Positions 1 through 64,000 of a stretch of 64,000 nucleotides of DNA are shown here, one piece after another. The translations under genes were made by a program, and so were the position numbers. Under the pieces are notes generated by a model that saw only the letters and a program-made list of their open reading frames with translations, was not told where the DNA came from and did not search any database. Where the stretch lies: the IMG/VR virus record IMGVR_UViG_2903405734_000002, positions 64,001 through 128,000 of that record. One strand, given 5' to 3'. Position 1 is the stretch's first letter; the number at the start of each line of letters is the position of its first letter. The stretch comes from a virus (lineage: Duplodnaviria > Heunggongvirae > Uroviricota > Caudoviricetes).

Positions 1-81
1 TTGTATCAAGAACAATATTCGCGAGAAAAACACAGCTAAATCAATTGAAGCGGGGGTGTTTCTCTATAAAGGAGATACAAA

Positions 82-972
82 TTGAACAATTCCAGCTCCG
101 CTGAAAATAACCAGTTTCTTCTTTCTCTTCCTATTGGCAGAACCCTGCTAAAGCACATTTGCACAAAAGGATTGCCAGATTCAACTCTCAGCAATGATGA
201 ATGGGAGATGGCAAGAAATATTGAGCGTCATTGTCGGGGGCTAATGCCAAAAATTAGAGGTCAGTTAAATGGGCCTGCTATAAAAATAGAGAAGATACCA
301 TCTGGCGAAGCCGACTTTCTTATTCAGTTCCTCTCTAAGAGTGAAATGATGGCTGATGAGAAATTTAAGCGCGAGCTTGTAATGCTTAGGTTGATTTTCA
401 CAGAAAACCTCAATGCAGCAAAAGAAAAAGCCGCCTTAAGAGATGAGAAGATCAAAAAGAAAGCCAACTCCATAGCCACCGTTACGGCTGGTGGATGTAT
501 CGATCTATTCAAGAAGATTTCAGCTGAAATTCCTGCTGATTGGGCTCCATCCTTAAGACTGAACTGGCATGATAAAAACCCTGGAGTGTCATTCAACCAA
601 GGGGATCAATCAGGTAATTTGCTTGATGCGTGTGGCTACGAAATTTATGTTGATATGACTGAAATTCTCAATCACAACAAGCAGCTAATCAGCAAGATTT
701 ATATGGAAGATAGAGCTTTTGATGCCAACGAGGTTATTGGCGGCTTTCGCTCTGACAAGTGGGAGATGCACTTGGTTGCAGCAACATGTCATGCTGCGAG
801 TCACGCCGCGCAATGGTGCTCCATCGGTAAAAAATCACCAATCAAGGAAGATGAGCATGGCGGTAAGTTTTTGTTTTTCTATTCTCATGCAAGAAACTTC
901 TTGTGCAACCCATCACTAAAAGAGGCCAGGATCCGCATTGGATACGAACAGGAATCGCCTGGCCCAATCTGA
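82..972 (+). CDS. Hypothetical protein; possible inactive SprT/zincin-like domain; C-terminal tail ...QESPGPI
   Basis: TTG start 7 nt after GGAG. CHAASH...HGGKF resembles SprT HExxH...HG but lacks the catalytic Glu. Confidence 0.6.
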   Translation: MNNSSSAENNQFLLSLPIGRTLLKHICTKGLPDSTLSNDEWEMARNIERHCRGLMPKIRGQLNGPAIKIEKIPSGEADFLIQFLSKSEMMADEKFKRELVMLRLIFTENLNAAKEKAALRDEKIKKKANSIATVTAGGCIDLFKKISAEIPADWAPSLRLNWHDKNPGVSFNQGDQSGNLLDACGYEIYVDMTEILNHNKQLISKIYMEDRAFDANEVIGGFRSDKWEMHLVAATCHAASHAAQWCSIGKKSPIKEDEHGGKFLFFYSHARNFLCNPSLKEARIRIGYEQESPGPI

Positions 973-989
973 ATTTGCAATCGCAATTA

Positions 990-1502
990 TCAAGGGATGA
1001 TTTGCACCGTTGTTCCCACAGGAACAAGAGAAACGACTTCTTTGATTTCCTTGTTCGTAAGGGCAACACAGCCCTTAGTCCAATCTCTTCCTCTGAATGA
1101 ATCGGGATCTGGGAATTTATTTGGAAGTCCGTGGATAAAGATGTCACCACCCGTCTTCACATTCAACTTTTGAGCAATCATCTTGTCCAGTTCGTTTGGA
1201 TAAGAGATTTTTAAGCTGTAGTAAAAATTACTGTTGGGATTGAAGTATTCAATCTTGTACTTTCCTTCTGGAGTCCTGTGATCACCTTGATAAATTTTCC
1301 TGCCAACAGGTCTTTTGCCAAGAGAAACTCGATATGATTTGATCACCCTGCTATTTTTCAGCAGGAACATAACCCTGGATGACTTCTTGATTAGGACATA
1401 ATCAGCCTTAATGCCAGGATCTGTCTTGGTTGAAGGCGATGCAAGTGCAGTATTAAGAAACAATGCTGATAGTAGCAGAGCGGCGGCTTTGATTTTTATC
1501 AT
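990..1502 (-). CDS. L,D-transpeptidase (YkuD family), exported
   Basis: Start moved to ATG 1502, giving signal peptide MIKIKAAALLLSALFLNTALA. Motifs GDHRTPEGKY and IFIHG...WTKGCVAL (catalytic His/Cys). Confidence 0.9.
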   Translation of the reverse strand: MIKIKAAALLLSALFLNTALASPSTKTDPGIKADYVLIKKSSRVMFLLKNSRVIKSYRVSLGKRPVGRKIYQGDHRTPEGKYKIEYFNPNSNFYYSLKISYPNELDKMIAQKLNVKTGGDIFIHGLPNKFPDPDSFRGRDWTKGCVALTNKEIKEVVSLVPVGTTVQIIP

Positions 1503-1749
1503 AATTATTCTTTTTATTGTTGAAAACTTGCTATAATTTATCAAAAATAAACCAAAGGTCAACACAAACATTTCGTATAAAAAAACACCTTGCAAGACTT
1601 GCCTGCAAGGTGATAAAACTAACATAGTCCGAGGATAATTCTCTGAGGTCGTGTGAGTGAACCTCTGAGAGACCTCAAGATAGTTCAAGGATAATTTAAT
1701 TGCAAGAAATTATTTTAACATTAAATATAAAAAGAAAAAGGAGACGCAA

Positions 1750-2772
1750 GTGAATCTAGGACGATTCCCTAGTACCAGATACAGGGGCTCTAAACGAACC
1801 ATTCTCGCTTTTCTGCATTCAGTCTTGCAGCCATATGAGTTCGATGATGTTCTTGATTTGTACTCTGGGAGTGGAATTGTGTCCCTGATGTTTAGGCAGA
1901 TGGGAAAGAGAGTGCATGCGAATGACTTTTTGCTGAACTGCAATGCGTCAGCCCGCGCACTGCTTCATTATGATGGAGACCGCGCTGTCGCATCTGGTCT
2001 GGAGAGGAACTTAAGGTATCTTCTTGAATTCGACTCATGCGAGAAGGAAAAGCTGATCTGCAAAAACTTCCAGGGCATTTACTTTACCGATGAAGAAAAC
2101 AACCAGCTCGATCTTTTTTGTCAAAAAAAGCAGATTATTGCACCTAAAATCCGAGATTTGTATGTCTACTTGCTATCTCAGGCATGCCTAAAAAAGAGGC
2201 CGTACAATATCTTTGACAAGGCTGATCTTTCGGTAAGGCTTGGGGGAGCAGCAAGAGCATCAAGAAATCAAGTCACATGGAAGGCTCCCTTCATCCTACA
2301 CGCCACGAAATGCCTAGCTGAGCTGAATGCAATGGATTTGGCATCCAATAGGGAACACGCTGTCACCAGCCATAATGCCTGCGATCTCGATTTATTCGAG
2401 AGAAATACAGAGATGGTGTATGTAGACCCCCCTTGCATTGATGAGAAGGGCGGCTGTGTAGATTATGCCCACAGTTATCACTTTCTGGATGGGTTGTGTG
2501 ACTACGATCTCTACTCCAATGCAGATCACTCAAAAGCGAATCGCTCTATCATCAGCAATCCATCTGATTGGAGCACTTTGGATGGAGCTAAAAACGCCAT
2601 TGGCGCTCTCTCTGAACACTTCGACAAGGGCGTCATTGCTCTGAGCTACCGACACGCCAGCAAACTCAAATCTAGCGAAATAGAGAGCTTGATGAGGCGA
2701 CCAGGAAGGGATGTGCTTACAACAACCCATGACAACCAAAATGACTATCTTGTCATTTCCAGACCATCATAA
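1750..2772 (+). CDS. D12-class N6-adenine DNA methyltransferase (orphan; motif IV variant DPPC)
   Basis: RYRGSK; DLYSGSG SAM-binding motif; YVDPPC; no cognate endonuclease adjacent. Confidence 0.8.
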   Translation: MNLGRFPSTRYRGSKRTILAFLHSVLQPYEFDDVLDLYSGSGIVSLMFRQMGKRVHANDFLLNCNASARALLHYDGDRAVASGLERNLRYLLEFDSCEKEKLICKNFQGIYFTDEENNQLDLFCQKKQIIAPKIRDLYVYLLSQACLKKRPYNIFDKADLSVRLGGAARASRNQVTWKAPFILHATKCLAELNAMDLASNREHAVTSHNACDLDLFERNTEMVYVDPPCIDEKGGCVDYAHSYHFLDGLCDYDLYSNADHSKANRSIISNPSDWSTLDGAKNAIGALSEHFDKGVIALSYRHASKLKSSEIESLMRRPGRDVLTTTHDNQNDYLVISRPS

Positions 2773-2790
2773 TTATTTTAGCTAATAAAA

Positions 2791-2819
2791 TTGACACATC
2801 AGGAAAAGAGGTATATATT
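2791..2819 (+). promoter_or_regulatory. sigma70-type promoter
   Basis: TTGACA-17 nt-TATATT upstream of ORF 2861. Confidence 0.7.
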
Positions 2820-2860
2820 TATCACACTTAATAAACATAAGAAGAAATGAGGAATAAATT

Positions 2861-3283
2861 ATGTTCAATAAATCATCCGCTCAGCGAGCCACCAGTGAAT
2901 TCGGCATGAACCGTTCTCGCTTCTCCGTAATCTCTGAACAGAACGAAATCTCTGATGAAGAGGCTCTCAAGCGAGCCAACCAGCTGACTCCAGAAGAGCA
3001 GCGCAAGCCGTATGCTCACCAGACTCTGGTGCTAAATGATCGCACCTCTGCTAAGCAGGTTAGCTGGTCGTCAGGACGGAGCGTTGGCAAAACAGCGCCA
3101 GTGACTCAAAAAGAGGTCGTCACCAAGCGCCATGAGACAGCTTATGTGAAGCCTGAGCTGACTCCTCATGAAGATCCTGTGCCAGTTCTCTTCGATGGCT
3201 CAGGGGCCAAAAGAGAGCGCAACCCACGCGGGCAGGGGCTCTTTGGGCGAAATGCTCGTCAACGCCGCAAGCACAGTGCATAG
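2861..3283 (+). CDS. Hypothetical protein (basic C-terminus)
   Basis: Has its own promoter, GAGGA RBS, downstream terminator, and CTG/CGC-type codon usage. Confidence 0.75.
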   Translation: MFNKSSAQRATSEFGMNRSRFSVISEQNEISDEEALKRANQLTPEEQRKPYAHQTLVLNDRTSAKQVSWSSGRSVGKTAPVTQKEVVTKRHETAYVKPELTPHEDPVPVLFDGSGAKRERNPRGQGLFGRNARQRRKHSA

Positions 3284-3301
3284 ACTAAACGCCATCACAA
3301 G

Positions 3302-3327
3302 ATGACCACCTAGCGTGGTCATTTTTT
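3302..3327 (+). terminator. Intrinsic terminator
   Basis: ATGACCAC-CTAGC-GTGGTCAT followed by a T run. Confidence 0.75.
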
Positions 3328-3389
3328 CATTCTTTATTTAAAGAAAAATAAATGATACCATCTTTTAAAACAATGATGGCGAACACCTG

Positions 3390-3959
3390 ATGTCCAACAA
3401 CAATAATTTCATTAAAAACATTCATTCTAGCGAAAGCAATGAGTGGTACACCCCTGTTATTTTCACCGAAGCCGCAAGGGCGGTAATGGGAGAGATTGAC
3501 CTTGATCCGGCCTCATCCGAAGAGGCGAATGAAGCAGTAAGGGCTGGGAAAATCTTCACCATCGAAGATGATGGATTTACAAAAGAGTGGTTTGGCCGTG
3601 TCTGGCTGAACAGCCCCTATGGTTTTTTTGAGGGACAAAGAGGCGTTTCTTGCGCAGGCATGTGGGCAAAAAGCCTGCGTGACCGATTCCTCTCTGGTGA
3701 GGTTGAAGAGGCTCTGATGCTGGTTAACGCCAATGTGGGTGACAAATGGTGGATGGCCCTAATGAGGGAGTTCCCTGTGTGCCTGGTCAACAAGAGAATC
3801 GCATTTCGCCGCCCATCTGCATCCAAAAAGAAAAGCCAGCCCAGTAAGGGTAATAGTGTTTTTTATTTCGGAAATAATTTTGAGAAATTTAGGCAGGTTT
3901 TCGAGGACGAATACAATCTTGGCATTGTAGTTGACTACAAAAACTCAAAAAACAAATAA
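3390..3959 (+). CDS. Phage-type DNA N6-adenine methyltransferase (Dam-like; motif IV variant NSPY)
   Basis: EWYTP, IDLDPASS, DDG..KEW.GRVWLNSPYG. Confidence 0.85.
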   Translation: MSNNNNFIKNIHSSESNEWYTPVIFTEAARAVMGEIDLDPASSEEANEAVRAGKIFTIEDDGFTKEWFGRVWLNSPYGFFEGQRGVSCAGMWAKSLRDRFLSGEVEEALMLVNANVGDKWWMALMREFPVCLVNKRIAFRRPSASKKKSQPSKGNSVFYFGNNFEKFRQVFEDEYNLGIVVDYKNSKNK

Positions 3960-3983
3960 ATTTAATAACTTAAAGAGACTGTA

Positions 3984-4568
3984 ATGGCTGAGCTATCTTT
4001 TATTTATTCCTCAATGAATGCAGGAAAAACAACCGAACTACTTCAATTTGCTCATAATTATTCCGAGAGAGGAATGAACCCCTTCCTTATGACGCCATCT
4101 ATTGATAATAGGGCAGGGGTAGGGGTAATTGAGAGCAGGATTGGCATACAAAAAAAGGCGTTCTCATTCGATAAGGATGATAATCTATATGAAATTGTAT
4201 CAAGACTCAATGAAGCAAAAAAAATCGACTGTGTTCTGATTGATGAGGCTCAGTTTCTAACTGCCAAGCAGGTTTGGGAGATTAGCGACATTGTTGATTT
4301 CCTTGATATTCGCGTCCAGTGCTATGGCTTGAGAACCGATGCTTTCTCCATGACATTTGAGGGTAGTGAAAGGCTTCTTGCTCTATCAGATAAAATAATC
4401 GAAAGGGAAACCATTTGTCATTGTGGGGTAAATGCCATAATGGTGTTAAAGCTGAACGAGAAGGGAGAAGTTGTCTCAGCTGGCAAGCAAATTGACATTG
4501 GCGGAAATGATAAGTACATTTCTGTTTGTCGAAAGCACTACAAAAAAGCAATGAAAATGGACAGATAA
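3984..4568 (+). CDS. tdk: Thymidine kinase
   Basis: SSMNAGKTT P-loop, IDEAQF, YGLRTD, C-x-C...GGNDKY.SVCRKHY. Confidence 0.97.
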   Translation: MAELSFIYSSMNAGKTTELLQFAHNYSERGMNPFLMTPSIDNRAGVGVIESRIGIQKKAFSFDKDDNLYEIVSRLNEAKKIDCVLIDEAQFLTAKQVWEISDIVDFLDIRVQCYGLRTDAFSMTFEGSERLLALSDKIIERETICHCGVNAIMVLKLNEKGEVVSAGKQIDIGGNDKYISVCRKHYKKAMKMDR

Positions 4569-4585
4569 GAAACAAAGAAAAAAAT

Positions 4586-4614
4586 AAAAGCCGCCGGAAG
4601 GTGGCTTTTATTTT
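4586..4614. terminator. Intrinsic terminator (A and T flanks)
   Basis: AAAAGCCGCC-GGAA-GGTGGCTTTT. Confidence 0.75.
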
Positions 4615-4733
4615 GTTATTAGTATTGCATCAATTTAATTTTTTATTATGTGAAATTTTTTCTTGAATGCTGTGTTCTAAGGTGAGAATATCCCTCTCAT
4701 AAAATAATAACAATAATAAAAAGAACTACTGAA

Positions 4734-5540
4734 ATGAAAAACACAACCAAAATCAAGGGTGAACCAAGACTAATCTCTATTATAAAGAATGAAATTGATG
4801 TATCTGGAATTGAGCAGTTCGTTCTAAATCACCAAAAAACACAAAGATCAGAGATGGTTAATGGTGAGTACACATCAACAACCTGGTACAGGCCAGGTGC
4901 AGGAATTCTTAGTCACAAGCTAATCTCGCCAAACGAAATTGAAATTCAGTTTTCAACTTTTTATGAAACACTGTCTCCTGCTCTTGGCATTGCAAGCGGT
5001 ATCTCCAGAATAGATCCATCACTTGAGATTGAGCATATTTTCATGTGCAGGGCCACATATTTATATGGTGGATTCAAGCTTATTGCAGGAGAGATTGACT
5101 CTTCATTTATGATTATCTCAAAAGATGAATCCTGCGAAAAGATCGTTGAGTATCTTTCACATCTTCCTGAAACAGAAATGGGTCAAGATGAGTTTGTAGT
5201 AGCAAAACAAATTCCTGGGCGTTTTGAACTCATGGAAAGAAATGTAATTTCAGGGTTAAAATTTGATTATATCGATGAGTATTATGCCGTTAACTTCTCT
5301 GGCGATAAGCTGTTCTTGTTGATTAGTTATGATGCATGCAATGACAGAAATGCATCTGCCCCGTACATCTCAAGAAATGGCAAAACATACGAGATGGTTA
5401 ATATGCATTGGAGCAATGAAAAGGACGGTCTGTACGGGACTCTATCAGAGCAATGTGTTTATCCAGGAATTGATGACTTAATCTCAATCGTACCAGCATC
5501 ATTTTTGTACTCAAAACAAACCGCATCAAAAAATCAATGA
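4734..5540 (+). CDS. Hypothetical protein; N-terminal half weakly like the YubB ferredoxin-like domain
   Basis: EIQFSTFY..P...ISRIDPSLEIEH.F......GG...AG resembles the F.TAW.PP....S..FP.L pattern; weak match. Confidence 0.55.
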   Translation: MKNTTKIKGEPRLISIIKNEIDVSGIEQFVLNHQKTQRSEMVNGEYTSTTWYRPGAGILSHKLISPNEIEIQFSTFYETLSPALGIASGISRIDPSLEIEHIFMCRATYLYGGFKLIAGEIDSSFMIISKDESCEKIVEYLSHLPETEMGQDEFVVAKQIPGRFELMERNVISGLKFDYIDEYYAVNFSGDKLFLLISYDACNDRNASAPYISRNGKTYEMVNMHWSNEKDGLYGTLSEQCVYPGIDDLISIVPASFLYSKQTASKNQ

Positions 5541-5542
5541 GC

Positions 5543-5565
5543 AAAGCACCCTTGACGGGTGCTTT
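5543..5565. terminator. Intrinsic terminator
   Basis: AAAGCACCC-TTGAC-GGGTGCTTT. Confidence 0.7.
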
Positions 5566-5626
5566 CTGTTGCCAGCTAAAAAATTAAGTGATATATTTTT
5601 TGCAATATTAATTTTTGGTGGGCTGT

Positions 5627-6370
5627 ATGTTTTTTAACTTAAGGATAGAGCTTGAAAATATAGTTGAACTGGTAAAGAGTGGCTGCAAAGCCTCATCAGA
5701 TGAGCTCAACAGTGCATTCTTGATGTGTTGTGACAAGCTGATAGGCGTGCTTCATCATGCTCCAAAAAAGAAATTTGATGAGCTCTTAAAGAGAGATTTC
5801 TGGTCTAGTAATGAGGAATATTGTTTTTTTCTGGAACTGGTAGACAGAGTTGTCAACCAAACGCCTCTTATTTTTGATGATGCGACAAGAGGCATACTTT
5901 GTAGGTATGTTATACCTATAGAGTTAACAGCAAAAAAAGATGACATCCTGATTAGTCACTTCATCCCAGATGTGATAACAAATATAATCTCTGGCTTTAT
6001 AAGTGAAAAGACAAATGGCCTTACGAGAGATATTCAGGTATCACAAAACCTTGTCAGGCATGTAAATAACGCTGATGTTTTTGATAGCTATCATTTATAT
6101 AGCGCAAACAGAAATATATGCTTATCAAAAGAAGATAATGGTGATGAGAGTGAGTTTTTGTTTTATGGAGAGAAACACTCTTTTATTTTACAAATTAACA
6201 TTGTTGTAGATGAGCAGTGCGACTCAAAAACTCTGGCTGAAATTATTGCTGCTGAGTTCGGAGACCCAGCAAAAAAGTTCATAGAGCAAACACTGTCATC
6301 TTTTTATTTCTTCAATAGATGCTCTTTTGATCTAAGATCTCGCGGGATAATCCCCGTCTCTAGAATTTAG
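5627..6370 (+). CDS. Hypothetical protein
   Basis: Long ORF; the first ATG at 5627 is used as start. Confidence 0.65.
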   Translation: MFFNLRIELENIVELVKSGCKASSDELNSAFLMCCDKLIGVLHHAPKKKFDELLKRDFWSSNEEYCFFLELVDRVVNQTPLIFDDATRGILCRYVIPIELTAKKDDILISHFIPDVITNIISGFISEKTNGLTRDIQVSQNLVRHVNNADVFDSYHLYSANRNICLSKEDNGDESEFLFYGEKHSFILQINIVVDEQCDSKTLAEIIAAEFGDPAKKFIEQTLSSFYFFNRCSFDLRSRGIIPVSRI

Positions 6371-6430
6371 AACTGTATTCATGTAGCCTCTGCACAATCC
6401 AGTAAGAGGCTCAAATTCTTATTTAAAATA

Positions 6431-7276
6431 CTAGATGTCTAGTGACTCAGGAACTTTCTTACCTTTGTTTTTTGGCGTAGGTGGTGTTATTGTTGGCTTG
6501 TAGATTGTTGCATCTCTCCATTCCTTTTCCCCATAGAACTTCCAGTTAATATTTGTAATCATTGTCTTGCTTGTAATTCTTCCTGTGTTTGCTATCAAAA
6601 AACCATTGCCATTGATTTCCCATTTCTTTGCAATGGTTAATCCACCATCAGGATGTGAGATTCCAGATAAGTCCAAGATCCAATGGATTTTGCTTGCCTC
6701 ATCCCATCGATCAAAAACTTCATTGCAGTATTTTTGTGCCGCTGTTGGTGTCCAACCATTGATGGCCCTGAGTCTCTCCATGACCTCATCCAGACGATTG
6801 TTTGAGTATGCCAATCCAAGATGGAACATCTCATGGCACTCCTTGCATACACAAACAAGGCCCTCCAAGTGCTGAATTCCCCAGTTGAGGGGCTTGTCAT
6901 TGTCGTCAGATAGAAATTCATAATTCCAGATTTCATGAACATCTAGTGTATTTTTCTTGGTTCCGCAAGCCTGACAGGAATTTGAGTGCTTCTCAATAAT
7001 TGGGTGTCTCAACTTGTCCCAAGATGTCTTGGTAAGTAAATTTGCCAGGCTTGATCCCCATGATGAGCGAGGGATTAACTCCCCAATGACAGGAGCTGAG
7101 CCTAAAATAAATGGCAACCTTTTGTCGTCAACTGAAAAGGCATCGCCCCTGTTGTAAACAGCTCCATCCTTACCATAAAAAACATTACCAAAAGAAGAGG
7201 GGACATTTTCCCACTTGCCAAACTTTCTCTTTGGGAATAAATCACTTAGTTTTTTGCCCATATTCATTATTTTCAT
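6431..7276 (-). CDS. HNH endonuclease-family protein; tail ...KKVPESLDI
   Basis: W..LR.......CQACG....LDVHE.W...LVCVCKECHEMFH zinc/HNH pattern. Confidence 0.8.
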   Translation of the reverse strand: MKIMNMGKKLSDLFPKRKFGKWENVPSSFGNVFYGKDGAVYNRGDAFSVDDKRLPFILGSAPVIGELIPRSSWGSSLANLLTKTSWDKLRHPIIEKHSNSCQACGTKKNTLDVHEIWNYEFLSDDNDKPLNWGIQHLEGLVCVCKECHEMFHLGLAYSNNRLDEVMERLRAINGWTPTAAQKYCNEVFDRWDEASKIHWILDLSGISHPDGGLTIAKKWEINGNGFLIANTGRITSKTMITNINWKFYGEKEWRDATIYKPTITPPTPKNKGKKVPESLDI

Positions 7277-7402
7277 TATTATTCCTTTTATTGTCTATTA
7301 TTACATTATCCCTGAAAATAAGTGCAAATCAATATTTTGTTTCTAATTAATCAAAAAGGATGATATAGTTGAGTGTATTGATATTTAAAGGAAAAATAAA
7401 TA

Positions 7403-8206
7403 ATGAGAAAGTCACTATTGTCACTCGTTGTGTCATCAATTTTGTCTTTGAGTTTATTCTCTAACGCTGCATCAGGGGCGGAACATTACGTCATTCGAAT
7501 CGGCGGTGATATCGAAGGGATTAAGGCGGAAGAGGGAGGTTCAACAGGTGGTGAAACAGAAAAACCAGGGGAAGAAGAGAAAGATCCTGGAGATGGCAGG
7601 CTTCCTGGGACGCTAGGTATCGGTGATAACTGTAAGAAAATTATCTCAGATGGGCTGTCTAAAGGCGATGGTGACTACACGGTTACAGTTACAGGCAGCA
7701 AGAAGGCCGTATACTGCGATATGACTAGGGATGGGGGAGGGTGGATGCTCCTCAATGATTATGGCCTCCCAATCTCACACGCCAACGCTCTTGGCAGTGT
7801 TGGCATTAACACTCAAGCAGACCTCATAAAAACAATGAGCCTGGCTGTGTCTATTTCCGTTGTGAATGGAGAGTGGTTGGCAAGCAATAAGCCTGCCGGA
7901 TGGACTCCATATCCTTTGGCAAAGCAGCCTGGAGCTATCAGCTTCTATGCCGATGGAAGTACAAGGGCATATGGAAATCTTAGACTTCCTGCCTATGGAA
8001 CAGAGATTATGATCGAGGCTCCAAGGATTGGCCCAACCAACAGCTGGACTATGGAGTTTAAGCCGTACCCAAATCAGACCCATACTATTGATGGCTCGTT
8101 CGGAGGGGTTCAGGTTATGAAGTACAAGTACGATCCACTGAAATCATCTGCGACATTCTCAGAGACTTATGGTGTGATATTCCTGGATAAAACATGGGTA
8201 AGGTGA
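7403..8206 (+). CDS. Exported protein with a fibrinogen C-terminal-like domain start
   Basis: Signal peptide MRKSLLSLVVSSILSLSLFSNAASG; NCKKI...KGDGDYTV....VYCDMTRDGGGWML motif. Confidence 0.75.
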   Translation: MRKSLLSLVVSSILSLSLFSNAASGAEHYVIRIGGDIEGIKAEEGGSTGGETEKPGEEEKDPGDGRLPGTLGIGDNCKKIISDGLSKGDGDYTVTVTGSKKAVYCDMTRDGGGWMLLNDYGLPISHANALGSVGINTQADLIKTMSLAVSISVVNGEWLASNKPAGWTPYPLAKQPGAISFYADGSTRAYGNLRLPAYGTEIMIEAPRIGPTNSWTMEFKPYPNQTHTIDGSFGGVQVMKYKYDPLKSSATFSETYGVIFLDKTWVR

Positions 8207-8216
8207 TGAGGGATTC

Positions 8217-8480
8217 ATGACAGAAATGGAACTTACAGACGAAGAGAAGCAGCTAATCCTTCAAAGAAGAGCTCAAAAGAGAAAGGAAGAAGAAGATAGG
8301 CAGTTTCAACAAAATGCGCTCAAAGTCGCATCTATGTGGCTTGACTGGTCAGCAAGAGATGGCAGCGGACTGACTTTTTCAACCTTTGTGAACGATTTCG
8401 GATATGAAGAACAGGATGGAAAAGAGATGTTTAGTGCCGTAGAAAGGATCCTTGCTGCTTCCAAAAGGCAGCCAAGATAG
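8217..8480 (+). CDS. Small hypothetical protein
   Basis: GAGGG RBS; lies 10 nt after the previous stop; terminator downstream. Confidence 0.7.
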   Translation: MTEMELTDEEKQLILQRRAQKRKEEEDRQFQQNALKVASMWLDWSARDGSGLTFSTFVNDFGYEEQDGKEMFSAVERILAASKRQPR

Positions 8481-8504
8481 ACAAGAACAAGCACAAGACA
8501 CAAG

Positions 8505-8530
8505 AAAGCAGCCAAGAGGCTGCTTTTCTT
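8505..8530 (+). terminator. Intrinsic terminator
   Basis: AAAGCAGCC-AAGA-GGCTGCTTTT. Confidence 0.7.
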
Positions 8531-8585
8531 TCCTCCATGAAATGTCAAGTATTGACGGTTACTAGACATTTGGTAGGTTTTGTTT

Positions 8586-8648
8586 TGTTCCTCGCTCTTT
8601 CTGGTAGAGAGCGCCCCATAAAAATGGCGTGAGATTCACGCCATTTTA
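8586..8648 (+). ncRNA. Candidate ~60-65 nt sRNA
   Basis: TTGACG-16 nt-TAGGTT (8552-8579), then a U-rich 5' end, hairpin CGCTCTTT/AGAGAGCG, and terminator AAAATGGCGTG-AGATT-CACGCCATTTT. No ORF inside. Confidence 0.4.
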
Positions 8649-8661
8649 CATTTTGATTTGG

Positions 8662-9099
8662 TTATGCATTCGCCTTTGAAATGTGAAGCTTTACGAGCAG
8701 CCTCTTCCAATCAAAAAATGACAACATTAGTGGCGCAATCAGAGGGGTTAAAATTGCAAGCCAGGCTATTAGTGCCAAGCGCAAATGCGATAGTGCTCCT
8801 GCATATGGATTATCCCCTGAAAAAGCCAAACCGAGCATCATTAGTGGAAGCACAGGAACAAGCGGGACAATCGAAAATAAAACCAGCAGGAACTTGTAGA
8901 TTACTTTCTTATTGTAATGACAGGTTGAAATCATTAATGCGATTCCAATAGTAAGGAGCGGATACATCGACTGCGCCACATCATAAAGAGACCAAAAGTG
9001 ATTCGTGATAGCAAACAAGACTATAATGCTTGCAGCATAAGTAAGAAGAATTTTCATAGTCTGTTGCTTTGGTGAAAGATAAGAGAACCATTCCCTCAT
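8662..9099 (-). CDS. Integral membrane hypothetical protein (~4 TM)
   Basis: Four hydrophobic segments; GAGGT RBS. Confidence 0.7.
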   Translation of the reverse strand: MREWFSYLSPKQQTMKILLTYAASIIVLFAITNHFWSLYDVAQSMYPLLTIGIALMISTCHYNKKVIYKFLLVLFSIVPLVPVLPLMMLGLAFSGDNPYAGALSHLRLALIAWLAILTPLIAPLMLSFFDWKRLLVKLHISKANA

Positions 9100-9229
9100 A
9101 GGTGCTACCTCATTATTATTATAGTTTTAAGCATGGTATCACAAGAGTTACAAATTATGAATTGTTATTATGCCGATAACCCCATTTATCGGCATCAAAA
9201 TCTATATAAATCAAAAGTTAACGACTGCC

Positions 9230-9526
9230 TTATGAGTTTGTTTGTTCATGTGCCCTCTCCTTCTTTTTCCTTATCCAGGATGAGATGATGATGTAAAGGT
9301 AAAATAAGGCAGCAAACGATATTACTGACCCCCAGTAAAGCCAATAAATTATGACATATAGATCGTCAATGATACCTATATGTTCGCTCCCTATTAGCTG
9401 TTCTTCGAGGCTATATTTAATGTTGAGCAAAGACAAGACAAGAAGAGCTGTCATTATCGCAAAATGAAGAAGGAGCGGCACCAACAAAGCGCCTATTCCG
9501 ATGGTCTTGTTTAGCATTTTTGACAT
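9230..9526 (-). CDS. Small 2-TM membrane protein (candidate immunity)
   Basis: Two hydrophobic segments and a basic C-terminus; starts 23 nt downstream of the 9550 ORF. Confidence 0.65.
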   Translation of the reverse strand: MSKMLNKTIGIGALLVPLLLHFAIMTALLVLSLLNIKYSLEEQLIGSEHIGIIDDLYVIIYWLYWGSVISFAALFYLYIIISSWIRKKKERAHEQTNS

Positions 9527-9549
9527 TCCTGGTGTGTCTCCGTGTGGGT

Positions 9550-10428
9550 TTAGCTTGAACTACTTCCAGCTATGCCAGAGCTGTAACCAGAGGCTCCTAA
9601 GACCCCGTTTGTCACTCCTGCGCTACCTATAGGAGCAGCCCCTTGGCTGTTCTGGAACGCTTGCTTCATCGCTGCTGTGACCTCAACAACCCCCATCTCT
9701 GCACTAGATGCCAGATTTGATAGATATCGCTCCAGTGATGATGGGATTGTAAACTCCTCAGTGTACTCAGAACCAAGAATGGATTTGCCTGCAAACACCT
9801 GAGTTCCGGCCAGCTTAAGTGCATCAAGTGATGTCGTAGTGCAGTTGTTACCCGTCAGATCGTACCTGTCGATCACCCTCCCCTCAACCTTGAATGCATC
9901 TGTTGATGGTTGCTGAGAGCTGGAAAGCCATTTTTTCTGGAAGATGGCTAATGCAAGGCCCTCATCAATATCTGTGATCTTGAAGGCTCTTGCTGACATT
10001 CGGTAGAGCTCATGCTGATAGTAATCTCTGGCCTTCGCGAAGCTGTATTGAATAAGAACGCCATCACCTACTGGTGAGAATGATGTGTCCCCAAAGCGGC
10101 CATAGGTGTAGACATGAATGCTCCACTCCTTGTGGATTGAGACAAACGCATGTCCTGTGCCCTGGGTCTCCGTCCAAAGAAAAACCCCGTTAGTCAAAAG
10201 ATCGCTTGGTTTTTCGCAAACTTTGTCCTCTTCAAGCCAGTAGCCTTTGGCAGCCTCGGAAAGAGTTACAGACCCATGATCATCACCCCTCAGATAAGAA
10301 ATGGGCTCACCTACAGCCAGGGCCTTATCCTGCCACAACCCCAGCCCCCTGCCGTACTGTCTCATCCTCTCAGGTGTCATTGTGCTCGCTCCTTTTGTGT
10401 CCAAAAGGCATCTTGCCACAGGGCGCAA
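9550..10428 (-). CDS. Permuted papain-like (His...Cys) domain protein, toxin-like; N-terminus may be truncated
   Basis: GHAFVS...YDLTGNNCTT His-before-Cys arrangement; Gly/Ser-rich end; visibly GC-richer DNA than its flanks. Confidence 0.55.
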   Translation of the reverse strand: MRPVARCLLDTKGASTMTPERMRQYGRGLGLWQDKALAVGEPISYLRGDDHGSVTLSEAAKGYWLEEDKVCEKPSDLLTNGVFLWTETQGTGHAFVSIHKEWSIHVYTYGRFGDTSFSPVGDGVLIQYSFAKARDYYQHELYRMSARAFKITDIDEGLALAIFQKKWLSSSQQPSTDAFKVEGRVIDRYDLTGNNCTTTSLDALKLAGTQVFAGKSILGSEYTEEFTIPSSLERYLSNLASSAEMGVVEVTAAMKQAFQNSQGAAPIGSAGVTNGVLGASGYSSGIAGSSSS

Positions 10429-10598
10429 GCGAGGCCAAAGAGATAATCTAGCGCAACGACATGTTTTGTCTTGAGTTGAGCCCTACCCTACCCTCTTCCA
10501 AAAATGAAAAACTGACCATGATTGGTCAGTCTTATCTTGTTTTTTAAATTACCAGAGACTTGCGGGAACCTCGTCCTTTATGGCTGGGAGGATGTTAA

Positions 10599-11207
10599 TC
10601 ATCGCTCAATAGATGCATCCTTTGCCTTTAGCTCTTTGCGCTCGTCTCTTTGGCCTTGTTTAATAAGCTCCTGGGAGTGCATATTCATCATTTCTTGAAT
10701 GTCGCCAATCGTCTTGTTAATAAACTGACTCCCGCCAGGTATGGCGTTAGCTTGTTTTATTTCGGTTGTTATCTCTTTTGCTCCCAGTGAAAAAAGCTCT
10801 CCAAGTTCTTTTTTTGTGATGTCGGGTTTTATTTTTTTGATTTCTTCCTCAAGAGAAGAAATTGCCTTGTCTGAAATGCCATATGCCTTGTCTAGAGATC
10901 CTTTGGAAATCACTGACATTGCTCCATTCCATACAAAAGACATTGCAGCTGCGGCCTTCATGCTAAAAGCATATGTAGCAAGCAGCTGGGCAGGCGAAGT
11001 TTGCCCATTAATCAGAGGCATAATTGCAATTGCGGTATTCATTGCGGCAAAAACAGATGCAAAAACAATGGTAGATTGGGCTGCATGTGTTGACATAACT
11101 CTATTTATGTATTTTCTTGCTCCGCTATTAAATTCCTTAACGTCATTTGCGACCGTTTCCTTTACCTGTCCGATAAGCCAGGACTTCTCAATTTTTGTTA
11201 GGCTCAT
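10599..11207 (-). CDS. Family A hydrophobic-hairpin protein (divergent member); tail ...KDASIER
   Basis: V.NDVKEF motif aligns with V..DFKPFS of the paralogues; two Ala-rich hydrophobic segments; similar length. Confidence 0.7.
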   Translation of the reverse strand: MSLTKIEKSWLIGQVKETVANDVKEFNSGARKYINRVMSTHAAQSTIVFASVFAAMNTAIAIMPLINGQTSPAQLLATYAFSMKAAAAMSFVWNGAMSVISKGSLDKAYGISDKAISSLEEEIKKIKPDITKKELGELFSLGAKEITTEIKQANAIPGGSQFINKTIGDIQEMMNMHSQELIKQGQRDERKELKAKDASIER

Positions 11208-11222
11208 AACTCACCTGTTTAA

Positions 11223-11543
11223 TTAATTGTTAAATATAGCAACCAGTGGCCCTTTCATTTTATGAATAACCTCCTCAAAGCGCGTAAGATTATTTATCTC
11301 ATCATCAATCCCTACAATTGCAGATAGGTCATTTTCAGAGTATTTGATTAGGATTGAGCTGATGATTGCATTTGCATTAAAAATAGCGTTCTTAACATCA
11401 TCAAGACTGGCTATTAGCGATTGAATTTCTGTATCTGGATTGCCAGCGTTCTTTTTAATTCCATTGTTAATAATGCTATCAAACTCATCCGTCTTTATTT
11501 TTAGCTCGGTTAAGAACAGAATCACATCTTCTTTCATATACAT
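11223..11543 (-). CDS. Family B acidic ~106-aa helical protein
   Basis: MY..EDV..FLTELK...D......ID(D/E)EI; paralogue of 11602 and 21690. Confidence 0.85.
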   Translation of the reverse strand: MYMKEDVILFLTELKIKTDEFDSIINNGIKKNAGNPDTEIQSLIASLDDVKNAIFNANAIISSILIKYSENDLSAIVGIDDEINNLTRFEEVIHKMKGPLVAIFNN

Positions 11544-11601
11544 AAAGAAATCTCACAAAAAACCCCTTCGCCAAATAGAAGGGGCTATAATTTAAATTAA
11601 A

Positions 11602-11922
11602 TTACCATCCAAAAAGATTTTTCAATGGAGTTCTGGTCTTTTTGAGTGTGCCTGAGTGCTCTTTCAGTAATTCAATCTCTTCATCGATATCCATCATTGC
11701 TGAGGTTCTGGTGTCTGCCATTTTTGCCAAAACAACACCCATTACCGCTTCTGCCTCGATCATGGCTCTGCTGATTGCATCAACATTTTCTTTTACTGAT
11801 TCCAAGCCTGGATCTGTAAGCTTGATGTCTTCTTTGAAGCCCTTGCTGATAATCTCTTCAATGTCTACCATGTCCATTTTCAGCTCAGTGAGAAAATCGA
11901 CCACATCCTGAATTAAATACAT
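11602..11922 (-). CDS. Family B acidic ~106-aa helical protein
   Basis: MYLIQDVVDFLTELK...DP...IDEEI; GAGG RBS. Confidence 0.85.
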   Translation of the reverse strand: MYLIQDVVDFLTELKMDMVDIEEIISKGFKEDIKLTDPGLESVKENVDAISRAMIEAEAVMGVVLAKMADTRTSAMMDIDEEIELLKEHSGTLKKTRTPLKNLFGW

Positions 11923-11956
11923 TTTTGCCTCTCGGTATTTGTTTTTAACTTAATAA

Positions 11957-12610
11957 TTAAATAGAGTAAGATGAGTTCTCTTTTGACTCTCTCTCTTTGA
12001 CCGCCTTTTCAAAACCTTTGTTGATATTTCTTTCAAAGGCGTTGTAAATATCTTTCTGCATCTCTGGAGTTCGACCAAGCGGCGTTTCTTCGAGTTTTTT
12101 CAGTAGACTCTTCTTGCTTTCCTCAAGAGCCTGCTTGAATTCATTAATACTCAGATCCTTGCTAATTCCACCAGCATTCTCAATAAACTTCTCGGTGATG
12201 GACTTACCTTTATTCATGTACCCAATCATTTCAATCTTTTCGGCTATTTTGCTAAAGGCACTAGCAACTGGCGGCAGGACTGCATGAGCAACGAGAAGTG
12301 CAGCAGCAACAGCGCCTCCACCAGCCATTCCCGTTGCCAGCACTGCGGCTCCACCAACAAGAGAAGCCTGCGCGGCCACCAATCCCAATGAAGTTGCAAA
12401 AAACATGGTTCCAAAAGCAGAGCCTTGAATGATATCTTTTCTGCTGACATCAAACTTTATGGCTGATGATATCTCTGAAAAATACCCACTAACCCTACCT
12501 GAAAAAGGCTTCACCTCATCGGAAACGACTTTCTCCAGTTCTTTTGACGCCTTAAAAATCTGCCAGGCCCTAGCATCACTAAAATCTGATATTTTCATTT
12601 TCACGCCCAT
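11957..12610 (-). CDS. Family A hydrophobic-hairpin protein; tail ...ENSSYSI
   Basis: VSDEVKPFSGRVS and LVAH.VLPP.A.A.SKIA motifs. Confidence 0.85.
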   Translation of the reverse strand: MGVKMKISDFSDARAWQIFKASKELEKVVSDEVKPFSGRVSGYFSEISSAIKFDVSRKDIIQGSAFGTMFFATSLGLVAAQASLVGGAAVLATGMAGGGAVAAALLVAHAVLPPVASAFSKIAEKIEMIGYMNKGKSITEKFIENAGGISKDLSINEFKQALEESKKSLLKKLEETPLGRTPEMQKDIYNAFERNINKGFEKAVKERESKENSSYSI

Positions 12611-12781
12611 TGTTATGGTTATTGGCGATTAATTACACTTAATAATTTCTGACATATAAAGTCAAAAACCATCTTATTTTGTCACATATTGATATTATCA
12701 CTCAGAAATAAGAAAAACAATTGCTTGAGCCCCAGAAAACATAAAAATGGAGCCGAAAAGCTCCATTAATTATTTTGTTTA

Positions 12782-13426
12782 TTATCTTGACAATGATGTA
12801 TTGTCATTTTTTCTGTTGATGCTGTTTAATGATGAGTGGTAGGCATTATGAACCTTTTCTTCAAGAACATCTCTGATTTTATCTCTGACACTTGGATTTT
12901 CCGAAAACTCTGATTTCCTTAGTGAGTCAAGTATCTGAGTTCGCCCTTCGCTTGCGATCTGCTTAAGGTGCTCATGATCCCTTCCATCTCCAAGTTTGCT
13001 CATGGCATCAGAGAATTTACTTACCAAAGAGTCATTTTCAGAAAAATATTTTTTTAGCTCAAAATGAGATGCAATCTTGCTAATGGCCTTTGCTATTGGA
13101 GGCAAAGCAAAATGTGCAACCATTAGGGCGGCAGAACCTGTTACCAGGCCCAATGTTTGGTCAAAGCTCATTGCCCCCATACCGCTTACGCCATGATTAA
13201 TCTCCTGGATGTTCTGGTAGACATTGAATGAGACGGTCGATGTTACTGTTGCTAAGGATGCCGCAAACAATGGATATTTATTCTGGATTGTATTGCCAAG
13301 ACTCTCAAAGAATGAGCTTACCTTTCCAGAAAACGGCTTGAAGTCATCAGCGACCAGCTTTTTGATTTCTGCGGAGCGACTGATGATATCTTGATGAATT
13401 GACTCGTTGCTATGTACATTAACCAT
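12782..13426 (-). CDS. Family A hydrophobic-hairpin protein; tail ...DNTSLSR
   Basis: VADDFKPFSGKVSSFF and LMVAHFALPPIAKAISKIA motifs. Confidence 0.9.
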   Translation of the reverse strand: MVNVHSNESIHQDIISRSAEIKKLVADDFKPFSGKVSSFFESLGNTIQNKYPLFAASLATVTSTVSFNVYQNIQEINHGVSGMGAMSFDQTLGLVTGSAALMVAHFALPPIAKAISKIASHFELKKYFSENDSLVSKFSDAMSKLGDGRDHEHLKQIASEGRTQILDSLRKSEFSENPSVRDKIRDVLEEKVHNAYHSSLNSINRKNDNTSLSR

Positions 13427-13449
13427 AAAATAACCCTATTTGATGTTTA

Positions 13450-14109
13450 TTATCTAGACAGAGATGACTCATCTGGCTTTTTATAAATTTTATCGACTGA
13501 TGTTCGATAGGCTTCAAAAACCTTCTCTTCAAGAATATTATTGATTTTCTCTCTCACGCTTGGATCTTCTGCGAGCCTAGAGTTTTTAATTCCCTCTACA
13601 ATTCCATGCCTACCATGCTGTGCGATTAGGTGAAGATCTTCCTTGCTTCTTCCATCACCAATCTTTTCCATCAATCCTACAAATTTATTGGTGGCTGCTT
13701 CATTTTCTGCAAAATACTGCTTTAGCTCAAAATGAGTGGCAATCTTACTGATTGCTTTTGCGATAGGCGGCAAAGCAAAGTGAGCAACCATTAGAGCGCC
13801 TGCTGCACTAACGAGACCAACAGTTTGGTCATAATTGAATATGGAGTCCCCAAGGCCATTGTTCATGGTAATGTTGGGAATTTTGTTATACATCAAATTC
13901 TCTGCTGTTTGGGCTGTACCATAAAGCATGGAGGCGGTTGTAGGAATCAAAACGGCCAACCCTGATGCAAAAATTGCCATTTTGTTTTGTATTGTGTTTC
14001 CGAGCTTTTCAAAAAAAAGGCTTGTTTTTCCTGAGAATGGTTTAAATTCTTCAGTAACCAGTTTTTTGATTTCTTCCGCTCTATCAATTATATCTTGTTG
14101 TGATCTCAT
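13450..14109 (-). CDS. Family A hydrophobic-hairpin protein; tail ...DESSLSR
   Basis: Close tandem paralogue of 12782 (shared LMVAHFALPPIAKAISKIA and EDPSVREKI/ENPSVRDKI). Confidence 0.9.
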   Translation of the reverse strand: MRSQQDIIDRAEEIKKLVTEEFKPFSGKTSLFFEKLGNTIQNKMAIFASGLAVLIPTTASMLYGTAQTAENLMYNKIPNITMNNGLGDSIFNYDQTVGLVSAAGALMVAHFALPPIAKAISKIATHFELKQYFAENEAATNKFVGLMEKIGDGRSKEDLHLIAQHGRHGIVEGIKNSRLAEDPSVREKINNILEEKVFEAYRTSVDKIYKKPDESSLSR

Positions 14110-14242
14110 GACCTACATCCTTTTATTCTTATTGTTATTTAAGAAATTATCATCCCAACCCAATAATAAATCAACATAACAATTAGAAAACATTGAATAT
14201 TTTTAAATAAACACAAAGAAATGCGCCGCGAAACACAAGAAA

Positions 14243-14263
14243 ATGGTTTGCTTTTGATACTAT
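14243..14263 (-). promoter_or_regulatory. Putative NrtR operator upstream of nrtR
   Basis: Minus strand reads ATAGTATCAAAAGCAAACCAT, matching four other sites. Confidence 0.65.
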
Positions 14264-14303
14264 CTATGGTAGCATGTGGTATAGCAATACAGGAGTATTT
14301 TTT

Positions 14304-15023
14304 ATGTACAATGATGAGCTTTATAGCAAAAAGCGACCTAACGTGGGGGTTACTATCATTCCTTTCATCTATGATGAGGGTGAAATCAAGGCTTTAACCT
14401 ATAAGCGAGACCTTGATGCAGAAGTGTTTCCTGGGAGGCTGGCCTTTCCAAACTGCTTCTATGATAGAGAAAACGTAGAAAGCGCAGAAGAGGCGGCAAT
14501 CGGCGCTTTGCTGTCAAAAACCAGTATTGAACTGCCCTACTTCGAGCAGTTGCATACTTTTAGCGGCAACTATATTGACCCAGAGCGGATCAATACCGTG
14601 AACATCACTTACTTCTCTCTTGTTCGCCTTGCTGATGTGAGTGAGATTGGTGATCCTCACTACGAAAAAGAGTGGCTCACGGTAGATGAAATTATTGCGA
14701 AGAAAGACCTCTTTGCATTCAATCACTATGAGGTTTTTGATTGTGCATGGAAGAGGATCAGGGCTAAGGCGGAATACACTCCGATTGCGACAAACCTTCT
14801 GGATGAGATGTTCACCATTGTTGAGTTCAAGAAGCTGACTGAAAAGCTGCTTGGGTTTGAGCTGAATAATGCCAGGCTGAGAGACCGTATCGAGGTGTCG
14901 GAGCTACTAATCCCCTGTGAAGGGATGTTTAAGACCCACAGCACGAAGCCTGCTCAGCTCTACAAGCTGAACCCACTGAATGACGGGGTTTTCTATCCCA
15001 GAAGTATGACAAAAGCAAAATAG
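14304..15023 (+). CDS. nrtR: NrtR-type Nudix-related transcriptional regulator (Nudix + wHTH)
   Basis: AGGAG RBS before ATG 14304; degenerate Nudix box; EQLHTF....DP; AFNH; wHTH segment FTI.E......RP/KPAQLY. Confidence 0.85.
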   Translation: MYNDELYSKKRPNVGVTIIPFIYDEGEIKALTYKRDLDAEVFPGRLAFPNCFYDRENVESAEEAAIGALLSKTSIELPYFEQLHTFSGNYIDPERINTVNITYFSLVRLADVSEIGDPHYEKEWLTVDEIIAKKDLFAFNHYEVFDCAWKRIRAKAEYTPIATNLLDEMFTIVEFKKLTEKLLGFELNNARLRDRIEVSELLIPCEGMFKTHSTKPAQLYKLNPLNDGVFYPRSMTKAK

Positions 15024-15107
15024 TTTGATGGCATACAAATTGTACTCTGGTTGGTTGTTGATATACGGCCACCAGCCAGAGCCAAGATGAATAAAAAAGG
15101 AAAGCAG

Positions 15108-15494
15108 ATGAGTGATAAATCGATTAACTTCAAATATTTAGATCCAACTATTCGTTACCAGGACGCTTTTTCTCCTTTTGAAAAGGGCATGTTTTCGCAA
15201 GCAATCATTGATGTGCTGGCTGAGCGACATCGCCAGGTAAATCAGGAAGGATGGAATGCTGAGACTGATGACAACTATCAGGATCGTGAGCTTGCGGCTG
15301 CCGCAATCAACTATGCAGCCCCCCACTCTGATACGCCAGTAAGCAAAAAAGAGATCCCTTTCCTTGCATTCTGGCCTTTTGCTAAAAAATGGTGGAAGCC
15401 ATCAAGCTATCGCAGGAACTTGGTTAAAGCCATTGCATTGCTGATTGCCGAGCTTGAGCGATTGGATCGCGCAGAGAAAAAGCCAGAAAACTGA
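15108..15494 (+). CDS. Phage-type conserved helical hypothetical protein
   Basis: AER.RQ...EGW...DD...ELAAAA..YA...WP...WWKP...RRNLVKA.AL..AE.ERLDR pattern, typical of phage accessory proteins; AAGG RBS. Confidence 0.75.
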   Translation: MSDKSINFKYLDPTIRYQDAFSPFEKGMFSQAIIDVLAERHRQVNQEGWNAETDDNYQDRELAAAAINYAAPHSDTPVSKKEIPFLAFWPFAKKWWKPSSYRRNLVKAIALLIAELERLDRAEKKPEN

Positions 15495-15524
15495 TGGGTG
15501 CCCCTACCCTCTTGCAATAGAAAG

Positions 15525-15550
15525 AAGCCACCAGCAACGGTGGCTTTTTT
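15525..15550 (+). terminator. Intrinsic terminator
   Basis: AAGCCACC-AGCAAC-GGTGGCTTTTTT. Confidence 0.8.
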
Positions 15551-15588
15551 GCAATCAACAGAAAAACATTCTTTTTCGCTTTTTTAAG

Positions 15589-15637
15589 TAAGTATCACAT
15601 TCGAACTATTGACATAGTATCGAATCTGAACTATCTT
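15589..15637 (+). promoter_or_regulatory. sigma70 promoter overlapped by two putative NrtR operators
   Basis: TTGACA (15609)-17 nt-TATCTT (15632). Operators TAAGTATCACATTCGAACTAT (15589-15609) and ATAGTATCGAATCTGAACTAT (15614-15634). Confidence 0.75.
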
Positions 15638-15699
15638 AGTCTCAAGAAAGGAAAACAACCGCCTCACGGCACATCACAAAAAAGTATTTGGAGAAGACC

Positions 15700-16581
15700 A
15701 TGAAACAAAACAATCAGCTGATCATCATTGACCCCCAATACGACTTCCACAATGTACCTGAAAATCATCAGGCGATTAGCGTAAACAAAGATAACGGCTC
15801 AATCTCCCGCATTGCTCCTGCACTGCCTGTTGATGGCTCATGGCAAGACGCGCTGAACCTGGCTGCCTTCATCGAAAAGGCCGGTAATCAGCTTAATTCC
15901 ATTACCGTGACACTGGATAGCCACCAGCAATACGATATCTCCCATCCGCTGTTCTGGCGTGATGCGAATGGCAAGCAACCTGCTCCGTTCACTCAGATCA
16001 AGCACGAAGATGTCCTGAATGGCGTAATGAAGCCGATTGATTCCAAGCAAGTTCAGTATGCTTTGGATTACACCAAAGCTCTGGAAGATGCTGGTCGCTA
16101 CCCGCTGATCATTTGGCCGCCGCACTGCCTGATCGGCACCCCAGGTCATAACGTGGTACAGCCTGTATGCAGCGCTCTGCTTGACTGGGAAAATCGCTAC
16201 ATTGCTCGCGTGAACTACATGACCAAGGGCCATAACCCCTACACAGAGCACTATGGCGCGTTTGCTGCGGAAGTTCCTTACGCTGCGGATCCGACTACCA
16301 AGCTGAGCCGTCCGATGATTGAGCGCTTTGAACAAGCGGATCTGATTTTCCTGACTGGTCAAGCTCTGAGTCACTGTGTTGCAGCTACCGTTCGTCAGCT
16401 GGCTGACAACTTCGGTAACGAGAACATCAAGAAGCTGGTTCTGCTCCGCGACACTACATCTCCGGTGACTGGCTTCGAGAAAAACGGCGAAGACTTCATT
16501 GAAGAAATGAAAGCTCGTGGAATGCGCGTGGTTAACACCACTGATGTCATCGTGACCCATAACGGTCTGAGCATCGCGTAA
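15700..16581 (+). CDS. pncA: Nicotinamidase-like cysteine hydrolase (isochorismatase family)
   Basis: IIDPQYDF, TLDSH, HP, WPPHC, KG, GQALSHCV (Asp-Lys-Cys triad plus metal ligands); GGAG RBS before ATG 15700. Confidence 0.8.
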   Translation: MKQNNQLIIIDPQYDFHNVPENHQAISVNKDNGSISRIAPALPVDGSWQDALNLAAFIEKAGNQLNSITVTLDSHQQYDISHPLFWRDANGKQPAPFTQIKHEDVLNGVMKPIDSKQVQYALDYTKALEDAGRYPLIIWPPHCLIGTPGHNVVQPVCSALLDWENRYIARVNYMTKGHNPYTEHYGAFAAEVPYAADPTTKLSRPMIERFEQADLIFLTGQALSHCVAATVRQLADNFGNENIKKLVLLRDTTSPVTGFEKNGEDFIEEMKARGMRVVNTTDVIVTHNGLSIA

Positions 16582-16662
16582 TCGCCTGACAAGGCCATGT
16601 TTGATAATTCCTGCCAGAGCTAAATGCTCTGGCATAACAGAACCAGTTTCTAAGGATACTCT

Positions 16663-17406
16663 ATGCGTATTGATCAAGAAGAACTCATGGTAGGCGGACT
16701 GACCACCAGCAACTTTCACTTCTCTGCCCTGGATGTAGCTCGCCTGTCTGCTTCCGAATACACTCTCGTTGCAATCGTGCTCGACCAAAGCGGAAGCACC
16801 TTCTCGTTCCAGGATCAGCAAATCAAAGCAATCGAAGAGATTGTTGAGGCTTGCCGTAAATCGCCTCGCGCTGAGAACCTGATGATCCGCCTCGTAACAT
16901 TTAATAATCATGTCTACGAAGAGCATGGCTTTACCCTGCTGTCTGCGATCAAGACCGACAACTACAAGCAGATCAAATCGCCAAATGGCATGACTGCTCT
17001 GTACGATGCCACCATTAGCGCCGTTGAAAGCGTCAAGGCTTACGGCAAAAAGCTGATGGAAGAAGATTTTGATGCAAACGCCATCGTGTTTGTGATTACC
17101 GATGGTGATGATAACGCATCAGTAAACAGCACTGCGGATGTGAAAAAGGCAATCAATAGCGCGATCAGCGAAGAATGTGTTGAATCCATCCGAACAGTTC
17201 TGATCGGCCTGAACACTTCGAGCGCAACTGGCCTGTCTTCCTACTTGCAAGACTTCAAGGACAAGTCTGAGATCGAACAGTACATCGATGTGGCCGATGC
17301 CAGCGCGAAAAGCCTTGCCAAACTTGCCGACTTCGTGAGTAAGTCAATCAGTGCTCAGTCCCAGGCTCTTGGTACTGGTGGCCCGAGCAAAGCTCTGTCC
17401 TTCTGA
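16663..17406 (+). CDS. vWA domain protein (TerY-like)
   Basis: MIDAS motif DQSGS, TALYDA, VITDG. Confidence 0.9.
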   Translation: MRIDQEELMVGGLTTSNFHFSALDVARLSASEYTLVAIVLDQSGSTFSFQDQQIKAIEEIVEACRKSPRAENLMIRLVTFNNHVYEEHGFTLLSAIKTDNYKQIKSPNGMTALYDATISAVESVKAYGKKLMEEDFDANAIVFVITDGDDNASVNSTADVKKAINSAISEECVESIRTVLIGLNTSSATGLSSYLQDFKDKSEIEQYIDVADASAKSLAKLADFVSKSISAQSQALGTGGPSKALSF

Positions 17407-17450
17407 TTTCACGACCGAGCCTCTGGAGATCCCAGGGGCTTTCTTATCGA

Positions 17451-18305
17451 ATGCGAAGTAGCGAGACTTATTTAATGGAAATTAATGCCGATGGCTTGTT
17501 CTTGAAAGGTGATCAGCACCATGTCTGTGAAGATTACGCACTTTTTTCAAAAAACGAGGCGCTGTCTTTTGCCATGATTAGTGATGGGTGCTCAGGAAGC
17601 CAGCATACCAGCGTAGGAGCTCGCCTAATCGCTCACGCATGCCGGACTGTACTGCTTGGTATGGAAGCCTATGAGCTGTCCCATATCTCGCATGCTGACC
17701 TTGGCAAGAAAATCATCAGCAAGGCAGCAGAAGCGGCTGCTCTCATTCATGACCGTACTGACATACTGGATGCCACTTTGATTTGCGCTTTCGCAGACAA
17801 GGTTAATCAGCGCGTCATTGTAATGGTCTATGGTGATGGCAGCGTGACATGGAAAGACAAGTCCGGTTCTGTGAAGCACATGTGCGTGGATTACCCGTCA
17901 GAATATCCTCGCTATCTGTCATACCTGCTGGATGAAGAGAGAAACAAGATCCTGCTGCAAAAATCCCCCAATGGCATGAATCAAACCTGGCTGACCTCTG
18001 GCGAGGAGCCCGAAGTGATCAACATGGACATTGAGCAACCTACCTTTGTCGTGATCCCGATGGAAGATCTGCAATGGGTGATGGTAAGCAGTGATGGACT
18101 GGATACCTTTTTCGACAGCGTAGCTGGTCGAGGTTTGAGTAAAAACGCCGTTCTGGCCGAACTCAGCAGCGTTAAAGGGCTCCATGGTGAGTTCATCAAC
18201 CGCAGGGTTAACAGAATGGTGAAGCAATTCCAGAAGAATGGCATCTATCACGGTGACGATCTGAGTGTTGCAGGTCTCTCCTTCTGTGAAGAAGAGAAGC
18301 AGTAA
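17451..18305 (+). CDS. PP2C-like protein phosphatase
   Basis: H..CEDY, ISDGCS, DAT, GDG, SSDGL, DDLS. Confidence 0.85.
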   Translation: MRSSETYLMEINADGLFLKGDQHHVCEDYALFSKNEALSFAMISDGCSGSQHTSVGARLIAHACRTVLLGMEAYELSHISHADLGKKIISKAAEAAALIHDRTDILDATLICAFADKVNQRVIVMVYGDGSVTWKDKSGSVKHMCVDYPSEYPRYLSYLLDEERNKILLQKSPNGMNQTWLTSGEEPEVINMDIEQPTFVVIPMEDLQWVMVSSDGLDTFFDSVAGRGLSKNAVLAELSSVKGLHGEFINRRVNRMVKQFQKNGIYHGDDLSVAGLSFCEEEKQ

Positions 18306-18360
18306 AAAATATTTTGCCATGAGTGGCGATTTCGGCTGATTTTTATTTTTGAGGTGAGTG

Positions 18361-20067
18361 ATGAGAGTCTATGTCTCCGGCAACAACAAGGCAGTTGTCC
18401 TTGAACAAAAAGACTTCGTGTTTAGTGGCGGAGAAGGCAAGGTTTTCGTAAAGGGGGACGTTGCTTACAAAATCTACCACGACAGCTCAAAGGTCATTGA
18501 GCAGGGTCGCATCGAGGAACTGAGCAAAATCTCATCCCCCTTTGTGATCAAGCCGGAGAGCATGCTGCTGGACGATAATAATCGCCCTATCGGCTACAGC
18601 ATGAGAGCTCTTCATAACACTCTGCCATTATCACGCCTGTTCACCACCGAGTTTCGGACTGCAAACAACATCACTGATCAGGATGTCTATGCCCTTCTGC
18701 AACAGATGCGAGATACGTTGTCCAGCCTTCACAAGCAAGGCGTCTTGATAGTCGATGGAAACGAAATGAACTACCTTGTTTCCTCTGATTTCAAGTCAGT
18801 GTACTGGATTGATGTCGATAGCTATCAAACAGCATCGTACCCTGCCAAAGCATACTCGGAATCAACGCTGGATCCCCTGGTTGACGTTAAGAAGAAAAAC
18901 TTTAGTGCAGATTCAGACTGGTTTGCCTTTGGCATCATTGCCACCCAGCTGCTGGTGGGCATCCATCCGTTTAAGGGAACGTACAAGGGCAGCAGCCATA
19001 GCTTCAAGAGAGGCGATGTTGTTAGCCGCATGGCGAAAGCAGTATCCATCTTCCATTCAGATGTTTCTGTGAATAACGCAGTACGGGATTTTAGTGTCAT
19101 TCCTCAGAGCTACAAGCAGTGGCTGACGGCCATGTTTGAAGAGAAAAAGCGGATGCCAGCTCCAATGGATATGGTTATGTCGCAAGTATCCCAAGCTGTT
19201 CATACTGCCATCATAAGCTCTGCGTTGAACATGACTGAGGTGTTCTCCAGTGATTCAGCAATGCTTGATGTGTACTGTAGCGACCAAAAAATCGCATACA
19301 AAACAGATGGCTACTTTGTTGCTGATAAGGTAAAAATCCCGTATTCGAGCAGCAATACACATTTGGTATTCTCCCCTCGAACTCAGACCCCAATCTTGGT
19401 CAAAATCAAGGACGGGAAGATTATGATGCAGGATACCAAGACCAAGCAGGTTTATGAGGATGATTTCAACCTCAAGAGTTTCTTTGTGTACCAGAATCGA
19501 ATCTACGGGGTGTCAGAGGAATACATCCATGAGATCTCACTGCATGAGAATCAGAACAAGATGGTGATTGTGAGTGGTGTGGCTGAGGCCATCATGCCTC
19601 GCTCTACAGAGCTCTATACCAATGTGCTTATCCAACACATGATGGGTGCTATGTACTTGACCATTCCGTCAATGAAGGATGTGTTCTTGCAGATCAGGAT
19701 CCCAGAGATGGAGTCAAAGCGCATTATCAATGCCAAGTATGAGTCCGGTGTTCTGATCCTGGTTTCGCTGGCGGATAATGGTGATTACATCCACTCCTGC
19801 TACAAGATAAACCAAGCTACAGGCAAATATGAGTGGCTCATGGAGAAGCCAAGCGATGATGCATCAATCAACTTCGCCGTCCTCGATAACGGCATCGCTG
19901 TAGTCGAAGACAGCGGCACATTCAGTATTTTCAGCAATGAAATTGGCAAGAGCCAGGTCAAGGTTGTTGTAGATCCCAGCCTGGTTAAGAACATCAAGCT
20001 CAGCCACCATCGAATGATGCTGCTCGGGATTGATGGTAATGAACTGTATCACCTGTCCATGAAGTGA
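18361..20067 (+). CDS. Ser/Thr kinase-like protein (TerY-P triad type) with C-terminal beta-rich domain
   Basis: GGEGKV loop, AYKIY, VDGNEMNYLV, IDVDSYQ, DWFAFG...GIHPFKG. Confidence 0.88.
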   Translation: MRVYVSGNNKAVVLEQKDFVFSGGEGKVFVKGDVAYKIYHDSSKVIEQGRIEELSKISSPFVIKPESMLLDDNNRPIGYSMRALHNTLPLSRLFTTEFRTANNITDQDVYALLQQMRDTLSSLHKQGVLIVDGNEMNYLVSSDFKSVYWIDVDSYQTASYPAKAYSESTLDPLVDVKKKNFSADSDWFAFGIIATQLLVGIHPFKGTYKGSSHSFKRGDVVSRMAKAVSIFHSDVSVNNAVRDFSVIPQSYKQWLTAMFEEKKRMPAPMDMVMSQVSQAVHTAIISSALNMTEVFSSDSAMLDVYCSDQKIAYKTDGYFVADKVKIPYSSSNTHLVFSPRTQTPILVKIKDGKIMMQDTKTKQVYEDDFNLKSFFVYQNRIYGVSEEYIHEISLHENQNKMVIVSGVAEAIMPRSTELYTNVLIQHMMGAMYLTIPSMKDVFLQIRIPEMESKRIINAKYESGVLILVSLADNGDYIHSCYKINQATGKYEWLMEKPSDDASINFAVLDNGIAVVEDSGTFSIFSNEIGKSQVKVVVDPSLVKNIKLSHHRMMLLGIDGNELYHLSMK

Positions 20068-20088
20068 TGTCCGTTCATACAAAAACAC

Positions 20089-20118
20089 AAAAGGCCGCCA
20101 TTCATGGCGGTCTTTTAT
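20089..20118 (+). terminator. Intrinsic terminator
   Basis: AAGGCCGCCA-TTCA-TGGCGGTCTTTT. Confidence 0.75.
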
Positions 20119-20195
20119 TAAACAAGAGAATTGACATTTATTTTTTATTAAATATAATCATATTTAGTTTCACCTAAATTAATAAAGGGATAAAA

Positions 20196-20918
20196 ATGAC
20201 TGAGCTGATGGCTTTTTTTGCAGGAATCGTCCTGTCACCAACATTTGTAATTGCATTGGTCTTTAGCGGGATGTTCATGGAACACATTGAATATCCCAGG
20301 GTATCAGTATCACTTCTGATCTCAGGATTGATTCTATCTGGGGTGTTGTTAGGTCTCTCCCCTATTCTTATTGGCTGCATGCTGGTGGTCTACATGGCTA
20401 TCGGTCTCCCTTGGTCTATCTTCCGCTGGAAGATTAATGTGTCAACGCTCTCAAATGCGTTTATTGAACTAAATAATGAGCTAAAAGAGCTTGAAAAAAA
20501 TAGAACAGAGAATGAAGAAGATCATAGCAAAGAAAAGTTTGATAGCTTCAAAAGGAGAATCGTTAACAGTCTCCCTAAATACGCCCAGGCAATTATCAAC
20601 TATGATGAACATGTCAATGTAAATAATTCACATGACGTAAGCGCTCGACTTACCGAAGAATCAATTCGAAATGATATTAAAAACCTAAAAATCATGATTG
20701 ACCCAAAGAAAAATATCACAATGATTGTTTCATGGGTTATGTGGTGGCCTATTGGTGTTGCGTATCACTTTGGTGCTGATATGTTCCGTGCAATTGAAGA
20801 GATCATCAAGAAACATTTCATGAGCGTATTCAATAAGATTTCCAGTAATGCGATCAGAGATGTGGAGAATGCAGTTCTGAGCAACGAGAATCAGCCTGGT
20901 AATGAGGCAAATCAATAA
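20196..20918 (+). CDS. Membrane hypothetical protein
   Basis: Three N-terminal hydrophobic segments, a coiled coil, and a further hydrophobic segment. Confidence 0.75.
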   Translation: MTELMAFFAGIVLSPTFVIALVFSGMFMEHIEYPRVSVSLLISGLILSGVLLGLSPILIGCMLVVYMAIGLPWSIFRWKINVSTLSNAFIELNNELKELEKNRTENEEDHSKEKFDSFKRRIVNSLPKYAQAIINYDEHVNVNNSHDVSARLTEESIRNDIKNLKIMIDPKKNITMIVSWVMWWPIGVAYHFGADMFRAIEEIIKKHFMSVFNKISSNAIRDVENAVLSNENQPGNEANQ

Positions 20919-20931
20919 AGCACATTCCAGT

Positions 20932-20958
20932 AAAAAGGCTGCCTCGGCAGCCTTTTTT
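20932..20958. terminator. Bidirectional intrinsic terminator
   Basis: AAAAAGGCTGCC-TC-GGCAGCCTTTTTT between convergent genes. Confidence 0.8.
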
Positions 20959-21676
20959 ACATTTCCATCTCAACTTCTCTTTCTTTTGAGATAACCCGTC
21001 CTTTGTTCTGATAGACCATTTCCTTGTTAGATTCATACCGGACTTGATCTTTATTGAAAGGTCTATACTCAGAGCAGGCACAGATTCTATTATCATAATG
21101 AGGAGAATCTTCAACCTTTTCATCCAAATGGGAAACTCCAATAGATGCTATCCCGTCATAGCCCAGTGATTTCAACAAAGTTATTACGCGAGCATCATCA
21201 CATAGCCAATAGGTTTCAATGTAGGCCATATCCTGCTCATCCTGATCCATATCATTAAACTCATCCAAATCAGTTTCGCAGCCATCATGATTCCAAACCC
21301 CTTTGCTCATTGTCTCCTCCAGAAAGGACTGCCACTGGATAGTCTCTAGCTTGGAGCCAAAAATTTCTCTAATATCAACATAATCGATATATCGGCTTTC
21401 GTTAATAATAAGCGGTTTTTTCATGGCAATTTCATAGATGCCGACAACACCATATGAATCACCTGTATCGTGCTCATAGTTGTTGGGGCTAACAGCATAA
21501 ACAGAGGCAGTATGAGGAGAACCAGTGAATGTCGGAACGGCTCTATTGAATGTAATAAATGGGTTCTCAAGGTGCTTTTCTATCTCACCTTCTTCTGCAT
21601 GAAAGCCTCTATACATTTTAATTGGTGTAGAGTCTTCATTTCTCATAAGATACTTTTCAAAATCTTCTTTTTTCAT
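20957..21676 (-). CDS. ADP-ribosyltransferase-like protein (ART-PolyVal-like); tail ...REVEMEM
   Basis: MYRG...FT..P..A.VYA...YEI.MKKP...GYDGI...EY..F..DQVR; start placed at ATG 21676. Confidence 0.65.
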   Translation of the reverse strand: MKKEDFEKYLMRNEDSTPIKMYRGFHAEEGEIEKHLENPFITFNRAVPTFTGSPHTASVYAVSPNNYEHDTGDSYGVVGIYEIAMKKPLIINESRYIDYVDIREIFGSKLETIQWQSFLEETMSKGVWNHDGCETDLDEFNDMDQDEQDMAYIETYWLCDDARVITLLKSLGYDGIASIGVSHLDEKVEDSPHYDNRICACSEYRPFNKDQVRYESNKEMVYQNKGRVISKEREVEMEM

Positions 21677-21689
21677 AGTTGTGACCTTT

Positions 21690-22007
21690 TTAAATATAAA
21701 GAGGCTCAAGATTGATCTTTACACTCTGGATCATTTTTGAAAATTCTTCGACAATCTGAACTTCATCATCAACATTATCCAGGGTAGCTCCCTTGCACTG
21801 GGATACTTTTGCCATAAGCACACCAATAACAGCCTGAACATCAGTAATCGACTCTTTTATGTCCCTTACATAGGTCAAGATAGATTTCATGTCTGGATCT
21901 TCTAAATCGATCTCTGGAATAAATTGCTTTTTCATTGTGTTATCCAAAGAAACAATATCCATTTGGACGCCAACAACAAAATCAACGACATCTTTCTTTA
22001 AAAACAT
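21690..22007 (-). CDS. Family B acidic ~105-aa helical protein
   Basis: MFLKKDVVDF...EDPD...VDDEV aligns with 11223 and 11602. Confidence 0.85.
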   Translation of the reverse strand: MFLKKDVVDFVVGVQMDIVSLDNTMKKQFIPEIDLEDPDMKSILTYVRDIKESITDVQAVIGVLMAKVSQCKGATLDNVDDEVQIVEEFSKMIQSVKINLEPLYI

Positions 22008-22019
22008 GTATTCCCTCTT

Positions 22020-22667
22020 TTACCTTGAAAAGGATTGTTCAGTGGACTGGTGCTTTTTGATGAAGTTCTCCCTAGCTTCCAGAAGCTTACTAGCAGAGCG
22101 ATCCATCATGAGTCCCAGCCTTATTGCAGAGCCAGAATCAAGCTTCTTTGATTCATCAAAATCTATGGCTAATTTAAATTTCTCAATAATCGCATCCCTT
22201 GCTGCACCAAGAACAACACGTTGTTCAACAGGAGGAAGATCAGGATTAATTGATTTTATTGCATCAGCAAATCGAGCTGAAATACCACTATCTCTATCCA
22301 GATAGTGTTTTATTGTTTCTTTTTGGTAGTGACTAGCAACAGATGAGGCAACAACCGGAAGGATAAATCTTGCAGCAACTAAAGATACCGCAACAGCGGC
22401 CATGGATGCGACATCATTAAAAGATACAGATGGTGATGCACCATTCAGTATTTCGCTCCCGCCGTATGCAGCCATACTTCCTGATGATATTGTAGCCAAA
22501 ACAGCAGCGCCAATGAATGTAATATCACCATTTTCAGATCGAATTAACTCATCAGTTTTTTTGAAAAACGACATTACCTTTTCAGACATTGGCTTGAAGT
22601 CCTTTGACACAGCCTCTTCTATGTTCTTGATATTGCTTAATATTTCTTCTTTTAATAATTTGGTCAT
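22020..22667 (-). CDS. Family A hydrophobic-hairpin protein; tail ...TEQSFSR
   Basis: VSKDFKPMSEKVMSFF and LVAARFILPVVA motifs. Confidence 0.85.
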   Translation of the reverse strand: MTKLLKEEILSNIKNIEEAVSKDFKPMSEKVMSFFKKTDELIRSENGDITFIGAAVLATISSGSMAAYGGSEILNGASPSVSFNDVASMAAVAVSLVAARFILPVVASSVASHYQKETIKHYLDRDSGISARFADAIKSINPDLPPVEQRVVLGAARDAIIEKFKLAIDFDESKKLDSGSAIRLGLMMDRSASKLLEARENFIKKHQSTEQSFSR

Positions 22668-22781
22668 CGGCCTATCCTGATGTTGCTTTTATTTAAAAGA
22701 CTGTTATTACACAGTCTTTTAGCAACTTATTATTGTTATAACTTATTCTAACTCACAGGTAGTTACTTATCAAATAAATAA

Positions 22782-23384
22782 CTACATATCATTATCAGAG
22801 GAATAATGATTTCTGACTTTTACTTTTTTTGCGAACGCCAGCTCAACGGCTGGCTGATTATGGTTGATAAAAATCTTGTTGAATCCCATCTTCGCTCTAT
22901 CTAATGCGGCGACACCATTATCACTTAGCTTTCCATCTTTCTGCATCATTCTCTTCTTGTAATCACCGAGAACTAGAATTCTGCTGTAATCATGAATGTG
23001 ATTAAAGTCATTTGATGAAGATGTGGATTTGATTTTATCTATCTCTTTATGAAAAGCCTCAACGAGATCGTCTGGTGATGACTCGTAGCTTTTTACAGAT
23101 AGTCCTTGAAGGGCCGATTTTATAGCGCTTTTCCCTGCTCCGAGCAAAATCCCGCAAACAACGCTTCCGTAAATGATAGAATCAAGCCTGGCATTGCCTG
23201 TTCCACCTAGCGATGCTGTTGCGGCGACAATAGCAGCAAGAGTAGTTTCAGCCTTTTTAGATGCTCTGTTTTCAAGAGAATCAAAAAAAGAACTAACCTT
23301 AACTGAAAAAGGACGGGTTTGGTTATCCACATTCGCCCTAACTTCATCGATTTTTCTAACAACTTCTTCTCTTGATAGTGTCAT
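22782..23384 (-). CDS. Family A hydrophobic-hairpin protein (divergent)
   Basis: V..QTRPFSVKVSSFF..L and two Ala/Gly-rich hydrophobic segments. Confidence 0.8.
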   Translation of the reverse strand: MTLSREEVVRKIDEVRANVDNQTRPFSVKVSSFFDSLENRASKKAETTLAAIVAATASLGGTGNARLDSIIYGSVVCGILLGAGKSAIKSALQGLSVKSYESSPDDLVEAFHKEIDKIKSTSSSNDFNHIHDYSRILVLGDYKKRMMQKDGKLSDNGVAALDRAKMGFNKIFINHNQPAVELAFAKKVKVRNHYSSDNDM

Positions 23385-23646
23385 GCTTCACTCTCTGTTT
23401 TTATAGTTATACCTCTATTTTAAATAAATAGAGCAACAAACGCACTACTTTTTTATCATAATAAAACATTGGCATTTAAGCTGGCTACAAAACATATAAA
23501 AACAAAAATGATGTGTCATCTTTGACATTTGCAAAGCAATGAAATACAAACAAAAACTTTAATGGCAGCATATATAAAAAAACAAATAACCAGATTGTTA
23601 TAATACATTGGAATGAGTTATTATTCGCAAAAAAAAAGGAAAGATT

Positions 23647-24267
23647 ATGAATAAAAGCTCTATCGACTCATCTGTTGTTGGCGGCATGTGGTTTTTCTCT
23701 GTATTTATGCTTGTGCTATTTGGTGCTGGAATTACATTTTTCCAAAAAATAGAAGGCAGCATGAAGAAAGAGGGTTCTGTTAACCTGTATCTTAGTGCCT
23801 CTGACTGCAAGAAAAAAATAAAAAAAGACATGATCTCAATTTGCGAAATCAATAGCAATATAGCAGAAGAGATGGCTCTTATGGTTTATATGCCATACAA
23901 CAACAAAGAGGAGTGCAGTAAGGACTATGGCGACACTTGTTCCGAGCAGCTACGAGGAACCTGGGCTCCCAAGATGAGTGGTTTTCTTATGATTCCTGTT
24001 GATGGAGACATGCGAAGCATTCCTGCATACTACTCAGAAGTACACAAGATGCATTTTCTCGCGCCTGGATATCCATTGATTGCCGGAGGAAATAGCTTCC
24101 CTATCATCACAAAGGACTCTCTCTATGTCCTTACAATCGGCAGGCGTCTTAGTGATCTGGTGTGTGATGGTGCAATTAATCAATGTAAAAAAAGAATTGA
24201 TATAGCAAAAAGCGGAACCAACAAGGAGAAGATAAAACTGTTCGATCCCGAGGTTAGGGGTCAATAA
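23647..24267 (+). CDS. Membrane-anchored Cys-rich protein, DUF1190/YgiB-like
   Basis: One N-terminal TM; Y....DC...C...A....Y...EEC...YG..C....W.P.MSGF. Confidence 0.6.
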   Translation: MNKSSIDSSVVGGMWFFSVFMLVLFGAGITFFQKIEGSMKKEGSVNLYLSASDCKKKIKKDMISICEINSNIAEEMALMVYMPYNNKEECSKDYGDTCSEQLRGTWAPKMSGFLMIPVDGDMRSIPAYYSEVHKMHFLAPGYPLIAGGNSFPIITKDSLYVLTIGRRLSDLVCDGAINQCKKRIDIAKSGTNKEKIKLFDPEVRGQ

Positions 24268-24270
24268 AAT

Positions 24271-24302
24271 AAAGAAACGAGCCTTGTGGCTCGTTTCTTT
24301 TT
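24271..24302. terminator. Bidirectional intrinsic terminator
   Basis: AAAGAAACGAGCC-TTGT-GGCTCGTTTCTTT. Confidence 0.85.
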
Positions 24303-24303
24303 A

Positions 24304-24753
24304 TTACTTGTTACCAAGCAATTTTTTCTTTACCAGTTCGCCTGCGGCCTTGCCATCAAATCGGCCAGCATGCACTGACAGATCAGACATGATTGATTTC
24401 ATGTCGGAAATTTTGCTGTAGCCACCTTTAGAGATGATGCCATCAATAATGCCGTTCAGTTCTTCATGAGGCATCAGTTCCGGCAAATACTGTTTGAGCA
24501 GAGAGAGCTCAAACTCCTGGCTTTCATTTGCTTTTCCGCCTGATTTTTCAATGCACAAATCAATACCGGAAATAAACCCATTAATGACCTTCACCACTTC
24601 GGCGTCAGTTGATTCACGCTTGCCATCATTGAAGCCAGGTGCAGAAGCCTCCGCTACAAGCGGATTTAAAACACTGACAACATTTGCCTGGCGGGCCTTA
24701 CGGGCAGTCAACAAGTCAGCCTTGATTCTTGCCAACAAAGATAATTCAGTCAT
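24304..24753 (-). CDS. GatB/YqeY domain protein
   Basis: IK.DL..ARKA...TD.EV..VI...E..LL..YLP......L..II...M..IM...GRFDGK. Confidence 0.85.
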   Translation of the reverse strand: MTELSLLARIKADLLTARKARQANVVSVLNPLVAEASAPGFNDGKRESTDAEVVKVINGFISGIDLCIEKSGGKANESQEFELSLLKQYLPELMPHEELNGIIDGIISKGGYSKISDMKSIMSDLSVHAGRFDGKAAGELVKKKLLGNK

Positions 24754-24951
24754 GCGACTCTCCTTTTCGATAGTCCCTTGCGGGAATTATTGAAATATAT
24801 CCCTGGTGGTTGAGCTAGTCAACTTTTTTATTAAAAAAATATTATACCAAACTAAAAGTATGCTGGCATATATATTGAGCTGGTTTTTATGGGCAGTTGA
24901 CGCTTTCTGCCCTGGTTGAATTGACGACTTCTATCTTGAAGGAACGCTGAA

Positions 24952-25506
24952 TCAAGCCAAAAGTAGCTTCTTCCCTGTAAGGGATGGATCGTAGGCGTTA
25001 ATTTTGCGATTTATGGCTTTTGATTTCTTTTTGAGGGTGTTGTTATAGACAAGCTCGCTTTCAATGAAGGTTCGACCATTCTGAATGTGTCCAAGCATTG
25101 CATCGTCATTGAATATATTTTCGCTATAAATAAAGTTACTTCTTAGCATCATTCGATTTTTTTCCTCAAGGATGTTGATCCTTACGGAGCGCCTCATTTC
25201 AGCCAGATAGGAGATTTGGTTGAGGCTGCCCTTCTCTATTGTGCTAAGAGACCCTTCATCCAGGAGCATGAACATTGCCACAACCATCTCATCAGCGGCT
25301 CCCAGGCTACATGCTAGCCTCGCATGCTCATTTGCAAAGCTCAGTGAACTCCATGCCTTCTTTGCTGCCCCACAAGCAGTGGTCACAATTGACTGGCTGA
25401 TTTCGTGCATCTCTCCAGCTATTCGCTTGGACTCCCTTCTCTTAAAGGCTGAGCTTGATGTGATGGAGATGATGTTGGGGAAAAGGCCAAAAATGCTAAG
25501 ATCCAT
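24952..25506 (-). CDS. Hypothetical protein
   Basis: 184-aa ORF preceded by an RBS-like AGA..CGG; no recognised motif. Confidence 0.65.
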   Translation of the reverse strand: MDLSIFGLFPNIISITSSSAFKRRESKRIAGEMHEISQSIVTTACGAAKKAWSSLSFANEHARLACSLGAADEMVVAMFMLLDEGSLSTIEKGSLNQISYLAEMRRSVRINILEEKNRMMLRSNFIYSENIFNDDAMLGHIQNGRTFIESELVYNNTLKKKSKAINRKINAYDPSLTGKKLLLA

Positions 25507-25738
25507 TGCCGTATCTCTTATGGGGTGATGGTTGTTGATTGGTGTGGTGAATCGTCATCCAACATGACAGTTCGGAGCGGATCATAAGATCGAAAAATAG
25601 ACATGTCAAATTCTTTTTTGAATAAAAAACAGGCAAAAGAGATTCTTATGAGACACAAAACCACCTTAGTTTAACCCAAAATATTGCCAAAATATTTATT
25701 TGAATATATAATAAGTAATCAGATTTTTGGAGTTGTTT

Positions 25739-26542
25739 ATGAACAAAGTGTTAAGATTGCAGGAAAACAAAATAGGAAGAGATATTACCGTCACCGATGT
25801 GCATGGAATGTTTCATCTGCTTAGGCAGGCTCTGGATGCCATCAATTTTGATGGACGAAGGGATAGATTGATTGCAATCGGAGATCTTGTTGATCGCGGG
25901 CCATATTCACATGTTGTTGCAGAATGGCTGAATGCCCCCTGGTTTTTCTCGGCAATGGGTAATCATGATGCCCAGTATGCTTTTGAAGAAAGAAGGAAGG
26001 CGTTCAAGGAAAAGCATGGACGCATGGCTTTAGATCCATGTGATAAGGAGAACTGGATTTGTCTTCCGGTAAACACATGGTACATGGATTTGCCGAATCC
26101 TGATGAAGCTGAGCATATCTTCAAAACCATTTACGAAAAAACCTATCCAGCAATTGAGATCGAAACCGGAGAAGGAGTTATTGGCTTTGTTCATGCAGCC
26201 GTACCGGAAAATCTTAATTGGACTGAGCTCTGCACAGAGCTAAATAACGAAAACTTCAAGGTGTTCAAGAGAGCGGTTACTGACAGGACATTAGCAAGAA
26301 TTGCGCAAGAAAAATCTGAAAATGGCGTAAATGAAGATGATTATTTAATTGGCGATGTTCTGCATGTCTTTCACGGTCATACCATCGGAAAAGACTGCAC
26401 TCCGTACAGTATTGCAAACAGATATTATATTGATACAGGGGCATACAAAACACAAAAAAAAGAGCACAACCCTAATGCAGGAATCACTCTTTTTGATATA
26501 AAAAACCCTAAAAAACCTTTATATTCAAGCGCATGGAAATGA
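25739..26542 (+). CDS. Calcineurin-like metallophosphoesterase (PphA/NinI-type Ser/Thr phosphatase)
   Basis: DVHG, GDLVDRG, GNHD, FVHA, FHGHT, IDTGA; GGAG RBS before ATG 25739. Confidence 0.9.
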   Translation: MNKVLRLQENKIGRDITVTDVHGMFHLLRQALDAINFDGRRDRLIAIGDLVDRGPYSHVVAEWLNAPWFFSAMGNHDAQYAFEERRKAFKEKHGRMALDPCDKENWICLPVNTWYMDLPNPDEAEHIFKTIYEKTYPAIEIETGEGVIGFVHAAVPENLNWTELCTELNNENFKVFKRAVTDRTLARIAQEKSENGVNEDDYLIGDVLHVFHGHTIGKDCTPYSIANRYYIDTGAYKTQKKEHNPNAGITLFDIKNPKKPLYSSAWK

Positions 26543-26654
26543 TAGAGAGGGCGTTAGCCCTCTCTAAATCTTGGGTTCTTTTTGTTTCTCTTTTTCTTTC
26601 TCAGGACGGCAGAGACAAATCTCTTAAGTCCAGGCATAAAATCTATTGTTGTCT

Positions 26655-27860
26655 TCATAAATTCATCTCTATTTGATTGTTTTTATTTTCGCTCCTTTCT
26701 AGTTTTGCTTCTGCTTTTAGGAATGATGGGGCATCCAGCAAAGCCAACTCATTGTTTTTTATTTTTGATTTCACAATGTTGGATGTTGTAAACCAGCACC
26801 CTTGCCCAACAGACGCGCCTATCCTTGGAATTCCTATTTTTTTGTTTTTGTACCTTCGATCTATCTCTCCAAATATATTTCTAACCGCTTCATAATCTGT
26901 CATGAGTGCATTTTCATCGCCAGACTTTCCGAGCTGCGTGTATGCATTAATCACAATTATTTCTTTGTTGTTGTGTTCAATTACTGACTCACTAAATGTA
27001 CCAATCTTCTTTTTGTCCCCTAATCTCGTAAGCAGATCAGCATCCCTGGCTGACGGGAAAAGACTAAAGATTGAACTTGAAATGGCATCTGTATTATCAT
27101 GAAGAATATTGCAGTCATGAACTATGATATCAAGATTTCCTGCATTAATCATCTCTGAGAAACTGCTGTGATACACATTTTTAAATCCAGTGTACTCGGC
27201 AATCTTTTCATCTACATATTTTTCAAGATCGATCCCATTGATGGCCTTAAATCGTTCAAAGTAGTTTCTGCTCCAAGACATGGCCTTCTCGTAATCGTTC
27301 TTGTTTCCAAGATTCGTTACATTAACACCATATTCATTGGCAATCCTGATAGCCTGGCCTGTACCGCCTGTTTTTCCGCTTGTCTCGCTTGCAAATCTTG
27401 CTCCATCACCTGTATAGCACATGACGAATCTAACTGGACTCTCAAGGCTCTTTGTTAAGACTTGCATGGCATTTCTTGACATGAGTTTTCTTGCTGGCTC
27501 AGAGAGGTAATTCCACCCAGGGTGAAACCGAGAAGACAAGCTTTCTGCCATGGGATGAATATCGGTGTTATAACCACTGCCAGAGGCCCTGCCATTGAAT
27601 CCTTTCCATCCCAGGTGTACGTTCATGACCCTACCATAGTCACCAGCAGGCAATGTGCTATCAATGCTGCACATGAAATCATAGGCCATCCTTGCTCCGG
27701 TCTCGAAGGATGTGTCTGAGCCGTCAGCTGCTCCTGACTCCAGTACGCCACCAGACATAGCAAGAGCAAATCCCAGCTTGATCATGGAAACAGACAGCTT
27801 GCCAGTAACCTTCCTGGAACCGATGCCAGCAAAATGAAATAGATTGAAGTTAAAATGCAT
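26655..27860 (-). CDS. SLOG (DprA/YspA-like) + Macro domain fusion; tail ...NQIEMNL
   Basis: N-terminal AGIGSR...SGAADGSD...GGTG.AIRIA. C-terminal phage-type macro pattern IIVH.CN...IGT...VINAYTQ...DYEA...IG.PRIGA..G.G.W. Confidence 0.75.
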   Translation of the reverse strand: MHFNFNLFHFAGIGSRKVTGKLSVSMIKLGFALAMSGGVLESGAADGSDTSFETGARMAYDFMCSIDSTLPAGDYGRVMNVHLGWKGFNGRASGSGYNTDIHPMAESLSSRFHPGWNYLSEPARKLMSRNAMQVLTKSLESPVRFVMCYTGDGARFASETSGKTGGTGQAIRIANEYGVNVTNLGNKNDYEKAMSWSRNYFERFKAINGIDLEKYVDEKIAEYTGFKNVYHSSFSEMINAGNLDIIVHDCNILHDNTDAISSSIFSLFPSARDADLLTRLGDKKKIGTFSESVIEHNNKEIIVINAYTQLGKSGDENALMTDYEAVRNIFGEIDRRYKNKKIGIPRIGASVGQGCWFTTSNIVKSKIKNNELALLDAPSFLKAEAKLERSENKNNQIEMNL

Positions 27861-27963
27861 AAACAACCCCTTTATTTTATGTAATAATAACATGGAAGGG
27901 ATAAAAGATCATGATGTGCCAATAAAAACAGCAAAAATTATTATGAGACAGGTGTGTTATAAA

Positions 27964-29529
27964 ATGAAAATAAGCAACCTTAACAAAAAAAATATATCAC
28001 TAAAAATTGCATCCAGCATTTACGTTCCTCGTTCAAAAGGCTCTTTGTTAAGCCTCCCCCCTTCATTTGGGATGATGATGCGCGGCGATGCTAGTCAATG
28101 CAACAAAGACAGTGAGGCGGAAAAAATATCTGATGCAATAAGGGAGCTTGGTGTTAATAGCCCAGAATATATTGATACATTTTCATGTTATCGCAAATGG
28201 AATGAAAACCTGGAAGCAGATTCATTGAATATAAGCGAAAACAGGATAATAGCAGGCATGAGATATGGCCTTATTGACCATGTAAATGGTGCAATACTAA
28301 AAACAAAAGACGGCTGGGTTAACGAAAAAGGGAATATCGTAATTACTGATGTTGATAGCAACAACAAGGCAAAAATAGATGAGTATATAAGTAGTAATGT
28401 AAATATCATACCATTTGTCACAAAGGAAATGGCCGTGTCATTTGTTGACAATGGGGTAGTTTCAATAAAGGATGATATTATTGCGGAAAGGGTCTCTGAT
28501 GCCGAAGATATCTGGAAAATAAAAAATGGTGGAGTTATCAAAAAACCATCATGGCAAACTGACGAGGATTTCGTTGAAAGGGTATTGGAACATTCAAATA
28601 AATTAGTGTTTATTTCAAAGTCTGTTCCCAACACATTGTTTCATGGGACAATTTCAAAAAATCCAGTTAGTGAGTATCTCCAGGGAGAGCCGCAAAAAAC
28701 ATCAAGAAAGGGTGCGGCAACGTATACAACAAAATCATTGTTTGAGGCGGTAACAACATATGCAAACCCAATGTCTCTTGCTAATGCACAAAAAAGAGAA
28801 GCTTCTGAGGGAAGATCTGCTCTTGAAACGGAGTTTAGGCATAGCCATCTTCACGTAATGTCTGACAATGGGAAGTCATGCATTTATCATGCGGAAATGG
28901 TCGATTCTGTTCTTACAAATGATAAGATGCCCTCTCCTCATGCTCTTAAGCTTGCCTTTTCATTAGCAGAGCAAGAGGTTGCGGTAATGCTCGACAGGAT
29001 TAAGGAAAAAATCTATTTGTCTGCAAACACCTATGAGGTTTACGCAGCCTTAAATTCAATAAATGAGGTTTTGCTAAAAACAACAAGCGGATCAGAGATT
29101 CAGTTCATCCCTCTCATTATGTCGTCAATTGGATATGATGGGATTGACATAAGTTTTCCAGATAAAGAACTCATGTTAAAAATGAAAAGCTCATCAGAAT
29201 CTCTTGAGGATGGCATGCCTGACGATCTTATGATGTTCAAATGCGCAGGAATAAAAAATAATGGCGTAAAAAAATTTCTTGATGAATATATATCATGCAT
29301 AGAAAGCAGCATTCCGCCAAATGCAAAAGATGGTCATGTCTTGTTTTTCTGTGGTACTGACGGATTTGAAATCAAAAAATCTATTGAGCTTCAAACACAT
29401 AAGTCAATAGCTGAGCGTAGATTTGAGAAATGTCCATTTTACGATGCGAAAGAAGACGGCTTCTTGATGATTCCTGAGAGTGAAAACATCATTCCAAGCA
29501 AAGGAAATTCATTCAACATAGAAAGATAA
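27964..29529 (+). CDS. Large protein with central ART-like domain; tail ...NSFNIER
   Basis: LFHGT...G.ATYTT....A..YA...GYDGI; start placed at ATG 27964. Confidence 0.55.
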   Translation: MKISNLNKKNISLKIASSIYVPRSKGSLLSLPPSFGMMMRGDASQCNKDSEAEKISDAIRELGVNSPEYIDTFSCYRKWNENLEADSLNISENRIIAGMRYGLIDHVNGAILKTKDGWVNEKGNIVITDVDSNNKAKIDEYISSNVNIIPFVTKEMAVSFVDNGVVSIKDDIIAERVSDAEDIWKIKNGGVIKKPSWQTDEDFVERVLEHSNKLVFISKSVPNTLFHGTISKNPVSEYLQGEPQKTSRKGAATYTTKSLFEAVTTYANPMSLANAQKREASEGRSALETEFRHSHLHVMSDNGKSCIYHAEMVDSVLTNDKMPSPHALKLAFSLAEQEVAVMLDRIKEKIYLSANTYEVYAALNSINEVLLKTTSGSEIQFIPLIMSSIGYDGIDISFPDKELMLKMKSSSESLEDGMPDDLMMFKCAGIKNNGVKKFLDEYISCIESSIPPNAKDGHVLFFCGTDGFEIKKSIELQTHKSIAERRFEKCPFYDAKEDGFLMIPESENIIPSKGNSFNIER

Positions 29530-29535
29530 TCTTTC

Positions 29536-29766
29536 TCAATCAAGATTATCCTTTAACATTTTTGCTATATCAATTGCGGCCTCAATCTTCTGAATATGCT
29601 CAAGATGGGCCGCAGTTTTATCTTTGTTTCCAGCAGATGCAACAGAAATTAATACAGATGTGTCAAACTCCAAAATCTCAGAAAGCAAACAAGAAATATC
29701 ATTTATGTGCTCTCTGTTTACTTCTGCTTTCTTTTTGCTCAGCACGTTCATTTCTCTTGCTCTCAA
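29536..29766 (-). CDS. Small helical hypothetical protein
   Basis: 76-aa ORF in the same-strand run as cheW. Confidence 0.55.
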   Translation of the reverse strand: MRAREMNVLSKKKAEVNREHINDISCLLSEILEFDTSVLISVASAGNKDKTAAHLEHIQKIEAAIDIAKMLKDNLD

Positions 29767-29832
29767 CAGTGGCCCAACAACGGCGCAACTATATCAAATA
29801 AGACAGCAATAACAAGAAAAAGGTTTTTGGTA

Positions 29833-30108
29833 TCAGATCATTCTACTTGTTAAATCCTCTGCAACGAGAAGAGCCTTACACGCTTCATCAAAATCATTCC
29901 AGCGACAACGCTCAATAAAGTCACTATCCCTGCCTGACGGCATGCCTTCATGGCAGAACACACCATCTTTAGTAAAACACTCTCGATATCCGTTCCTGAT
30001 TGCAAATCGAACAACCCCTTCTCGATCTACAACCTTATCAATCCAGACATCCTTTGAGTTAGACATCCAACGAACTGGGCTTATTCCCATGTTAATCACC
30101 TCATCCAA
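29833..30108 (-). CDS. Phage-like small hypothetical protein
   Basis: FAIR....C....G.F..E..PS.RD..FI.RCR pattern; overlaps the cheW stop. Confidence 0.65.
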   Translation of the reverse strand: MDEVINMGISPVRWMSNSKDVWIDKVVDREGVVRFAIRNGYRECFTKDGVFCHEGMPSGRDSDFIERCRWNDFDEACKALLVAEDLTSRMI

Positions 30109-30598
30109 TAGAAGTTAAAATTTGACCTGTATCCAGCACACTAACAAGTCTCCCCTGCCCCTTTGAATCCCCATCAGGATGATGATTAAAGATGGCGGTA
30201 ATGCAATGCCTTGATCCAAGAGAAGGTGGCGGCGGCAGCAACTCAGATTTATTTTTAGAAAAAATACTTGCAACCTGGGCAGCCATGAGGCCAAAGAGCT
30301 TTTTGTCTCTCTCGATGACAACAACAAACTTTTTGTCATCAGGGCTCATAGCCCTCTTTCCAATTGCAACGCATGTATCCACAACTGACACAACGCTTTC
30401 TCTAAGGCTGAATGCTCCCTCAACAAGCCCCTTGTAGCCAGGAAGCTTGTTTAATCTCGGGGCGACAATAATTTCCTTTATTTCAGATGCATCAATTGCG
30501 AAATATTGGCTATCGCCAGCATTGAGCCGAAACATAAAATAATTACTTGCCGAGCTCTCGCCAGCTTGTGACCCAATATTATTCATGATAATATCCAT
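30101..30598 (-). CDS. cheW: CheW-like chemotaxis adaptor (standalone)
   Basis: YF.F.L...YFAI...I.EI...LPG....V.G...LR..VVSVVD...FGL....V...LD...I. Confidence 0.85.
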   Translation of the reverse strand: MDIIMNNIGSQAGESSASNYFMFRLNAGDSQYFAIDASEIKEIIVAPRLNKLPGYKGLVEGAFSLRESVVSVVDTCVAIGKRAMSPDDKKFVVVIERDKKLFGLMAAQVASIFSKNKSELLPPPPSLGSRHCITAIFNHHPDGDSKGQGRLVSVLDTGQILTSIG

Positions 30599-30717
30599 AG
30601 TAAATAAAGCAAAAATAAAAACAATAGCAGTATACCATTAGTGTCCTGGTGCGTCAATATTTTTGCATTTAATAAGTGCTGATGTTTCTATCGGTATTGA
30701 TAGCGGGAGAAAGTGGA

Positions 30718-31575
30718 ATGATTGGATTTTTAGCTGGTGAGATTGCAGCTTGTCTTCTTGGTAGACGCGAGAGACTAACAAAAACAAAGAAACTAAATAC
30801 TCTGCGTGATGCAAACAACCTGGCCTGCACAATGGCTCTTGTCGATGCGTTTAAGCTTTATAGTGGTGGCAAGGTTCAGGAAAAAAACTCTCAGGGTCTT
30901 TATTTTAGAGATATGAATAATAAGCTGAGAGAGCTATTTCATGGAAATTATTCGATATACAACCCCTGTGTTGTTAATGATACCAGGCTAAAGTTGACGT
31001 TTCTATCTTGCGCTTTTGCAACAGGTCAAATTGCTTTATCTGAAATTGCGGCCATTATGATGGCTCCCAAAATTTCATCAACGCTGAGTGAAGCCTCTCA
31101 GTTTGAGAGCGCATCAAAAGCCATATCGGTAATGTCATTTTGCGCAAAAGCCACAAAAAACAAATGGATATTGTTGAACTACATGAATCATCACTATCCA
31201 TCAGTTTATTCAAGAGCAATTAGGTCTGGTAGTTTTAATTTGGCAGATCGGGATGATGATATTTATGAAATGATCACTGCAATTGTCATCAAGAGCATTC
31301 ATTCATCAAATAATCTTGAAGATGCCCTGGTTGCTGCATATGAGCTTGGCGGCCCCTACCCTGAAATCCTTAGCATTGTTGGCGGTATTGCTGGGTGCAT
31401 CTGGGAATGCCCTCGCAAGCTCTCTGATGCGACATACACATTGATTGAGAGGCTTCATGGGCATGCAATCTCAGAAATGAAGGTTCTTGGGATTTTAAAT
31501 GGATATGATGATTACGCAGCCAGACAAGATAAAAAGTTCAACAAGAGATTGAAGAGACTGCTAAAAATCATCTAA
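30718..31575 (+). CDS. Degenerate ADP-ribosylglycohydrolase (ARH/DraG)-like fold protein
   Basis: N-terminal G...GE.AA..G and C-terminal A..LGG....I..I.GGIAG resemble ARH, but the DTDT metal motif is absent. Confidence 0.45.
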   Translation: MIGFLAGEIAACLLGRRERLTKTKKLNTLRDANNLACTMALVDAFKLYSGGKVQEKNSQGLYFRDMNNKLRELFHGNYSIYNPCVVNDTRLKLTFLSCAFATGQIALSEIAAIMMAPKISSTLSEASQFESASKAISVMSFCAKATKNKWILLNYMNHHYPSVYSRAIRSGSFNLADRDDDIYEMITAIVIKSIHSSNNLEDALVAAYELGGPYPEILSIVGGIAGCIWECPRKLSDATYTLIERLHGHAISEMKVLGILNGYDDYAARQDKKFNKRLKRLLKII

Positions 31576-31711
31576 AAAATGGGTCATCTAACGATGACCC
31601 TAAAAACAAAATAATTTCTTGCCACATATTTACTTTTGTTGTATGAAGTGATAGTCTCTCCGTCAACTAGATTATTTTAAAAAAAATTACCAAGGCTTGC
31701 GGGAGGACTTC

Positions 31712-32122
31712 ATGGCTACAGCTAAGGATATGTATGATCATCACTTAGATGATTTGAATAAAATGAGGCGAGAGTTCTTTATTACTCGCATCTTATTTTT
31801 GTCTATGATCATTAATGATGCTGTTTATCAAAACATCACATTCAGCATATTGAATGTGATTGCATTAATGATTGTTACTTCTAAGCTGGTTGCCAGGCAG
31901 GTTGGCATTGGAAGGTCTGTTTTGCTCTGCTTGGCATACATGATTCCATATGGTGCTTACCCTTGCGCAATCTTGAGCATGTTTGTTGCGATTGATTACT
32001 TCAAATCTGCTGGCATTAATCCTTCTGTTTTCAGCTTTTTCGGCCCTAACAGAAAGGCGTTTGCAAAAAGAGTGAAAAGTGTTCTTTCTGCTCAGGACTC
32101 CGAAAGGAAGGGAATTATTTGA
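31712..32122 (+). CDS. Membrane hypothetical protein (paralogue of 32167)
   Basis: GGAGG RBS; TM segments; shared IPY...I....F...I...FGP pattern. Confidence 0.75.
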   Translation: MATAKDMYDHHLDDLNKMRREFFITRILFLSMIINDAVYQNITFSILNVIALMIVTSKLVARQVGIGRSVLLCLAYMIPYGAYPCAILSMFVAIDYFKSAGINPSVFSFFGPNRKAFAKRVKSVLSAQDSERKGII

Positions 32123-32166
32123 GTTAATTAAAGCCAGGCTGTTAAAGCCTGGCTTGAGGATGTTTT

Positions 32167-32577
32167 ATGGATCTTAACAAATATGCAGCCTTCATTAAAA
32201 GGCTTGGAGATATGTATTTTCTCTTGCTGATATCAACAGCACTTCTTTTTGTATCCTTATTGAATACTGGCTTCATGAACAGAGATGCGATGACTGTAAT
32301 TCCGCTTCTTGGCGCTTATTACGCAATGCTTTCAGTTAATGTAAAAAACAAAAAGGCTTTCTGGATTGTGGTCTTAACTTCATTTATTCCTTATGCTGTA
32401 TTTGCCATATCAATCATTCATATTTTTCAGTTAAGGCGTTTCTTTTTATCAAGAAAGATCAGAATGAAGCTTCTTGGCCCAGAAAAAGAGTCTGTTAAAA
32501 AACACCTGGATGAAGTTAAAATATCACTATCTGCGGAAAAAGAAACAAAAGAAGAAATAACCTACTTCAACGCATAA
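32167..32577 (+). CDS. Membrane hypothetical protein (paralogue of 31712)
   Basis: GAGG RBS; IPY...I....FF....I...LGP pattern. Confidence 0.75.
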   Translation: MDLNKYAAFIKRLGDMYFLLLISTALLFVSLLNTGFMNRDAMTVIPLLGAYYAMLSVNVKNKKAFWIVVLTSFIPYAVFAISIIHIFQLRRFFLSRKIRMKLLGPEKESVKKHLDEVKISLSAEKETKEEITYFNA

Positions 32578-32603
32578 AAAAACGAGCCGAACGGCTCGTT
32601 TTT
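32578..32603. terminator. Bidirectional intrinsic terminator
   Basis: AAAAACGAGCCG-AA-CGGCTCGTTTTT. Confidence 0.8.
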
Positions 32604-32605
32604 AC

Positions 32606-33430
32606 TTACTGTTGGATATTCATTTTTATCTGAGCTTCTTTTTTTGCGCTAGATAGCGATATTGCATCAACAAAATACGGCATTCCTGTTCCAAGGTATG
32701 AGCCTTCAATATTGAAGTCAAACCACTCAATTGCTTCTTCATAATTCATTTCTTCGTTCTGCATCAAGATCTCAAGAATTCGCTCTTGATTATAAACAGC
32801 ATGGCATTGAATACCCTCATCAAAATTGAGCTCCACATCGCCAACAACACCATGATTTGAGGCATTCTTAATTTCATCTTCGCAATAAGCAAGTCGTAGA
32901 CAACCACTCTCTGATGCATCAAAAATATTGTCCATCAAAAGAGATTCGTTCTCCATGCTTTCAATCAAGCTAAGAAGCTCATCCAGCAAATGGAAATGCC
33001 GCTCAGAAAAAGCCTTTTTTTCACCGGAAGTGCAAATAAGATCGGATGTTGCTGAAAGCCTATAAAGCTCAAGATATGCCAGAACCGATGCTGACCACTC
33101 ATATTCATCGCCTGACACAATGGTCACAAAATCACCAATGCTACGGGCTTTAATGAGAAAGCTCTTTATGTACTCCTGGCTATCATCAGTGGACATGGAT
33201 TTATCGATTAAAAAGCCCAGGATTCCAGAGATTGTAGATGACTCAACCGGAGATAATCCACCAGAAAGAGAGCTGTTGCTCTTGATGATATTAATGAAAA
33301 ATTTTGAAATCTCTTCCTTTAAGCCGCTAGCAACATTTATTTTTGCAGAAAAAATCCGACCAAGAAGCGCATCATTAAATGTGCTTGGCAGTTTGTAGTG
33401 CTCTTTGTTAATTTTTTTATGCATATCCAA
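32606..33430 (-). CDS. Hypothetical protein with phage-like C-terminal domain
   Basis: AVYN..RI..IL....M.YEEA.EWF.FNIEG.Y.G...PYFV. Confidence 0.7.
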   Translation of the reverse strand: MDMHKKINKEHYKLPSTFNDALLGRIFSAKINVASGLKEEISKFFINIIKSNSSLSGGLSPVESSTISGILGFLIDKSMSTDDSQEYIKSFLIKARSIGDFVTIVSGDEYEWSASVLAYLELYRLSATSDLICTSGEKKAFSERHFHLLDELLSLIESMENESLLMDNIFDASESGCLRLAYCEDEIKNASNHGVVGDVELNFDEGIQCHAVYNQERILEILMQNEEMNYEEAIEWFDFNIEGSYLGTGMPYFVDAISLSSAKKEAQIKMNIQQ

Positions 33431-33564
33431 AATAAAAAATCCTTATCTTTGACCATTAAACTTATTTACTGATAAAATAACCCAAGGAAGACATAAAAAC
33501 AACCAAGCAATCACCAAGAGCAAAACAATAAAAAACCTAATATTTTACAATAAAGAGGTGAAAG

Positions 33565-34941
33565 ATGAAAAAAGAGGTCTGGATTCCAACATCAAGGTTG
33601 AAGGCATACGAAAAATCATTCATGTCAATCGCCAAGAAAGCGGCCAAAATTGGCGCTGACATCCCCACTCTTCTCATTACCGATGAGAGGAAAACCTTTA
33701 AAATACCATGCGAACATCAAATTTATGAGTCAAATGCACCAAAATTCAGTCATATGCTTCTTGAGAAAACCAGGTGTGTTTTTGAAGGCGAGATGCCAGT
33801 TATAGATGGATGGAAGCCAATCGCCAAGCTAGATCATGAATATCTACCAAAAGAAAGCTCATTTGCAAATATTGTCAATCTTATTGGAATGGATCTTGAT
33901 GAAAAAGAGACTAGGTTTGTCGCAGATAAGCTTAATGAGCTTTCCTCTTGCGCTCCAAACTGCGAACATTGCAAGCAAAACAGAGTTCGGAATCAAACGT
34001 TTTTGCTAATGAATAATGAAACAAAGGAAACCATCCAGGTTGGTTCTACTTGTGTAGACGACTTCCTTGGAGAAAAATCATTGGCAGAGATTGCTAATGC
34101 ATTCGATATCAACTCATGGATTACAAAAGATTTTGATGCGGAATATAGAGATGATTATTCTAGCGGTAGATCTCACTCTTACTCTGTTCCTCTTGATTTG
34201 TTTGTTGCGATTGCGGACAAAATAACTCGCACAAATGGCTTTGTGTCAGTATCTGCTGCATCACCAACAAATCCATCGACTGCCTTTCGCATAAAAACAG
34301 AGTTGCTAAATCCAAGCGGTGAATTCAAAGGATTGATAAATGATTACATTAACGAAAATGAAACAGATGAGCTCAAAAGAGCGAAAAAAATCTGTGAGTG
34401 GATGTCTCAACAAAAACCAGACAACTCATTTATTATAAGCTGCATAAGCATATCTAAAAAAGGATTTGTTGAGATATCTGATAGGTTTCAGGTCGGAGTT
34501 GTTGCATCCTGGCCTAATAGCATGCTTAGAGATGAAGAAAAAAGACTAAAAAAAGAAATGGAGGCGGCATCAAATAAAAATGAATATTTCGGAGAGGAAA
34601 AACAGAGAGGAGAACTAAAACTTTCTCTTCATCATATATATTCCGATTATGATGCTATGTATCCCTACATAAGACTAACAATGAGAGATCAGGATGGCAG
34701 AAAATTCCAATGGAAAACAAACCCAGGCTCCTGCCCAGAAGTTGAGGTTGGAAAAACCTACACAATGATAGGAACAATAAAGGGGCATGAAGAATACAAT
34801 GGGGAAAAAATAACCCAGCTGGCGAGGTGCTCTTCTATTGAAGAATGTGATGCTAACTCACCAGTGCCTCAATTTATAAAAGATAAAAAAGCAGTAAAAA
34901 AACCAAGAGCAAAAGAAGAAGATCTATCACCATCGCTTTAG
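33565..34941 (+). CDS. Zn-finger (CEHC...GSTC) and OB-fold-like protein; tail ...EDLSPSL
   Basis: CEHCK.NR.R..T......IQVGSTC..DFLG; C-terminal GTIK.H.EY.G.K.TQL.R; GAGGTG RBS. Confidence 0.75.
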   Translation: MKKEVWIPTSRLKAYEKSFMSIAKKAAKIGADIPTLLITDERKTFKIPCEHQIYESNAPKFSHMLLEKTRCVFEGEMPVIDGWKPIAKLDHEYLPKESSFANIVNLIGMDLDEKETRFVADKLNELSSCAPNCEHCKQNRVRNQTFLLMNNETKETIQVGSTCVDDFLGEKSLAEIANAFDINSWITKDFDAEYRDDYSSGRSHSYSVPLDLFVAIADKITRTNGFVSVSAASPTNPSTAFRIKTELLNPSGEFKGLINDYINENETDELKRAKKICEWMSQQKPDNSFIISCISISKKGFVEISDRFQVGVVASWPNSMLRDEEKRLKKEMEAASNKNEYFGEEKQRGELKLSLHHIYSDYDAMYPYIRLTMRDQDGRKFQWKTNPGSCPEVEVGKTYTMIGTIKGHEEYNGEKITQLARCSSIEECDANSPVPQFIKDKKAVKKPRAKEEDLSPSL

Positions 34942-34947
34942 TATCAT

Positions 34948-34973
34948 AATCCAGCCCAAGAGGGCTGGATTTT
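34948..34973. terminator. Bidirectional intrinsic terminator
   Basis: AATCCAGCCC-AAGA-GGGCTGGATT. Confidence 0.75.
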
Positions 34974-35356
34974 CATTTTTTGCCTGTTTTATTTTTGCTT
35001 AAAAAAGGCGTCAGTGATGGAGTTGCCCACTTCAAAACAGGTGATTTACCATCATTATTTTTTGATAATAAAATAAGTCCAATAGCCATTCCATTAAGAC
35101 CTGGCTTTTGCATTTTTCGCCTTGTAAATTCATCACGAAACTCAGGCCCTAATCTGGGAAGAGCGCTTTTTGTTGCGTAAACATAGATCGTTTCGGATGA
35201 TGTTTTTCCAGTCAGTTTAGCTGCTTGATGAGGATCCCTGGTTAGTCCACCAGCCCATTTTTTCCCGTCATGAATCTTGACGCTAAGACCATGTTCAGTG
35301 ATTGCTCTTAGTGCATCAATAACATTCTTCGGAAGTTCGCCTTTTTTGTTACTCAT
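34973..35356 (-). CDS. Hypothetical protein (paralogue of 35419)
   Basis: G..V.IHDG..WAG..TR pattern shared with its neighbour. Confidence 0.75.
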   Translation of the reverse strand: MSNKKGELPKNVIDALRAITEHGLSVKIHDGKKWAGGLTRDPHQAAKLTGKTSSETIYVYATKSALPRLGPEFRDEFTRRKMQKPGLNGMAIGLILLSKNNDGKSPVLKWATPSLTPFLSKNKTGKK

Positions 35357-35418
35357 AAACCAATCCTTGCGGAAAAAATGAAGCCCACTTGATGGGCTTC
35401 ATCCAGACAGACTACAGA

Positions 35419-35862
35419 TTAGATTTCTGGTGACGAATCTTTGCTGTTTTCGACATGATGAACATAGTCTTCATCCTGCAATGCCTCAGCAAGCTTCATG
35501 GTTTTTTCAATGTATTTCTCGATAGACAATGAGTTGTTGCTGATCACATCATGACCATTGCCATAAACAAGAGATACTGTGCCGAATTCAAACCCTTTCC
35601 TTTCTGGCCTTTCGGCCTTGCTCTTATGATAAAAATCACGAACTTCTTCACTCACCTTATCCAGGTTTGTGTCGCTAACAATGAAAACAACATCATCCTC
35701 ATCAGTGCTTCCTGTATCTTCAAGAGCTCTTTTGACGTTTCTTGTTGCTGGGCCAGCCCATTCCTCGCCATCATGAACACGAACATAGAATCCATGACTG
35801 ACTGCTTCTGAAATAAGCTCTTTGAGAATCAAGTGCTCTTTCTGTTTGTCTGTATATCCCAT
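35419..35862 (-). CDS. Phage-like hypothetical protein; tail ...KDSSPEI
   Basis: V.DGEEW...T.ED.V...G...LVYGN..DVIS; GAGGTG RBS. Confidence 0.8.
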   Translation of the reverse strand: MGYTDKQKEHLILKELISEAVSHGFYVRVHDGEEWAGPATRNVKRALEDTGSTDEDDVVFIVSDTNLDKVSEEVRDFYHKSKAERPERKGFEFGTVSLVYGNGHDVISNNSLSIEKYIEKTMKLAEALQDEDYVHHVENSKDSSPEI

Positions 35863-35985
35863 ATAAACACCTCTATTAATGTTGATTTTTATTATAATAA
35901 TGTTTTAATGTATTATACATTGCGTACAAATCAAAAAACAATGAGTAAGCTCATGTTTCCTGGTCTTTATTAAAGGAGTTAAATA

Positions 35986-36810
35986 GTGATTGACAAAGTA
36001 ATTTTTGGAAACCTTTCCGCCTCGTCAAGTTTTGAGTATGCAAAAAAATTAGAGTTTTTTAATAAGAATGAACAGGTAGAGTTTAAGCCAGGGCTAAATA
36101 TAATCTTTGCGCCAAATGGCAGTGGAAAATCAACTATTCTGTCAATGATTGCAAAAGCAACAGCATCTGAACAAGGCGGAGTGTCTTCAATTACATCGAC
36201 ATGGTTGAATGACCTTGAACTTCATAGAGATCAGCCCGCGCTTGGTGACATAGATGTGCATCATGATGGTCAGCCAACCATCTATGTTAACTCAAGAAAA
36301 GCGGTCGGTCTTTTTGGTGGAATGGCTGCATTTGATGATGACTTTTTTAGTGAGGGAGTGGCAGAAATCAGGCTTAGAGAGTCTGCTGGTTACACGACCA
36401 TGCATAGACTAAGTAATGTAATGAACATCTTGATTGGAAAGACAGAGATTCCAGACGCCTACCAAATAAAAACCCATAGAGAAATCGAGGAAGAAGTTAA
36501 AAAAATCATAGCTCCAAAAATACCAAAATCTCAAAAAACAATCATTCTTGACGAGCCAGAATCCGGCCTGGCAATTCATGTTCAGTCAAACATTTGGAAC
36601 CTGATCGACAAGGCGGCTAAAGAGAGAAATCTTCAAATAATTGCAGCAACTCACTCTCCGTTTTCGCTTGTTTGCGATGCGCATTTTATAGAACTGAGTG
36701 ATGGTTACAAATCAATAGCTCAATCAGAAATTAGTATTTTGTATGCAAGAATGGAGCTAACAAAAAAGATCAACGAAATGACAAGAAAAAAAGAAGGAAA
36801 AGATGGATAA
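35986..36810 (+). CDS. ABC-type (AAA_21-like) ATPase
   Basis: APNGSGKST Walker A; ILDEPESGL Walker B; ATHSP H-loop; GTG start with AGGAG RBS. Confidence 0.85.
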   Translation: MIDKVIFGNLSASSSFEYAKKLEFFNKNEQVEFKPGLNIIFAPNGSGKSTILSMIAKATASEQGGVSSITSTWLNDLELHRDQPALGDIDVHHDGQPTIYVNSRKAVGLFGGMAAFDDDFFSEGVAEIRLRESAGYTTMHRLSNVMNILIGKTEIPDAYQIKTHREIEEEVKKIIAPKIPKSQKTIILDEPESGLAIHVQSNIWNLIDKAAKERNLQIIAATHSPFSLVCDAHFIELSDGYKSIAQSEISILYARMELTKKINEMTRKKEGKDG

Positions 36811-37423
36811 AGAAAGAGAGAAGTTATCCTTGGTTCTAGATCTTGATGAAACTCTTTTTTACTCAACAGAAAAGCGGAGTGAACTATCAGATCAGCCTCA
36901 TGATTTTGAAATTTATGATGAATACACGAGATTTAGGGTCTTTAAGCGACAGGGCTTAGATGATTTTCTTGAGCGGATATTTAATAATGAAAAACTAAGT
37001 ATTGGTATATGGACTTCTGCAAACAAGTCATATGCTGATGGAATGGTGTCTTCTTTATTTTTCGATAAAAAACTGTCTTTTGTTTTTGACTCTAGCCGCC
37101 TGGTAAGGCAAAAAATGCCTATCATGAGCATGTATGGCCTTGAAGGTTATGAGCTAAAAAAGGATCTTCAAAAGGTAATAAGGCATACGGGAGCAAGTAT
37201 AGAAAGGATTGTTGCTATTGATGACAAGCCATCATTTTACACAAGAAATTATGGTAATTTAATCACAGTTCCTGGCTTTTACGGTGATAAAAGCAAGCCA
37301 GACAACACTCTTGAATTGCTTGCTGACTATATTGAGCGACTAGAAAGAGTAGATAATGTAAGAAAGGTGGAAAAAAGAGGGTGGATAAACAATCAAAAAA
37401 AGGATGTTGCTCCAACAATATGA
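36803..37423 (+). CDS. HAD phosphatase, FCP1/NIF-like; tail ...KDVAPTI
   Basis: LVLDLDETL, R.GL..FL, IWTSA...YA, KDL.K, IDDKP; overlaps the ATPase stop. Confidence 0.85.
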   Translation: MDKEREKLSLVLDLDETLFYSTEKRSELSDQPHDFEIYDEYTRFRVFKRQGLDDFLERIFNNEKLSIGIWTSANKSYADGMVSSLFFDKKLSFVFDSSRLVRQKMPIMSMYGLEGYELKKDLQKVIRHTGASIERIVAIDDKPSFYTRNYGNLITVPGFYGDKSKPDNTLELLADYIERLERVDNVRKVEKRGWINNQKKDVAPTI

Positions 37424-37437
37424 TTCATTTGCAAAAA

Positions 37438-37468
37438 AATAAAGGGTGCTGACGACACCCTTTATTTT
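37438..37468. terminator. Bidirectional intrinsic terminator
   Basis: AATAAAGGGTG-CTGACGA-CACCCTTTATT. Confidence 0.8.
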
Positions 37469-37477
37469 AAGCAATAT

Positions 37478-38038
37478 TTATTTATTCCCGCTATCGCGGT
37501 ATAGACCCAGGGTTTCTATCTTCTCTCCCACTCTTTGAGTAACCATCCCTCTATATGGGCTCCCGCTCGCAACCGCATTTCGGATCATGGTGCTTCTTAC
37601 CTGCTTTGCCTCTTTGGCAACGAAAAGCTCCCATCGAGCCATGATGTCATCTGAACGATAGAATCGAGACCAGCCATCCTTGTTATCAGGCCCCATGAGA
37701 AAAACAATCTCATCTCCTGGCTGCTTGATGCTCTCTATGTAGTTAAGGAGATCCCATGTGTAAACCGCACCACCGCTGTATATGAGGTGTTCTAGTGGCA
37801 TGGGGATAACGGCATCAGGCATTCCAATATCACTGGCAAAGTCCACCAGCAGCTCGCACCTTACCTCATATGGGAGCATCTCTTTTGAAAACGCATGCTT
37901 GTAGCTTGGAACCAGCCAAACCTCATCTACATAGCTAAGAGCTTGCTTGATGAGGTCTTCGTGCCCTATTGATGGAGGGTTAAATGCGGCCCCGAGGATA
38001 CCTACTTTTTTGCTCATGTGCTGCTTTTCCTTGGTCAT
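37478..38038 (-). CDS. nadD: Nicotinate-nucleotide adenylyltransferase
   Basis: GILGAAFNPPSIGH (HIGH-like motif), V.LVP...H.F.K, YT..LL, FLMG.D, ST.IR. Confidence 0.85.
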   Translation of the reverse strand: MTKEKQHMSKKVGILGAAFNPPSIGHEDLIKQALSYVDEVWLVPSYKHAFSKEMLPYEVRCELLVDFASDIGMPDAVIPMPLEHLIYSGGAVYTWDLLNYIESIKQPGDEIVFLMGPDNKDGWSRFYRSDDIMARWELFVAKEAKQVRSTMIRNAVASGSPYRGMVTQRVGEKIETLGLYRDSGNK

Positions 38039-38055
38039 AGCTTATCGATGGATAG

Positions 38056-38147
38056 ATAGTATCACTTCCTGAACTATCTTTTCAATATCTGGTGTTTTTT
38101 TGTTGACATATAAACCCCCTTGGTAAATAATATCAAAAGTGAACTAT
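38056..38147. promoter_or_regulatory. Divergent nadD/pncB control region with two putative NrtR operators and TTGACA at 38103
   Basis: ATAGTATCACTTCCTGAACTAT (38056-38077, 22 bp) and ATAATATCAAAAGTGAACTAT (38127-38147). Confidence 0.7.
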
Positions 38148-38166
38148 CCCATAGAGAGACAAGATT

Positions 38167-39405
38167 ATGAACATGAGCCGTAATGTACTTCGCAGCATCG
38201 AAAACGACCAAATCATCCGCAGCCTGCTGGATAATGACGCATACAAGTTTGCAATGCAGCAAGCTGTTCTGCATCGCTACCCAACTGCTGATGCTGTGGT
38301 TGAGTTCCATTGCCGTAATGATGAAGATTTGACTCCCTACATCCCCGCTATCAGAGCACAGGTCGAAGCGGTTGCTACAATGAAGTTTACCGATGATCAG
38401 CTGTGGTATCTGGGTAATATCCGCTTCCTGAAAAAAGACTATGTACACTATCTGTCCATGTTCCACCTGGATGCTAAGCACGTACACATCTACAACAACG
38501 CAGGCAAGCTTGCTATTGAGATTCGCGGGCCTTGGGTGAGCATTATCATGTGGGAAGTGATGCTGATGGCGATCATCAGTGAGATCCGAAATCGTGTGCT
38601 GCACTCTGACAAAACCATTGATATGGCGCGTGAACGCATCTTCAAAAAGGTAGAGACCCTTGAGAAGCAGATCCGTGGCGAAGACATGACTGGCTTCCGT
38701 ATCGCTGACTTTGGTACTCGCCGCCGCTTCTCTTTCGATACCCAATTCATGGTCTCTGATTTCATGAAGCATGCCTTGCCTGATATCTTTATCGGTTCAA
38801 GCAACTACCACATTGCTCGGGAGTTGAAACTTACACCGATTGGAACTCAAGCACATGAATGGTTCCAAGCACACCAGGCGCTGGGTGGCTCTCGACTGGT
38901 TGATAGTCAAAAGGCTGCGCTTGAGGCATGGGTTCAAGAGTATCGCGGCGACTTGGGTATTGCTCTGACTGACTGCATCTGCATGAACTCTTTTGTGAAG
39001 GACTTCGATCTGTACTTCGCCAAACTGTTTGATGGTGTCCGTCATGACTCTGGCGACCCGATTGTTTGGGGTGAGCGAGCAATCAAGATGTATCAAGATC
39101 TGCATATCAACCCCACCACTAAGACACTGGTGTTCTCTGATGGCCTGACCCTGGACAAGTCCCTGGCGATTTATCGTCACTTCAAAGGTCGCATCAACAC
39201 TAGCTTCGGCATTGGAACCAGTCTGTCTTGTGACATCGAAGGCGTTAAGCCGATGAATATGGTTCTGAAAATGACCAAGTGCAATGGTGCAGATACTGCA
39301 AAACTGTCTGATTCTCCAGGAAAAACCATGTGCAAGAACGAAGGATATGTTAACTACTTGAAAGAAGTTTTTAACTATCAAGTGCTTGAAAAAGGTACTG
39401 ACTGA
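38167..39405 (+). CDS. pncB: Nicotinate phosphoribosyltransferase
   Basis: LLDND.YKF.MQQ, DFGTRRRFS, GTQAHEW, GVRHDSGDP, FSDGL, FGIGT, KLSDSPGK. Confidence 0.97.
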   Translation: MNMSRNVLRSIENDQIIRSLLDNDAYKFAMQQAVLHRYPTADAVVEFHCRNDEDLTPYIPAIRAQVEAVATMKFTDDQLWYLGNIRFLKKDYVHYLSMFHLDAKHVHIYNNAGKLAIEIRGPWVSIIMWEVMLMAIISEIRNRVLHSDKTIDMARERIFKKVETLEKQIRGEDMTGFRIADFGTRRRFSFDTQFMVSDFMKHALPDIFIGSSNYHIARELKLTPIGTQAHEWFQAHQALGGSRLVDSQKAALEAWVQEYRGDLGIALTDCICMNSFVKDFDLYFAKLFDGVRHDSGDPIVWGERAIKMYQDLHINPTTKTLVFSDGLTLDKSLAIYRHFKGRINTSFGIGTSLSCDIEGVKPMNMVLKMTKCNGADTAKLSDSPGKTMCKNEGYVNYLKEVFNYQVLEKGTD

Positions 39406-39586
39406 TTCTTCTTTGAACAGAAGAGAGAGAATCAAGGAATAGACAAAAGGGAGCAAGAGAAAAACTGGATATTGCTTCGCTGCGAAGCAGCGGAATGTCG
39501 AGATTTTTTCTTTTGTTCTCAATTATTGTAAATGGACAGTTTTGAAGTTTTTTCAAGTGCCCATTTTGAAAAATTTTGAGGTATAT

Positions 39587-41563
39587 ATGCAATTAATCGT
39601 TTCATCAGCAAGCCTGAACCTGATCCCGATGGACTTCGATGGCAACAAAACCAAAATAGAATCAGCTATTTACGATGCTCATAAGTCTGGCGCAATGCTG
39701 GTTGCACTGCCTGAGCTGTCTGTCACTGGATATGGCTGCGAAGACAACTTCTTGATGGGTGGTATTGCAGATGATGCGATTGATTCCCTGTTGAGTGTTA
39801 GCATCCCATCAGGCATGGTTGCTGCCATCGGACTGCCAGTTTTGCATTCAAATCGTATGTACAACACTGTTGCGGTGTGTGTTGGTGACGAAAACAACGA
39901 GCTCAAGGTTCTTGGCTTTGTTGCTAAGCAAAACCTGGCAAAAAGCGGTATTCACTACGAATCTCGCTGGTTCTGTGAGTGGAATAGTGGTGTTATCGAC
40001 TCCATTGAGTTGCCCAACGGTGATGTGGTTCCTTTTGGCGATTGCGTGTTTGATTTTGATGGTGTTCGCATCGGCTTTGAGATTTGCGAGGACGCATGGG
40101 TTGCCTCTCGCCCAGGCCGCAAGCTTTTTGAGCGTGGTGTTGATGTGATCATTAACCCAAGCGCCTCGCATTTTGCTATTGGCAAACATTCTGTTCGTGA
40201 GCAGTTTGTCAAAGAAGGCTCTCGCTCTTTTGGTGCTGCTTACATCTACTCGAATTTGTGTGGTTGTGAGGCTGGTCGCACTGTTTATGATGGTGGCTGC
40301 ATGATTGCGTCCAATGGAGACATCGTTGCAAAAGGCTCCCGCCTTCATTTTGGTGATGTGAGCGTGATTACTGCGACTATCGATCTACAATCGAATCGCA
40401 ATACCCATGTTATCAGCGGCATTCATGCTGACAACGAAAGCGTCCGCTTCACAGGGGTTAAAATCGCTTCCAAGGGCATCTTGGCCGAGACAGTGGCACC
40501 TACCCTCCCCTACCATCAGGCATGGCAGGAAAAGCCATTCATCGAGCATGAAGAGGCTTGCCGAGCCATTGCTCTCGGGTTGCGCGACTGGCACAAAAAA
40601 ACAGGCACAAGTGGCTTTGCCCTGTCCCTTAGCGGCGGCGCAGACTCAGGCTTGGTAGCAGCGTTGCTGTATCTGGCAAAATGCTATGACATGTACGAAA
40701 GCATGGGGGATGCAAGCAAGGGCGACATCGAGCAGCTTGTAGCAAATGCGAAGGCAGAAATGCGGGCAGAGCTGGATTGCGTGTATCAGGGTAGCGACAA
40801 TAGTAGCGACACCACCATGAATGCCGCCAAGATGATTGCAGAAGGTATTGGAGCATCTTTCTACAACTGGTCAATCTCAGACCTTGTTGAGGGCTATACC
40901 TCTCGGATCAACGAGATCAGTGAACAACCTCTCTCTTGGGAGAAAGACGATATCGCACTTCAAAACATTCAGGCCCGAGTGCGCTCCCCAGGTATTTGGA
41001 TGCTGGCGAATTGCCGCAACAAGTTGTTGCTCACAACTGGCAACCTCAGTGAGACAACCGTAGGTTATTTTACTATGGATGGCGACTCTAGCGGCGTGAT
41101 TGCTCCAATTGCAGGTGTAAGCAAAACTCGCGTTTTGGACATCCTTGGCTATCTGGTTTATGAAGGCACTTTGATGTCAAAAAACGAATCGCTCAAGATT
41201 CCTGCTCTGAAATGCATCATCTGCCAAAAACCAACAGCAGAGCTGCGACCAGAAGAGCAGTCTGATGAGGCCGATCTCATGCCGTTTGAGGTGCTGGATG
41301 AAATTCGCCGTCAAGTGCTGCTCAAGCGCCGCCGTCCAAAAGTTATTTTTGTGAACCTGTGTGCGATGTTTAAAGATTACACTCGTGAAGAACTGGCATC
41401 CTGGTTGAAGAAGTTCTACACCCTCTTTAACCGCAGTCAGTGGAAACGTGAGCGTATGGCCGCAGGCTTCCATATCGAGGCAGAGAGCATGGATTCTCGA
41501 ACCTTTAGCCGATTCCCCATGTTCTCAAGCGGGATCAGCAAGGAGCTTGATGAACTGCTTTGA
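39587..41563 (+). CDS. nadE: Glutamine-dependent NAD+ synthetase
   Basis: Nitrilase domain (PEL..TGY, K, ICED.W) plus LSGGADS, QNIQAR.R, TGN.SE, GY.T..GD; GAGG RBS before ATG 39587. Confidence 0.95.
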   Translation: MQLIVSSASLNLIPMDFDGNKTKIESAIYDAHKSGAMLVALPELSVTGYGCEDNFLMGGIADDAIDSLLSVSIPSGMVAAIGLPVLHSNRMYNTVAVCVGDENNELKVLGFVAKQNLAKSGIHYESRWFCEWNSGVIDSIELPNGDVVPFGDCVFDFDGVRIGFEICEDAWVASRPGRKLFERGVDVIINPSASHFAIGKHSVREQFVKEGSRSFGAAYIYSNLCGCEAGRTVYDGGCMIASNGDIVAKGSRLHFGDVSVITATIDLQSNRNTHVISGIHADNESVRFTGVKIASKGILAETVAPTLPYHQAWQEKPFIEHEEACRAIALGLRDWHKKTGTSGFALSLSGGADSGLVAALLYLAKCYDMYESMGDASKGDIEQLVANAKAEMRAELDCVYQGSDNSSDTTMNAAKMIAEGIGASFYNWSISDLVEGYTSRINEISEQPLSWEKDDIALQNIQARVRSPGIWMLANCRNKLLLTTGNLSETTVGYFTMDGDSSGVIAPIAGVSKTRVLDILGYLVYEGTLMSKNESLKIPALKCIICQKPTAELRPEEQSDEADLMPFEVLDEIRRQVLLKRRRPKVIFVNLCAMFKDYTREELASWLKKFYTLFNRSQWKRERMAAGFHIEAESMDSRTFSRFPMFSSGISKELDELL

Positions 41564-41591
41564 TTGCTCCCCGCAGCAAGCTGAGATGACT

Positions 41592-41621
41592 AAAAGAAAG
41601 GGGGCTTTGCCCCCTTTCTTT
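41592..41621. terminator. Bidirectional intrinsic terminator
   Basis: AAGAAAGGGGGC-TTT-GCCCCCTTTCTT. Confidence 0.85.
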
Positions 41622-42228
41622 ATTGAACTGCTGGCGTTGGCTCGCTGCTTTTTCGGTATGCGTGTTTTTTTATGAAAATTGATACTGCCTGCAATTCTAC
41701 TTCATTCTTGCTCATGAAAATGTCTTCTTGAATGCCTAGCCCTTTCACTAATCTCTCTCTCATGGAGGAATGAAGCTCTACAGAGGCGTCATGGTGGATG
41801 TGACTGGTCTCTATCTTCTTTTCATTGAAAAGGAATTCAGAAACCAGAAGGGATCTATGGCAGGTTTCAGGCATTTTCTCTGCACACATCATTGCAATTG
41901 AAAATCCTTTTTTTAATCCCTGCTCAATTCTTTCTATGCCAGACAAAAATAGATCGGTTTTGTTTAGGAGATCAAACCTCACCTGTCCTGTGTGATCATA
42001 ATGTGCATAATCCCTAGATCTTGGCCCAAGCTCAAGACCGAGATATACATATGCAATTCCGTTTGACTTTAAAAATGAGGCAAAGTCCTCTTTGTTGTAC
42101 TCATTAAATCTTGCAGAGTATGGCAGCGAGCGGACATCCGCAAGCGCGGTTATTCCGTTATGTTTTAGTGCAGATAAGAAATCTTCTCTTTTAAGATTTG
42201 CATATCCAATTGAGTGTAGTTTGGTCAT
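41620..42228 (-). CDS. DUF488 family protein
   Basis: SIGY.......F...L....I..L.DVRS.PYS...Y....LG.R...MCAEK.P..CHRS. Confidence 0.88.
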   Translation of the reverse strand: MTKLHSIGYANLKREDFLSALKHNGITALADVRSLPYSARFNEYNKEDFASFLKSNGIAYVYLGLELGPRSRDYAHYDHTGQVRFDLLNKTDLFLSGIERIEQGLKKGFSIAMMCAEKMPETCHRSLLVSEFLFNEKKIETSHIHHDASVELHSSMRERLVKGLGIQEDIFMSKNEVELQAVSIFIKKHAYRKSSEPTPAVQ

Positions 42229-42395
42229 TCAATGCCTTTTGTTGCTGTCGCCAGATTGCTGGCGATTGATTAAAACAACATTCTTTATAGGATATTATCC
42301 CCAAAACAACAAAAAAAGTCATTCTTAAGTTTAATTTTTTGATAATTGATTTTGAGTCGTGATATAATTAAACAAAATAATAAGAGAATATCAAC

Positions 42396-43955
42396 ATGGC
42401 AAAAAAACCCTATAGCAAAAGCAAAGCGAAAAAGAGCTATCTAACACCTGATCTTGTTAACAAAGTCAGCGAGGTTTTTAATGCTCTTATTTTTAAAGCA
42501 GCAAAATTTGATCCAGAAGAAGTTAAGCTTCTGACTCTTAATGCTTGGAATGAAGCAGTTGAAAAGATGAAGGCCGATGTATCACCATCTGTCATTAAAG
42601 ATGCTGAGGAATCTGTGTCCGTCATGTTCGATGCTGAGCCAGAGCAGTGGGTCGAAAGTGTTAACAAGACCCTGGATAAATACAGAAGACAGAGTGATGT
42701 AAGCCTTTCAAGAGCAAAGATTGACATGCTTAGAATGTGGCATGACATGGCTTATGGAGATCAGCGCTCTTTTGATATTCCATGGCTTAGACATATGACT
42801 GTGGGTGAAAAATTCATGCCTTTCTTTGAAAAGGATGAGCGTTATGTGTTTAAGGGATTTACAAACCAATCCATTCTAGCTTATGCGATTGAAGAAAGGG
42901 ATGGTGCTCATGATAATGTTGTTCTTTTTAAGGGCGAGCTTGAAAAGCTGCTAGCTCATGATTTTGAAAAAAACCCAGATGATCCAAAGAGCACTGACGA
43001 ACAGAGAAAATCTCATGTCTTTGGTAAGTTAAAAGGAATTCCTTCTCTGACCAGTCTGTTTGTTCCTAGTGGTTACACCACATGGGTAACAGAGTCGGGC
43101 CAAAAATGGGTTGGTGAGAACGGAGAGAAAAAACCCTCTGTTGAAACAATCATGAAAGAGAACTTGAAGGCTCATGAAAATAAGACATTCGTTTCTCATC
43201 CGGTTTGGACGATCTCATCTATTGAGCACCTAATCTCAAAAGATGCTGTCGAGGCTCTTGGTAAGCTTAGAGAAGTCAGAGCCAAAAAATCAGAATTCGT
43301 TCTTAAGCCAGAAGACACAGATCTGAATGATGTGATCGACAACCTCATTAATAAGCAGATTGAACAACAAAAAATCACTACTTATGAAGGTGGTAACGAA
43401 GCATTTTATAGACCTGCCCATGACACAATTCGCATTCCTACCAGGGAGCAGTTTGTTAACCCAGTAGCCAGGTATGCAACGTGGTCTCATGAGCTGGCAC
43501 ACTCAACAAAGCATATGCTGGGCCGTCCCGCTCTAAACAAATTTGGCTCTGTTCCTTATGGAATAGAAGAGGTTGTCGCAGAGTCGGTTGCAAACCTTAT
43601 GGTTAAAGACCTCCATGAAAAGATGACCGAGATCAGAGGTGGAAAACTTCCTGATGAATGGCAGGGTTTCTTTGATAACTACAGCAAAAATGCAACCAGT
43701 TATGGAGCTGGCTGGGGCGGGAAGTTTGACTTCAAGCAGCACTTTGAAAGAATCTATAACACCGATCAAGATAACAAGAGCAAGCAAATCCTATCAAAAA
43801 TGATGGGTGATGTGCTTAATGCGATGATGCTCATTAAGAATGGTGCAATCAATGATCTGGAAGTAACAACTGAATTCAGGAATGAAAAGCTCAAAGAAAA
43901 TATTGAAAAATCCAGAAGCAGGAGTGCAGAAAGAGACTCTGAGCCAGGAATTTAA
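42396..43955 (+). CDS. ardC: ArdC-like antirestriction protein (ssDNA-binding N-domain + zincin-like MPTase); tail ...RDSEPGI
   Basis: PW...F.G..N..L; A.YRP..D.I..P...QF; HELAHST.H...R...FG...Y..EE.VAE. Confidence 0.7.
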   Translation: MAKKPYSKSKAKKSYLTPDLVNKVSEVFNALIFKAAKFDPEEVKLLTLNAWNEAVEKMKADVSPSVIKDAEESVSVMFDAEPEQWVESVNKTLDKYRRQSDVSLSRAKIDMLRMWHDMAYGDQRSFDIPWLRHMTVGEKFMPFFEKDERYVFKGFTNQSILAYAIEERDGAHDNVVLFKGELEKLLAHDFEKNPDDPKSTDEQRKSHVFGKLKGIPSLTSLFVPSGYTTWVTESGQKWVGENGEKKPSVETIMKENLKAHENKTFVSHPVWTISSIEHLISKDAVEALGKLREVRAKKSEFVLKPEDTDLNDVIDNLINKQIEQQKITTYEGGNEAFYRPAHDTIRIPTREQFVNPVARYATWSHELAHSTKHMLGRPALNKFGSVPYGIEEVVAESVANLMVKDLHEKMTEIRGGKLPDEWQGFFDNYSKNATSYGAGWGGKFDFKQHFERIYNTDQDNKSKQILSKMMGDVLNAMMLIKNGAINDLEVTTEFRNEKLKENIEKSRSRSAERDSEPGI

Positions 43956-43965
43956 TATAGAAAAT

Positions 43966-43994
43966 AAAACACCCAGCTTAGCTGGGTGTTTTTT
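43966..43994. terminator. Bidirectional intrinsic terminator
   Basis: AAAACACCCAGC-TTA-GCTGGGTGTTTT. Confidence 0.85.
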
Positions 43995-44130
43995 ATTGGA
44001 AGTCTTTTTCCAATTGAGCAGATAGGGTCTCGTTTTCAACTGGGTTTTCTACACCATCTTGCTCTGGCATTAACCCCTGCTCTTTCCATTCATCATCGCT
44101 TTCAATATTCAATGCAACATCATGACTCAT
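43993..44130 (-). CDS. Unannotated 45-aa acidic protein MSHDVALNIESDDEWKEQGLMPEQDGVENPVENETLSAQLEKDFQ
   Basis: GGAG RBS 6 nt before ATG; stop lies at the bidirectional terminator; 13 D/E versus 2 K. Confidence 0.6.
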   Translation of the reverse strand: MSHDVALNIESDDEWKEQGLMPEQDGVENPVENETLSAQLEKDFQ

Positions 44131-44272
44131 TTTTTGCTCCAGATCACATTATGATGAATACATATTAGTTCAAAACTACCCATTTGGCAAGAAAATAGCA
44201 AATTGTTGACATAACTTTTTATGTTTGGTAGTGTTTTTGAGTTATTTATTAACTCTAATAAGAGGAAATGAG

Positions 44273-46372
44273 ATGAGTGATTTTTCTTTTGGAGATGGAC
44301 TTCCAGATGTCTTAACTGCCAATGGTGGTCATGAAATGCTTCAAGATTATCTTGATAACAACTCAATGATTTTTGATATCGTAAGGAAAATACTTCCAGC
44401 AGAAAAAAAGAAAACAACAAGAAAAAGACTTTCGCTAAAAGAAAGGGTTAAATCTGAACTAATAGATTTGATGTCAAAATACTCCATAAGAAAAAAAATA
44501 AATTTCTTTCTTAATGAAACGAGTGATTACTCTCGCTCACTCGAAGTATTCATAATGATGTCTGTAATGGAGACTCTTGGTTTAACTCCAGAGGAGATGG
44601 AAAACCCTATTATAGAGCTTTGCGATAAATACATATGGTTTAATCATATTGTAAGCGAGGCCGATGTTGAAAAAAGCAACTACATAGACTTCCATTGGAT
44701 TTTTAATTCTTTCGAATCCGTATTTGAGTTTATTGACTGCAATAAAAAAGCAGATAAAAAACTAACCGATTCAGAGTATGATTTAATAGCACTTGCCATA
44801 TTTGCATTTTCAAGCTGGAATGATTCAATACTTCCAGTTCTTGCTTTGATTGAAAAAGATAATGAGTTTGCGAGCAGATTTTCTTTTATTGGTGATTCTA
44901 TAGCTAGAGCAAGAAAAATAATAGACTTCTCCGGTCTAAGCGGTGTTTCAGATCTTGATTTTAAGCGAGTTACCGATAAGTACATCATAGAAAGATCTGT
45001 TGAAGACTTGCTTGGAATCATTGATGGCGATAAAAGCAAATCTCTTGGTGATATTCTTTTTATGCTTGAGACAAGCGGCAATATTGCTCCTATCTACTCA
45101 AGGAAGCTATTGGAAATACACAAGAAGGATGTTTGCGGTCTTGCCAATCATGGAATTGGAGAAATCGTTAGCTTTTATGAGGCTCACAAGAGCGTTCTTG
45201 AGGAGCCATTAAGAAATCAGAAAATAGATCCATTCCTGGCATTTAAGAAAAGTGAAGTTTCCAAGTTAATAGGAGGAATCTCTAATTTTCACGAGATGGA
45301 AGCCGCTATTAATTATACAGGCCGCGAGTATTTATTTATATATGACAACCTGAAAGAGCTATCCAGAATAAAAGATGAATTGACATCTATATCTGAAAAG
45401 AAAAAAGATCTTATGGCTAAGTCAGAGGATGGATTCCCTGACATGGATAAGATGAATAGCTTGTATTCATCATATCTGGAGTTAAGCCAGAGCTTCATAA
45501 AAGAGGCTACAAATCTATATCTAAAAACATACAGTATCGACAAATTCGAAGAGAAGCTTTGCGAAGCCAAAGAGCGACATCAAAAAAACGTAGATGAAAA
45601 AAACAATTTTATCTCCAATATGAGCAGGCAGCTTGGCGTTGATGACGTAGTTTTGACTACAAGTTCAGCTCATTCTGATGAAGATAAAAAAGAAGTCTCG
45701 CCAAAAAATGAAGGCAATGAAGACATGGTTCTTCTTAAGGAAGAATTACAAACTGTTTATCAGCATTGTGATGAGCTGGAGTCACAAATAAAAGAGATTG
45801 AAGAAAAGCTGAGAAATGAAGTCCAGAAAAATATTGTTTTGAGTGATGCAAATAGCAGGCTTAAGTCGTCACAAGCATCATCAGATGCGCTAGGGAGCGA
45901 AGAGGCAGAAGCCCTTAGAACGATTCTGATTTCACCATCTGATGCTACACCAGAGATGATTCTTGCCGCATATGGAGTGCTCTATAGAGATCGCCTGGTT
46001 GTCCTTCCAAGTGCATTTCGCTCGGCTTCTGGCTCATCTACCTTCCGGCAGTCTGCCCGCCTATCTAGGCTGATCGGCACTTTAGTGACAGAGTATCTGG
46101 ATGCTATAAAAGGCGGACAGCCTGACGCTCAAGCAAAAGCCATGTTTGGAGGAGCCTACTCAGCGAAAGAAAGCGAAACAGTAATTGGGAATCCAGAACT
46201 GAGATCATATCGTGAGTTTGAGGTAAACGGGGAAAAAACCCTTATGTTACAGCACCTTACAATTGGTGTTTCTAACTCTGCCTCAGATACAATTCGTGTT
46301 TACTTCAAAATTATTGATGGGGTTATTTACATTGGATACTGCGGCGAACACTTGCCTCTTAGGCAATCATAA
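44273..46372 (+). CDS. Large coiled-coil protein with conserved C-terminal alpha/beta domain (possibly RelE-like)
   Basis: GAGG RBS before ATG 44273; long coiled coil; C-terminal HL.IG......IR.YF......IYIGYCGEHLP. Confidence 0.75.
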   Translation: MSDFSFGDGLPDVLTANGGHEMLQDYLDNNSMIFDIVRKILPAEKKKTTRKRLSLKERVKSELIDLMSKYSIRKKINFFLNETSDYSRSLEVFIMMSVMETLGLTPEEMENPIIELCDKYIWFNHIVSEADVEKSNYIDFHWIFNSFESVFEFIDCNKKADKKLTDSEYDLIALAIFAFSSWNDSILPVLALIEKDNEFASRFSFIGDSIARARKIIDFSGLSGVSDLDFKRVTDKYIIERSVEDLLGIIDGDKSKSLGDILFMLETSGNIAPIYSRKLLEIHKKDVCGLANHGIGEIVSFYEAHKSVLEEPLRNQKIDPFLAFKKSEVSKLIGGISNFHEMEAAINYTGREYLFIYDNLKELSRIKDELTSISEKKKDLMAKSEDGFPDMDKMNSLYSSYLELSQSFIKEATNLYLKTYSIDKFEEKLCEAKERHQKNVDEKNNFISNMSRQLGVDDVVLTTSSAHSDEDKKEVSPKNEGNEDMVLLKEELQTVYQHCDELESQIKEIEEKLRNEVQKNIVLSDANSRLKSSQASSDALGSEEAEALRTILISPSDATPEMILAAYGVLYRDRLVVLPSAFRSASGSSTFRQSARLSRLIGTLVTEYLDAIKGGQPDAQAKAMFGGAYSAKESETVIGNPELRSYREFEVNGEKTLMLQHLTIGVSNSASDTIRVYFKIIDGVIYIGYCGEHLPLRQS

Positions 46373-46400
46373 GCACTAGATACCATTTTGGTATTTGCAT

Positions 46401-46429
46401 AAAGGCCCGCTTAACTAGCGGGCTTTTTT
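46401..46429 (+). terminator. Intrinsic terminator bounding the repeat array
   Basis: GCCCGC-TTAACTA-GCGGGC-TTTTTT, with an A run on the left. Confidence 0.8.
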
Positions 46430-46451
46430 AGAATTCCTCTCCAAGGGAATT

Positions 46452-47695
46452 GTGAAATGGAAACCTGACTCCAGCGAGCTCGATTGTCGGCTGACAACGA
46501 GGTGATCTGCGCCAGACCCCAGCAGGCCCGAACTGCTACAGGTAGAGTGAAATGGAATGCTGGCCCTGATTGGCAGCGATTGTCGGCTGACAACGGGGTG
46601 ATCTGCATCAGAGCATCCGCTGGCCGGAACGGCTACAGGTAGCGTGAAATGGAAATTCCGCCCTAACAAGCTCGATTGTCGGCTACAACGGGCGGATCTG
46701 CGCATGAGTGCCAGCAGGCAGGAATAGCTACAGGTATCGTGAAATGGAATGCTGGCCCTGACTGGCTGCGATTGTCGGCTGACAACGAGGAGATCTGCAC
46801 CAGAGCACCCGCTGGCCGGAACGGCTACAGGTAGCGTGAAATGGAATTTTGACCCTGGCAAACAGTGATTGTCGGCTGACAACGGGGTGATCTGCGCCAG
46901 ACCCCAGCAGGCCAGAACTGCTACAGGTATCGTGAAATGGAAATCTGGCCTCATCGAGCTCGATTGTCAGCTGACAACGAGGTGATCTGCACCAGAGAAC
47001 CAGCTGGCCGGAACGGCTACAGGTATCGTGAAATGGAATTTTGACCCTGGCAAACAGTGATTGTCGGCTGACAACGGGGTGATCTGCGCCAGACCCCAGC
47101 TGGCCGGAACTGCTACAGGTATCGTGAAATGGAAATCTGGCCTCATCGAGCTCGATTGTCAGCTGACAACGAGGTGATCTGCACCAGAGAACCAGCTGGC
47201 CGGAACTGCTATAGGTAGCGTGAAATGGAATACTGGCCCTAACTGGCAGCGATTGTCGGCTGACAACGGGGTGATCTGCGCCAGACCCCAGCTGGCCGGA
47301 ACTGCTACAGGTATCGTGAAATGGAATGCTGGCCCTGACTGGCTGCGATTGTCGGCTGACAACGGGGTGATCTGCACCAGAGAACCAGCTGGCCGGAACT
47401 GCTATAGGTAGCGTGAAATGGAATACTGGCCCTAACTGGCAGCGATTGTCGGCTGACAACGGGGTGATCTGCACCAGAGAACCAACTGGCCGGAACTGCT
47501 ATAGGTAGCGTGAAATGGAATACTGGCCCTAACTGACAACGAGGTGATCTGCACCAGAGAACCAGCTGGCCGGAACTGCTATAGGTAGCGTGAAATGGAA
47601 TACTGGCCCTAACTGGCAGCGATTGTCGGCTGACAACGGGGTGAACTGCGCCAGACCCCAGCAGGCCCGAACTGCTACAGGTATCGTAAAATGGA
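46452..47695. repeat. Tandem array of 13 ~96-bp units plus a partial 14th core, each with a TTGTC-N4-GACAA palindrome
   Basis: GTGAAATGGAA anchors at 46452, 46547, 46644, 46739, 46836, 46932, 47028, 47124, 47220, 47316, 47413, 47510 and 47590, plus a degenerate GTAAAATGGA at 47686. Confidence 0.98.
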
Positions 47696-47853
47696 GGACT
47701 AGCCTATTTAACCAGGAACCAACACAGTTATTATAACTAAAATTAACCCAACAAGACTCAGCTTTGGCTATCCATGGTGACATTTTGCTGTTATTATGTG
47801 CAAAATAAAGGTGACACAACACCACATTAATAAAAATAAATAAAGAGGTGCTT

Positions 47854-47976
47854 ATGAGTACAAAAAATGTATTTATTTATGCAATTGAAAAAACACTTAG
47901 CCTCAACACATGGCAAAAAATGAATGTTTTTTCTACTGCAATGAATAAAATATCAGAGAAAAGAGGCTTCTCATGA
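47854..47976 (+). CDS. Unannotated 40-aa ORF MSTKNVFIYAIEKTLSLNTWQKMNVFSTAMNKISEKRGFS
   Basis: GAGGTG RBS; its TGA overlaps the next gene's ATG (ATGA). Confidence 0.5.
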   Translation: MSTKNVFIYAIEKTLSLNTWQKMNVFSTAMNKISEKRGFS

Positions 47977-48518
47977 TTAGTACGTCAGCACTCAAAAAGT
48001 GCATGTACGTACTGCTTTTAATGATCGGATTTTCTTCATTTGAAGCATCCGCCATTGACATTAATAAGCCTAGACATCTGAGGCTATACAATACAAATAC
48101 TAAAGAATTTTTGAGTTCGGTTTATCTTTCTGATGGAGCATACAATACAAGAGAAATACTTAGAATTAGTGTTTTTCTTAGGGATTTCAGGCAAAACAAG
48201 GCTGTTTTAGCGGATAAAAAGCTACTCAATGCACTATGGGTAATTAATGAAGTAACTACAAACGGTAGGGGGATTATTAAAATTAACTCTGCTTATAGGA
48301 CAAGAGAGACTAATAAGCTACTTCAAAGAAAAGGCTACAAGGCAGCAGATAGAAGCATGCACATAAGGGGTAAAGCTATCGACTTTTCTATTACCGGAGT
48401 TAGTGCAAAAGAAATTTGGCAGGTTGCAACAAAGTTAAAGATTGGTGGTGTCGGTTATTATCCATCAAGTGGATTTATTCATATTGACACTGGTGATATC
48501 AGATACTGGAGGTATTAA
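47973..48518 (+). CDS. YcbK/MepK-type peptidase M15 (DUF882), exported
   Basis: Signal peptide; L.LYN..T.E, LRD.R, SAYR...TN..L, S.H..GKAID, GGVGYYP.SGFIHIDTG..RYW. Confidence 0.9.
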   Translation: MISTSALKKCMYVLLLMIGFSSFEASAIDINKPRHLRLYNTNTKEFLSSVYLSDGAYNTREILRISVFLRDFRQNKAVLADKKLLNALWVINEVTTNGRGIIKINSAYRTRETNKLLQRKGYKAADRSMHIRGKAIDFSITGVSAKEIWQVATKLKIGGVGYYPSSGFIHIDTGDIRYWRY

Positions 48519-48938
48519 TTGATAATTAAAATCAATGCTTTGTCAAAAGGCATTACAAGCATTCTTTTTGTAGCCAGCAAAAACAGGTTCCTTTTGTTGA
48601 AAAACGGATTCCTTGCTGCGTTTATGAATATTGATGATTTAGATAGCAAAAATATTTTAGTCGGCCTTTCCTCAAAATTCAGAGATGAGGCTGTTTTGAA
48701 TGAGTTGATCCTGCTTGTAAACAAAGAAATGGGCCTAAATATTCAGCTTGGAGAATGTCGCCTTGCCCCTGTTAGGCCGCTGTGCGAGCAGTCACTTTCA
48801 GAGCCAGTCAGTGTGGCTATAGATTCACTCTACGATCTGAATGTGGTTGAGGTTTCTGATTCTGGAATCCTTTTTGAAACAAGAGGTTTTCAGCTGCCAC
48901 TATCAAAAAATGACATAAATAACATGCACTTACTCTAA
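48519..48938 (+). CDS. Hypothetical protein (true start possibly ATG 48624)
   Basis: ORF fills the gap between the ycbK-like gene and lpxC on the same strand. Confidence 0.55.
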   Translation: MIIKINALSKGITSILFVASKNRFLLLKNGFLAAFMNIDDLDSKNILVGLSSKFRDEAVLNELILLVNKEMGLNIQLGECRLAPVRPLCEQSLSEPVSVAIDSLYDLNVVEVSDSGILFETRGFQLPLSKNDINNMHLL

Positions 48939-48947
48939 GGCTTTCAT

Positions 48948-49880
48948 ATGATAAGACAGAGAACCATTAGGAAGGAAATTTGTACAACAGGTGTCGGCCT
49001 TCACTCCGGCAACAGGGTTTATATGAATCTCAAGCCAGCACCAATAAATACTGGTGTTGTGTTCATAAGGAATGATCTGTCACCAAAAACTATCATCAAG
49101 GCAGATGCATCGTTGGTGCATGACACTCTTCTTTGCACCGCTCTAGTTGGAGATAACGGCGTCAGGGTGTCAACCATTGAACATTTGTCGGCGGCATTGA
49201 GCGCCCTTGGAATTGATAATATTTTTGTTGAGCTGGATTCATCAGAAGTTCCAGTAATGGATGGTAGTTCGCATCCTTTCCTTTATCTTTTGACCTCGGC
49301 AGGAATAAAAGAACAAAAGGCCCTTAAAAAATTCATCAAAATCAAAGAGACCGTTAGGGTTGAGGATGGTGATAAATGGGCAGAACTATCTCCGGCGATA
49401 TGGGGAAAACCTGGATTTAGGCTATCTCTTGAGATTGATTTTGATCAGCCTGCAATTTCAAGAACAAATCAGTCTGTATCGATAGAATTAACTGCCAATA
49501 ATTTTGCTAAAAACATCAGCAGAGCAAGAACATTTGGATTTATGAAAGACATTGAAATGCTCAGGGCAAAAAACCTAGCACTTGGTGGAACTCTTGATAA
49601 TGCAGTTGTAATTGATGATTATAAAGTCATCAATCCAGATGGCCTTAGATTTGATGATGAGTTTGTAAGGCATAAAATGCTTGATGCCATTGGTGACTTA
49701 TATATGAGTGGAAGCAGCATTATTGGCTCATTTAATGCATATAAAACTGGTCACTATCTAAACAACAAACTCATAAGATGCCTACTGGAGAATAAAACGG
49801 CATGGGAATATGTTGAATTTGGCGGCGGCGATGAATCAGGCGATATCTACTCTATTGAGAGCACTCTGATCCTTGCGTAA
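48948..49880 (+). CDS. lpxC: UDP-3-O-acyl-N-acetylglucosamine deacetylase
   Basis: [49 protein letters not shown]. Confidence 0.97.
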
Positions 49881-49928
49881 CCAATTAATTAATTATAAAA
49901 TAATTGAACACTCAAGACTGGGCTTTTT

Positions 49929-50870
49929 ATGAAAAAAACTGTTGTAATTGTCGATACCAATAACTTGCTGTATCGCATGTTTCACACTCAGCCACCTAGA
50001 ATTTTTAAGGGGCAGCGTGTTGAGTCTATGAAGGCATCCGTTTCTGCCATCATGAGGCTTTCAGAGTCAACTCCAGTCGGCAAGCCCGAAAAGGTTGTGG
50101 CTGTTTTCGATGCGCCAGGTAAAACATTTCGAGATGAGATGTTTGTTGATTACAAGACAAACAGAAAAGGAATGCCTGACGAGCTTAAGCAGCAAGAATC
50201 GAGCTTGAAAGAAGTTCTGTCGGCAATTGGGGTTCCTGTGATCTCGAAGGAAGGGGTTGAGGCTGATGATGCAATTGGTATGCTGGCAGCACACTTCAAC
50301 AGCAAGGGCTACTTTGTTTTAATCTTTTCAAATGATAAAGATATCCTTCAATTGGTGTCGGATGATGTTGCGGTTATGAATCCGTCTGTAAAAACGCTGA
50401 TGGATTCAGCAGCTGTTGTTGAAAAGCTAGGTGTTCCACCATCACTGGTTGTCGATTTTCTCGCGCTAAAGGGGGATGCAGCCGATAACATTCCTGGTGT
50501 TGATGGTGTTGGAGACAAAACGGCGGCAAAGCTGTTGAACACTTACGGTTCACTGCAAAACCTGGTGGAAAACGCAGAAAAAATCAAAGGCGTGATCGGA
50601 ACAAGGATTTCTGAGTTTAAAGAGCAATCTGTGGTCAATATGCTTCTTTGTGCTATTAAGAGGGATCCGCTAGGACTGACTAATGCAGAAATCGAAGAAG
50701 TAGAAAACAGCAAAGGAAGCATGTCGGCATGTAAAGCCATGAGCCAGCGTTATGGCATAGATGTAAAGCCGAAGGCGGAGAGCACAGAACCGGATCATGT
50801 TGTGGCTGAAAAGCCAGTATCAAAAAAAGAGTCTCCAGATAAAGAACAGGGTCAAATGTCTCTTTTTTGA
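49929..50870 (+). CDS. Standalone 5'-3' exonuclease/flap endonuclease (Pol I N-terminal-like)
   Basis: IVD..N..YR, VFDA..KTFR, YK.NR, EADD.IG, DKD..QL, L.GD..DNIPGV.G.G.KTA..LL..YGSL; ends QMSLF. Confidence 0.93.
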   Translation: MKKTVVIVDTNNLLYRMFHTQPPRIFKGQRVESMKASVSAIMRLSESTPVGKPEKVVAVFDAPGKTFRDEMFVDYKTNRKGMPDELKQQESSLKEVLSAIGVPVISKEGVEADDAIGMLAAHFNSKGYFVLIFSNDKDILQLVSDDVAVMNPSVKTLMDSAAVVEKLGVPPSLVVDFLALKGDAADNIPGVDGVGDKTAAKLLNTYGSLQNLVENAEKIKGVIGTRISEFKEQSVVNMLLCAIKRDPLGLTNAEIEEVENSKGSMSACKAMSQRYGIDVKPKAESTEPDHVVAEKPVSKKESPDKEQGQMSLF

Positions 50871-50982
50871 GTTTAGCAAAACAATGGGGCCTCTCTAGGT
50901 AGAGTGGCCCTTTCTATTTTTGGTGGATTCAGTATTCTTGAACGCTGTAGCTTAAGCTAACCATCAAAAATGGAAGCAATCG

Positions 50983-52254
50983 ATGAATACCAGCAAGACT
51001 GATGCCAAAGAAACCTCTCCATTCCCAATTTTTGATTCGTATTCAAGCATAAAAGACTTGAATCAACGTGCGCCATATCCCTCTGATACTCCATCAATTG
51101 AACAAAAAATAGCTCAAGTGTGTGAATCTGTACCTGGTGCAGAGGATGATTACAAGATGAGCATTCAATACCTTCTCCTTATGGGTAGAAAAAGTGAACA
51201 AACCTATAATGCCCTCAGAACAGAGATTGAGAGGCTCCTGTTGTGGAGCTGGCTAATCCAAAAGAAATCCCTGGCTGAGCTAAAGAGAGCTGACTATGAA
51301 GGATTTGTTGATTTCTTCGTTGTCTCGCCGTCAGATTGGGTAGGTAGTGATCGGCTTCATCATTTCATTGATGAGCCAGGTAGCGGTGGAAGAAAGATCC
51401 CCAACCCTCGATGGCGTCCATTCAGATCCATTGAGAACAGCAATGAGCGAAGAAGGACTATCAAGAGAAATCCATCGGCATCAGCCTTCATGAAGATGTT
51501 TTCATCTCTAACCTCATTCTTGGATTTTCTGATATTGGAGGGTTATATAGAAGGAAACCCGATTCCAGCTGTTAAGAAAAACAGCCCCTATCTGATCAAG
51601 GATGTTTCAATTAAAAGATCTCATCGACTATCAGAGCTCGAATGGGGGTTTGTTCTTGACACAATTGAGGATGCTGCAAACAAAGACGCTCGATATGAGA
51701 GAAACCTCTTTGCAATACTTTTGTTGAAGAGTTGCTACCTTCGGATCTCGGAGATAGCAGAGCGAAGCGAATGGGCTCCTCTCATGTCTCACATAGAGAA
51801 CCAGGATGGCTACTGGTGGATACTCGTTTACGGCAAGGGTTCCAAGCTCAGAAGCGTTTCAATGTCGGATGCCTTGATACCCTACCTCCTTCGCTACAGA
51901 CGCTCCAGAGGGCTTCCTGATGACATTCCTGTAGGTGAGAAAGAACCACTGATCCACAAGCTCAAAGGACAGGGCGGTGTGAGCATTAGACAGGCCACAA
52001 GGATTGTCGAAGAATCATTTGATATTGCTGTATCAAAAATGAAAGAAGATGGTTTTATCAAAGAAGCAGAGCAATTAAAGATGGCGACATCCCACTGGCT
52101 TAGACATACAGGTGCGTCAATGGATGTGAGTTCCAGGCCATTGAAACATCTATCGGATGATCTTGGACATGCAAGTTTGGCAACAACAGACAGAGTGTAT
52201 GTCCAGTCAGATGAAATGGAGAGAGCTGAATCAGGAAGAAAAAGAAAGCTATAA
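50983..52254 (+). CDS. Tyrosine recombinase (phage integrase/XerD-like family)
   Basis: LRISE, GKG.K.R, HWLRHT, LGHAS..TT..Y catalytic R-K-H-R-H-Y set. Confidence 0.93.
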   Translation: MNTSKTDAKETSPFPIFDSYSSIKDLNQRAPYPSDTPSIEQKIAQVCESVPGAEDDYKMSIQYLLLMGRKSEQTYNALRTEIERLLLWSWLIQKKSLAELKRADYEGFVDFFVVSPSDWVGSDRLHHFIDEPGSGGRKIPNPRWRPFRSIENSNERRRTIKRNPSASAFMKMFSSLTSFLDFLILEGYIEGNPIPAVKKNSPYLIKDVSIKRSHRLSELEWGFVLDTIEDAANKDARYERNLFAILLLKSCYLRISEIAERSEWAPLMSHIENQDGYWWILVYGKGSKLRSVSMSDALIPYLLRYRRSRGLPDDIPVGEKEPLIHKLKGQGGVSIRQATRIVEESFDIAVSKMKEDGFIKEAEQLKMATSHWLRHTGASMDVSSRPLKHLSDDLGHASLATTDRVYVQSDEMERAESGRKRKL

Positions 52255-52463
52255 ATCAACCATGGGTATGCCCTCTCCCACCAAAATGAGGGCTAATAGA
52301 ACATGGTGTAACTAGCAACAAACCGTTTAATCAAACCAGCGACAGCAACAGAATAATGATGAAATAAGAAAAAAAAGACTGAATTTGAAAAAAAACCTAT
52401 TTCTTTGTTGACAATGAAAGAAAGAAATATTAGATTTAACTCGTACCTACCAATTACGAGGAA

Positions 52464-52910
52464 ATGAATATGAGCAACACTGAAATGCAATTCGAAAAAA
52501 CCCTGCTGAACCAACGTAGCCTTCGTGCAGCTGTTCGACCGCTGACTATCGATCAGATCGATGAAGCCATCGAAAAATTGACTGCTGTTCGCGCAGAGCG
52601 ATATGAAGCAGAGAAAGAGCAGATCGAAGCGGAAAAAGCTCGCCAAGCAAAACTGGCTGAATTCCGTGAGCTGATGAAGGAAGAAGGTATTAATCCGGCA
52701 GATCTGATCGCTGGTGTAGAAACCACTACCACCACCAAGCAAAAAGCAAAACGCGCTCCGCGCCCTGCAAAGTATGAATACCTGAATGCAGATGGCGAGC
52801 GCATGACCTGGACTGGTCAGGGCCGTCAGCCTCGCGCAATTGCCGATGCTATCGCCGAAGGCTCCAAAACCCTGGAAGACTTCGAGATCAAGGCTGCTGC
52901 TGCCGAGTGA
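52464..52910 (+). CDS. hns: H-NS family nucleoid-structuring protein
   Basis: LLN.RSLRAA, KRAPRPAKY.Y, TWTGQGR.P; GAGG RBS (start may be ATG 52470). Confidence 0.96.
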   Translation: MNMSNTEMQFEKTLLNQRSLRAAVRPLTIDQIDEAIEKLTAVRAERYEAEKEQIEAEKARQAKLAEFRELMKEEGINPADLIAGVETTTTTKQKAKRAPRPAKYEYLNADGERMTWTGQGRQPRAIADAIAEGSKTLEDFEIKAAAAE

Positions 52911-52952
52911 ATCGAATGATGGTGCAGTTCAACAGAAATGCACCATCCGATT

Positions 52953-52986
52953 AAAGCTCTCCCGCCTCATGGCGGGAGTGGTTTTT
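52953..52986. terminator. Intrinsic terminator between convergent genes
   Basis: CTCCCGCC-TCAT-GGCGGGAG followed by a T run. Confidence 0.75.
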
Positions 52987-52987
52987 G

Positions 52988-54316
52988 TTACATATACCCA
53001 ACACCATATCCGTATTCACTTGTTTTTTTGCTGTTTTTCAGCTCTCTCTCTTTTTCCAGTTCCTTTTCATGACTGCTCTCTCCAAGTGCATATGCGATCT
53101 CTTGAATCCTGTACCAATGCTCATCAAACGCATCTACTGACTTCCTTGTTTTTCTTTCAATAAACGCAATTTCTTTGAGTCCTGTCATTGTTGGATGTTC
53201 AATATTGACCTCAAACATGGTGTCATATTTATCCTTCTTGAACTTGAAGTTATCACCGAACCTCTCCCTGCAAAGAAGAACATCTTCCTTGTCGAATCGG
53301 ATCTTCTCGTTGGTTTCTTTGGCTTTGTTAAGCATAATTTCTGTTAAAAGAAGTCGTGTTTTCTCGTCTTCTGCATGCATCCTGAAAAGTTTTGGTGTTT
53401 CTGATGTGTCATAAACCCCTCCGACATATACGTACCCTTTGATGGCCTTCTCAATAAAGTGATCATACTTATCTTCATTTTTTAACAATTCAAATATTTT
53501 TGGACTGTAGATTATGGCCACATTTGAGTCGATATGAAACAGGCAATTTTTTTTGCTAAAGACATCTAGATTGACGACATCCTTTCTTTTTGCTGGGGAG
53601 TATTGCTTGATTTCATAGAATCGAATTGGGCTCTCGTAGGCCCTCTGGAAAGCATTCTTGGTCACAAGTGCTGACTCAAGGATACTGTTTATATCAGACA
53701 TGCTCATTTTACCGCTGAGGTAAGCCTCGCGGTACTCTCCATTTCGCAATGACCTGGATACAAGCTCCTGATAGCACTTGAAGATCATGGCATCCCCTGC
53801 TGGCGTGGTTCCGCCAGTGTAGCCGAAAGGGTGGTGCTTGATATTCTCCATCTTGATGACATGACCAAGACCCAGGCCCTGATACTCCTTCGCAACAGCA
53901 ATAAGGCGGCATCCCCACTCATCAGCAGTAAATGCAACAAGATCACCAGTATGTGCATTAAAAATGGCATTTTCTGTGCGGTAGCGATCTGGTATGCGAA
54001 TGGCCTTCTCTTCTGCTGTCATCATGACTGCATTACCATTACTGTCTCTTTTGAGGTTGCCTTCTTTATCATGAGTGACATACTCGCTCGCATGACGATC
54101 AATGGTTTTTTCTCTGAGCTCAAAGCGAATTCCTGCCAGGGTAAAGTTATTTACAACTTTAATAAACCCGTCTTTTAGATAGTTCTTGTTCATTTCCTCT
54201 ACTGTGTAGCCATAGGCTGAACTGTCATGCTCAATATTATTGCCATTAATAATCTTGTAGTAATCCCTAAATGGCATCATTGATGGCTTTGCATTCTTAT
54301 CAAGATTTTTTTTCAT
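52988..54316 (-). CDS. Hypothetical protein with GNAT-like motif
   Basis: IAVAKEYQGLGLG acetyl-CoA-binding-like loop followed by T.AG. Confidence 0.6.
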   Translation of the reverse strand: MKKNLDKNAKPSMMPFRDYYKIINGNNIEHDSSAYGYTVEEMNKNYLKDGFIKVVNNFTLAGIRFELREKTIDRHASEYVTHDKEGNLKRDSNGNAVMMTAEEKAIRIPDRYRTENAIFNAHTGDLVAFTADEWGCRLIAVAKEYQGLGLGHVIKMENIKHHPFGYTGGTTPAGDAMIFKCYQELVSRSLRNGEYREAYLSGKMSMSDINSILESALVTKNAFQRAYESPIRFYEIKQYSPAKRKDVVNLDVFSKKNCLFHIDSNVAIIYSPKIFELLKNEDKYDHFIEKAIKGYVYVGGVYDTSETPKLFRMHAEDEKTRLLLTEIMLNKAKETNEKIRFDKEDVLLCRERFGDNFKFKKDKYDTMFEVNIEHPTMTGLKEIAFIERKTRKSVDAFDEHWYRIQEIAYALGESSHEKELEKERELKNSKKTSEYGYGVGYM

Positions 54317-54319
54317 TAT

Positions 54320-56167
54320 TTAAATTTCCATCTCAGGTTCTTTTTTTGAGTGCTTCTTAATAAACATTTTTTCAGCAGACTCTCTGTTTTGTTCAGTAGT
54401 GAATGGTGATTTGAGCACAATCTCTTGGCTTTTCTCTGCCTCCAATTCCTTCTGAAAATCATCTAGATTTTCAAATAGGACTTCCAACAACCTCTCTTTG
54501 AGAGACTCCCTATCCTCACCGGAAAAACCATAATAAGGTACATCAAGATCACTAAAGCTCTCATTGTCTCTAATCTCTTCTTTAACGCAATCAATAATAT
54601 CCTCGTCAGAATAATTTTTTCCGTATTCTTCATTTATTGCATGATATCTTTTCAGCAAATCTTGTGGAGATAGCTCGAACTTCCATTTGTCATTGATGTG
54701 CTCATATGATAGACCATTGCACTCAAGCGTTGTATTTACAGCATCCATTGTTGCCTTAACAGCATCATACAGCTCAGAGTATGCTCCAGACTCTGCCGAA
54801 CTCTCTGATGCGCGTAATAACGCCTCTTGAATGGTTGAGTCAGATTCATAATCTTCAATAAAAATTCCAGCCTTTAAAATCCCGCTGCCTGAACTTATAT
54901 CAATGCCTTCATCTTCAAGAATTTCAGCATAGTTTCTTTCAAGGTATGCCTGGACAATACCGATAATTTCGTGATTTTCGCTTATAAGATTGTCAAGCAC
55001 TGTTTCACATTCATACTCATCAATGGCGACATCGCCGACATCAAAATAACCTTCTTTTATTGTTTCAACATAGCGACCAAGCTCTTTTAGCTTGAATGTA
55101 TCTGCAAAGTCTTCCAGGTCATCGCCAGAAAAAATCTCAATGGCATTCCTTTCTTTATCTTCTTCGCTAAGTCCAATTGCTTCTGATAATCCATTGATTA
55201 CTCGTTCATTAACTTCCTTGCCATTGAATAACCAATGGTCATAGAACGAAACAAGAGATGGCTTAACTTCTGAAATTTCTTTAATCTCTTCTGTGCTTAG
55301 GTCGGATAGCATAAAGTTGTTTTGAGGCTTATACCCTCCGCCATCCATTTTATTAACGAGATCTGTCTTTAAGAACTCAACGATTGAAGGCCAGTATTTT
55401 TCATCTGGCTTTTCATTTCCGTACCCCTTGATCTCTCCTGTATGGCCTTTTGAGACATCGTTCATAATAAGTGTTACATGGGGTATCCAGTGGTTGTCTC
55501 TAAGAGGATCTCTACTCCTTAGCGAGTACACATTTTGTCCTGGGCGACCATAGCCGTTACCGCAATGATGCATTGCGTCTCCCTCTCTTTTGCAACCTGG
55601 CGTTTGCAGATCGAACCAGGTATATCCGTCCTTTGTTTCCATGACGACTTCACCATACTCCTCAAGGGAGCGGTTTGCTGTCTTGTCCATCCATTCTTGT
55701 TCGAGATCACTCAGCTCATCAAGTATCTGAGACGGAGATTGGGAATCAAAGGCATGATTTTTGACAGAATGAATCCTAAGATCCATAAAGTGCTCAAGCC
55801 TAAGAGATAGGTCTTCCATCGCCCTTTCAGTCATGAGGTTTTCTAAAATGTCACTTGCAGAAGCATCATGCTCATTTTCGAATTTTTTGATCCACTTACT
55901 GTCTGAAACTGGCATCAGAGTTGTTTGTCTCTTTCCATTTTCAAAGTCAGGGAAAATAGCCTCATTGGCACCATCACTGGAAACATTCATCGCGGATTTC
56001 AACATCCTGTATTTGAAAATCCTAAGAAACCATGTGATTTTGTCATCCTTTTTTAATGTTTTTCTTGCCCAGTTGATATTTTCTTGTATGTTATCCTTGA
56101 TGTTTTTTGGCGCTTCTTTGAATAGCGTTGAGGCAAACATCTGCTGGTATCTTGATTTTGATGACAT
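54320..56167 (-). CDS. PcfJ-like domain protein with acidic C-half; tail ...KEPEMEI
   Basis: EG..M.HC...Y....VYSLR....PHVT.......EIKGYGN.KP. Confidence 0.7.
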   Translation of the reverse strand: MSSKSRYQQMFASTLFKEAPKNIKDNIQENINWARKTLKKDDKITWFLRIFKYRMLKSAMNVSSDGANEAIFPDFENGKRQTTLMPVSDSKWIKKFENEHDASASDILENLMTERAMEDLSLRLEHFMDLRIHSVKNHAFDSQSPSQILDELSDLEQEWMDKTANRSLEEYGEVVMETKDGYTWFDLQTPGCKREGDAMHHCGNGYGRPGQNVYSLRSRDPLRDNHWIPHVTLIMNDVSKGHTGEIKGYGNEKPDEKYWPSIVEFLKTDLVNKMDGGGYKPQNNFMLSDLSTEEIKEISEVKPSLVSFYDHWLFNGKEVNERVINGLSEAIGLSEEDKERNAIEIFSGDDLEDFADTFKLKELGRYVETIKEGYFDVGDVAIDEYECETVLDNLISENHEIIGIVQAYLERNYAEILEDEGIDISSGSGILKAGIFIEDYESDSTIQEALLRASESSAESGAYSELYDAVKATMDAVNTTLECNGLSYEHINDKWKFELSPQDLLKRYHAINEEYGKNYSDEDIIDCVKEEIRDNESFSDLDVPYYGFSGEDRESLKERLLEVLFENLDDFQKELEAEKSQEIVLKSPFTTEQNRESAEKMFIKKHSKKEPEMEI

Positions 56168-56323
56168 GACTTACCCTTTATTGTTCTTATTTTTACAACA
56201 ATTATATCATGTGCGAAGCCATAGACAAAAACAATGCTCGAAAAAATCGATAATTATTGCAAAATAAATATGGTAACTATACAATAAAACCTCTCGATAA
56301 AAACAATAACAAAAGGTATTGAA

Positions 56324-56845
56324 ATGGCACTAAAATCAAGTGACGCTCTCGTTTTTAAATCCCTCTCTGCTTCGCTCAAAATGATGTTGAAGCTCAATCC
56401 TGATATTGATGCTGTTAAAGATGCAATGGCTCAAAATATCTCTGAATTCGAAGCCGCATCAGGTCATCTTGTCAGGTTCTCTCTGGTGGATGGCGAGTGG
56501 CAGATGGTTCTGGTTGATGGCAAGAAAGACTTTATCAGGATTAGGAAGCCTAATGAGGAAAGCAAGGTTCTTCGAACCAGGATTAACAGCGTTCAAATTG
56601 AAGTTAAGCTCCAAAAGTCTGGCGAGTATGAGTTTGACAACGAATGGATTGCCAAGGCACTGAAAGATCTTGCAGCTGAAATTGAAGGTCTCGACCTCTC
56701 TCTTGTTGAGCAAGATGCGTGTGATGTAAGAAAGCTGGCTTCTGGTGATTTGTCTGGCCCTGATACGGATGCTGATTCTGAATCTGATGAAGATCAAGAA
56801 GATAAAGATGTGGCACAAACATCTCCGCAAGACGAAGAAGAATAA
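56324..56845 (+). CDS. Hypothetical protein with acidic C-terminal tail
   Basis: AAGG RBS; terminator downstream. Confidence 0.75.
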   Translation: MALKSSDALVFKSLSASLKMMLKLNPDIDAVKDAMAQNISEFEAASGHLVRFSLVDGEWQMVLVDGKKDFIRIRKPNEESKVLRTRINSVQIEVKLQKSGEYEFDNEWIAKALKDLAAEIEGLDLSLVEQDACDVRKLASGDLSGPDTDADSESDEDQEDKDVAQTSPQDEEE

Positions 56846-56846
56846 G

Positions 56847-56872
56847 AAAAGGCGGCCATTGGCCGCCTTTTT
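56847..56872. terminator. Bidirectional intrinsic terminator
   Basis: AAAAGGCGGCC-ATT-GGCCGCCTTTT. Confidence 0.85.
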
Positions 56873-56890
56873 GTTTGCTGTAGATTCCTG

Positions 56891-58582
56891 TCAGTAAATT
56901 GATGATGCTTTTTTTTGCATCACAATAGAAAGCGGAAGTGAGTTTACATACTCATCAAACTCATTTTTAACTCGCTGATATGCGGTGTTTTCAATCTCTG
57001 TTGTCTTTAGCGTGGCCGCTAATGCCAGGGAGTTTCTGCAATCATTAATGAGAGACTCCCTCACAGCATATCGCTTCATATAAATGACACCACACTCAAT
57101 AAAGCTGATATTGAACAAGAAAGACAATGGGCAGATGTCTACGGCCTGCTTGAACTTTCGAATAGCCTGCTGTGATGAACTCTTTTTCAGGAGATCTCGG
57201 CCCTCTCTGTGCAGCTCTGATGCTTGCATGTACTTGGGGTTAGAGCCAACCTCATTGCGAATCATCTGCTCTCTAGCCTTATCCAGGGCCTTGATTTGAC
57301 CGCTAAACTCAAGCTTATAGAGAAGGTCTCTTGATTGCTCAACATTGCCAGCCGAGTTCATCGCAAGCAAAAAGTCAGCAGCCACATCATGATCACTATG
57401 CAAGTAGGTTTCATGATTAAAGAGTGCATTGCTGAGTATTACGTTGGCTGCGCTCCTGTTACCTCTGCTTTCTTCTGCTTTTGCAGAAATGATTGCCCGA
57501 TAAACCTGTATCATTACATCATGAGGGAACTTCTTTGCCCCCATGTTGATAATGTCATTTGCCTCATCAATCGGGTTTCTTCCCTTTCTTATGCCCATCA
57601 GAGAGGCAAGATCCTCATTCTTCTTCCTGATGACATTAGCAAGATTGATGTACAGCATTGGCGTCTCATTTCTACTTGATGACGCAATCTGCAAGGCCCG
57701 CTTGTAGGTTGAAATGGATTTGTCATGCATTCCAAGCTCCATGCTGATCGCAGCACAGGAGATCAAAGTGTCAAAATCATTTGGATCAAGTTTCCTTGCC
57801 TGCTCGTAAGCAGACAGCGCCTTCTCTTTTTCACCAATGACATTGTGACACTTTCCTAGAAGCTGGTATGGCTTTGCAGAGTATCCACATACATCAACAT
57901 ACTCCTTCGCTTCAACCAGGGCATCATTATGGTTTCCTTGCTCATAGAGCGCATTAATTAGTGCAATCCTAACCCATTCTGCATTCCGCTTTTGCAGGAC
58001 AGCCCTGCTGATTTTTTCGACTGACTCATAATTGGAAAAGTGCTGATAGATCTCTGTCAGCTTCCTGGTCGCCCAGTACCCGATAAGGTCATCTCTTTCC
58101 ATCAAATCTTCACACTGAGCTGATGCAACACCAGTTTCTTTGTCACAAAGTGATTTGCGAATATCGATTGTAGCAAGATAGTTCTCGCAACCACGCAAGA
58201 TATGGGTTCTAAGCACCTTCATTGAGTAAGGATGAAGGATTAGCTCCTCTGGCCCTTCTGCCATGGCAGCAGAAAGCATAGAGCGGCTATTCTCATTGCA
58301 TGTGTAGATGATTGAGTACATGTCTCGCTGGCTTGATGGCAAGCTCTGGATAAGGCTAAGACCAGTATCTTTATCCTTTATGCCCCAATCGGCAATGATA
58401 AGCTCATACTGGCTCCTTTCAAGGAGCTTTAATGAAAAGCCGAGATCGGTCTCTATGCGAACACTATTGATCCCCAGGTTATAAAGTGTCCTGCGAATGA
58501 AATGAGCATAAAGCTGATGCCTCTCAATAATGAGGCATCTGAACTTACCAAGCTGTAAACGACAGTCCATTAGAGACCTCAT
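56891..58582 (-). CDS. Atypical receiver domain + TPR protein
   Basis: LIIER (acidic pair degenerate), IIADW, LHPY (Lys to His), followed by TPR-like helices. Confidence 0.8.
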   Translation of the reverse strand: MRSLMDCRLQLGKFRCLIIERHQLYAHFIRRTLYNLGINSVRIETDLGFSLKLLERSQYELIIADWGIKDKDTGLSLIQSLPSSQRDMYSIIYTCNENSRSMLSAAMAEGPEELILHPYSMKVLRTHILRGCENYLATIDIRKSLCDKETGVASAQCEDLMERDDLIGYWATRKLTEIYQHFSNYESVEKISRAVLQKRNAEWVRIALINALYEQGNHNDALVEAKEYVDVCGYSAKPYQLLGKCHNVIGEKEKALSAYEQARKLDPNDFDTLISCAAISMELGMHDKSISTYKRALQIASSSRNETPMLYINLANVIRKKNEDLASLMGIRKGRNPIDEANDIINMGAKKFPHDVMIQVYRAIISAKAEESRGNRSAANVILSNALFNHETYLHSDHDVAADFLLAMNSAGNVEQSRDLLYKLEFSGQIKALDKAREQMIRNEVGSNPKYMQASELHREGRDLLKKSSSQQAIRKFKQAVDICPLSFLFNISFIECGVIYMKRYAVRESLINDCRNSLALAATLKTTEIENTAYQRVKNEFDEYVNSLPLSIVMQKKASSIY

Positions 58583-58727
58583 TGTTGAATGAATTATATA
58601 TCAACATAATATATAGATGATGGTATCAAAAGTCAAGTATCTCACTTATTTAATAAACATATTATTGCATTTAATAAATACCTGTTTTACCATGTGATTA
58701 ATAAGAACAATAATAAGGCATGTAGAT

Positions 58728-59249
58728 ATGACGCCAAGGAAGCCAGAAAAAATCAGCATCATGCTAAATGCTGTTGAAAAAATTGGTATCAACAATCTTC
58801 TATCTGATGAAAACCTCAAGTTTGATTTTCGTCTAGGAAAGAATTCGCTTGGTCATCCTATTTGCATCGCCAAGTCAGAAATCAACCTGGATAAGTTGCC
58901 AGTTGAGGTTTTTGCATTCATGGTTGGAGCAATGAAAAACCATAGGGTGGCTCTAATCAATTTGAAGAGCGATGGAAGTCCGACAAACAACATTAAAATA
59001 CAGCACAACCTGTCTGAGAATTTCTCAAGAGACCCAGAGCTTCAAAGTCAGGTCAAAAACTATACAGTTAGCACAATCAAAAAAGCCCTTGATGCTGAGC
59101 TAAATGAGCTAAAAGCAGCAAAGAATGGCAAGGCTATTGGTAACCCATTTAAGTCCATTAAGCCCGATAAACCAGGATTTTTTGAGAGGATAATGTCAGG
59201 ATTAAAAAAGGAACGGGATCTTTCGAGCAGAGCAATTGACATGGCATAA
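58728..59249 (+). CDS. Hypothetical protein; tail ...KKERDLSSRAIDMA
   Basis: AAGG RBS; (AAN)6 leader. Confidence 0.75.
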   Translation: MTPRKPEKISIMLNAVEKIGINNLLSDENLKFDFRLGKNSLGHPICIAKSEINLDKLPVEVFAFMVGAMKNHRVALINLKSDGSPTNNIKIQHNLSENFSRDPELQSQVKNYTVSTIKKALDAELNELKAAKNGKAIGNPFKSIKPDKPGFFERIMSGLKKERDLSSRAIDMA

Positions 59250-59305
59250 AGCCTGACTATATTGCTATCAAGGAGAGTATTTTTAAATCTTCATGGCGGT
59301 GTAGT

Positions 59306-59533
59306 ATGAGGGGAAGTATATTTAATATAACTAATGAGTGCAATGTCTACCTATGGGATCCAGATGTTGTTCCACACAAAGAGATTTATGAAAAACTGAA
59401 AGCACATGGCGTACTATCAGGATTTCATCGGCTAGATGAGATTACAAAATTGTCTCCGCTAGGGTTTCCTGGTTGGATTGCGGATCTGCAACAGTATGCA
59501 GAAAAAAACCAGATTACAGTATACGCCCAGTAG
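59306..59533 (+). CDS. Small hypothetical protein
   Basis: 75-aa ORF followed by hairpins and a terminator. Confidence 0.6.
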   Translation: MRGSIFNITNECNVYLWDPDVVPHKEIYEKLKAHGVLSGFHRLDEITKLSPLGFPGWIADLQQYAEKNQITVYAQ

Positions 59534-59572
59534 AAACTGGGAATAATTCTTACCACTTGTGGTAAGGAAAAT

Positions 59573-59599
59573 AAAAACCGCCTTAACGGCGGTTTTTTT
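59573..59599. terminator. Bidirectional intrinsic terminator
   Basis: AAAAACCGCC-TTAAC-GGCGGTTTTT. Confidence 0.85.
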
Positions 59600-61196
59600 A
59601 ATCATTCAGTTTTTTCATTGATATTCTATGAAGCTCACTCTTGATTGTGAGATATCGCTGATAAAGCGGGCTATCCTCTTTTTGCACAGGGATTCTCTCA
59701 AAGCAACGGAATGAATTGTTGATAAGACGATCAATTCCATGCATGTTTCTCAGCGAGAGCTCCAGGAATATCTCTATGAGTAAAATATTCAGGCCAGAAT
59801 GACTTGGAACTAAAACTAACCCTTTTTGAATGAGTCTTTCAGCTTCATCAAGCTGCTTTTCTTTGAATGCGACTGATGCTTGAGCAAAAAGCATGTCTGC
59901 TCTTTCCATTACATTTACCCGAGGGCGTGATCGCTGTTCAGATAATGTAGGTTGATCTGATGCAACCCATGCCGCAACCTGCTCCCTGGTTGATAAAGAA
60001 AGAGGAAGCCCATCTGAAAGAGATAAAATCTGGCAGGCAATGATCGAATCCATCACATAATCTTCATTGGCAGAAAAATGATTAACCATTTCAGAAAACT
60101 GAAATGCAGCAGATTCAACCTCTCCTTTATACTGTAAGGCCAACACGCTAAACATTTGAGCACAAAGATTAAACTCGTGCATTGTTGGGTATTTATTGTA
60201 CCCGAATGACATTAGCTTGCCTGTGTTTGCCATCAACTTACTATCTTTTTCTCCATCCTGCTCGCTGTACTTGAATGTCATTTTTGACAGCTTGGAATAT
60301 CGCTCTTTACTCTCCATCGGAGTGTCCATCGTCATCTCAATAGAGCGCATAATAGAACGAAGAGAAAGCTTATACTCTCCATCAGCAAAGGAAACCTCAG
60401 CCTGGTAATCATAAAAGCTATGATTATCAGGGCAGGAAACTATTGCCTTGTTTAAGTATGTTGAAGCGAGGTCAAACTGACCAATTGAGACATAGCACTC
60501 TGACAGCAACCTCAAGACGGTCGCGCTGCTTTTCAGGGCTTCTGGCAATCCATTGATAAGCTTAATTGCGTCTCCATGCCGCTCAATGGACAAGTAAGCC
60601 TGGACAAGCAAAATGATAGCCCAATGACTCTTGTACTCCCTGATCTCTTTTAAGCAAAAATCAATAACATCAGTGAACTTTCCAGAGCTAAATAGGATTT
60701 CACAATGAAGATTGCGGATCCATCCATTTGGCTTTATTTTGTTTGCAGCAATGCAGTCATTTAATGCATCTTCATTGTCGCTTTCGCAAATTTTTTCCCT
60801 GATAGACATGGTTTCTTTCAGGTTTTCAAGACAGCACTTAATTCCGTTCTCAAAAGCCTTGCTGTTGTATGGCTTTGTGACTACAAAATCGGGCCTTGTT
60901 CTTAACGGCATGATGTAAAAATCAGATATGGTTCCAGATGAGGTTAACATGAACGCGGTAGTGCATTTCATCCTCTTGGAGAGTCGAAGTCCTTCGAATG
61001 TCACACATCCATTTAAGCGGCCATAAAGATGGTCATCACAAATGACCAGGTTATAGTCATTATCTTGCACAAAGGCATTGTTTGCATCCTCGCCAGTAGA
61101 CACAACATCGATCTTGGAAAAGCCCAGGCTAGATGCAATTCTTTTCCAAATATCAAGATAGATGTTTTGCTGGGATAGTATAAACAACGCTTTCAT
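59598..61196 (-). CDS. Atypical receiver domain + TPR protein (paralogue-like of 56891)
   Basis: ILSQ (no acidic pair), VICDD, MLTS, TKPY, followed by TPR-like helices. Confidence 0.8.
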   Translation of the reverse strand: MKALFILSQQNIYLDIWKRIASSLGFSKIDVVSTGEDANNAFVQDNDYNLVICDDHLYGRLNGCVTFEGLRLSKRMKCTTAFMLTSSGTISDFYIMPLRTRPDFVVTKPYNSKAFENGIKCCLENLKETMSIREKICESDNEDALNDCIAANKIKPNGWIRNLHCEILFSSGKFTDVIDFCLKEIREYKSHWAIILLVQAYLSIERHGDAIKLINGLPEALKSSATVLRLLSECYVSIGQFDLASTYLNKAIVSCPDNHSFYDYQAEVSFADGEYKLSLRSIMRSIEMTMDTPMESKERYSKLSKMTFKYSEQDGEKDSKLMANTGKLMSFGYNKYPTMHEFNLCAQMFSVLALQYKGEVESAAFQFSEMVNHFSANEDYVMDSIIACQILSLSDGLPLSLSTREQVAAWVASDQPTLSEQRSRPRVNVMERADMLFAQASVAFKEKQLDEAERLIQKGLVLVPSHSGLNILLIEIFLELSLRNMHGIDRLINNSFRCFERIPVQKEDSPLYQRYLTIKSELHRISMKKLND

Positions 61197-61368
61197 TAAG
61201 TTAACCTCTCTAGTCTCCCTTCATGGAGACACCGCAGACATTCAAGTATTATAAGAGCAATTAAATAAATGTCAATAAACCGACTTGTTTTATTCTTAAA
61301 ATTTATGTCTGTCTAAAATATTAGAGGGGGCCTTGGCCCCCTTTCAACAATTGAAAAAACGATTATTT

Positions 61369-62529
61369 TCAGCTTACAGCAAAATCTTTTGTTGATGGCT
61401 TTCTCACCTGAGAGCCATTTGATGTCGCAGAAAGGTGCTCAATTGATTCCCTTATGTTGCTCATGAGCTCAACATCATCAATTAACTTTTTGGTTAGAAA
61501 CAATGAGTTCCGATCATCCTGGTTGTGAATCTCATTGCCGTCCATTGTTGCATAGCTAAGTGATGGAAGATCATCCCATTGCATTGAGTACAGATAATTT
61601 GTCAACTTAGCATAAACATCAAAGAACAAGGATTCATCGGGCTCCATCCTTGTGCCTCTTTCCACAACAATGGTTTTTTTATCGTAAAAATCAAGCTGGC
61701 TGACAGAAAGATTCTCCGTGAAATCAAAGCTATCACCATCAGAAAAGTTAACTGACATTGATGAGTGCTTCACAGGAACAAACAACTTGGAAAGAGCAGT
61801 ATCTTTTCCGTCAGTGACGGTGATGATAGCCCTGTCATTTGTTTCTTCAAAATCAATACTTAGGTTGTGCCTAAGTGCAATTGCCTGCATTTCTATCTGC
61901 TCAAATGTAGACCTAATTCGGGCGGCCTCATCTTTGGCAGAATCAACGATAATTAGTGGCTTGGCTCCAAATTCATCATGATATCCATTATATTTGTTGA
62001 TTATATATGTTGCAGTATCGTACATCTTGCTTTGATCTGTTTTGCCCAGGCTCATAAACTCAGCCAATGTCTCTGGCAGATCATAAACACGACCGATGTT
62101 TTTGTTAACAAGACCTCTTACCGAAAAGTTTTGTTCCAGCGTCCTTTCTTTTTCGGATGCGATTTTCTCTTTCAGGTTGCTAAAGTAGTCCTTCCTTTTT
62201 CCTGTTTCATCAAGAAATTTCTTATCAGTAAGGTCTCCAACAGGTATTTCTCTGATTATTTCTTTTGAGCCAATAACAAGTGAAGAAGGGTAAAAATCAG
62301 CGTGAAAATCTTCATTGTTCACATTGTTAAACAAAAACCCATCAACACCATCTTTTTTAACACTAAAAGCATTAACATAGAATGTTTTTTTAACATCGAT
62401 TGATGAAGTGCAAACCGTTGTATTGATTCCGACATTGCAGAGCTCGACACAACCGTTTTTGTTGGCGCTCTCTGAAAGAATTTTTCTTGAAACTTCCCTG
62501 CTTAGGTTCATTTCTGGGGCGTTCTTCAT
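61369..62529 (-). CDS. Hypothetical protein
   Basis: 386-aa ORF with GAGG RBS; no recognised motif. Confidence 0.75.
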   Translation of the reverse strand: MKNAPEMNLSREVSRKILSESANKNGCVELCNVGINTTVCTSSIDVKKTFYVNAFSVKKDGVDGFLFNNVNNEDFHADFYPSSLVIGSKEIIREIPVGDLTDKKFLDETGKRKDYFSNLKEKIASEKERTLEQNFSVRGLVNKNIGRVYDLPETLAEFMSLGKTDQSKMYDTATYIINKYNGYHDEFGAKPLIIVDSAKDEAARIRSTFEQIEMQAIALRHNLSIDFEETNDRAIITVTDGKDTALSKLFVPVKHSSMSVNFSDGDSFDFTENLSVSQLDFYDKKTIVVERGTRMEPDESLFFDVYAKLTNYLYSMQWDDLPSLSYATMDGNEIHNQDDRNSLFLTKKLIDDVELMSNIRESIEHLSATSNGSQVRKPSTKDFAVS

Positions 62530-62750
62530 TGTTTTGGCCTCTTATAATTATTATTGCAATAATTATATCACTGTTTTGCCGAAGATATACAGTGCCAATT
62601 AGATATTTTTGATATTATTCTGTGTGATTTATTAAAAACTGTAACTTGATTACATTAATCTCTTGATGTTACTTGCATCTGTAATTATTATATATAGAGA
62701 TGGTCTTCAATACATGCTATTGCGTGACCCAGTGTATTTTTGGGAGGCAT

Positions 62751-63608
62751 ATGAATAATAAAGTTTTGATAGCAAGAAATGGAAGCTTTAGGAATGGTAT
62801 TAAGATAGCTGACATATGCAACAAGAGTGAGTCACACAACCCTAGCTGGTTGATTAGAATAAAAAAAGGCGATTATGTAGAAAGCTATGGTGTTTATGCA
62901 GAAAATCACGAATCAGCCATAGCAGCATTTTGTCGGTATGAAATAAGTCAACGTAAGTGTGGTAAAGGCGGTCTTGTAAAAACGATAGTTGAGGTAGATC
63001 CATCGGTGATAAGCCCAAGGATGGAGTCAAATGCATTCATAGGAATAGATGGAAAGATTTTTTGCGTTAATGGAATTGAAGCGGAAAGAGCTAGATTTGT
63101 CATGGTTTCTGCAAGATATGAATCAATGCTTACCACTGGCAGCTTAGATTCAAGGTTAAATAATGTAAAAATAAGAATCGCAGAAATACTCCTAAATAAA
63201 AACCAAGAAAAACTTGAGAAAGCCTATGAGGTTTATGAGGCTCTTGGTGGTGACGTTATAGGAAAAAATAGAATTAAAATAGAGCTATCATCATCAAGGG
63301 GAAAGTTTGATACCGAAATTTTTGTAACAGACCTTATGCATGAGCTGGGTCAAAGGGGTATTCACTCAAGCTCATTTCATCTAGATGGTTGCGGTGATTT
63401 TATCTATATAGATACAAATGAGTTTGAAAAAGAGCGCATCATGAAGGCTGTAGATAAGATTGTTCTTCTAGACCCCACAGGCGTTGTTGTTTCGCATTCA
63501 ATGATGACTGGTGAGAATAAGTACATAAAGGAGATCGGAAAGAATAGCGAGCATGCCATGAAGTTTGCAGGTTCTCCATCTCCAGGAAGTCTTGCAATGA
63601 GCGCCTAA
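62751..63608 (+). CDS. Hypothetical protein; tail ...SPSPGSLAMSA
   Basis: GGAGG RBS before ATG 62751. Confidence 0.75.
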   Translation: MNNKVLIARNGSFRNGIKIADICNKSESHNPSWLIRIKKGDYVESYGVYAENHESAIAAFCRYEISQRKCGKGGLVKTIVEVDPSVISPRMESNAFIGIDGKIFCVNGIEAERARFVMVSARYESMLTTGSLDSRLNNVKIRIAEILLNKNQEKLEKAYEVYEALGGDVIGKNRIKIELSSSRGKFDTEIFVTDLMHELGQRGIHSSSFHLDGCGDFIYIDTNEFEKERIMKAVDKIVLLDPTGVVVSHSMMTGENKYIKEIGKNSEHAMKFAGSPSPGSLAMSA

Positions 63609-63689
63609 AATATTTAATGAGTAAATATTTATTTAGTTAGCAAAAAATCACTTCTCGTTCTAGCCGTCCTTGAAAGGGCGGCATTTTAT

Positions 63690-63717
63690 TTGACAGAAAA
63701 TATATATATGGTATAGT
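63690..63717 (+). promoter_or_regulatory. sigma70 promoter (extended -10)
   Basis: TTGACA-16 nt-TATAGT with TG at -15/-14. Confidence 0.7.
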
Positions 63718-63744
63718 TTAATGTATTAACTTATGGGGGCTTGC

Positions 63745-64000
63745 ATGAAATTCTCTAACGATCAAAACAGAATCATTCAGCATGATGGTGGTCATGCAAT
63801 CATCATGGCCTGCCCTGGCGCTGGCAAGACATCTACACTGGCTCAGCGCATTGTTTATCTTCTACGTAACGGTGCTGATCCACGCAGAATCACCGTTATG
63901 ATGTTTGGGAGTAGCGCCCAAAAGGATTTTGTTTCAAGGCTTAAAAAGGCTGCTGGTGACGAATTTGAGTCTCTGCCAGACATCAGAACATTTCACTCAT
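63745..64000 (+). CDS. UvrD/Rep/PcrA family helicase (5' part, runs off the window; not in the ORF track)
   Basis: My translation: MKFSNDQNRII...IMACPGAGKTSTL..RI..L...G.DP.RI...F...A..D...RL...RTFHS. Confidence 0.9.
   Translation, partial: MKFSNDQNRIIQHDGGHAIIMACPGAGKTSTLAQRIVYLLRNGADPRRITVMMFGSSAQKDFVSRLKKAAGDEFESLPDIRTFHS

Follow-up and report, generated by a model that had tools for sequence, protein, structure and literature searches.

Why do proteins with unrelated bodies, encoded on one stretch of DNA, end in nearly the same few residues? The question was raised by a 64,000-nucleotide window of IMG/VR entry IMGVR_UViG_2903405734_000002, in which the first-pass annotation saw a shared C-terminal tail and suggested a secretion signal. 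The whole record is 215 kb with 209 ORFs, and the window holds 69 ORFs of at least 80 aa; all counts rest on our own ORF calls. The entry is filed as a virus with a CheckV completeness of 90%, and its 20 tRNAs, dnaE, RNR and topoisomerase resemble the content of huge phages. Encapsulin cargo-loading peptides are C-terminal, and on a jumbo phage the tail would direct proteins to the capsid, to be ejected together with the DNA. This reading is barely credible. The record gave no terminase or HK97-capsid Pfam matches, and no structural PHROG was found among its 30 largest proteins, whereas it encodes DotM, DotL, PilV-like adhesins, a prepilin peptidase and a ParM-like partition protein and is syntenic with 0.9-Mb plasmids. 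Furthermore, it is an assembly fragment, because one end falls inside a tRNA gene and the other inside a repeat array. Rather than a virus, the record is part of a giant Aeromonas plasmid, present as a contig fragment, and is kin to Vibrio plasmids of ~0.9 Mb; its dnaE has 50-56% identity to giant plasmids of the pMPPla107 type.

All 17 endings quoted at first are true ORF C-termini, with a stop codon directly after the pentapeptide (the positions given with them were the stop end for minus-strand genes and the gene start for plus-strand genes). The 14 regarded as strong all fit the window motif, [SETDGAQNV][LIMFPVY][SETDGN][RLIMYV]-stop, but the three looser cases (SPGPI, AIDMA and LAMSA) fall outside it. 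In simplified form the motif reads [polar/acidic]-[L/M/I/F/P/Y]-[S/E/D/T/G/N]-[R/L/I/M]-stop. It was present in 14 of the 69 ORFs of the window against 1.6 expected from its internal frequency (p=5e-10), and in 29 of 209 (~1 in 7) on the whole record against about 5 expected. A stricter core regex matched 24 of 209 (2.9 expected), and fold enrichment on the record is 7-8. The original loose pattern, already described as permissive, fits ~10% of internal positions and gave 42 matches on the whole record against 20.3 expected. As our regexes were composed after the data were seen, three checks were needed, namely a tripeptide scan, other replicons and chromosomes. An unbiased scan of exact C-terminal tripeptides with paralogues collapsed placed LSR at the top (5 versus 0.085, Bonferroni 2.6e-4), and a coarse reduced-alphabet scan restricted to this record did not reach significance once corrected. 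The tail is also enriched on two related replicons, about 3 fold on Vibrio plasmid W01 (938 kb) and about 2.3 fold on a Ferrimonas marina contig (576 kb), the two having 37% and 56% GC. The chromosomal comparison proposed in the first-pass annotation set the record apart: the same regexes were not enriched in 800 kb of the Aeromonas caviae chromosome (observed/expected 0.75-1.06) or in 400 kb of a Proteus chromosome of 39% GC (0.67-1.24).

The bodies are indeed unrelated, since core-regex bearers span 22 blastp families and only the hydrophobic-hairpin family contributes several members. Four of the bearers are hairpin paralogues, all on the minus strand: 11957..12610 (217 aa, blastp family 1, ...NSSYSI with Tyr at -3, two segments of Kyte-Doolittle hydropathy 1.7-1.9), 12782..13426 (214 aa, ...NTSLSR), 13450..14109 (219 aa, ...ESSLSR) and 22020..22667 (215 aa, ...EQSFSR, assigned by blastp family and hydropathy). 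Leu-Ser-Arg is written TTG TCA AGA in the second and CTG TCT AGA in the third, and synonymous codons therefore differ between paralogues. Also on the minus strand are an HNH-nuclease-like protein (6431..7276, 281 aa, ...PESLDI), which had no Pfam match at E<=0.01 and scored 0.95 to HNH clusters in an Atlas feature search; two proteins without a Pfam match, one with one to two moderately hydrophobic segments by hydropathy (10599..11207, 202 aa, ...DASIER) and one acidic (20957..21709, 250 aa, ...EVEMEM); and a 412-aa protein (26655..27893, ...QIEMNL) with a weak Macro match (Pfam ThsA_Macro, E=0.0086, under the curated cut-off). The last has a Vibrio orthologue ending ...QQLGFF, and its tail is the same in the close relative L060, as is that of a 147-aa protein (35419..35862, minus strand, ...DSSPEI). 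A possible ADP-ribosyltransferase (27844..29529, plus strand, 561 aa, ...SFNIER) has an Atlas lead of only 0.84 to ART-PolyVal/AcrIF11-like clusters, with a Vibrio orthologue ending ...TELTM, and a PcfJ-like protein (54320..56167, minus strand, 615 aa, ...EPEMEI) has a lead of 0.90 to PcfJ clusters. The plus strand further encodes a Cys-rich protein of unassigned family (33565..34941, 458 aa, ...EEDLSPSL), a NIF/FCP1-like phosphatase (36803..37423, 206 aa, ...DVAPTI; Pfam NIF, E=4e-28) and a zincin metallopeptidase with an MPTase-PolyVal (ArdC-type C-terminal) domain (42396..43955, 519 aa, ...DSEPGI; Pfam E=1e-16). Further bearer bodies on the record are PBECR5, RlaP and RNase H. The RNR small subunit is also a bearer (...DFEL), and its tail has a known reason other than secretion. 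The three endings outside the motif belong to plus-strand proteins of 296 aa (82..972, ...ESPGPI, Gly at -3 and Pro at -2), 173 aa (58728..59249, ...RAIDMA) and 302 aa (62700..63608, ...SLAMSA, hydrophobic-Ser-Ala). A thymidine-kinase-like protein (Tdk; 3984..4568, plus strand, 194 aa, ...KMDR) fits the three-residue regex only, probably by chance, because its 53%-identical Vibrio orthologue (ending ...EEMRK) does not have the tail.

The best-studied bearer is the Cys-rich protein, which is folded to about residue 428, followed by a Lys-rich linker and then the tail; residues 439-458 have pLDDT below 50 in its AlphaFold2 model. A fold search with it matched uncharacterised relatives only. Its homologues, at 96-33% identity, end SLTM, SLSM, GLDR, ELSM, GPGI, DLSM, APSI, GLGM and ELGR, and those of the metallopeptidase end EPGI, ELGI, EASI, GLGM, GLEK, EPQL, SLEI, EPSI and TFTL. 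The class of the motif is thus kept in orthologues down to 33% identity while its letters vary (SPSL, SLSM, GLDR, GPGI, ELGR), and a change from Pro to Leu at -3 was seen between 98%-identical proteins. In the NIF phosphatase, the domain stops at ...EKRGW in all homologues, and the tail is an add-on: of the cluster representatives, 4 of the nearest 10 have an extension bearing it, versus 3 of the other 140. The tail is modular.

The motif is preceded by a polar linker, predicted to be disordered. In agreement with the Lys/Arg-rich, disordered stretch noted at first, Lys and Arg are enriched at -9, -11 and -13, and tails are more hydrophilic than other C-termini. Asp and Glu are enriched at -4 and -6: D/E/S/T occupy -4 in 22 of 31 bearers versus 50 of 178 other proteins, and D/E occupy -6 in 15 of 31 versus 29 of 178, both positions being outside the regex. 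Arg is the last residue in 35% of bearers. A signal-peptide-like N-terminus was found in 0 of 31 bearers versus 30 of 178 others (p=0.01), so the remark that exported proteins lack the tail holds. On the other hand, the basic C-terminal signal of the VirB/D4 type that had been invoked is not borne out: the tails are about neutral in net charge, their last 20-30 residues are no more positive than in other proteins, and VirB4 and VirD4 gave no Pfam matches on the record. Within the tails, 5 different Leu codons, 6 Ser codons and 3 Arg codons are used; this variety of synonymous codons, together with the biased positions outside the regex, indicates selection on the protein. The tail is real and clearly under selection. 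A functionless tail, left behind by base composition, by paralogy, by a DNA motif where genes end or by faulty ORF calls, might draw on the permissiveness of the original pattern, the negative reduced-alphabet scan and the four paralogues among bearers. Nevertheless, the spread over 22 families, the varying codons, the unenriched high-GC and low-GC chromosomes beside two enriched replicons of different GC content, and the retention of the motif class in orthologues at 33-98% identity leave this very improbable reading close to refuted.

Which machinery could read such a tail? Type IV secretion genes, which the first-pass annotation did not find in the window, are encoded 34 kb past its right edge, namely DotM (Pfam DotM_C PF23127, E=6.7e-39; PDB IcmP 6exa/6sz9, E about 2e-21) and, directly downstream of dotM, an 830-aa DotL-like coupling ATPase (TraG-D_C + TrwB_AAD_bind). 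Among the Arg residues critical in Legionella DotM, R314 and R315 alone lie within the aligned stretch; R314 is kept and R315 is Cys. The prepilin peptidase is accompanied by four PilV-like adhesins. No channel gene matching a DotB-type ATPase, DotH, DotI or VirB4 was found on the 215-kb record, nor was a relaxase, including MOBP. W01 and the Ferrimonas contig have complete Dot/Icm-like systems (DotB, C, D, G, H, I, N and DotO-like genes) as well as a type IVb pilus and, by analogy with these relatives, the remaining Dot/Icm channel genes of the Aeromonas plasmid presumably lie on its unassembled part. Tail dialects differ among the three (LSR, LSL and PxI here, L[ST]M in Vibrio, L[EDSG]R in Ferrimonas). 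W01 also has a separate, stronger ...AA ending (30 proteins versus 3.4 expected). Three other candidates occur on both the record and W01 but are missing from the Ferrimonas contig: ClpP (Pfam E=6.5e-88; the two copies share 61% identity), a full paralogue of SecA that includes the preprotein-binding domain, and a PDZ protease resembling RseP. Among the candidate readers from the record, only dotM-dotL and pilus genes were found on both W01 and the Ferrimonas contig, a co-occurrence of tail and type IVB genes that covers three related replicons sharing many other genes.

This distribution bears on two readings in which the tail acts inside the cell. The tail may be a docking tag for another plasmid- or host-encoded reader (a hub, a chaperone, a membrane or pole anchor, or an export factor such as the SecA paralogue) that would gather the bearers in one place with no cell-to-cell transfer. 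Short motifs at a free C-terminus are ligands of the type bound by many peptide-binding domains, SecA and RseP-like candidates exist on the record and W01, and the E-block read by Legionella DotM is absent from the tails. We nevertheless consider docking rather unlikely, given that the tail remains enriched on the Ferrimonas contig without the SecA, RseP and ClpP paralogues and that no other conserved reader was found among the candidates on the three replicons. Moreover, bearers have no signal peptides and, to our knowledge, SecA does not read C-terminal signals, while PDZ domains of the RseP type work on membrane proteins at their periplasmic ends and most bearers are soluble enzymes. Less likely still is a C-terminal degron for an AAA+ protease (ClpXP or ClpAP with the plasmid ClpP, or Lon), by which the bearers would act only briefly. 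C-terminal degrons such as those of ssrA and MuA are short and exposed with hydrophobic last residues, basic residues may precede them, ClpP is encoded on the record and W01, and the bearers are cytoplasmic. However, known ClpX tags close with Ala-Ala or a comparable pair rather than with hydrophobic-Ser-Arg; terminal Arg would be unusual; the ...AA ending of W01 would be a more natural ClpXP tag; and the Ferrimonas contig has no plasmid ClpP. We also know of no precedent for a degron on 1 in 7 proteins, with nucleases, phosphatases and anti-restriction-type enzymes among them.

We favour, with a probability of roughly 0.45, the reading that the tail is an address peptide recognized by the plasmid's DotL-DotM complex for Dot/Icm-like delivery into recipient cells. 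It would be a short, portable tag acting at the protein level, with a polar disordered linker, scattered Lys/Arg from -9 to -13, Asp/Glu or Ser from -6 to -4, Leu/Met/Ile/Phe/Pro at -3, either a small or an acidic residue at -2, and Arg/Leu/Ile/Met last. Cytoplasmic enzymes and small membrane-hairpin proteins of the giant conjugative plasmid would carry this tag to the type IVB coupling complex of DotL and DotM, to which DotN probably belongs, and pass through a Dot/Icm-like channel with the DNA or ahead of it; in the recipient they may blunt defences and aid establishment. The reader, the translocation and the roles in the recipient are the parts that we infer. Legionella Dot/Icm signals are C-terminal and require a hydrophobic residue at -3, transport is lost when the last Leu is changed to Glu, and C-terminal peptides of this kind are bound by DotM (PMC3052360, PMC5802825). 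Delivery of plasmid proteins into recipient cells is an established activity of conjugative type IV systems (PMC8406263, PMC11288057). Bearer bodies match the domain types of polyvalent proteins (MPTase-PolyVal and PBECR5, with ART-PolyVal, PcfJ and HNH as leads), which are predicted to enter with invading DNA (PMC5512222). The early idea of a plasmid 'effectome' with a secretion tag held up in the chromosome and type IV gene checks that the first-pass annotation named, and it is partly supported by the enrichment, DotM/DotL, the Dot/Icm-bearing relatives and the Legionella-like ends, but not in its VirB/D4 form. DotM itself may not be the direct reader, because the tails are about neutral without an E-block and Legionella DotM bound only acidic, Glu-rich peptides (PMC5802825).

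The same signal might instead serve delivery into eukaryotic cells, of amoebae or of an animal host, as it does in Legionella. In favour are the Dot/Icm-like character of the machine and a bearer of the NIF/FCP1 phosphatase type, a mainly eukaryotic family, and effector secretion by megaplasmid Dot/Icm-like systems has been posed as a question (PMC3136466). Such a target is improbable, as the cargo appears directed against bacterial defences and nucleic acids (MPTase-PolyVal/ArdC-type, PBECR5, RlaP, RNase H, HNH), a PilV-type conjugative thin pilus accompanies the system, and bodies that mimic host proteins, such as ankyrin or F-box, were not seen among the bearers.

Delivery to a recipient bacterium through a type IVB machine, which we prefer, can be compared with several known systems. 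The closest are the Dot/Icm signals of Legionella and Coxiella (RalF, CegC3 and the consensus of Lifshitz et al., read partly by DotM of DotL-DotM-DotN), which like the tails are extreme C-terminal, unstructured and polar. Both have small or polar residues leading up to a hydrophobic one at -3, and both finish in a hydrophobic residue. The Legionella ends of CegC3 (...SRFTM), LegC8 (...ARLSK) and Lem8 (...RGFPI) and the consensus ...SSLKL fit the motif found here (PMC3052360, PMC5802825). The tagged share, about 10-15% of genes, is also similar to the effector share of Legionella. In contrast to the Glu-rich E-block of Legionella, the tails are about neutral with Lys/Arg at -9 to -13, and the motif is tighter, nearer the very end and often closed by Arg. 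The carrier is a conjugative giant plasmid whose likely target is another bacterium. Plasmids of ~1 Mb of the pMPPla107 type (Pseudomonas syringae pv. lachrymans) have a Dot/Icm-like type IV system (PMC3136466). They share with the plasmids here a very large size, dnaE and housekeeping paralogues, many tRNAs and mostly hypothetical genes, whereas those of Aeromonas, Vibrio and Ferrimonas form another branch.

IncI1 plasmids (R64, ColIb-P9) have I-type conjugation akin to Dot/Icm and a thin pilus with PilV, and they deliver the Sog primase. Type IVB-type conjugation genes and PilV-like adhesins are common to both, with protein transfer to recipients known for IncI1, but IncI1 plasmids are about 100 kb and no MOBP relaxase was found on the record; we know of no common short C-terminal motif described for IncI substrates. 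The F-plasmid (pED208) 'conjutome', comprising ParA, ParB, SSB, PsiB and others, enters recipients (PMC8406263, PMC11288057). The common feature, predicted in the present case, is a conjugation machine that brings in plasmid-encoded helper proteins to ease establishment. Substrates of F/pED208 number in the tens, use a type IVA machine and have heterogeneous C-terminal or internal signals without a common short motif, whereas here the plasmid is far larger and one compact tag is found on a far greater share of it. Lastly, the polyvalent proteins of Iyer et al. 2017 have the same domain repertoire and the same proposed enter-first role as the bearers (PMC5512222). They join many domains in one giant polypeptide, whereas the bearers come from separate genes and each has a tail of its own, which would solve the shared problem of delivery in another way.

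All 17 C-terminal pentapeptides quoted in the first-pass annotation directly precede a stop codon in the genes it named; for plus-strand genes, the coordinates it gave mark the gene start, with the tail lying elsewhere. The window spans bases 64001-128000 of a single 215,275-bp contig, and ORFs were called over both the window and the whole record. In the window, the pattern [SETDGAQNV][LIMFPVY][SETDGN][RLIMYV] ended 14 of the 69 ORFs of ≥80 aa, against 1.6 expected from the frequency of the same pattern at internal protein positions (p = 5e-10). These 14 are exactly the cases that had been regarded as strong, while the three looser ones (SPGPI, AIDMA, and LAMSA) fell outside the motif. The KMDR end of the thymidine-kinase-like protein Tdk (window 3984-4568) is probably a chance match, since the Vibrio orthologue (53% identical) does not end in this way. 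Across the whole record, the core [LIMFP][SE][RLIMYV] was found at the C-terminus of 24 of 209 proteins (2.9 expected), and the more permissive pattern of the first-pass annotation at 42 protein ends (20.3 expected).

As these regular expressions were composed after the data had been seen, we sought tests that were independent of them. In an exhaustive scan of exact C-terminal tripeptides with paralogues collapsed, LSR ranked top (5 versus 0.085 expected, Bonferroni 2.6e-4). Position -4, which lies outside the three-residue core, carried Asp, Glu, Ser, or Thr in 22 of 31 tail-bearing proteins (hereafter bearers) versus 50 of 178 non-bearers, position -6 carried Asp or Glu in 15 of 31 versus 29 of 178, and Lys or Arg at -9, -11, and -13 was 2-3 fold more frequent in bearers. 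When the final three residues were scanned in a coarse five-class alphabet, significance was reached for the Vibrio parahaemolyticus plasmid CP099927.1 (W01) and not for this record alone. The exact-tripeptide scan also catches artefacts of repeated DNA (PTM from the tRNA arrays of W01, IKI and PSW in the chromosome sample), and paralogue and repeat filtering is therefore needed. No enrichment was found on 800 kb of an Aeromonas caviae chromosome (observed/expected 0.75-1.06), and the patterns occurred at 0.67-1.24 observed/expected on 400 kb of a Proteus mirabilis chromosome (39% GC) that served as the low-GC control. Separately, GNK ends three unrelated proteins (record 58739-59206, window 24304-24753 and 37478-38038, all on the minus strand; 3 versus 0.03 expected, Bonferroni 0.04), which may be chance.

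Neither paralogy nor a DNA motif accounts for the pattern. Paralogy was ruled out because the core-pattern bearers span 22 blastp families, only one of which, the 200-220-aa hairpin family (paralogues with hydrophobic segments), contributes several members. A DNA motif was ruled out because synonymous and stop codons vary: Leu at -3 is encoded by five codons, Ser at -2 by six, and Arg at -1 by three, and all three stop codons are found after tails. The tail is real, selected, and modular. In its consensus form, Lys/Arg residues are scattered at about -9 to -13 within a polar stretch; Asp/Glu then occupy -6, Ser/Thr/Asn -5, and Asp/Glu/Ser -4, and position -3 is Leu/Met/Ile/Phe in 81% of regex-defined bearers and Pro in 19%, ahead of Ser/Glu/Asp/Thr/Gly at -2 and a last residue that is Arg (35%) or Leu/Ile/Met. 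Asp and Glu are enriched only at -4 and -6, with Lys and Arg enriched instead at -9, -11, and -13, and over the last 12-30 residues the bearers are approximately neutral, with a net charge that does not exceed that of non-bearers. Bearers are more hydrophilic than other proteins at positions -25 to -4 (hydropathy -1.14 versus -0.43, p = 8e-7). In the AlphaFold2 model of a Cys-rich 458-aa bearer (window 33565-34941, plus strand, ending EEDLSPSL), the fold stops near residue 428, and residues 439-458 have pLDDT <50. The earlier remark that exported proteins lack the tail was borne out, in that a signal-peptide-like N-terminus occurred in none of the 31 bearers and in 30 of the 178 others (p = 0.01).

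IMG/VR files the record as a virus (CheckV 90%), and a jumbo phage with a virion-loading signal was the first reading; it was dropped given the lack of structural genes and the synteny with plasmids. No structural PHROG was present among the 30 largest proteins, where replication and nucleotide-metabolism genes were found instead, and the Terminase_6N and Phage_capsid (HK97) families had no match on the record. The left end (1-71) cuts a tRNA-Ala gene and the right end (214,8xx-215,275) runs into a ~96-bp repeat array, also present at window 46400-47800, and the record is therefore an assembly fragment. It carries 20 tRNA genes, its dnaE is 50-56% identical to dnaE of 0.9-1.0-Mb Vibrio and Pseudomonas plasmids, and for 75 of its 218 proteins a homologue lies within syntenic blocks of W01 (938 kb). 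The backbone of giant plasmids with a secretion system of type IVB (T4BSS) is present (dnaQ-dnaB-dnaE, RecD, RecJ, topoisomerases, a SecA paralogue, dotM-dotL, PilV, and many tRNAs); among the giant plasmids considered (Vibrio ~0.9 Mb and pMPPla107-like), this comparison was made gene by gene for the Vibrio branch only. Close homologues are annotated from Aeromonas media and Aeromonas sp., and a megablast of 25 kb against plasmid and phage collections returned no match. Taken together, the record looks like a fragment of a giant plasmid filed as a virus, and giant-plasmid fragments thus enter virus databases as 'jumbo phages'. The deposited linear record of W01 repeats itself at its ends (1-6600 versus 903000-938616), dotM-dotL occurs twice in the duplicated ends, and ORF 22428-23369 equals ORF 925763-926704; its 938-kb length therefore probably includes assembly overlap.

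The tail is common to a family of giant plasmids with Dot/Icm-like systems. On W01 (37% GC, 1073 ORFs), the strict pattern was found on 66 protein ends versus 20.6 expected (p = 6e-16), with L-[S/T/G]-M as the local dialect in twelve unrelated proteins. On a 576-kb Ferrimonas marina contig (56% GC), it was found on 26 ends versus 11.4 expected (p = 1e-4), with L-[E/D/S/G]-R as the predominant form. A second C-terminal class was observed on W01, where Ala-Ala ends 30 of the 1073 ORFs (3.4 expected) in unrelated proteins; this class is reminiscent of ssrA-type tags, and W01 has its own ClpP.

Orthologue comparisons showed that the class of the tail is retained while its letters change. Across homologues of the 458-aa protein, the body is retained, the Lys-rich linker varies in length, and the tail conforms to the class: SPSL on this record, SLTM at 96% identity, SLSM at 86%, GLDR at 51%, ELSM at 48%, GPGI at 38%, DLSM at 36%, APSI at 34%, and, both at 33%, GLGM in Vibrio and ELGR in Ferrimonas. 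A fold search with this bearer returned uncharacterised relatives only, together with an OB-like C-terminal domain. A search with the single sequence had no match in genome or viral contigs, and in a profile search with the family alignment as query two loci were found, one on the Ferrimonas marina contig and one in a Granulosicoccus assembly. The more distant Granulosicoccus homologue has no tail and its genome has no DotH match, a single case. The MPTase-PolyVal peptidase (window 42396-43955) and its homologues end in EPGI, ELGI, EASI, GLGM, GLEK, EPQL, SLEI, EPSI, and TFTL; between copies that are 98% identical, Pro at -3 is replaced by Leu, so that the two residues are interchangeable. For the NIF phosphatase (window 36803-37423), every one of the 150 cluster representatives has a domain that ends in EKRGW. 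Of the ten closest to the record's protein, four extend past EKRGW with a short linker and a tail, one of which reads SESSLSR, and a tail match in 3 of the remaining 140 equals the background rate. The NIF sequences show the tail to be an add-on. A further notion, that phage copies of NIF lack the tail, was dropped, as the genes flanking NIF homologues without a tail gave too ambiguous a picture.

The bearer bodies that could be named are conflict-type enzymes. Besides the NIF phosphatase and the ArdC-type MPTase-PolyVal peptidase, they include a PBECR5 nuclease, an RlaP nucleotidyltransferase, an RNase H, and an HNH-like protein (Atlas score 0.95), with weaker leads to PcfJ (Atlas 0.90), ART-PolyVal/AcrIF11-like (0.84), and Macro bodies. 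Polyvalent proteins, from which several of these domain families were defined, are predicted to be injected together with invading DNA (PMC5512222); on this record, in contrast, the domains are separate genes with their own tails. Among housekeeping and machine components, DnaE, DnaB, the topoisomerases, the large subunit of ribonucleotide reductase (RNR), SecA, ClpP, DotL, DotM, and PilV have no tail. The RNR small subunit (record 206175-207320, minus strand) ends in DFEL, as does its Vibrio orthologue; the C-terminal tail of this subunit is known to bind the large subunit, and the match is therefore a false positive of the regular expression. A DnaQ-like exonuclease (record 196810-197574, plus strand) ends in LWPSM and its Vibrio counterpart in VLGL. 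Three other ends, LIPF of a 666-aa protein (record 14788-16788, minus strand), AVPF of a RecJ-like exonuclease (204017-205999, minus strand), and QVPF of a RecD-like helicase (210457-212721, plus strand), resemble the C-terminal hub peptide of SSB (DDDIPF), and 'IPF' ends on W01 number 4 versus 0.17 expected. Three acidic paralogues of 105-106 aa without a tail (window 11223-11543, 11602-11922, and 21690-22007, all on the minus strand) adjoin tail-bearing hairpin proteins with two moderately hydrophobic segments, a layout that recalls chaperone-effector pairs of membrane effectors.

The window has no T4SS genes, as the first-pass annotation had stated, and such genes lie on the record 34 kb past its right edge, in the form of a dotM-dotL pair. 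DotM (record 165122-166444, minus strand, 440 aa) has the C-terminal cytoplasmic domain PF23127 (DotM_C, E = 6.7e-39) and matches the Legionella IcmP/DotM structures 6exa and 6sz9 (E about 2e-21). Its gene is followed immediately downstream by that of a DotL-like coupling ATPase of 830 aa (162539-165031, minus strand; TraG-D_C and TrwB_AAD_bind). The pair is arranged like icmP-icmO and has no further channel gene in its vicinity; the record also encodes a prepilin peptidase and four PilV-like adhesins. Pfam searches, including T2SSE, DotH, and DotI, found no DotB, C, D, G, H, I, or O on the 215-kb record, itself a fragment, and neither PF03135 (VirB4) nor PF02534 (VirD4) had a match on it. An absence of any T4SS from the record, suggested by the negative VirD4, VirB4, T2SSE, DotH, and DotI searches, was overturned by the TraG-D_C and DotM_C matches. 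The relaxase families PF03432 and PF07514 had no match in the record, W01, or the Ferrimonas genome. W01 holds DotB, DotC, DotD, IcmJ/DotN, DotG, DotH, DotI, a DotO-like ATPase of 986 aa, and a type IVb pilus at 209-235 kb. The dotM-dotL pair of W01 is distant from this main cluster; the gene set is therefore dispersed in plasmids of this family, and the channel genes missing from the record plausibly sit on the unassembled part of its replicon. The Ferrimonas contig encodes DotN (NCBIfam equivalog, above cut-off), a DotO-like protein, and DotD, C, B, G, H, and I, as well as a pilus and dotM-dotL.

The most economical reading of the sequence data is that the tail serves as a type IVB translocation tag, to which we would assign a probability of roughly 0.45. 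Because the co-occurrence with a T4BSS rests on three related replicons, the tail could instead be a docking tag for another reader, which we consider rather unlikely, or a degron, which seems quite improbable. Among the candidate readers on the record, only dotM-dotL, the prepilin peptidase, and PilV are shared with both other replicons; the Ferrimonas contig lacks ClpP, the SecA paralogue, and the RseP-like protease. The last three are common to the record and the Vibrio plasmid, and on the record they lie at 151243-151839 (plus strand), 156721-159504 (minus strand, full length), and 199563-201008 (minus strand), respectively. Clamp-binding (QL[SD]LF) and PDZ-ligand readings were set aside in view of the terminal Arg, the lack of a final Phe, and the varied enzyme types. 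As for degradation, ssrA-like ClpXP degrons end in Ala-Ala or a similar small hydrophobic pair recognised by ClpX/SspB, and the bearers end in Arg, Leu, Ile, or Met after Ser, Glu, or Asp.

Building on the translocation reading, we tentatively propose that the recipient bacterium receives from giant conjugative plasmids of the Dot/Icm type a large 'establishment effectome' made up of separately encoded, C-terminally tagged enzymes. The effectome would comprise dozens of enzymes on this record and probably >100 on the whole plasmid. Each cargo protein would be addressed by a portable tag of four to six residues, and the tag would evolve lineage-specific dialects (LSR, LSM, and LER) together with the DotL-DotM receptor. 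Since 2011, it has been stated as unknown whether the Dot/Icm-like machines of ~1-Mb megaplasmids secrete proteins beyond transferring DNA (PMC3136466), and we found no published description of such a C-terminal tag on megaplasmids. If the proposal is correct, the effectome is the cargo that has been missing for the megaplasmid T4BSS and mirrors the effector arsenal of Legionella, with bacteria as its target. A tag readable from sequence would directly name 25-30 candidate cargo proteins on this fragment, among them peptidases of the anti-restriction type, nucleases, a phosphatase, Macro- and ART-like enzymes, and small membrane-hairpin proteins. Were the tag to work in this way, conjugation would carry a protein arsenal that matches the Legionella one in share and is aimed at bacteria, which would account for the survival of huge plasmids on entering defended hosts, and a minimal portable signal would be available for a type IVB system. 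A degron or docking tag would still be an undescribed plasmid-wide sorting code.

VirB/D4 (type IVA) signals have a net positive charge or an Arg-rich motif in the last ~20-30 residues. The basic VirB/D4-type signal invoked by the first-pass annotation does not fit here, as the charge is that of non-bearers and VirB4 and VirD4 have no match. For Dot/Icm signals, Nagai and colleagues reportedly described in 2005 that Pro can stand in for the hydrophobic residue at -3/-4, and the tails follow the hydrophobic-or-Pro rule that had been proposed for them (81% hydrophobic and 19% Pro at -3). They also occupy an exposed, unstructured location in the last ~20-30 residues, as Dot/Icm signals do. The E-block, a Glu-rich segment at about -10 to -17, is found in a subset of Legionella effectors. 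With the hydrophobic -3 residue, it is one of two established features of the Legionella C-terminal signal (PMC3052360), but it is absent from these tails, which carry a net charge of about 0 over their last 30 residues. Legionella DotM binds C-terminal effector peptides; the peptide table includes the ends SRFTM, ARLSK, and RGFPI, and a computed optimum ends in SSLKL and loses transport when the last Leu is changed to Glu (PMC5802825). These four ends fit the motif of the plasmid tails. Legionella DotM bound acidic peptides only (PMC5802825), whereas the plasmid tails are approximately neutral. Among the Arg residues tested in Legionella, only R314 and R315 are binding-relevant and fall within the aligned stretch; in the record's DotM, R314 is conserved and R315 is Cys. 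Given the missing E-block, the neutral tails, and this replacement, DotM may not be the direct reader, a role that could instead fall to DotL, DotN, or an adaptor. F-type systems are known to deliver plasmid-encoded proteins into recipient cells, and the proteins so delivered have no short motif in common (PMC8406263, PMC11288057). What is new here is a branch with three dialects, chromosome-controlled enrichment, orthologue-level evidence of selection, and DotM-DotL on the same record.

Follow-up and report, generated by a model that had tools for sequence, protein, structure and literature searches.

Two paralogous gene families, here called A and B, make up a cassette of six minus-strand genes at 10599-14109 of the 64,000-nucleotide stretch of DNA analyzed (the window), arranged A-A-A-B-B-A. 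Both families recur at 21690-23384, in a second cassette with the arrangement A-A-B. The A-B pair consists of real, expressed and selectively maintained genes, and their carrier is a giant mobile element of Aeromonas. Our preferred reading, which is tentative, is that the A proteins are transmembrane substrates of a type IVB (Dot/Icm-like) system and that the B proteins are their dedicated chaperones. The initial annotation had listed the six open reading frames of the first cassette, and ORF calls agreed with it on coordinates, minus strand and order. The features of both cassettes are as follows:

14146..14174, minus strand: promoter-like -35/-10 pair upstream of A1 (consensus scan only)
13450..14109, minus strand: A1, 219 aa, family A predicted hairpin protein, C-terminus SSLSR (ORF, paralogy, RNA-library contig cover; A-profile E 2e-75 with hmmsearch)
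12782..13426, minus strand: A2, 214 aa, family A, C-terminus TSLSR (ORF, BLASTP paralogy; homologues P0001-P0006)
12746..12767, minus strand: terminator-like hairpin 3' of A2 (consensus scan only)
11957..12610, minus strand: A3, 217 aa, family A, C-terminus SSYSI (ORF, BLASTP paralogy, AF2 model)
11602..11922, minus strand: B1, 106 aa, acidic family B, starting 34 nt downstream of A3
11561..11586, minus strand: terminator-like hairpin in the B1/B2 gap (consensus scan)
11223..11543, minus strand: B2, 106 aa, acidic family B, 15 nt upstream of A4
10599..11207, minus strand: A4, 202 aa, divergent family A, C-terminus ASIER (ORF, profile match)
10508..10533, minus strand: terminator-like hairpin at the cassette end (consensus scan)
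22782..23384, minus strand: A6, 200 aa, second-cassette family A without the tail, C-terminus SDNDM (A-profile E 2e-54)
22020..22667, minus strand: A5, 215 aa, second-cassette family A, C-terminus QSFSR (A-profile E 4e-61)
21690..22007, minus strand: B3, 105 aa, acidic family B, 12 nt downstream of A5 (B-profile E 2e-41)

Two flanking genes were rejected as members of the module: X292 (9550-10428), which is missing from the close relative L006, and Y250 (20957-21709). The genes downstream of the cassettes also vary among lineages.

Four A paralogues and two B paralogues had been proposed for the first cassette. BLASTP within the element supported this for A1-A3, with 52% identity between A1 and A2 (E 6e-76) and a match between A2 and A3 (E 7e-21), and for B1-B2 (31% identity, E 4e-15). 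A4, on the other hand, was invisible to BLAST and joined the family only via profiles and intermediates. It matched family A with hhalign (62%, E 8e-5), and the intermediates P0018 and P0019 matched the A profile with E values of 3e-9 and 2e-7. The A4 orthologue in L017 (34% identity, E 4e-29) adjoins P0018. The motifs quoted for family A were also found in the alignment. These are the N-terminal V..(D/E)(F/V)KPFS..VS.FF and LMVAHFALPPIAKAISKIA, which is present in A1 and A2 and has LLVAHAVLPPVASAFSKIA as its counterpart in A3.

In all A members, a loop of 4-33 aa lies between two hydrophobic segments. This loop is poor in Lys and Arg (density 0.04) relative to the N flank (0.17) and the C flank (0.15). 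Due to these K+R-rich flanks and the K+R-poor loop, the hairpin is predicted to be N-in/C-in. On a crude Hessa-type scale, the A segments score +1 to +6.7, compared to 0.5 or less for true membrane proteins of the same element and a median of 8 for soluble ones, which agrees with the earlier description of the segments as moderately hydrophobic. The AF2 model of A3 is all-alpha with a pLDDT of 62, and its hydrophobic center (residues 51-109) is of low confidence. When residues 51-109 are removed, the rest aligns as a four-helix bundle (VIA-align Z 9.3). The predicted architecture of family A is, thus, a four-helix bundle of one N-terminal and three C-terminal helices with an inserted two-helix hydrophobic hairpin. 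No pore-former was among the top A fold matches, a comparison that is weak since the modeled hairpin has a pLDDT below 50. A colicin-type pore domain was also not matched in Pfam at E values up to 1.

Family B was described from the start as a pair of 106-aa acidic, helical proteins lacking the tail of family A, and this description holds. The B proteins have a pI of 4.35-4.53, and the AF2 model of B1 is a three-helix bundle with a pLDDT of 89. Their C-termini (LFGW, IFNN and PLYI) show that B does not carry the tail. The bundle is generic, with a best Foldseek E of 0.64 and a VIA-align Z of at most 10.6, and the top VIA-align matches were unrelated coiled-coil and helical-bundle regions and designed bundles. 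Against known secretion chaperone families, B gave only sub-threshold chance matches in Pfam (E up to 1) and no match in NCBIfam. Neither sequence nor fold likeness to IcmS/IcmW-type or other known secretion chaperones was detected; B may still function as one.

The two families are linked beyond the window. The initial annotation had proposed co-occurrence in other genomes as a check, and a B homologue was found directly beside an A homologue in six divergent lineages (window/L006, L011, L014, L017, L040 and L042), with A-B intergenic gaps of 8-35 nt. The B genes of L040 and L042, which were outside the training alignment, scored E 1e-21 to 2e-34 against the B profile. B2 and the L017 B gene are 50% identical, and each adjoins A4-type genes. 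Similarly, one of the L014 B genes has 48% identity to the B gene of L011, and their neighbors P0012 and P0013 are 49% identical. The subtype of B follows the subtype of the adjoining A, and the two are co-inherited.

All of the genes examined are under purifying selection, with dN/dS values of 0.06-0.17, including 0.06 for A2 and its L006 orthologue. The module had been called diversifying; due to these values, that term does not hold in the sense of positive selection. A1-A3 differ by a dS of 1.2-1.4, compared to 0.08-0.5 for the neighborhood backbone, and are old, deeply diverged alleles. In RNA libraries of two studies, contigs cover each of the six genes of the first cassette and leave the flanking stretches without cover. 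Such libraries may contain DNA, and the contigs are not proof of single transcripts. One contig bridges the A3/B1 junction. Another observation concerns the hairpin between B1 and B2, which ends only 17 nt before the start of B2 and is read across by one RNA-library contig. This hairpin is probably a leaky terminator or else a stabilizer. Two contigs from one study stop at 10536, by the hairpin at the end of the cassette. No RNA-library contig covers X292 or the A1-nrtR spacer; the sampled strains may differ, so nothing is concluded from this.

The C-terminal tail is the feature that connects family A to other proteins of the element. It consists of the last three residues: hydrophobic or Pro, then Ser or Thr, then Arg, Leu, Ile or Met. 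The tail is kept among A members that are otherwise 12-30% identical, with the variants SLSR, SYSI, SFSR, SLSL, SLSM, SPSM, SISR, GLSR and EPSR. L, Y, F, P or I is third from the end in 15 of 17 aligned family A members and in the L017 orthologue of A4; A6 and P0017 do not carry the tail. Among 208 likely element genes, 17 encode it, compared to about 2 expected (~8-fold, Poisson 1e-10). At least 13 element proteins unrelated to A are tail bearers, including a PBECR5 nuclease and a NIF phosphatase, and homologues of one unrelated 519-aa carrier on other contigs often retain it. Ahead of the tail, the sequence is Lys-rich instead of Glu-rich, so there is no classic E-block. Type IVB signals have been described as having a hydrophobic residue among the final three (PMC12981334). 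We read the tail as a putative recognition signal.

A candidate reader is encoded on the same element. One gene matches DotM_C (E 7e-39), and the adjoining gene encodes an 830-aa protein that matches TraG-D_C and TrwB_AAD_bind and is predicted to be a DotL-like coupling ATPase. On the 215-kb record, which is linear and incomplete, no match was found to VirB4/CagE, TrbI/DotG, T2SSE/DotB or T4SS-DNA_transf. DotI and DotH also gave no match on this incomplete record, in searches that had no positive control. The record is labeled as a virus in IMG/VR. No terminase, HK97 capsid or sheath family was found on it, and its only PHROG structural match is one tail-fibre-like C-terminal domain. The label is therefore treated as unconfirmed. 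No description of the element was found in the literature.

The features of A agree with published reports on the transmembrane cargo of type III and type IVB systems, which is of intermediate hydrophobicity and depends on chaperones (PMC6110835; PMC11602083; review PMC12981334). Such effectors have a C-in topology, a C-terminal signal facing the cytoplasm and periplasmic loops shorter than 30 aa (PMC6110835; PMC11602083; PMC12981334). With two segments and loops of 4-33 aa, A fits the C-in/short-loop criterion (about 30 aa, PMC11602083) by prediction only. In the proposed mechanism, A would be cargo able to insert into membranes, with both termini on the cytoplasmic side, and B its dedicated cytoplasmic partner. 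The likeliest reader of the tail would be the element's own coupling complex, the DotL-like ATPase plus DotM, which would pass tail-bearing proteins to a Dot/Icm- or IncI-type secretion/conjugation channel and into a target cell. There, the A hairpin would insert into the membrane. B would remain behind in the donor cell and bind its cognate A through the conserved N-terminal region, the hairpin or both. It would hold A in a soluble, harmless and export-ready state, serving as chaperone and antidote in one. The binding of B to A, the export of A, the cell that receives it and what it does to the membrane there are the steps that we infer. An effector-chaperone reading had been suggested before. 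It is in keeping with the circumstantial evidence (conservation of the A tail, its enrichment, the DotM/DotL-like pair), but channel and ATPase genes were not found on the 215-kb record. Also against it are the surplus of A genes over B genes (6 and 3, with A1, A2 and A6 lacking an adjacent B), the tail-less members A6 and P0017, the lack of likeness between B and known secretion chaperones, the missing E-block, and the ClpP encoded on the element, which would suit a degradation tag. We consider unlikely a broader version, in which at least 14 tail-marked substrates are served by a type IVB coupling complex (DotL/DotM) of conjugative type that is borne on a plasmid in Aeromonas. In that version A, the largest family, would represent a novel class of transmembrane effectors inserting into the recipient or prey membrane, each type with its own three-helix chaperone B of a new fold family. 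An effector arsenal including membrane-inserting members would then exist outside Legionellales, on a giant mobile element.

Another explanation is that A proteins are resident in the inner membrane of the carrier cell and are not exported. They would function in entry or superinfection exclusion, as an anchor or scaffold, or as a sensor, with a cytoplasmic bundle and with B regulating them or aiding their assembly from the cytoplasm. One exclusion protein of the inner membrane, ExcA (~220 aa), is encoded by IncI-type plasmids. An N-in/C-in hairpin obeys the positive-inside rule, the record has no detected secretion channel genes, and purifying selection and RNA-library cover suit any functional gene. 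However, this would leave unexplained why the tail is found on unrelated soluble enzymes such as the nuclease and the phosphatase. The A segments are also less hydrophobic than the element's evident membrane proteins, and exclusion proteins would not usually come as six paralogues, each type with its small acidic partner. We think residence in the membrane unlikely, though to be taken seriously. It is more doubtful that the tail is a degradation tag, with the element's ClpP and a host unfoldase keeping tagged proteins, A included, short-lived, and with B shielding A from turnover or handing it over. C-terminal tags are an established route of protein targeting to ClpXP, the element encodes a full-length ClpP (E 7e-88), and a related element encodes an SspB-like adaptor. 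Against this, neither a ClpX-type AAA_2 domain nor SspB was found on the record, and known ClpX C-terminal tags have non-polar ends such as LAA, not Ser-Arg. The neighboring DotM/DotL-like pair also offers an alternative reader, of a type known for C-terminal signals (PMC12981334).

It is similarly improbable that the two proteins act inside the carrier cell as a toxin-antitoxin or abortive-infection pair that stabilizes the element or stops phage. Released A would depolarize the membrane of the carrier cell, and B would neutralize A by binding. The tight operons, the small acidic protein beside a membrane-active-looking one, the co-inheritance of cognate pairs and the deep divergence of alleles would all suit such a pair. 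However, no defense or toxin-antitoxin model of PADLOC or Pfam was matched; the sole PADLOC match, of A4 to PbeC (E 0.004, 13.8 bits), is at chance level. There are also more A genes than B genes on the element (6 and 3), and A1, A2 and A6 have no adjacent B. The tail common to 13 unrelated proteins would have no role, and the strongly purifying selection gives no sign of an arms race.

Under the secretion reading, several known systems are useful comparisons. The analogies drawn initially (colicin, T3SS translocators, VirE1, IcmS/W) stand as functional resemblances only, as no sequence or fold link was found. Legionella Dot/Icm transmembrane effectors such as SidF have, like A, a two-segment hairpin, a short outer loop and a C-terminus facing the cytoplasm (PMC11602083, PMC12981334). 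IcmS-IcmW are small acidic cytoplasmic helpers needed in Dot/Icm, as B is predicted to be here, and DotM and a DotL-like coupling protein are on the same element as A and B. In contrast, A and B have no sequence or fold relation to known effectors or to IcmS/IcmW. The A tail is a sharp tripeptide with no clear E-block, while the Legionella signal is a fuzzy pattern of 20-30 residues. B is encoded beside each cargo type, whereas IcmS-IcmW is one general adaptor. The host is also an Aeromonas mobile element, not an intracellular pathogen, and channel genes were not found on the record. IcmQ-IcmR of Legionella, a pore-forming Dot/Icm protein and its small acidic chaperone, resemble A-B in pairing a membrane-active protein of ~200 aa with a highly variable, acidic helical partner of ~110 aa encoded alongside, in a type IVB context. 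Unlike A, IcmQ is not known to have a hydrophobic hairpin. Neither IcmQ nor IcmR was matched in PDB sequence profile searches (E up to 10) or in fold searches.

Chlamydial Inc proteins are, like A, an expanded, fast-diverging family defined by a bilobed hydrophobic hairpin, with both termini on the same side of the membrane and helical cytoplasmic domains. They differ in being secreted by the type III system of an obligate intracellular bacterium, and they have no sequence relation to A. Type III-secreted membrane proteins (SseF-SscB; translocators SipB/IpaB with class II chaperones) share moderately hydrophobic transmembrane segments with A (PMC6110835). In A as in these proteins, the conserved region that directly precedes the segments could be a chaperone-binding domain, and the small acidic chaperone encoded by an adjoining gene would shield the hydrophobic part (PMC6110835). 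Their signals are N-terminal, whereas the conserved putative signal in A is C-terminal. B, a bundle of three long helices, also differs from class II chaperones, which belong to the TPR proteins, and the element has no type III context.

In Legionella and Coxiella, type IVB secretion signals are diffuse and difficult to predict, and how a donor keeps hydrophobic cargo out of its own membrane has yet to be settled (PMC11602083, PMC12981334). If the secretion reading is true, the element would be a compact, tractable system, with a short, sharp C-terminal tag on ~8% of its proteins and a family of small, two-segment membrane cargo proteins with a dedicated chaperone encoded beside each type. How DotL/DotM recognize a signal, and how a chaperone shields transmembrane segments, could then be tested directly. 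Giant mobile elements of aquatic bacteria would also send proteins, besides DNA, into other cells. If the reading is wrong, the A-B pair is still a conserved, expressed two-gene module with no assigned function.

The initial annotation recognized neither family, and database searches gave the same result. No match to A or B was found in Pfam, PHROGs, NCBIfam, PADLOC or the PDB (sequences and folds), with distant members included in the family-library scans. PDB sequence profiles, Foldseek against the PDB, a wide VIA-align search and an Atlas shape search returned generic helical bundles only, and a language-model Atlas search gave 0.75-0.79, under the level of a usable lead. Phage and plasmid collections had no match with tblastn or megablast, and pattern scans of 185,579 species genomes and IMG/VR produced no relative. 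Among 1.8 billion proteins, an exhaustive profile search recovered 13 representatives. Those with usable context are all on related elements of ~220 kb, the one lineage to which the A-B module is restricted. These elements are widespread in freshwater, wastewater, aquaculture and food metagenomes.

The six-gene observation at 10599-14109 (cassette 1) is confirmed and extended. All six minus-strand open reading frames reported in the initial annotation were present exactly as described, encoding four members of the putative hairpin family A and two of the small acidic partner family B. A search within the element bore out the paralogy claimed for A1, A2 and A3 (A1 and A2 are 52% identical, E = 6e-76; A2 and A3, E = 7e-21) and for B1 and B2 (31%, E = 4e-15). 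The same search found a further cassette at 21690-23384, which contains A6, A5 and B3.

13450-14109, minus strand, A1
12782-13426, minus strand, A2
11957-12610, minus strand, A3
11602-11922, minus strand, B1
11223-11543, minus strand, B2
10599-11207, minus strand, A4
22782-23384, minus strand, A6
22020-22667, minus strand, A5
21690-22007, minus strand, B3

BLAST did not detect A4 as a member of family A; comparing profiles placed it there (hhalign 62%, E = 8e-5). Two homologous proteins, P0018 and P0019, are intermediates between A4 and the family, with E values of 3e-9 and 2e-7 against the A profile. At the related locus L017, an A4 orthologue (34% identity, E = 4e-29) adjoins P0018.

Both families are new, as had been claimed, with neither A nor B proteins matching Pfam, PHROGs, NCBIfam or PADLOC. 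When 5.8 billion proteins were searched with a word index, six relatives of A and two of B were returned, all of them close. Among 1.8 billion representatives searched exhaustively by profile, 13 proteins matched, 11 of which are 198-273 aa long with the architecture of family A. The other two, P0016 and P0020, are long kinase proteins that carry five to six copies of a module of about 50 residues, a helix-loop-helix corresponding to A residues about 113-170. This module is an undescribed helical repeat. Its pattern is KFE.A...I.P..S.EE.E..., and eukaryotic-type Ser/Thr kinase domains occur in both long proteins; P0016 comes from a short contig of a JGI metagenome (L039:953-3802). A pattern scan of 185,579 species genomes and IMG/VR found no relative. 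Wherever an A homologue had enough flanking DNA, the surrounding sequence belonged to an element related to this one, and genes such as NrtR, vWA-PP2C-kinase, TK and Dam were among the neighbours. Sequencing runs containing the locus came from 14 studies, which sampled freshwater, wastewater, aquaculture, biofilm and food.

The co-occurrence of A and B was checked using HMMs built in this analysis, and in six lineages a B gene was found immediately next to an A gene. At two related loci, L040 and L042, B genes outside the HMM training set were recovered with E values of 1e-21 to 2e-34. The intergenic gaps between A and B are 8-35 nt, and either gene may come first. B2 shares 50% identity with the L017 B gene, and each of the two adjoins an A4-type gene. 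Similarly, the B of locus L011 is 48% identical to one B of L014, and the adjoining A homologues, P0012 and P0013, are 49% identical. Judged from these sequences, A and B form a conserved two-gene unit in which B subtypes follow the subtypes of the adjoining A.

A conserved C-terminal tail had also been proposed, and it was borne out. Members of family A with only 12-30% shared identity end in SLSR, SYSI, SFSR, SLSL, SLSM, SPSM, SISR, GLSR or EPSR. When the pattern [LMVIFYP][ST][RMLI] was counted over the element, it ended 17 of 208 likely genes compared to about 2 expected (Poisson 1e-10), the expectation being the same whether it is derived from the composition of tails or from how often the tripeptide occurs internally. 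Four of the carriers are A proteins and 13 are unrelated to family A, including a PBECR5 nuclease, a NIF-type phosphatase, a 458-aa protein and a 519-aa protein. The tail is absent from all of the element's housekeeping-like proteins.

33565-34941, plus strand, example tail carrier
36803-37423, plus strand, example tail carrier
G000 130514-132160 (whole-element coordinates), PBECR5 nuclease
G000:C1:201118-202677 (outside the window), 519-aa protein ending SSLSR, exactly as A1 does

Homologues of the 519-aa protein on other contigs often end alike (ELSM, ALTR, SMSR, SVSI, SPSL, AMSR). This protein is part of a larger family comprising 27 clusters, of which some lie on contigs of 0.4-1.3 Mb. The UniRef name "DNA primase", given to one member, had no Pfam or PDB support.

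The B proteins are acidic (pI 4.35-4.53), and B1 was confidently predicted by AF2 to be an antiparallel three-helix bundle (pLDDT 89), in agreement with the initial description of B as acidic and helical. Fold searches with B1 returned generic bundles only. The A proteins range from neutral to basic (pI 6.9-9.2). A3 was predicted to be all-alpha (pLDDT 62), with low confidence at residues 51-109; what is left without these residues, the N-terminal helix and the three C-terminal ones, aligns to four-helix bundles (Z 9.3). The central stretch of family A has two segments rich in Ala/Gly/Ser/Thr. On a crude Hessa-type scale calibrated inside the element, these hydrophobic segments score +1 to +6.7, compared to 0.5 or less for the element's evident membrane proteins and a soluble median of 8. 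The loop between them is 4-33 aa long and has a K+R density of 0.04, whereas the flanks have 0.17 and 0.15, which points to an N-in/C-in hairpin.

The window comes from a 215-kb record, of which it spans bases 64001-128000; the record is classed as a virus in IMG/VR and is linear and incomplete. Searches of the record for terminase, HK97 capsid and tail sheath families found none. It does encode a large replication and repair set (DnaE, GyrA/B, LigA, Mfd, two UvrD, RecD2, RecJ, RNR and a topoisomerase) and the following genes outside the window:

G000:C1:162539-167793, DotM homologue (DotM_C, E = 7e-39) adjoining an 830-aa coupling-protein-like ATPase
G000:C1:156721-160793, full SecA (four Pfam domains of SecA, best E = 2e-110), then a 428-aa protein that matches no family
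G000:C1:147542-153444, full-length ClpP (E = 7e-88), prepilin peptidase A24, DHFR and Mrr-type nuclease genes

Due to this gene content, we regard the record as a giant, plasmid-like mobile element whose coupling complex is of the IncI/Dot-Icm type. Next to the DotM-ATPase pair is a gene for a ParM-like actin, and the pair was the only type IV component found on the record. A mobile element with its own SecA is unusual. SspB is present in a related element.

Type III and type IVB systems have transmembrane effectors for which this combination of features has been described (PMC6110835, PMC11602083, PMC12981334). Like them, A is predicted to have a cytoplasm-facing C-terminal signal that is common to unrelated proteins and a moderately hydrophobic hairpin with a short outer loop; B is a small acidic partner without the signal, and the element also encodes DotM and a DotL-like protein. 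By this analogy, we tentatively favor A as cargo and B as its putative dedicated chaperone, and the system may best be classed as a new variation on the cargo-chaperone theme in specialised secretion. The interpretation given in the initial annotation is partly supported. One weak point is that no type IV channel or ATPase family was found on the linear, incomplete 215-kb record. Another is that A genes outnumber B genes.

A resident membrane function for A is unlikely, if less so than the remaining alternatives. The tail could instead be a degradation tag, an explanation kept alive by the element's ClpP gene, but we consider it improbable, as neither a ClpX-type unfoldase nor SspB was found on the record. 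A toxin-antidote pair is likewise improbable.

The module had also been called diversifying, but positive selection was not found: dN/dS compared to the close relative L006 is 0.06-0.17 wherever dS is informative. Divergence between these two related elements is mosaic across 10599-14109, with dS of 1.2-1.4 for A1-A3, 0.63 for B1, 0.17 for B2 and 0.03 for A4, compared to 0.08-0.5 in the backbone genes nearby. The pattern suggests that alleles were exchanged within cassette 1, whose A1-A3 part therefore holds old, exchanged alleles.

Contigs from four metatranscriptome libraries (two studies) cover all six genes of cassette 1 and run across the A1/A2, A3/B1 and B1/B2 junctions. Two of the contigs stop at 10536, a terminator-like hairpin after A4, and none covers the spacer towards nrtR. 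Since RNA libraries can hold DNA, this coverage is moderate evidence that the genes are real and in use.

Two genes downstream of the cassettes were considered as members of the A-B unit and ruled out, because downstream genes vary between lineages:

9550-10428, minus strand, X292, a 292-aa open reading frame downstream of cassette 1 with a Gly/Ser-rich tail and no family match
20957-21709, minus strand, Y250, a very acidic protein of 250 aa (probably 239 aa), directly after B3 and overlapping its end, unmatched in the Pfam, PHROGs, NCBIfam and PADLOC libraries

X292 is missing from L006 and is thus a variable cargo gene. Y250 is kept in L006 (92% identity), and at L042 a 243-aa gene, matched by position alone, occupies the equivalent place.

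Follow-up and report, generated by a model that had tools for sequence, protein, structure and literature searches.

The sopC centromere of plasmid F consists of 12 tandem 43-bp repeats, each of which carries a 16-bp inverted repeat that is bound by SopB. Other described arrays are built of units of other sizes: iterons are 17–22 bp long, the units of known type III antitoxins measure 34–46 nt, and integron attC arrays, such as those formed by the Vibrio cholerae repeats, are made of ~100-bp repeats with conserved ends. ToxI units, 36 nt in length, are flanked by a promoter and a terminator and immediately precede toxN, which encodes an endoribonuclease, and phage TE carries a pseudo-ToxI array that mimics the ToxI array of its host (PMC3475682).

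We analyzed a stretch of 64,000 nucleotides (the window, bases 64001–128000 of a 215,275-bp IMG/VR record) that contains an array of ~96-bp repeats, hereafter array 1, whose coordinates are given in the window (record position minus 64000). Measured against their defining features, the array does not qualify as a CRISPR, a ParB-type centromere, an iteron origin, a type III antitoxin array, an attC array or a structured RNA; the comparisons described below thus agree with the initial annotation of this DNA, according to which it matches no array class. In its working, it may be most like the sopC-type docking arrays: like sopC, it is non-coding, lies on a large element and consists of head-to-tail units of constrained length, each with one parS-sized palindrome and variable filler. 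It differs from sopC in having a 96-bp unit with a second, asymmetric box, in the lack of adjacent or detectable parAB/sopAB genes, in belonging to a family that is also present in chromosomes beside a tRNA gene, and in being missing from a relative of the element.

Array 1 and the giant element that carries it

Splitting the sequence at GTGAAATGGAA, with which every unit starts, yields 13 head-to-tail units on the + strand (positions 46452–47685), whose lengths are, in order, 95, 97, 95, 97, 96, 96, 96, 96, 96, 97, 97, 80 and 96 bp; the start, the count and all the unit lengths of the initial annotation were reproduced exactly. Tandem Repeats Finder (TRF) recognized a period of 97 (11 copies, 82% matches) and a higher-order period of 192 (6.4 copies, 88% matches). 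Pairs of units within the array are 94–98% identical, and the best matches to chromosomal units reach 84–91%.

Two sequence elements recur along the array. The first is a 14-bp palindrome, TTGTC(A/G)GCTGACAA, present once per unit in 11 of the 13 units (46484–47636), with a spacing of 95–97 bp. The copies start at 46484, 46580, 46772, 46869, 46964, 47061, 47156, 47253, 47349, 47446 and 47623, those at 46964 and 47156 being perfect. In unit 3 (46644–46738, + strand), the palindrome is damaged by a 1-nt deletion (GGCT-ACAAC), and the 80-bp unit 12 (47510–47589, + strand) has undergone a ~17-bp deletion that removed the end of the first variable segment (spacer A) and the left half of the palindrome. 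The second is an asymmetric junction box, GGTAkC-GTGAAATGGAA, which spans every unit boundary (for example at 46638–46654 on the + strand); a terminal, partial or degenerate copy, GTAAAATGGAGGA (47686–47698, + strand), closes the array.

The flanks correspond to those initially annotated, namely a terminator on the left and an AT-rich stretch on the right. The upstream neighbour is a gene encoding a 715-aa protein (44225–46372, + strand), which is followed by its intrinsic terminator (46401–46429, + strand): an 11-bp GC-rich stem and a U run, located 22 bp before the array and folding at –17.6 kcal/mol (z –4.1). The Rfam Trp_leader alignment also catches this hairpin. The 715-aa protein matches no Pfam family; its C-terminus weakly matches PADLOC NsnC, and its C-terminal ~210 aa are common to Pseudomonas and Vibrio megaplasmids. 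On the other side, an AT-rich intergenic flank (47699–47853; 25–35% GC), in which no good DnaA box was recognized by eye, contains the sole sigma-70-like match of the region. It precedes a 40-aa ORF and then an M15 (DUF882) peptidase gene (47973–48518, + strand), after which come genes for LpxC, a 5'-3' exonuclease, a tyrosine recombinase and an H-NS-like protein. The array itself has a GC content of 56%, in DNA of about 40%; the values range over 52–57% in the array versus 31–45% in its flanks. The + strand of the array, which is the strand of the upstream gene, is purine-richer (G>C, A>T).

The 215-kb record represents a giant low-GC Aeromonas mobile element with two arrays. A metagenomic relative (L032) shares with it ten collinear genes, with amino-acid identities of 33–77%, covering NadE, an ArdC-like protein, the 715-aa protein, the M15 peptidase, LpxC, the exonuclease, the integrase and, as the last one, H-NS; since this relative lies on a 536-kb contig, the 215-kb record is probably a fragment. 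At the position of array 1, the relative has a 265-bp spacer and no array. The absence of the array from relatives had been named at the outset as an observation that could speak against a function, and it is realized here: the array is dispensable for that element family, and the 715-aa gene, whose homologue in L032 (36% identical) is kept without an array, is not array-dependent.

Array 2 (record positions 214,820–215,275; the record ends inside it) is more diverged and comprises units of 96, 68, 97, 77 and 96 bp, the 77-bp type being 94% identical to a unit of A. bivalvium. A terminator hairpin precedes this array too, so that strong terminators lie upstream of both element arrays. The gene before array 2 encodes a 536-aa protein that has a (PAA)n linker, matches winged-helix models weakly and is unrelated to the 715-aa protein upstream of array 1. 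Both arrays recur in independent samples of the element. Indeed, the right junction of array 1 was found in contigs of at least five independent samples, in which the contigs break within the last units, and an independent 80-kb assembly contains array 2 in the same flanks: its first three units are identical, units 4–5 differ by 6.4% versus 0.3–0.4% for the flanks, and the boxes are kept. Across element samples, the flanks change more slowly than do the spacers and the order of the units. Absence from the relative, together with presence in independent samples that show unit changes, indicates that the arrays were acquired in the Aeromonas-associated lineage, retained, and subjected to turnover by unit exchange.

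Tandem units with one parS-sized palindrome each, on a large and presumably low-copy element, could constitute a classical cis site, i.e. a centromere like sopC or an origin of the iteron type, for which the unsequenced remainder of the element would supply the Par or Rep proteins. Palindromic sites of the 14–16 bp characteristic of ParB/SopB are indeed present in 11 of the 13 units here and in 98 of 106 units family-wide, an AT-rich stretch follows the array, and the cumulative GC skew peaks near array 1 (~116 kb) and reaches its minimum near array 2 (~209 kb), although both extremes are broad. The fragmentary state of the record, considering the 536-kb contig of the relative, would also leave room for such proteins. 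However, no cognate parA–parB pair, nor any match to ParA (AAA_31, CbiA) or ParB_N, was found in the 215-kb record, a probable fragment, and nothing par-like lies beside either array, the neighbours of array 1 being the 715-aa protein and M15 peptidase genes. The units, at 96 bp, are far longer than iterons, the neighbouring genes encode no Rep-like domain, the relative with the same ten genes lacks the array, and arrays of this family are also located next to a tRNA gene in chromosomes, where neither a centromere nor an origin would serve an obvious purpose. We consider a classical cis site highly improbable, and the centromere, iteron or incompatibility locus that the initial annotation had put forward is weakened accordingly by the missing ParA and ParB and by the array-free relative. 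Note that the same annotation had listed no cas, rep, par or reverse transcriptase gene in the window; Cas1, reverse transcriptase, ParA and ParB_N are also absent across the 215-kb record, as are a capsid protein, VirB4, the PF03432 relaxase and CsrA, the record being a probable fragment.

Distribution of the array family and constraint on its units

Besides the giant element, homologous arrays (8–45 units of 95–98 bp) were encountered in some Aeromonas chromosomes and nowhere else. When 185,579 species genomes were scanned with an exact pattern, the unit was detected in those of A. bivalvium, A. allosaccharophila and A. australiensis alone; 3 of the 46 Aeromonas species genomes are array-positive, with one locus each. 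Outside the array loci, the 16-bp palindrome and the 17-bp junction box are absent from the 46 Aeromonas genomes, and the 215-kb record outside its two arrays contains neither box, the palindrome with up to 2 mismatches being no more frequent there than expected by chance. Comparison of the unit with plasmid and phage databases, a check suggested by the initial annotation, gave no match in the phage collection and a single one in PLSDB: a 4.9-Mb Aeromonas caviae record, in fact a chromosome mislabelled as a plasmid, in which a 22-unit array lies beside dnaA–dnaN–gyrB. Viral contigs searched by pattern and by two neighbouring proteins yielded nothing. The array family is genus-restricted to Aeromonas and previously undescribed, a literature search for the core sequences having returned no published description.

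The chromosomal context was traced in longer contigs and in a complete genome by means of a 91-aa ORF that is always adjacent to the array and confined to Aeromonas. The locus reads, in order: a relaxase gene, an H-NS-like gene, a variable defence-like cassette, brxR (WYL), the 91-aa gene and an array of 8–45 units. In two loci (L012 and L024), a tRNA-Arg(CCU) gene, followed by chromosomal genes, lies ~200 bp beyond the array. The 91-aa gene interrupts spacer A of a unit, with a GA(G/T)AAATGGAA box on one side and an AATTGTC(A/G)GCTGACAAC box on the other. Two strains have, 7.5 kb upstream, a solo unit whose 16-bp palindrome, GTTGTCAGCTGACAAC, is perfect; the cassette and brxR thus stand where the second variable segment (spacer B) would be. 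IS elements are inserted in some arrays, and the start of an IS3 element adjoins the junction box in L010 and L012. The insertions (among them the 91-aa gene, the 7.5-kb defence cassette with brxR, and the IS elements) fall in spacers or between units and spare the boxes. The ends of the arrays are ragged, with no fixed boundary.

Constraint on the units was assessed with an alignment of 43 units and with a logo of 106 full-length units, all distinct, taken from 12 arrays, which represent at least six Aeromonas species plus the giant element. Over the 106 units, two boxes are near-invariant: TTGTC(A/G)GCTGACAA and the junction TAyMGGTAkC-GTGAAATGGAA. Also near-invariant family-wide are yGATTGTC(A/G)GCTGACAAC and TGATC, and the GTGAA.TG of the junction box is invariant in the 43 units. 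The boxes reach ~2 bits per position, as compared with less than 1 bit for spacer A (19–21 nt) and most of spacer B (23–25 nt). Three invariant cores had been proposed initially; these are indeed constrained in the 106 units, but the first and the last turn out to be a single junction box split by the unit boundary. Similarly, GRGGTGATCTGC, which had been taken as a near-invariant third core, is only moderately conserved family-wide, except for its TGATC part. The junction box is asymmetric and ~20 bp long. The palindrome has a 14-bp perfect core and is near-perfect over 16 bp; the 14-bp form is kept in 98 of the 106 units (41 perfect, 57 with a central G), and its variation is limited to the centre and never covaries.

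Unit length is constrained as well, as had been noticed for array 1: it amounts to 95–98 bp in 181 of 188 units, despite indels in the spacers. As a result, the spacing from palindrome to palindrome (95–98 bp) corresponds to ~9.1 helical turns, which places successive palindromes on roughly the same face of the helix.

These features bear on the possibility that the array is a selfish or near-neutral satellite, i.e. a recombinogenic minisatellite that expands through unequal crossing-over and uses recombination to pass from one Aeromonas replicon to another, the boxes being kept for the propagation of the array itself or by shared ancestry, and the element copies being passengers. Several observations are those expected of such a satellite: the sporadic distribution among the species genomes, the range of unit numbers and the higher-order repeats, the ragged ends, the IS insertions, the shuffling of unit order between samples, the absence from the collinear relative, and the host-like GC content of an array located in a low-GC element, a content that would agree with its simple acquisition from an array of a host. 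However, uniform drift without core conservation, the other outcome by which the initial annotation had thought its reading could be refuted, is clearly not seen, the boxes being near-invariant in 106 units. Such position-specific conservation across species and in two diverged array subtypes would not be expected from neutral-satellite homogenization alone, and the solo unit has retained a perfect 16-bp palindrome. In addition, both arrays are kept in all the independent element samples that could be examined, and unit length is held in spite of the spacer indels. A satellite is therefore a possible but doubtful explanation.

With its fixed period and its conserved segments interleaved with variable ones, the array is reminiscent of CRISPR. 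Unlike CRISPR spacers, however, the variable segments A and B are homologous across units, arrays and species, where they fall into a few families, and there are two boxes per period; no unique spacers were found, no Cas1 is encoded in the 215-kb record (a probable fragment), and no PADLOC Cas match was obtained in the neighbouring genes. The likeness to attC arrays consists in repeats of ~100 bp with conserved ends and in the occasional presence of genes between the boxes (here the 91-aa gene and the 7.5-kb cassette). By contrast with attC arrays, the units abut and are mostly empty, there is no R''/L''-L'/R' symmetry and no IntI: the units are direct repeats whose sole symmetry is the central 14–16-bp palindrome, and the tyrosine recombinase of the window scores 14 bits with integrase_gron, for a cut-off of 265.

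Coding and RNA tests

The array does not encode a protein repeat, in line with what had been deduced from its 95- and 97-bp units, since units of 95, 96, 97 and 98 bp are mixed in every array of the family. Unit length is not a constant multiple of three, the conserved boxes contain stop codons on the + strand, and the long minus-strand ORFs of array 1 shift register from unit to unit.

Another possibility is that the + strand gives rise to a multi-unit RNA, type III-antitoxin-like or acting as a sponge, which would be processed at the A/U-rich junction box; the element copies would then mimic the RNA of the island, as the pseudo-ToxI array of phage TE does with ToxI. The orientation of the arrays would suit such an RNA: all 12 run in the direction of the gene that precedes them, the 91-aa gene and the chromosomal array have no terminator between them, and the + strand is rich in G and A. 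The chromosomal locus, directly behind brxR in a defence hotspot, and the precedent of an invading element that copied a host repeat-RNA array (PMC3475682) point the same way, the ToxI/pseudo-ToxI pair likewise consisting of non-coding tandem repeats in a defence locus of the host and of a similar array on an invader.

The RNA-level evidence, however, goes against this explanation. Folding of single units, on either strand, was no better than that of shuffled sequences (z –1.5 to +0.6), and RNAalifold, run on 43 units, proposed only the 5–7-bp hairpin of the palindrome, with no covariation. A candidate outer helix, CCYC/GRGG, is 71–75% paired and shows no significant covariation in either register. 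Across the 43–106 units considered, no covariation-supported structure emerged, and the units match nothing in Rfam. A sigma-70-like search detected no promoter in or before the units, which disposed of per-unit promoters, and on the element strong terminators stand upstream. Unlike ToxI, the array has 96-nt units, well above the 34–46 nt of type III antitoxins, and no toxN-type partner: the terminator precedes the array, what lies downstream is the 40-aa ORF and the M15 peptidase gene, no PADLOC type III match was obtained, and no ToxN-, CptN- or AbiE-type protein was found. A CsrA sponge was likewise rejected, as the 215-kb record contains no CsrA and the density of GGA motifs is low, and so was a Shine-Dalgarno-like role of GGTGATC, a motif present in only 41 of the 106 units. 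We thus regard a repeat RNA as unlikely, and the multi-unit structured RNA of the initial annotation is disfavoured by the same results: an invariant palindrome hairpin, shuffle-like folding and an outer stem devoid of significant covariation.

Metatranscriptome contigs matching positions 44000–50000 were retrieved from four runs of three studies. One run contributed 48 short contigs, which cover the array only, and the others contributed few contigs, with the array and its flanks at similar depth; these data consist of contigs only, for a multi-copy target, carry no strand or end information and may include DNA carried over.

A candidate DNA docking platform and its putative partners

The explanation that we tentatively favour, with rather less than even confidence, is that the array is a DNA docking array whose putative binding factor is shared by, or competed for by, the island and the element. 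The array would act as DNA, as a multivalent docking platform: a sequence-specific dimeric protein would assemble cooperatively on the palindromes, perhaps with a second factor at the junction box. This dimeric protein would not be encoded beside the array and would come from elsewhere in the host or from the rest of the element. Docking best fits the combination of constrained boxes, palindrome variation restricted to the centre, helical spacing, lack of RNA structure and upstream terminators. Indeed, a palindrome that does not covary and varies only at its centre is as expected of a dimer-binding site. The initial annotation had hesitated between a protein-binding platform and a structured RNA; of this pair, it is protein docking that remains the best reading, the boxes being constrained as it had supposed. 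Action at the DNA level, protein binding and titration are nevertheless deduced from sequence patterns, and the co-orientation of the arrays, the lack of a chromosomal terminator and the purine-rich + strand would suit an RNA too.

Element and islands share almost no genes: the only protein in common is the H-NS-like protein, and the element has no homologue of the 91-aa protein or of BrxR. Since the boxes are confined to these arrays, we infer that element and island engage one trans-acting factor, by titration or by sharing of cis sites.

Several candidates for this factor were considered. The 91-aa protein is, according to a remote-homologue profile, a derived member of the XRE/HTH_3/HTH_37 (HigA-like) family, whose members are ~100 aa long, and a homologue with 51% identity is encoded two genes downstream of a HigB toxin gene. 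In the Aeromonas member, nine residues are deleted inside the HTH, and no HTH model matched it; searches of PDB and NCBIfam gave no match, and the AlphaFold model computed from the single sequence is poor (pLDDT 60). With such a deletion and such a model, the 91-aa protein was not retained as the palindrome binder. An operator array for BrxR was dismissed because the brxR promoter contains no copy of the palindrome. A host regulon was dismissed too: outside the arrays, neither box is present in the 46 Aeromonas genomes or the 215-kb record, which leaves no known regulon that would indicate a factor. Likenesses to Chi, matS, SlmA, Tus/Ter, IHF and P1 boxA sites, judged by eye against consensus sequences, were not convincing. 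A possible likeness of the palindrome to secondary-replicon parS sites of Burkholderia was not used as evidence.

A more specific scenario, which we find distinctly unlikely, is a titration conflict in which the chromosomal arrays, located at a defence hotspot that BrxR would govern, and the element arrays, as DNA sites or as RNA, compete for one factor. It comes in two variants: the chromosomal array, with up to 45 units, could be an incompatibility-type decoy that destabilizes or silences the element or, conversely, the element arrays could be decoys that disarm a function of the island. Were such a conflict to operate, it would be the DNA-level (or 96-nt RNA) counterpart of pseudo-ToxI mimicry.

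If the boxes do dock a protein, as in the docking platform that we favour, the arrays would constitute a genus-restricted cis-element linking a chromosomal defence hotspot to a giant element with which it has almost no genes in common, and would point to a new DNA-binding factor, possibly engaged in decoy or titration in a mobile-element conflict. On the practical side, the arrays, 1–4 kb in length, break short-read assemblies of Aeromonas and of the element at a reproducible place, and the number of units (8–45) could serve as a strain marker.

Size and nature of the element

The giant low-GC Aeromonas mobile element, of which the 215-kb record is a fragment, has a distant relative in the metagenome contig RCUT01000003.1 (L032), in which ten genes are collinear with those of the element and encode proteins of 33-77% amino-acid identity. 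No array accompanies these ten genes. Since the contig is 535,803 bp long, the element family is suggested to reach about 0.5 Mb. A group of DNA-metabolism genes of the element lies at record positions 200001-212721 (in L048) and encodes RecJ, both ribonucleotide reductase subunits, an SNase-like nuclease and a RecD2-type helicase: plasmids seldom carry such a combination, and it is more characteristic of very large phages or phage-like elements.

A second array and the gene neighbours of both arrays

Another array of the same family (array 2), more diverged than array 1, is found outside the window at the end of the record (G000:C1:214820-215275, equivalent to L006:1169-1619), with units of 96, 68, 97, 77 and 96 bp. 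The 215-kb record stops inside array 2, and this is also where L050, an independent assembly of 80 kb, breaks off; the repeat seems to be the cause of both assembly ends. Cumulative GC skew, calculated over the whole length of the record (G000), shows a broad maximum at about 116 kb, where array 1 and the integrase lie; its minimum falls at about 209 kb, just before array 2. These extremes near both arrays are suggestive of replication landmarks, with the proviso that the skew is noisy and the replicon incomplete.

Upstream of array 1, a 715-aa protein belonging to no Pfam family is encoded on the plus strand (window 44225-46372). Megaplasmids of Pseudomonas, Vibrio and Klebsiella also encode its C-terminal ~210 residues, to which the PADLOC model NsnC gives a weak match. 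The tail of the protein (IYIGYCGEHL) may resemble RelE/YafQ-type toxins. The protein encoded directly upstream of array 2 (L048:12987-14597, record 212987-214597) is a possible DNA-binding neighbour of that array: it displays two or three winged-helix matches, all weak, together with a coiled-coil tail and a long linker of (PAA)n repeats, which differs in length between samples (536 versus 567 aa for the whole protein).

Array loci of Aeromonas chromosomes

The only protein common to the element and the array-bearing Aeromonas islands is H-NS-like (window 52464-52910, plus strand; 50% identity to its island counterparts). The chromosomal arrays themselves embed an Aeromonas-only gene (L009:5795-6067, minus strand; L027:10001-10276; and homologues), whose 91-aa HigA/XRE-like product is 85-93% conserved between species despite a 9-residue deletion in its helix-turn-helix.

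At two array loci from two species (L010:1255-1385 and L012:430-545), an IS3-family element is truncated at its left end and first codons, exactly at a junction box of the array, which indicates that the boxes are sites of either recombination or repeated deletion. Finally, the 4.94-Mb NZ_AP026896.1 (L008), labelled a plasmid in PLSDB, is evidently a chromosome because it carries dnaA, dnaN and gyrB; its 22-unit array lies between two identical DDE transposase genes.
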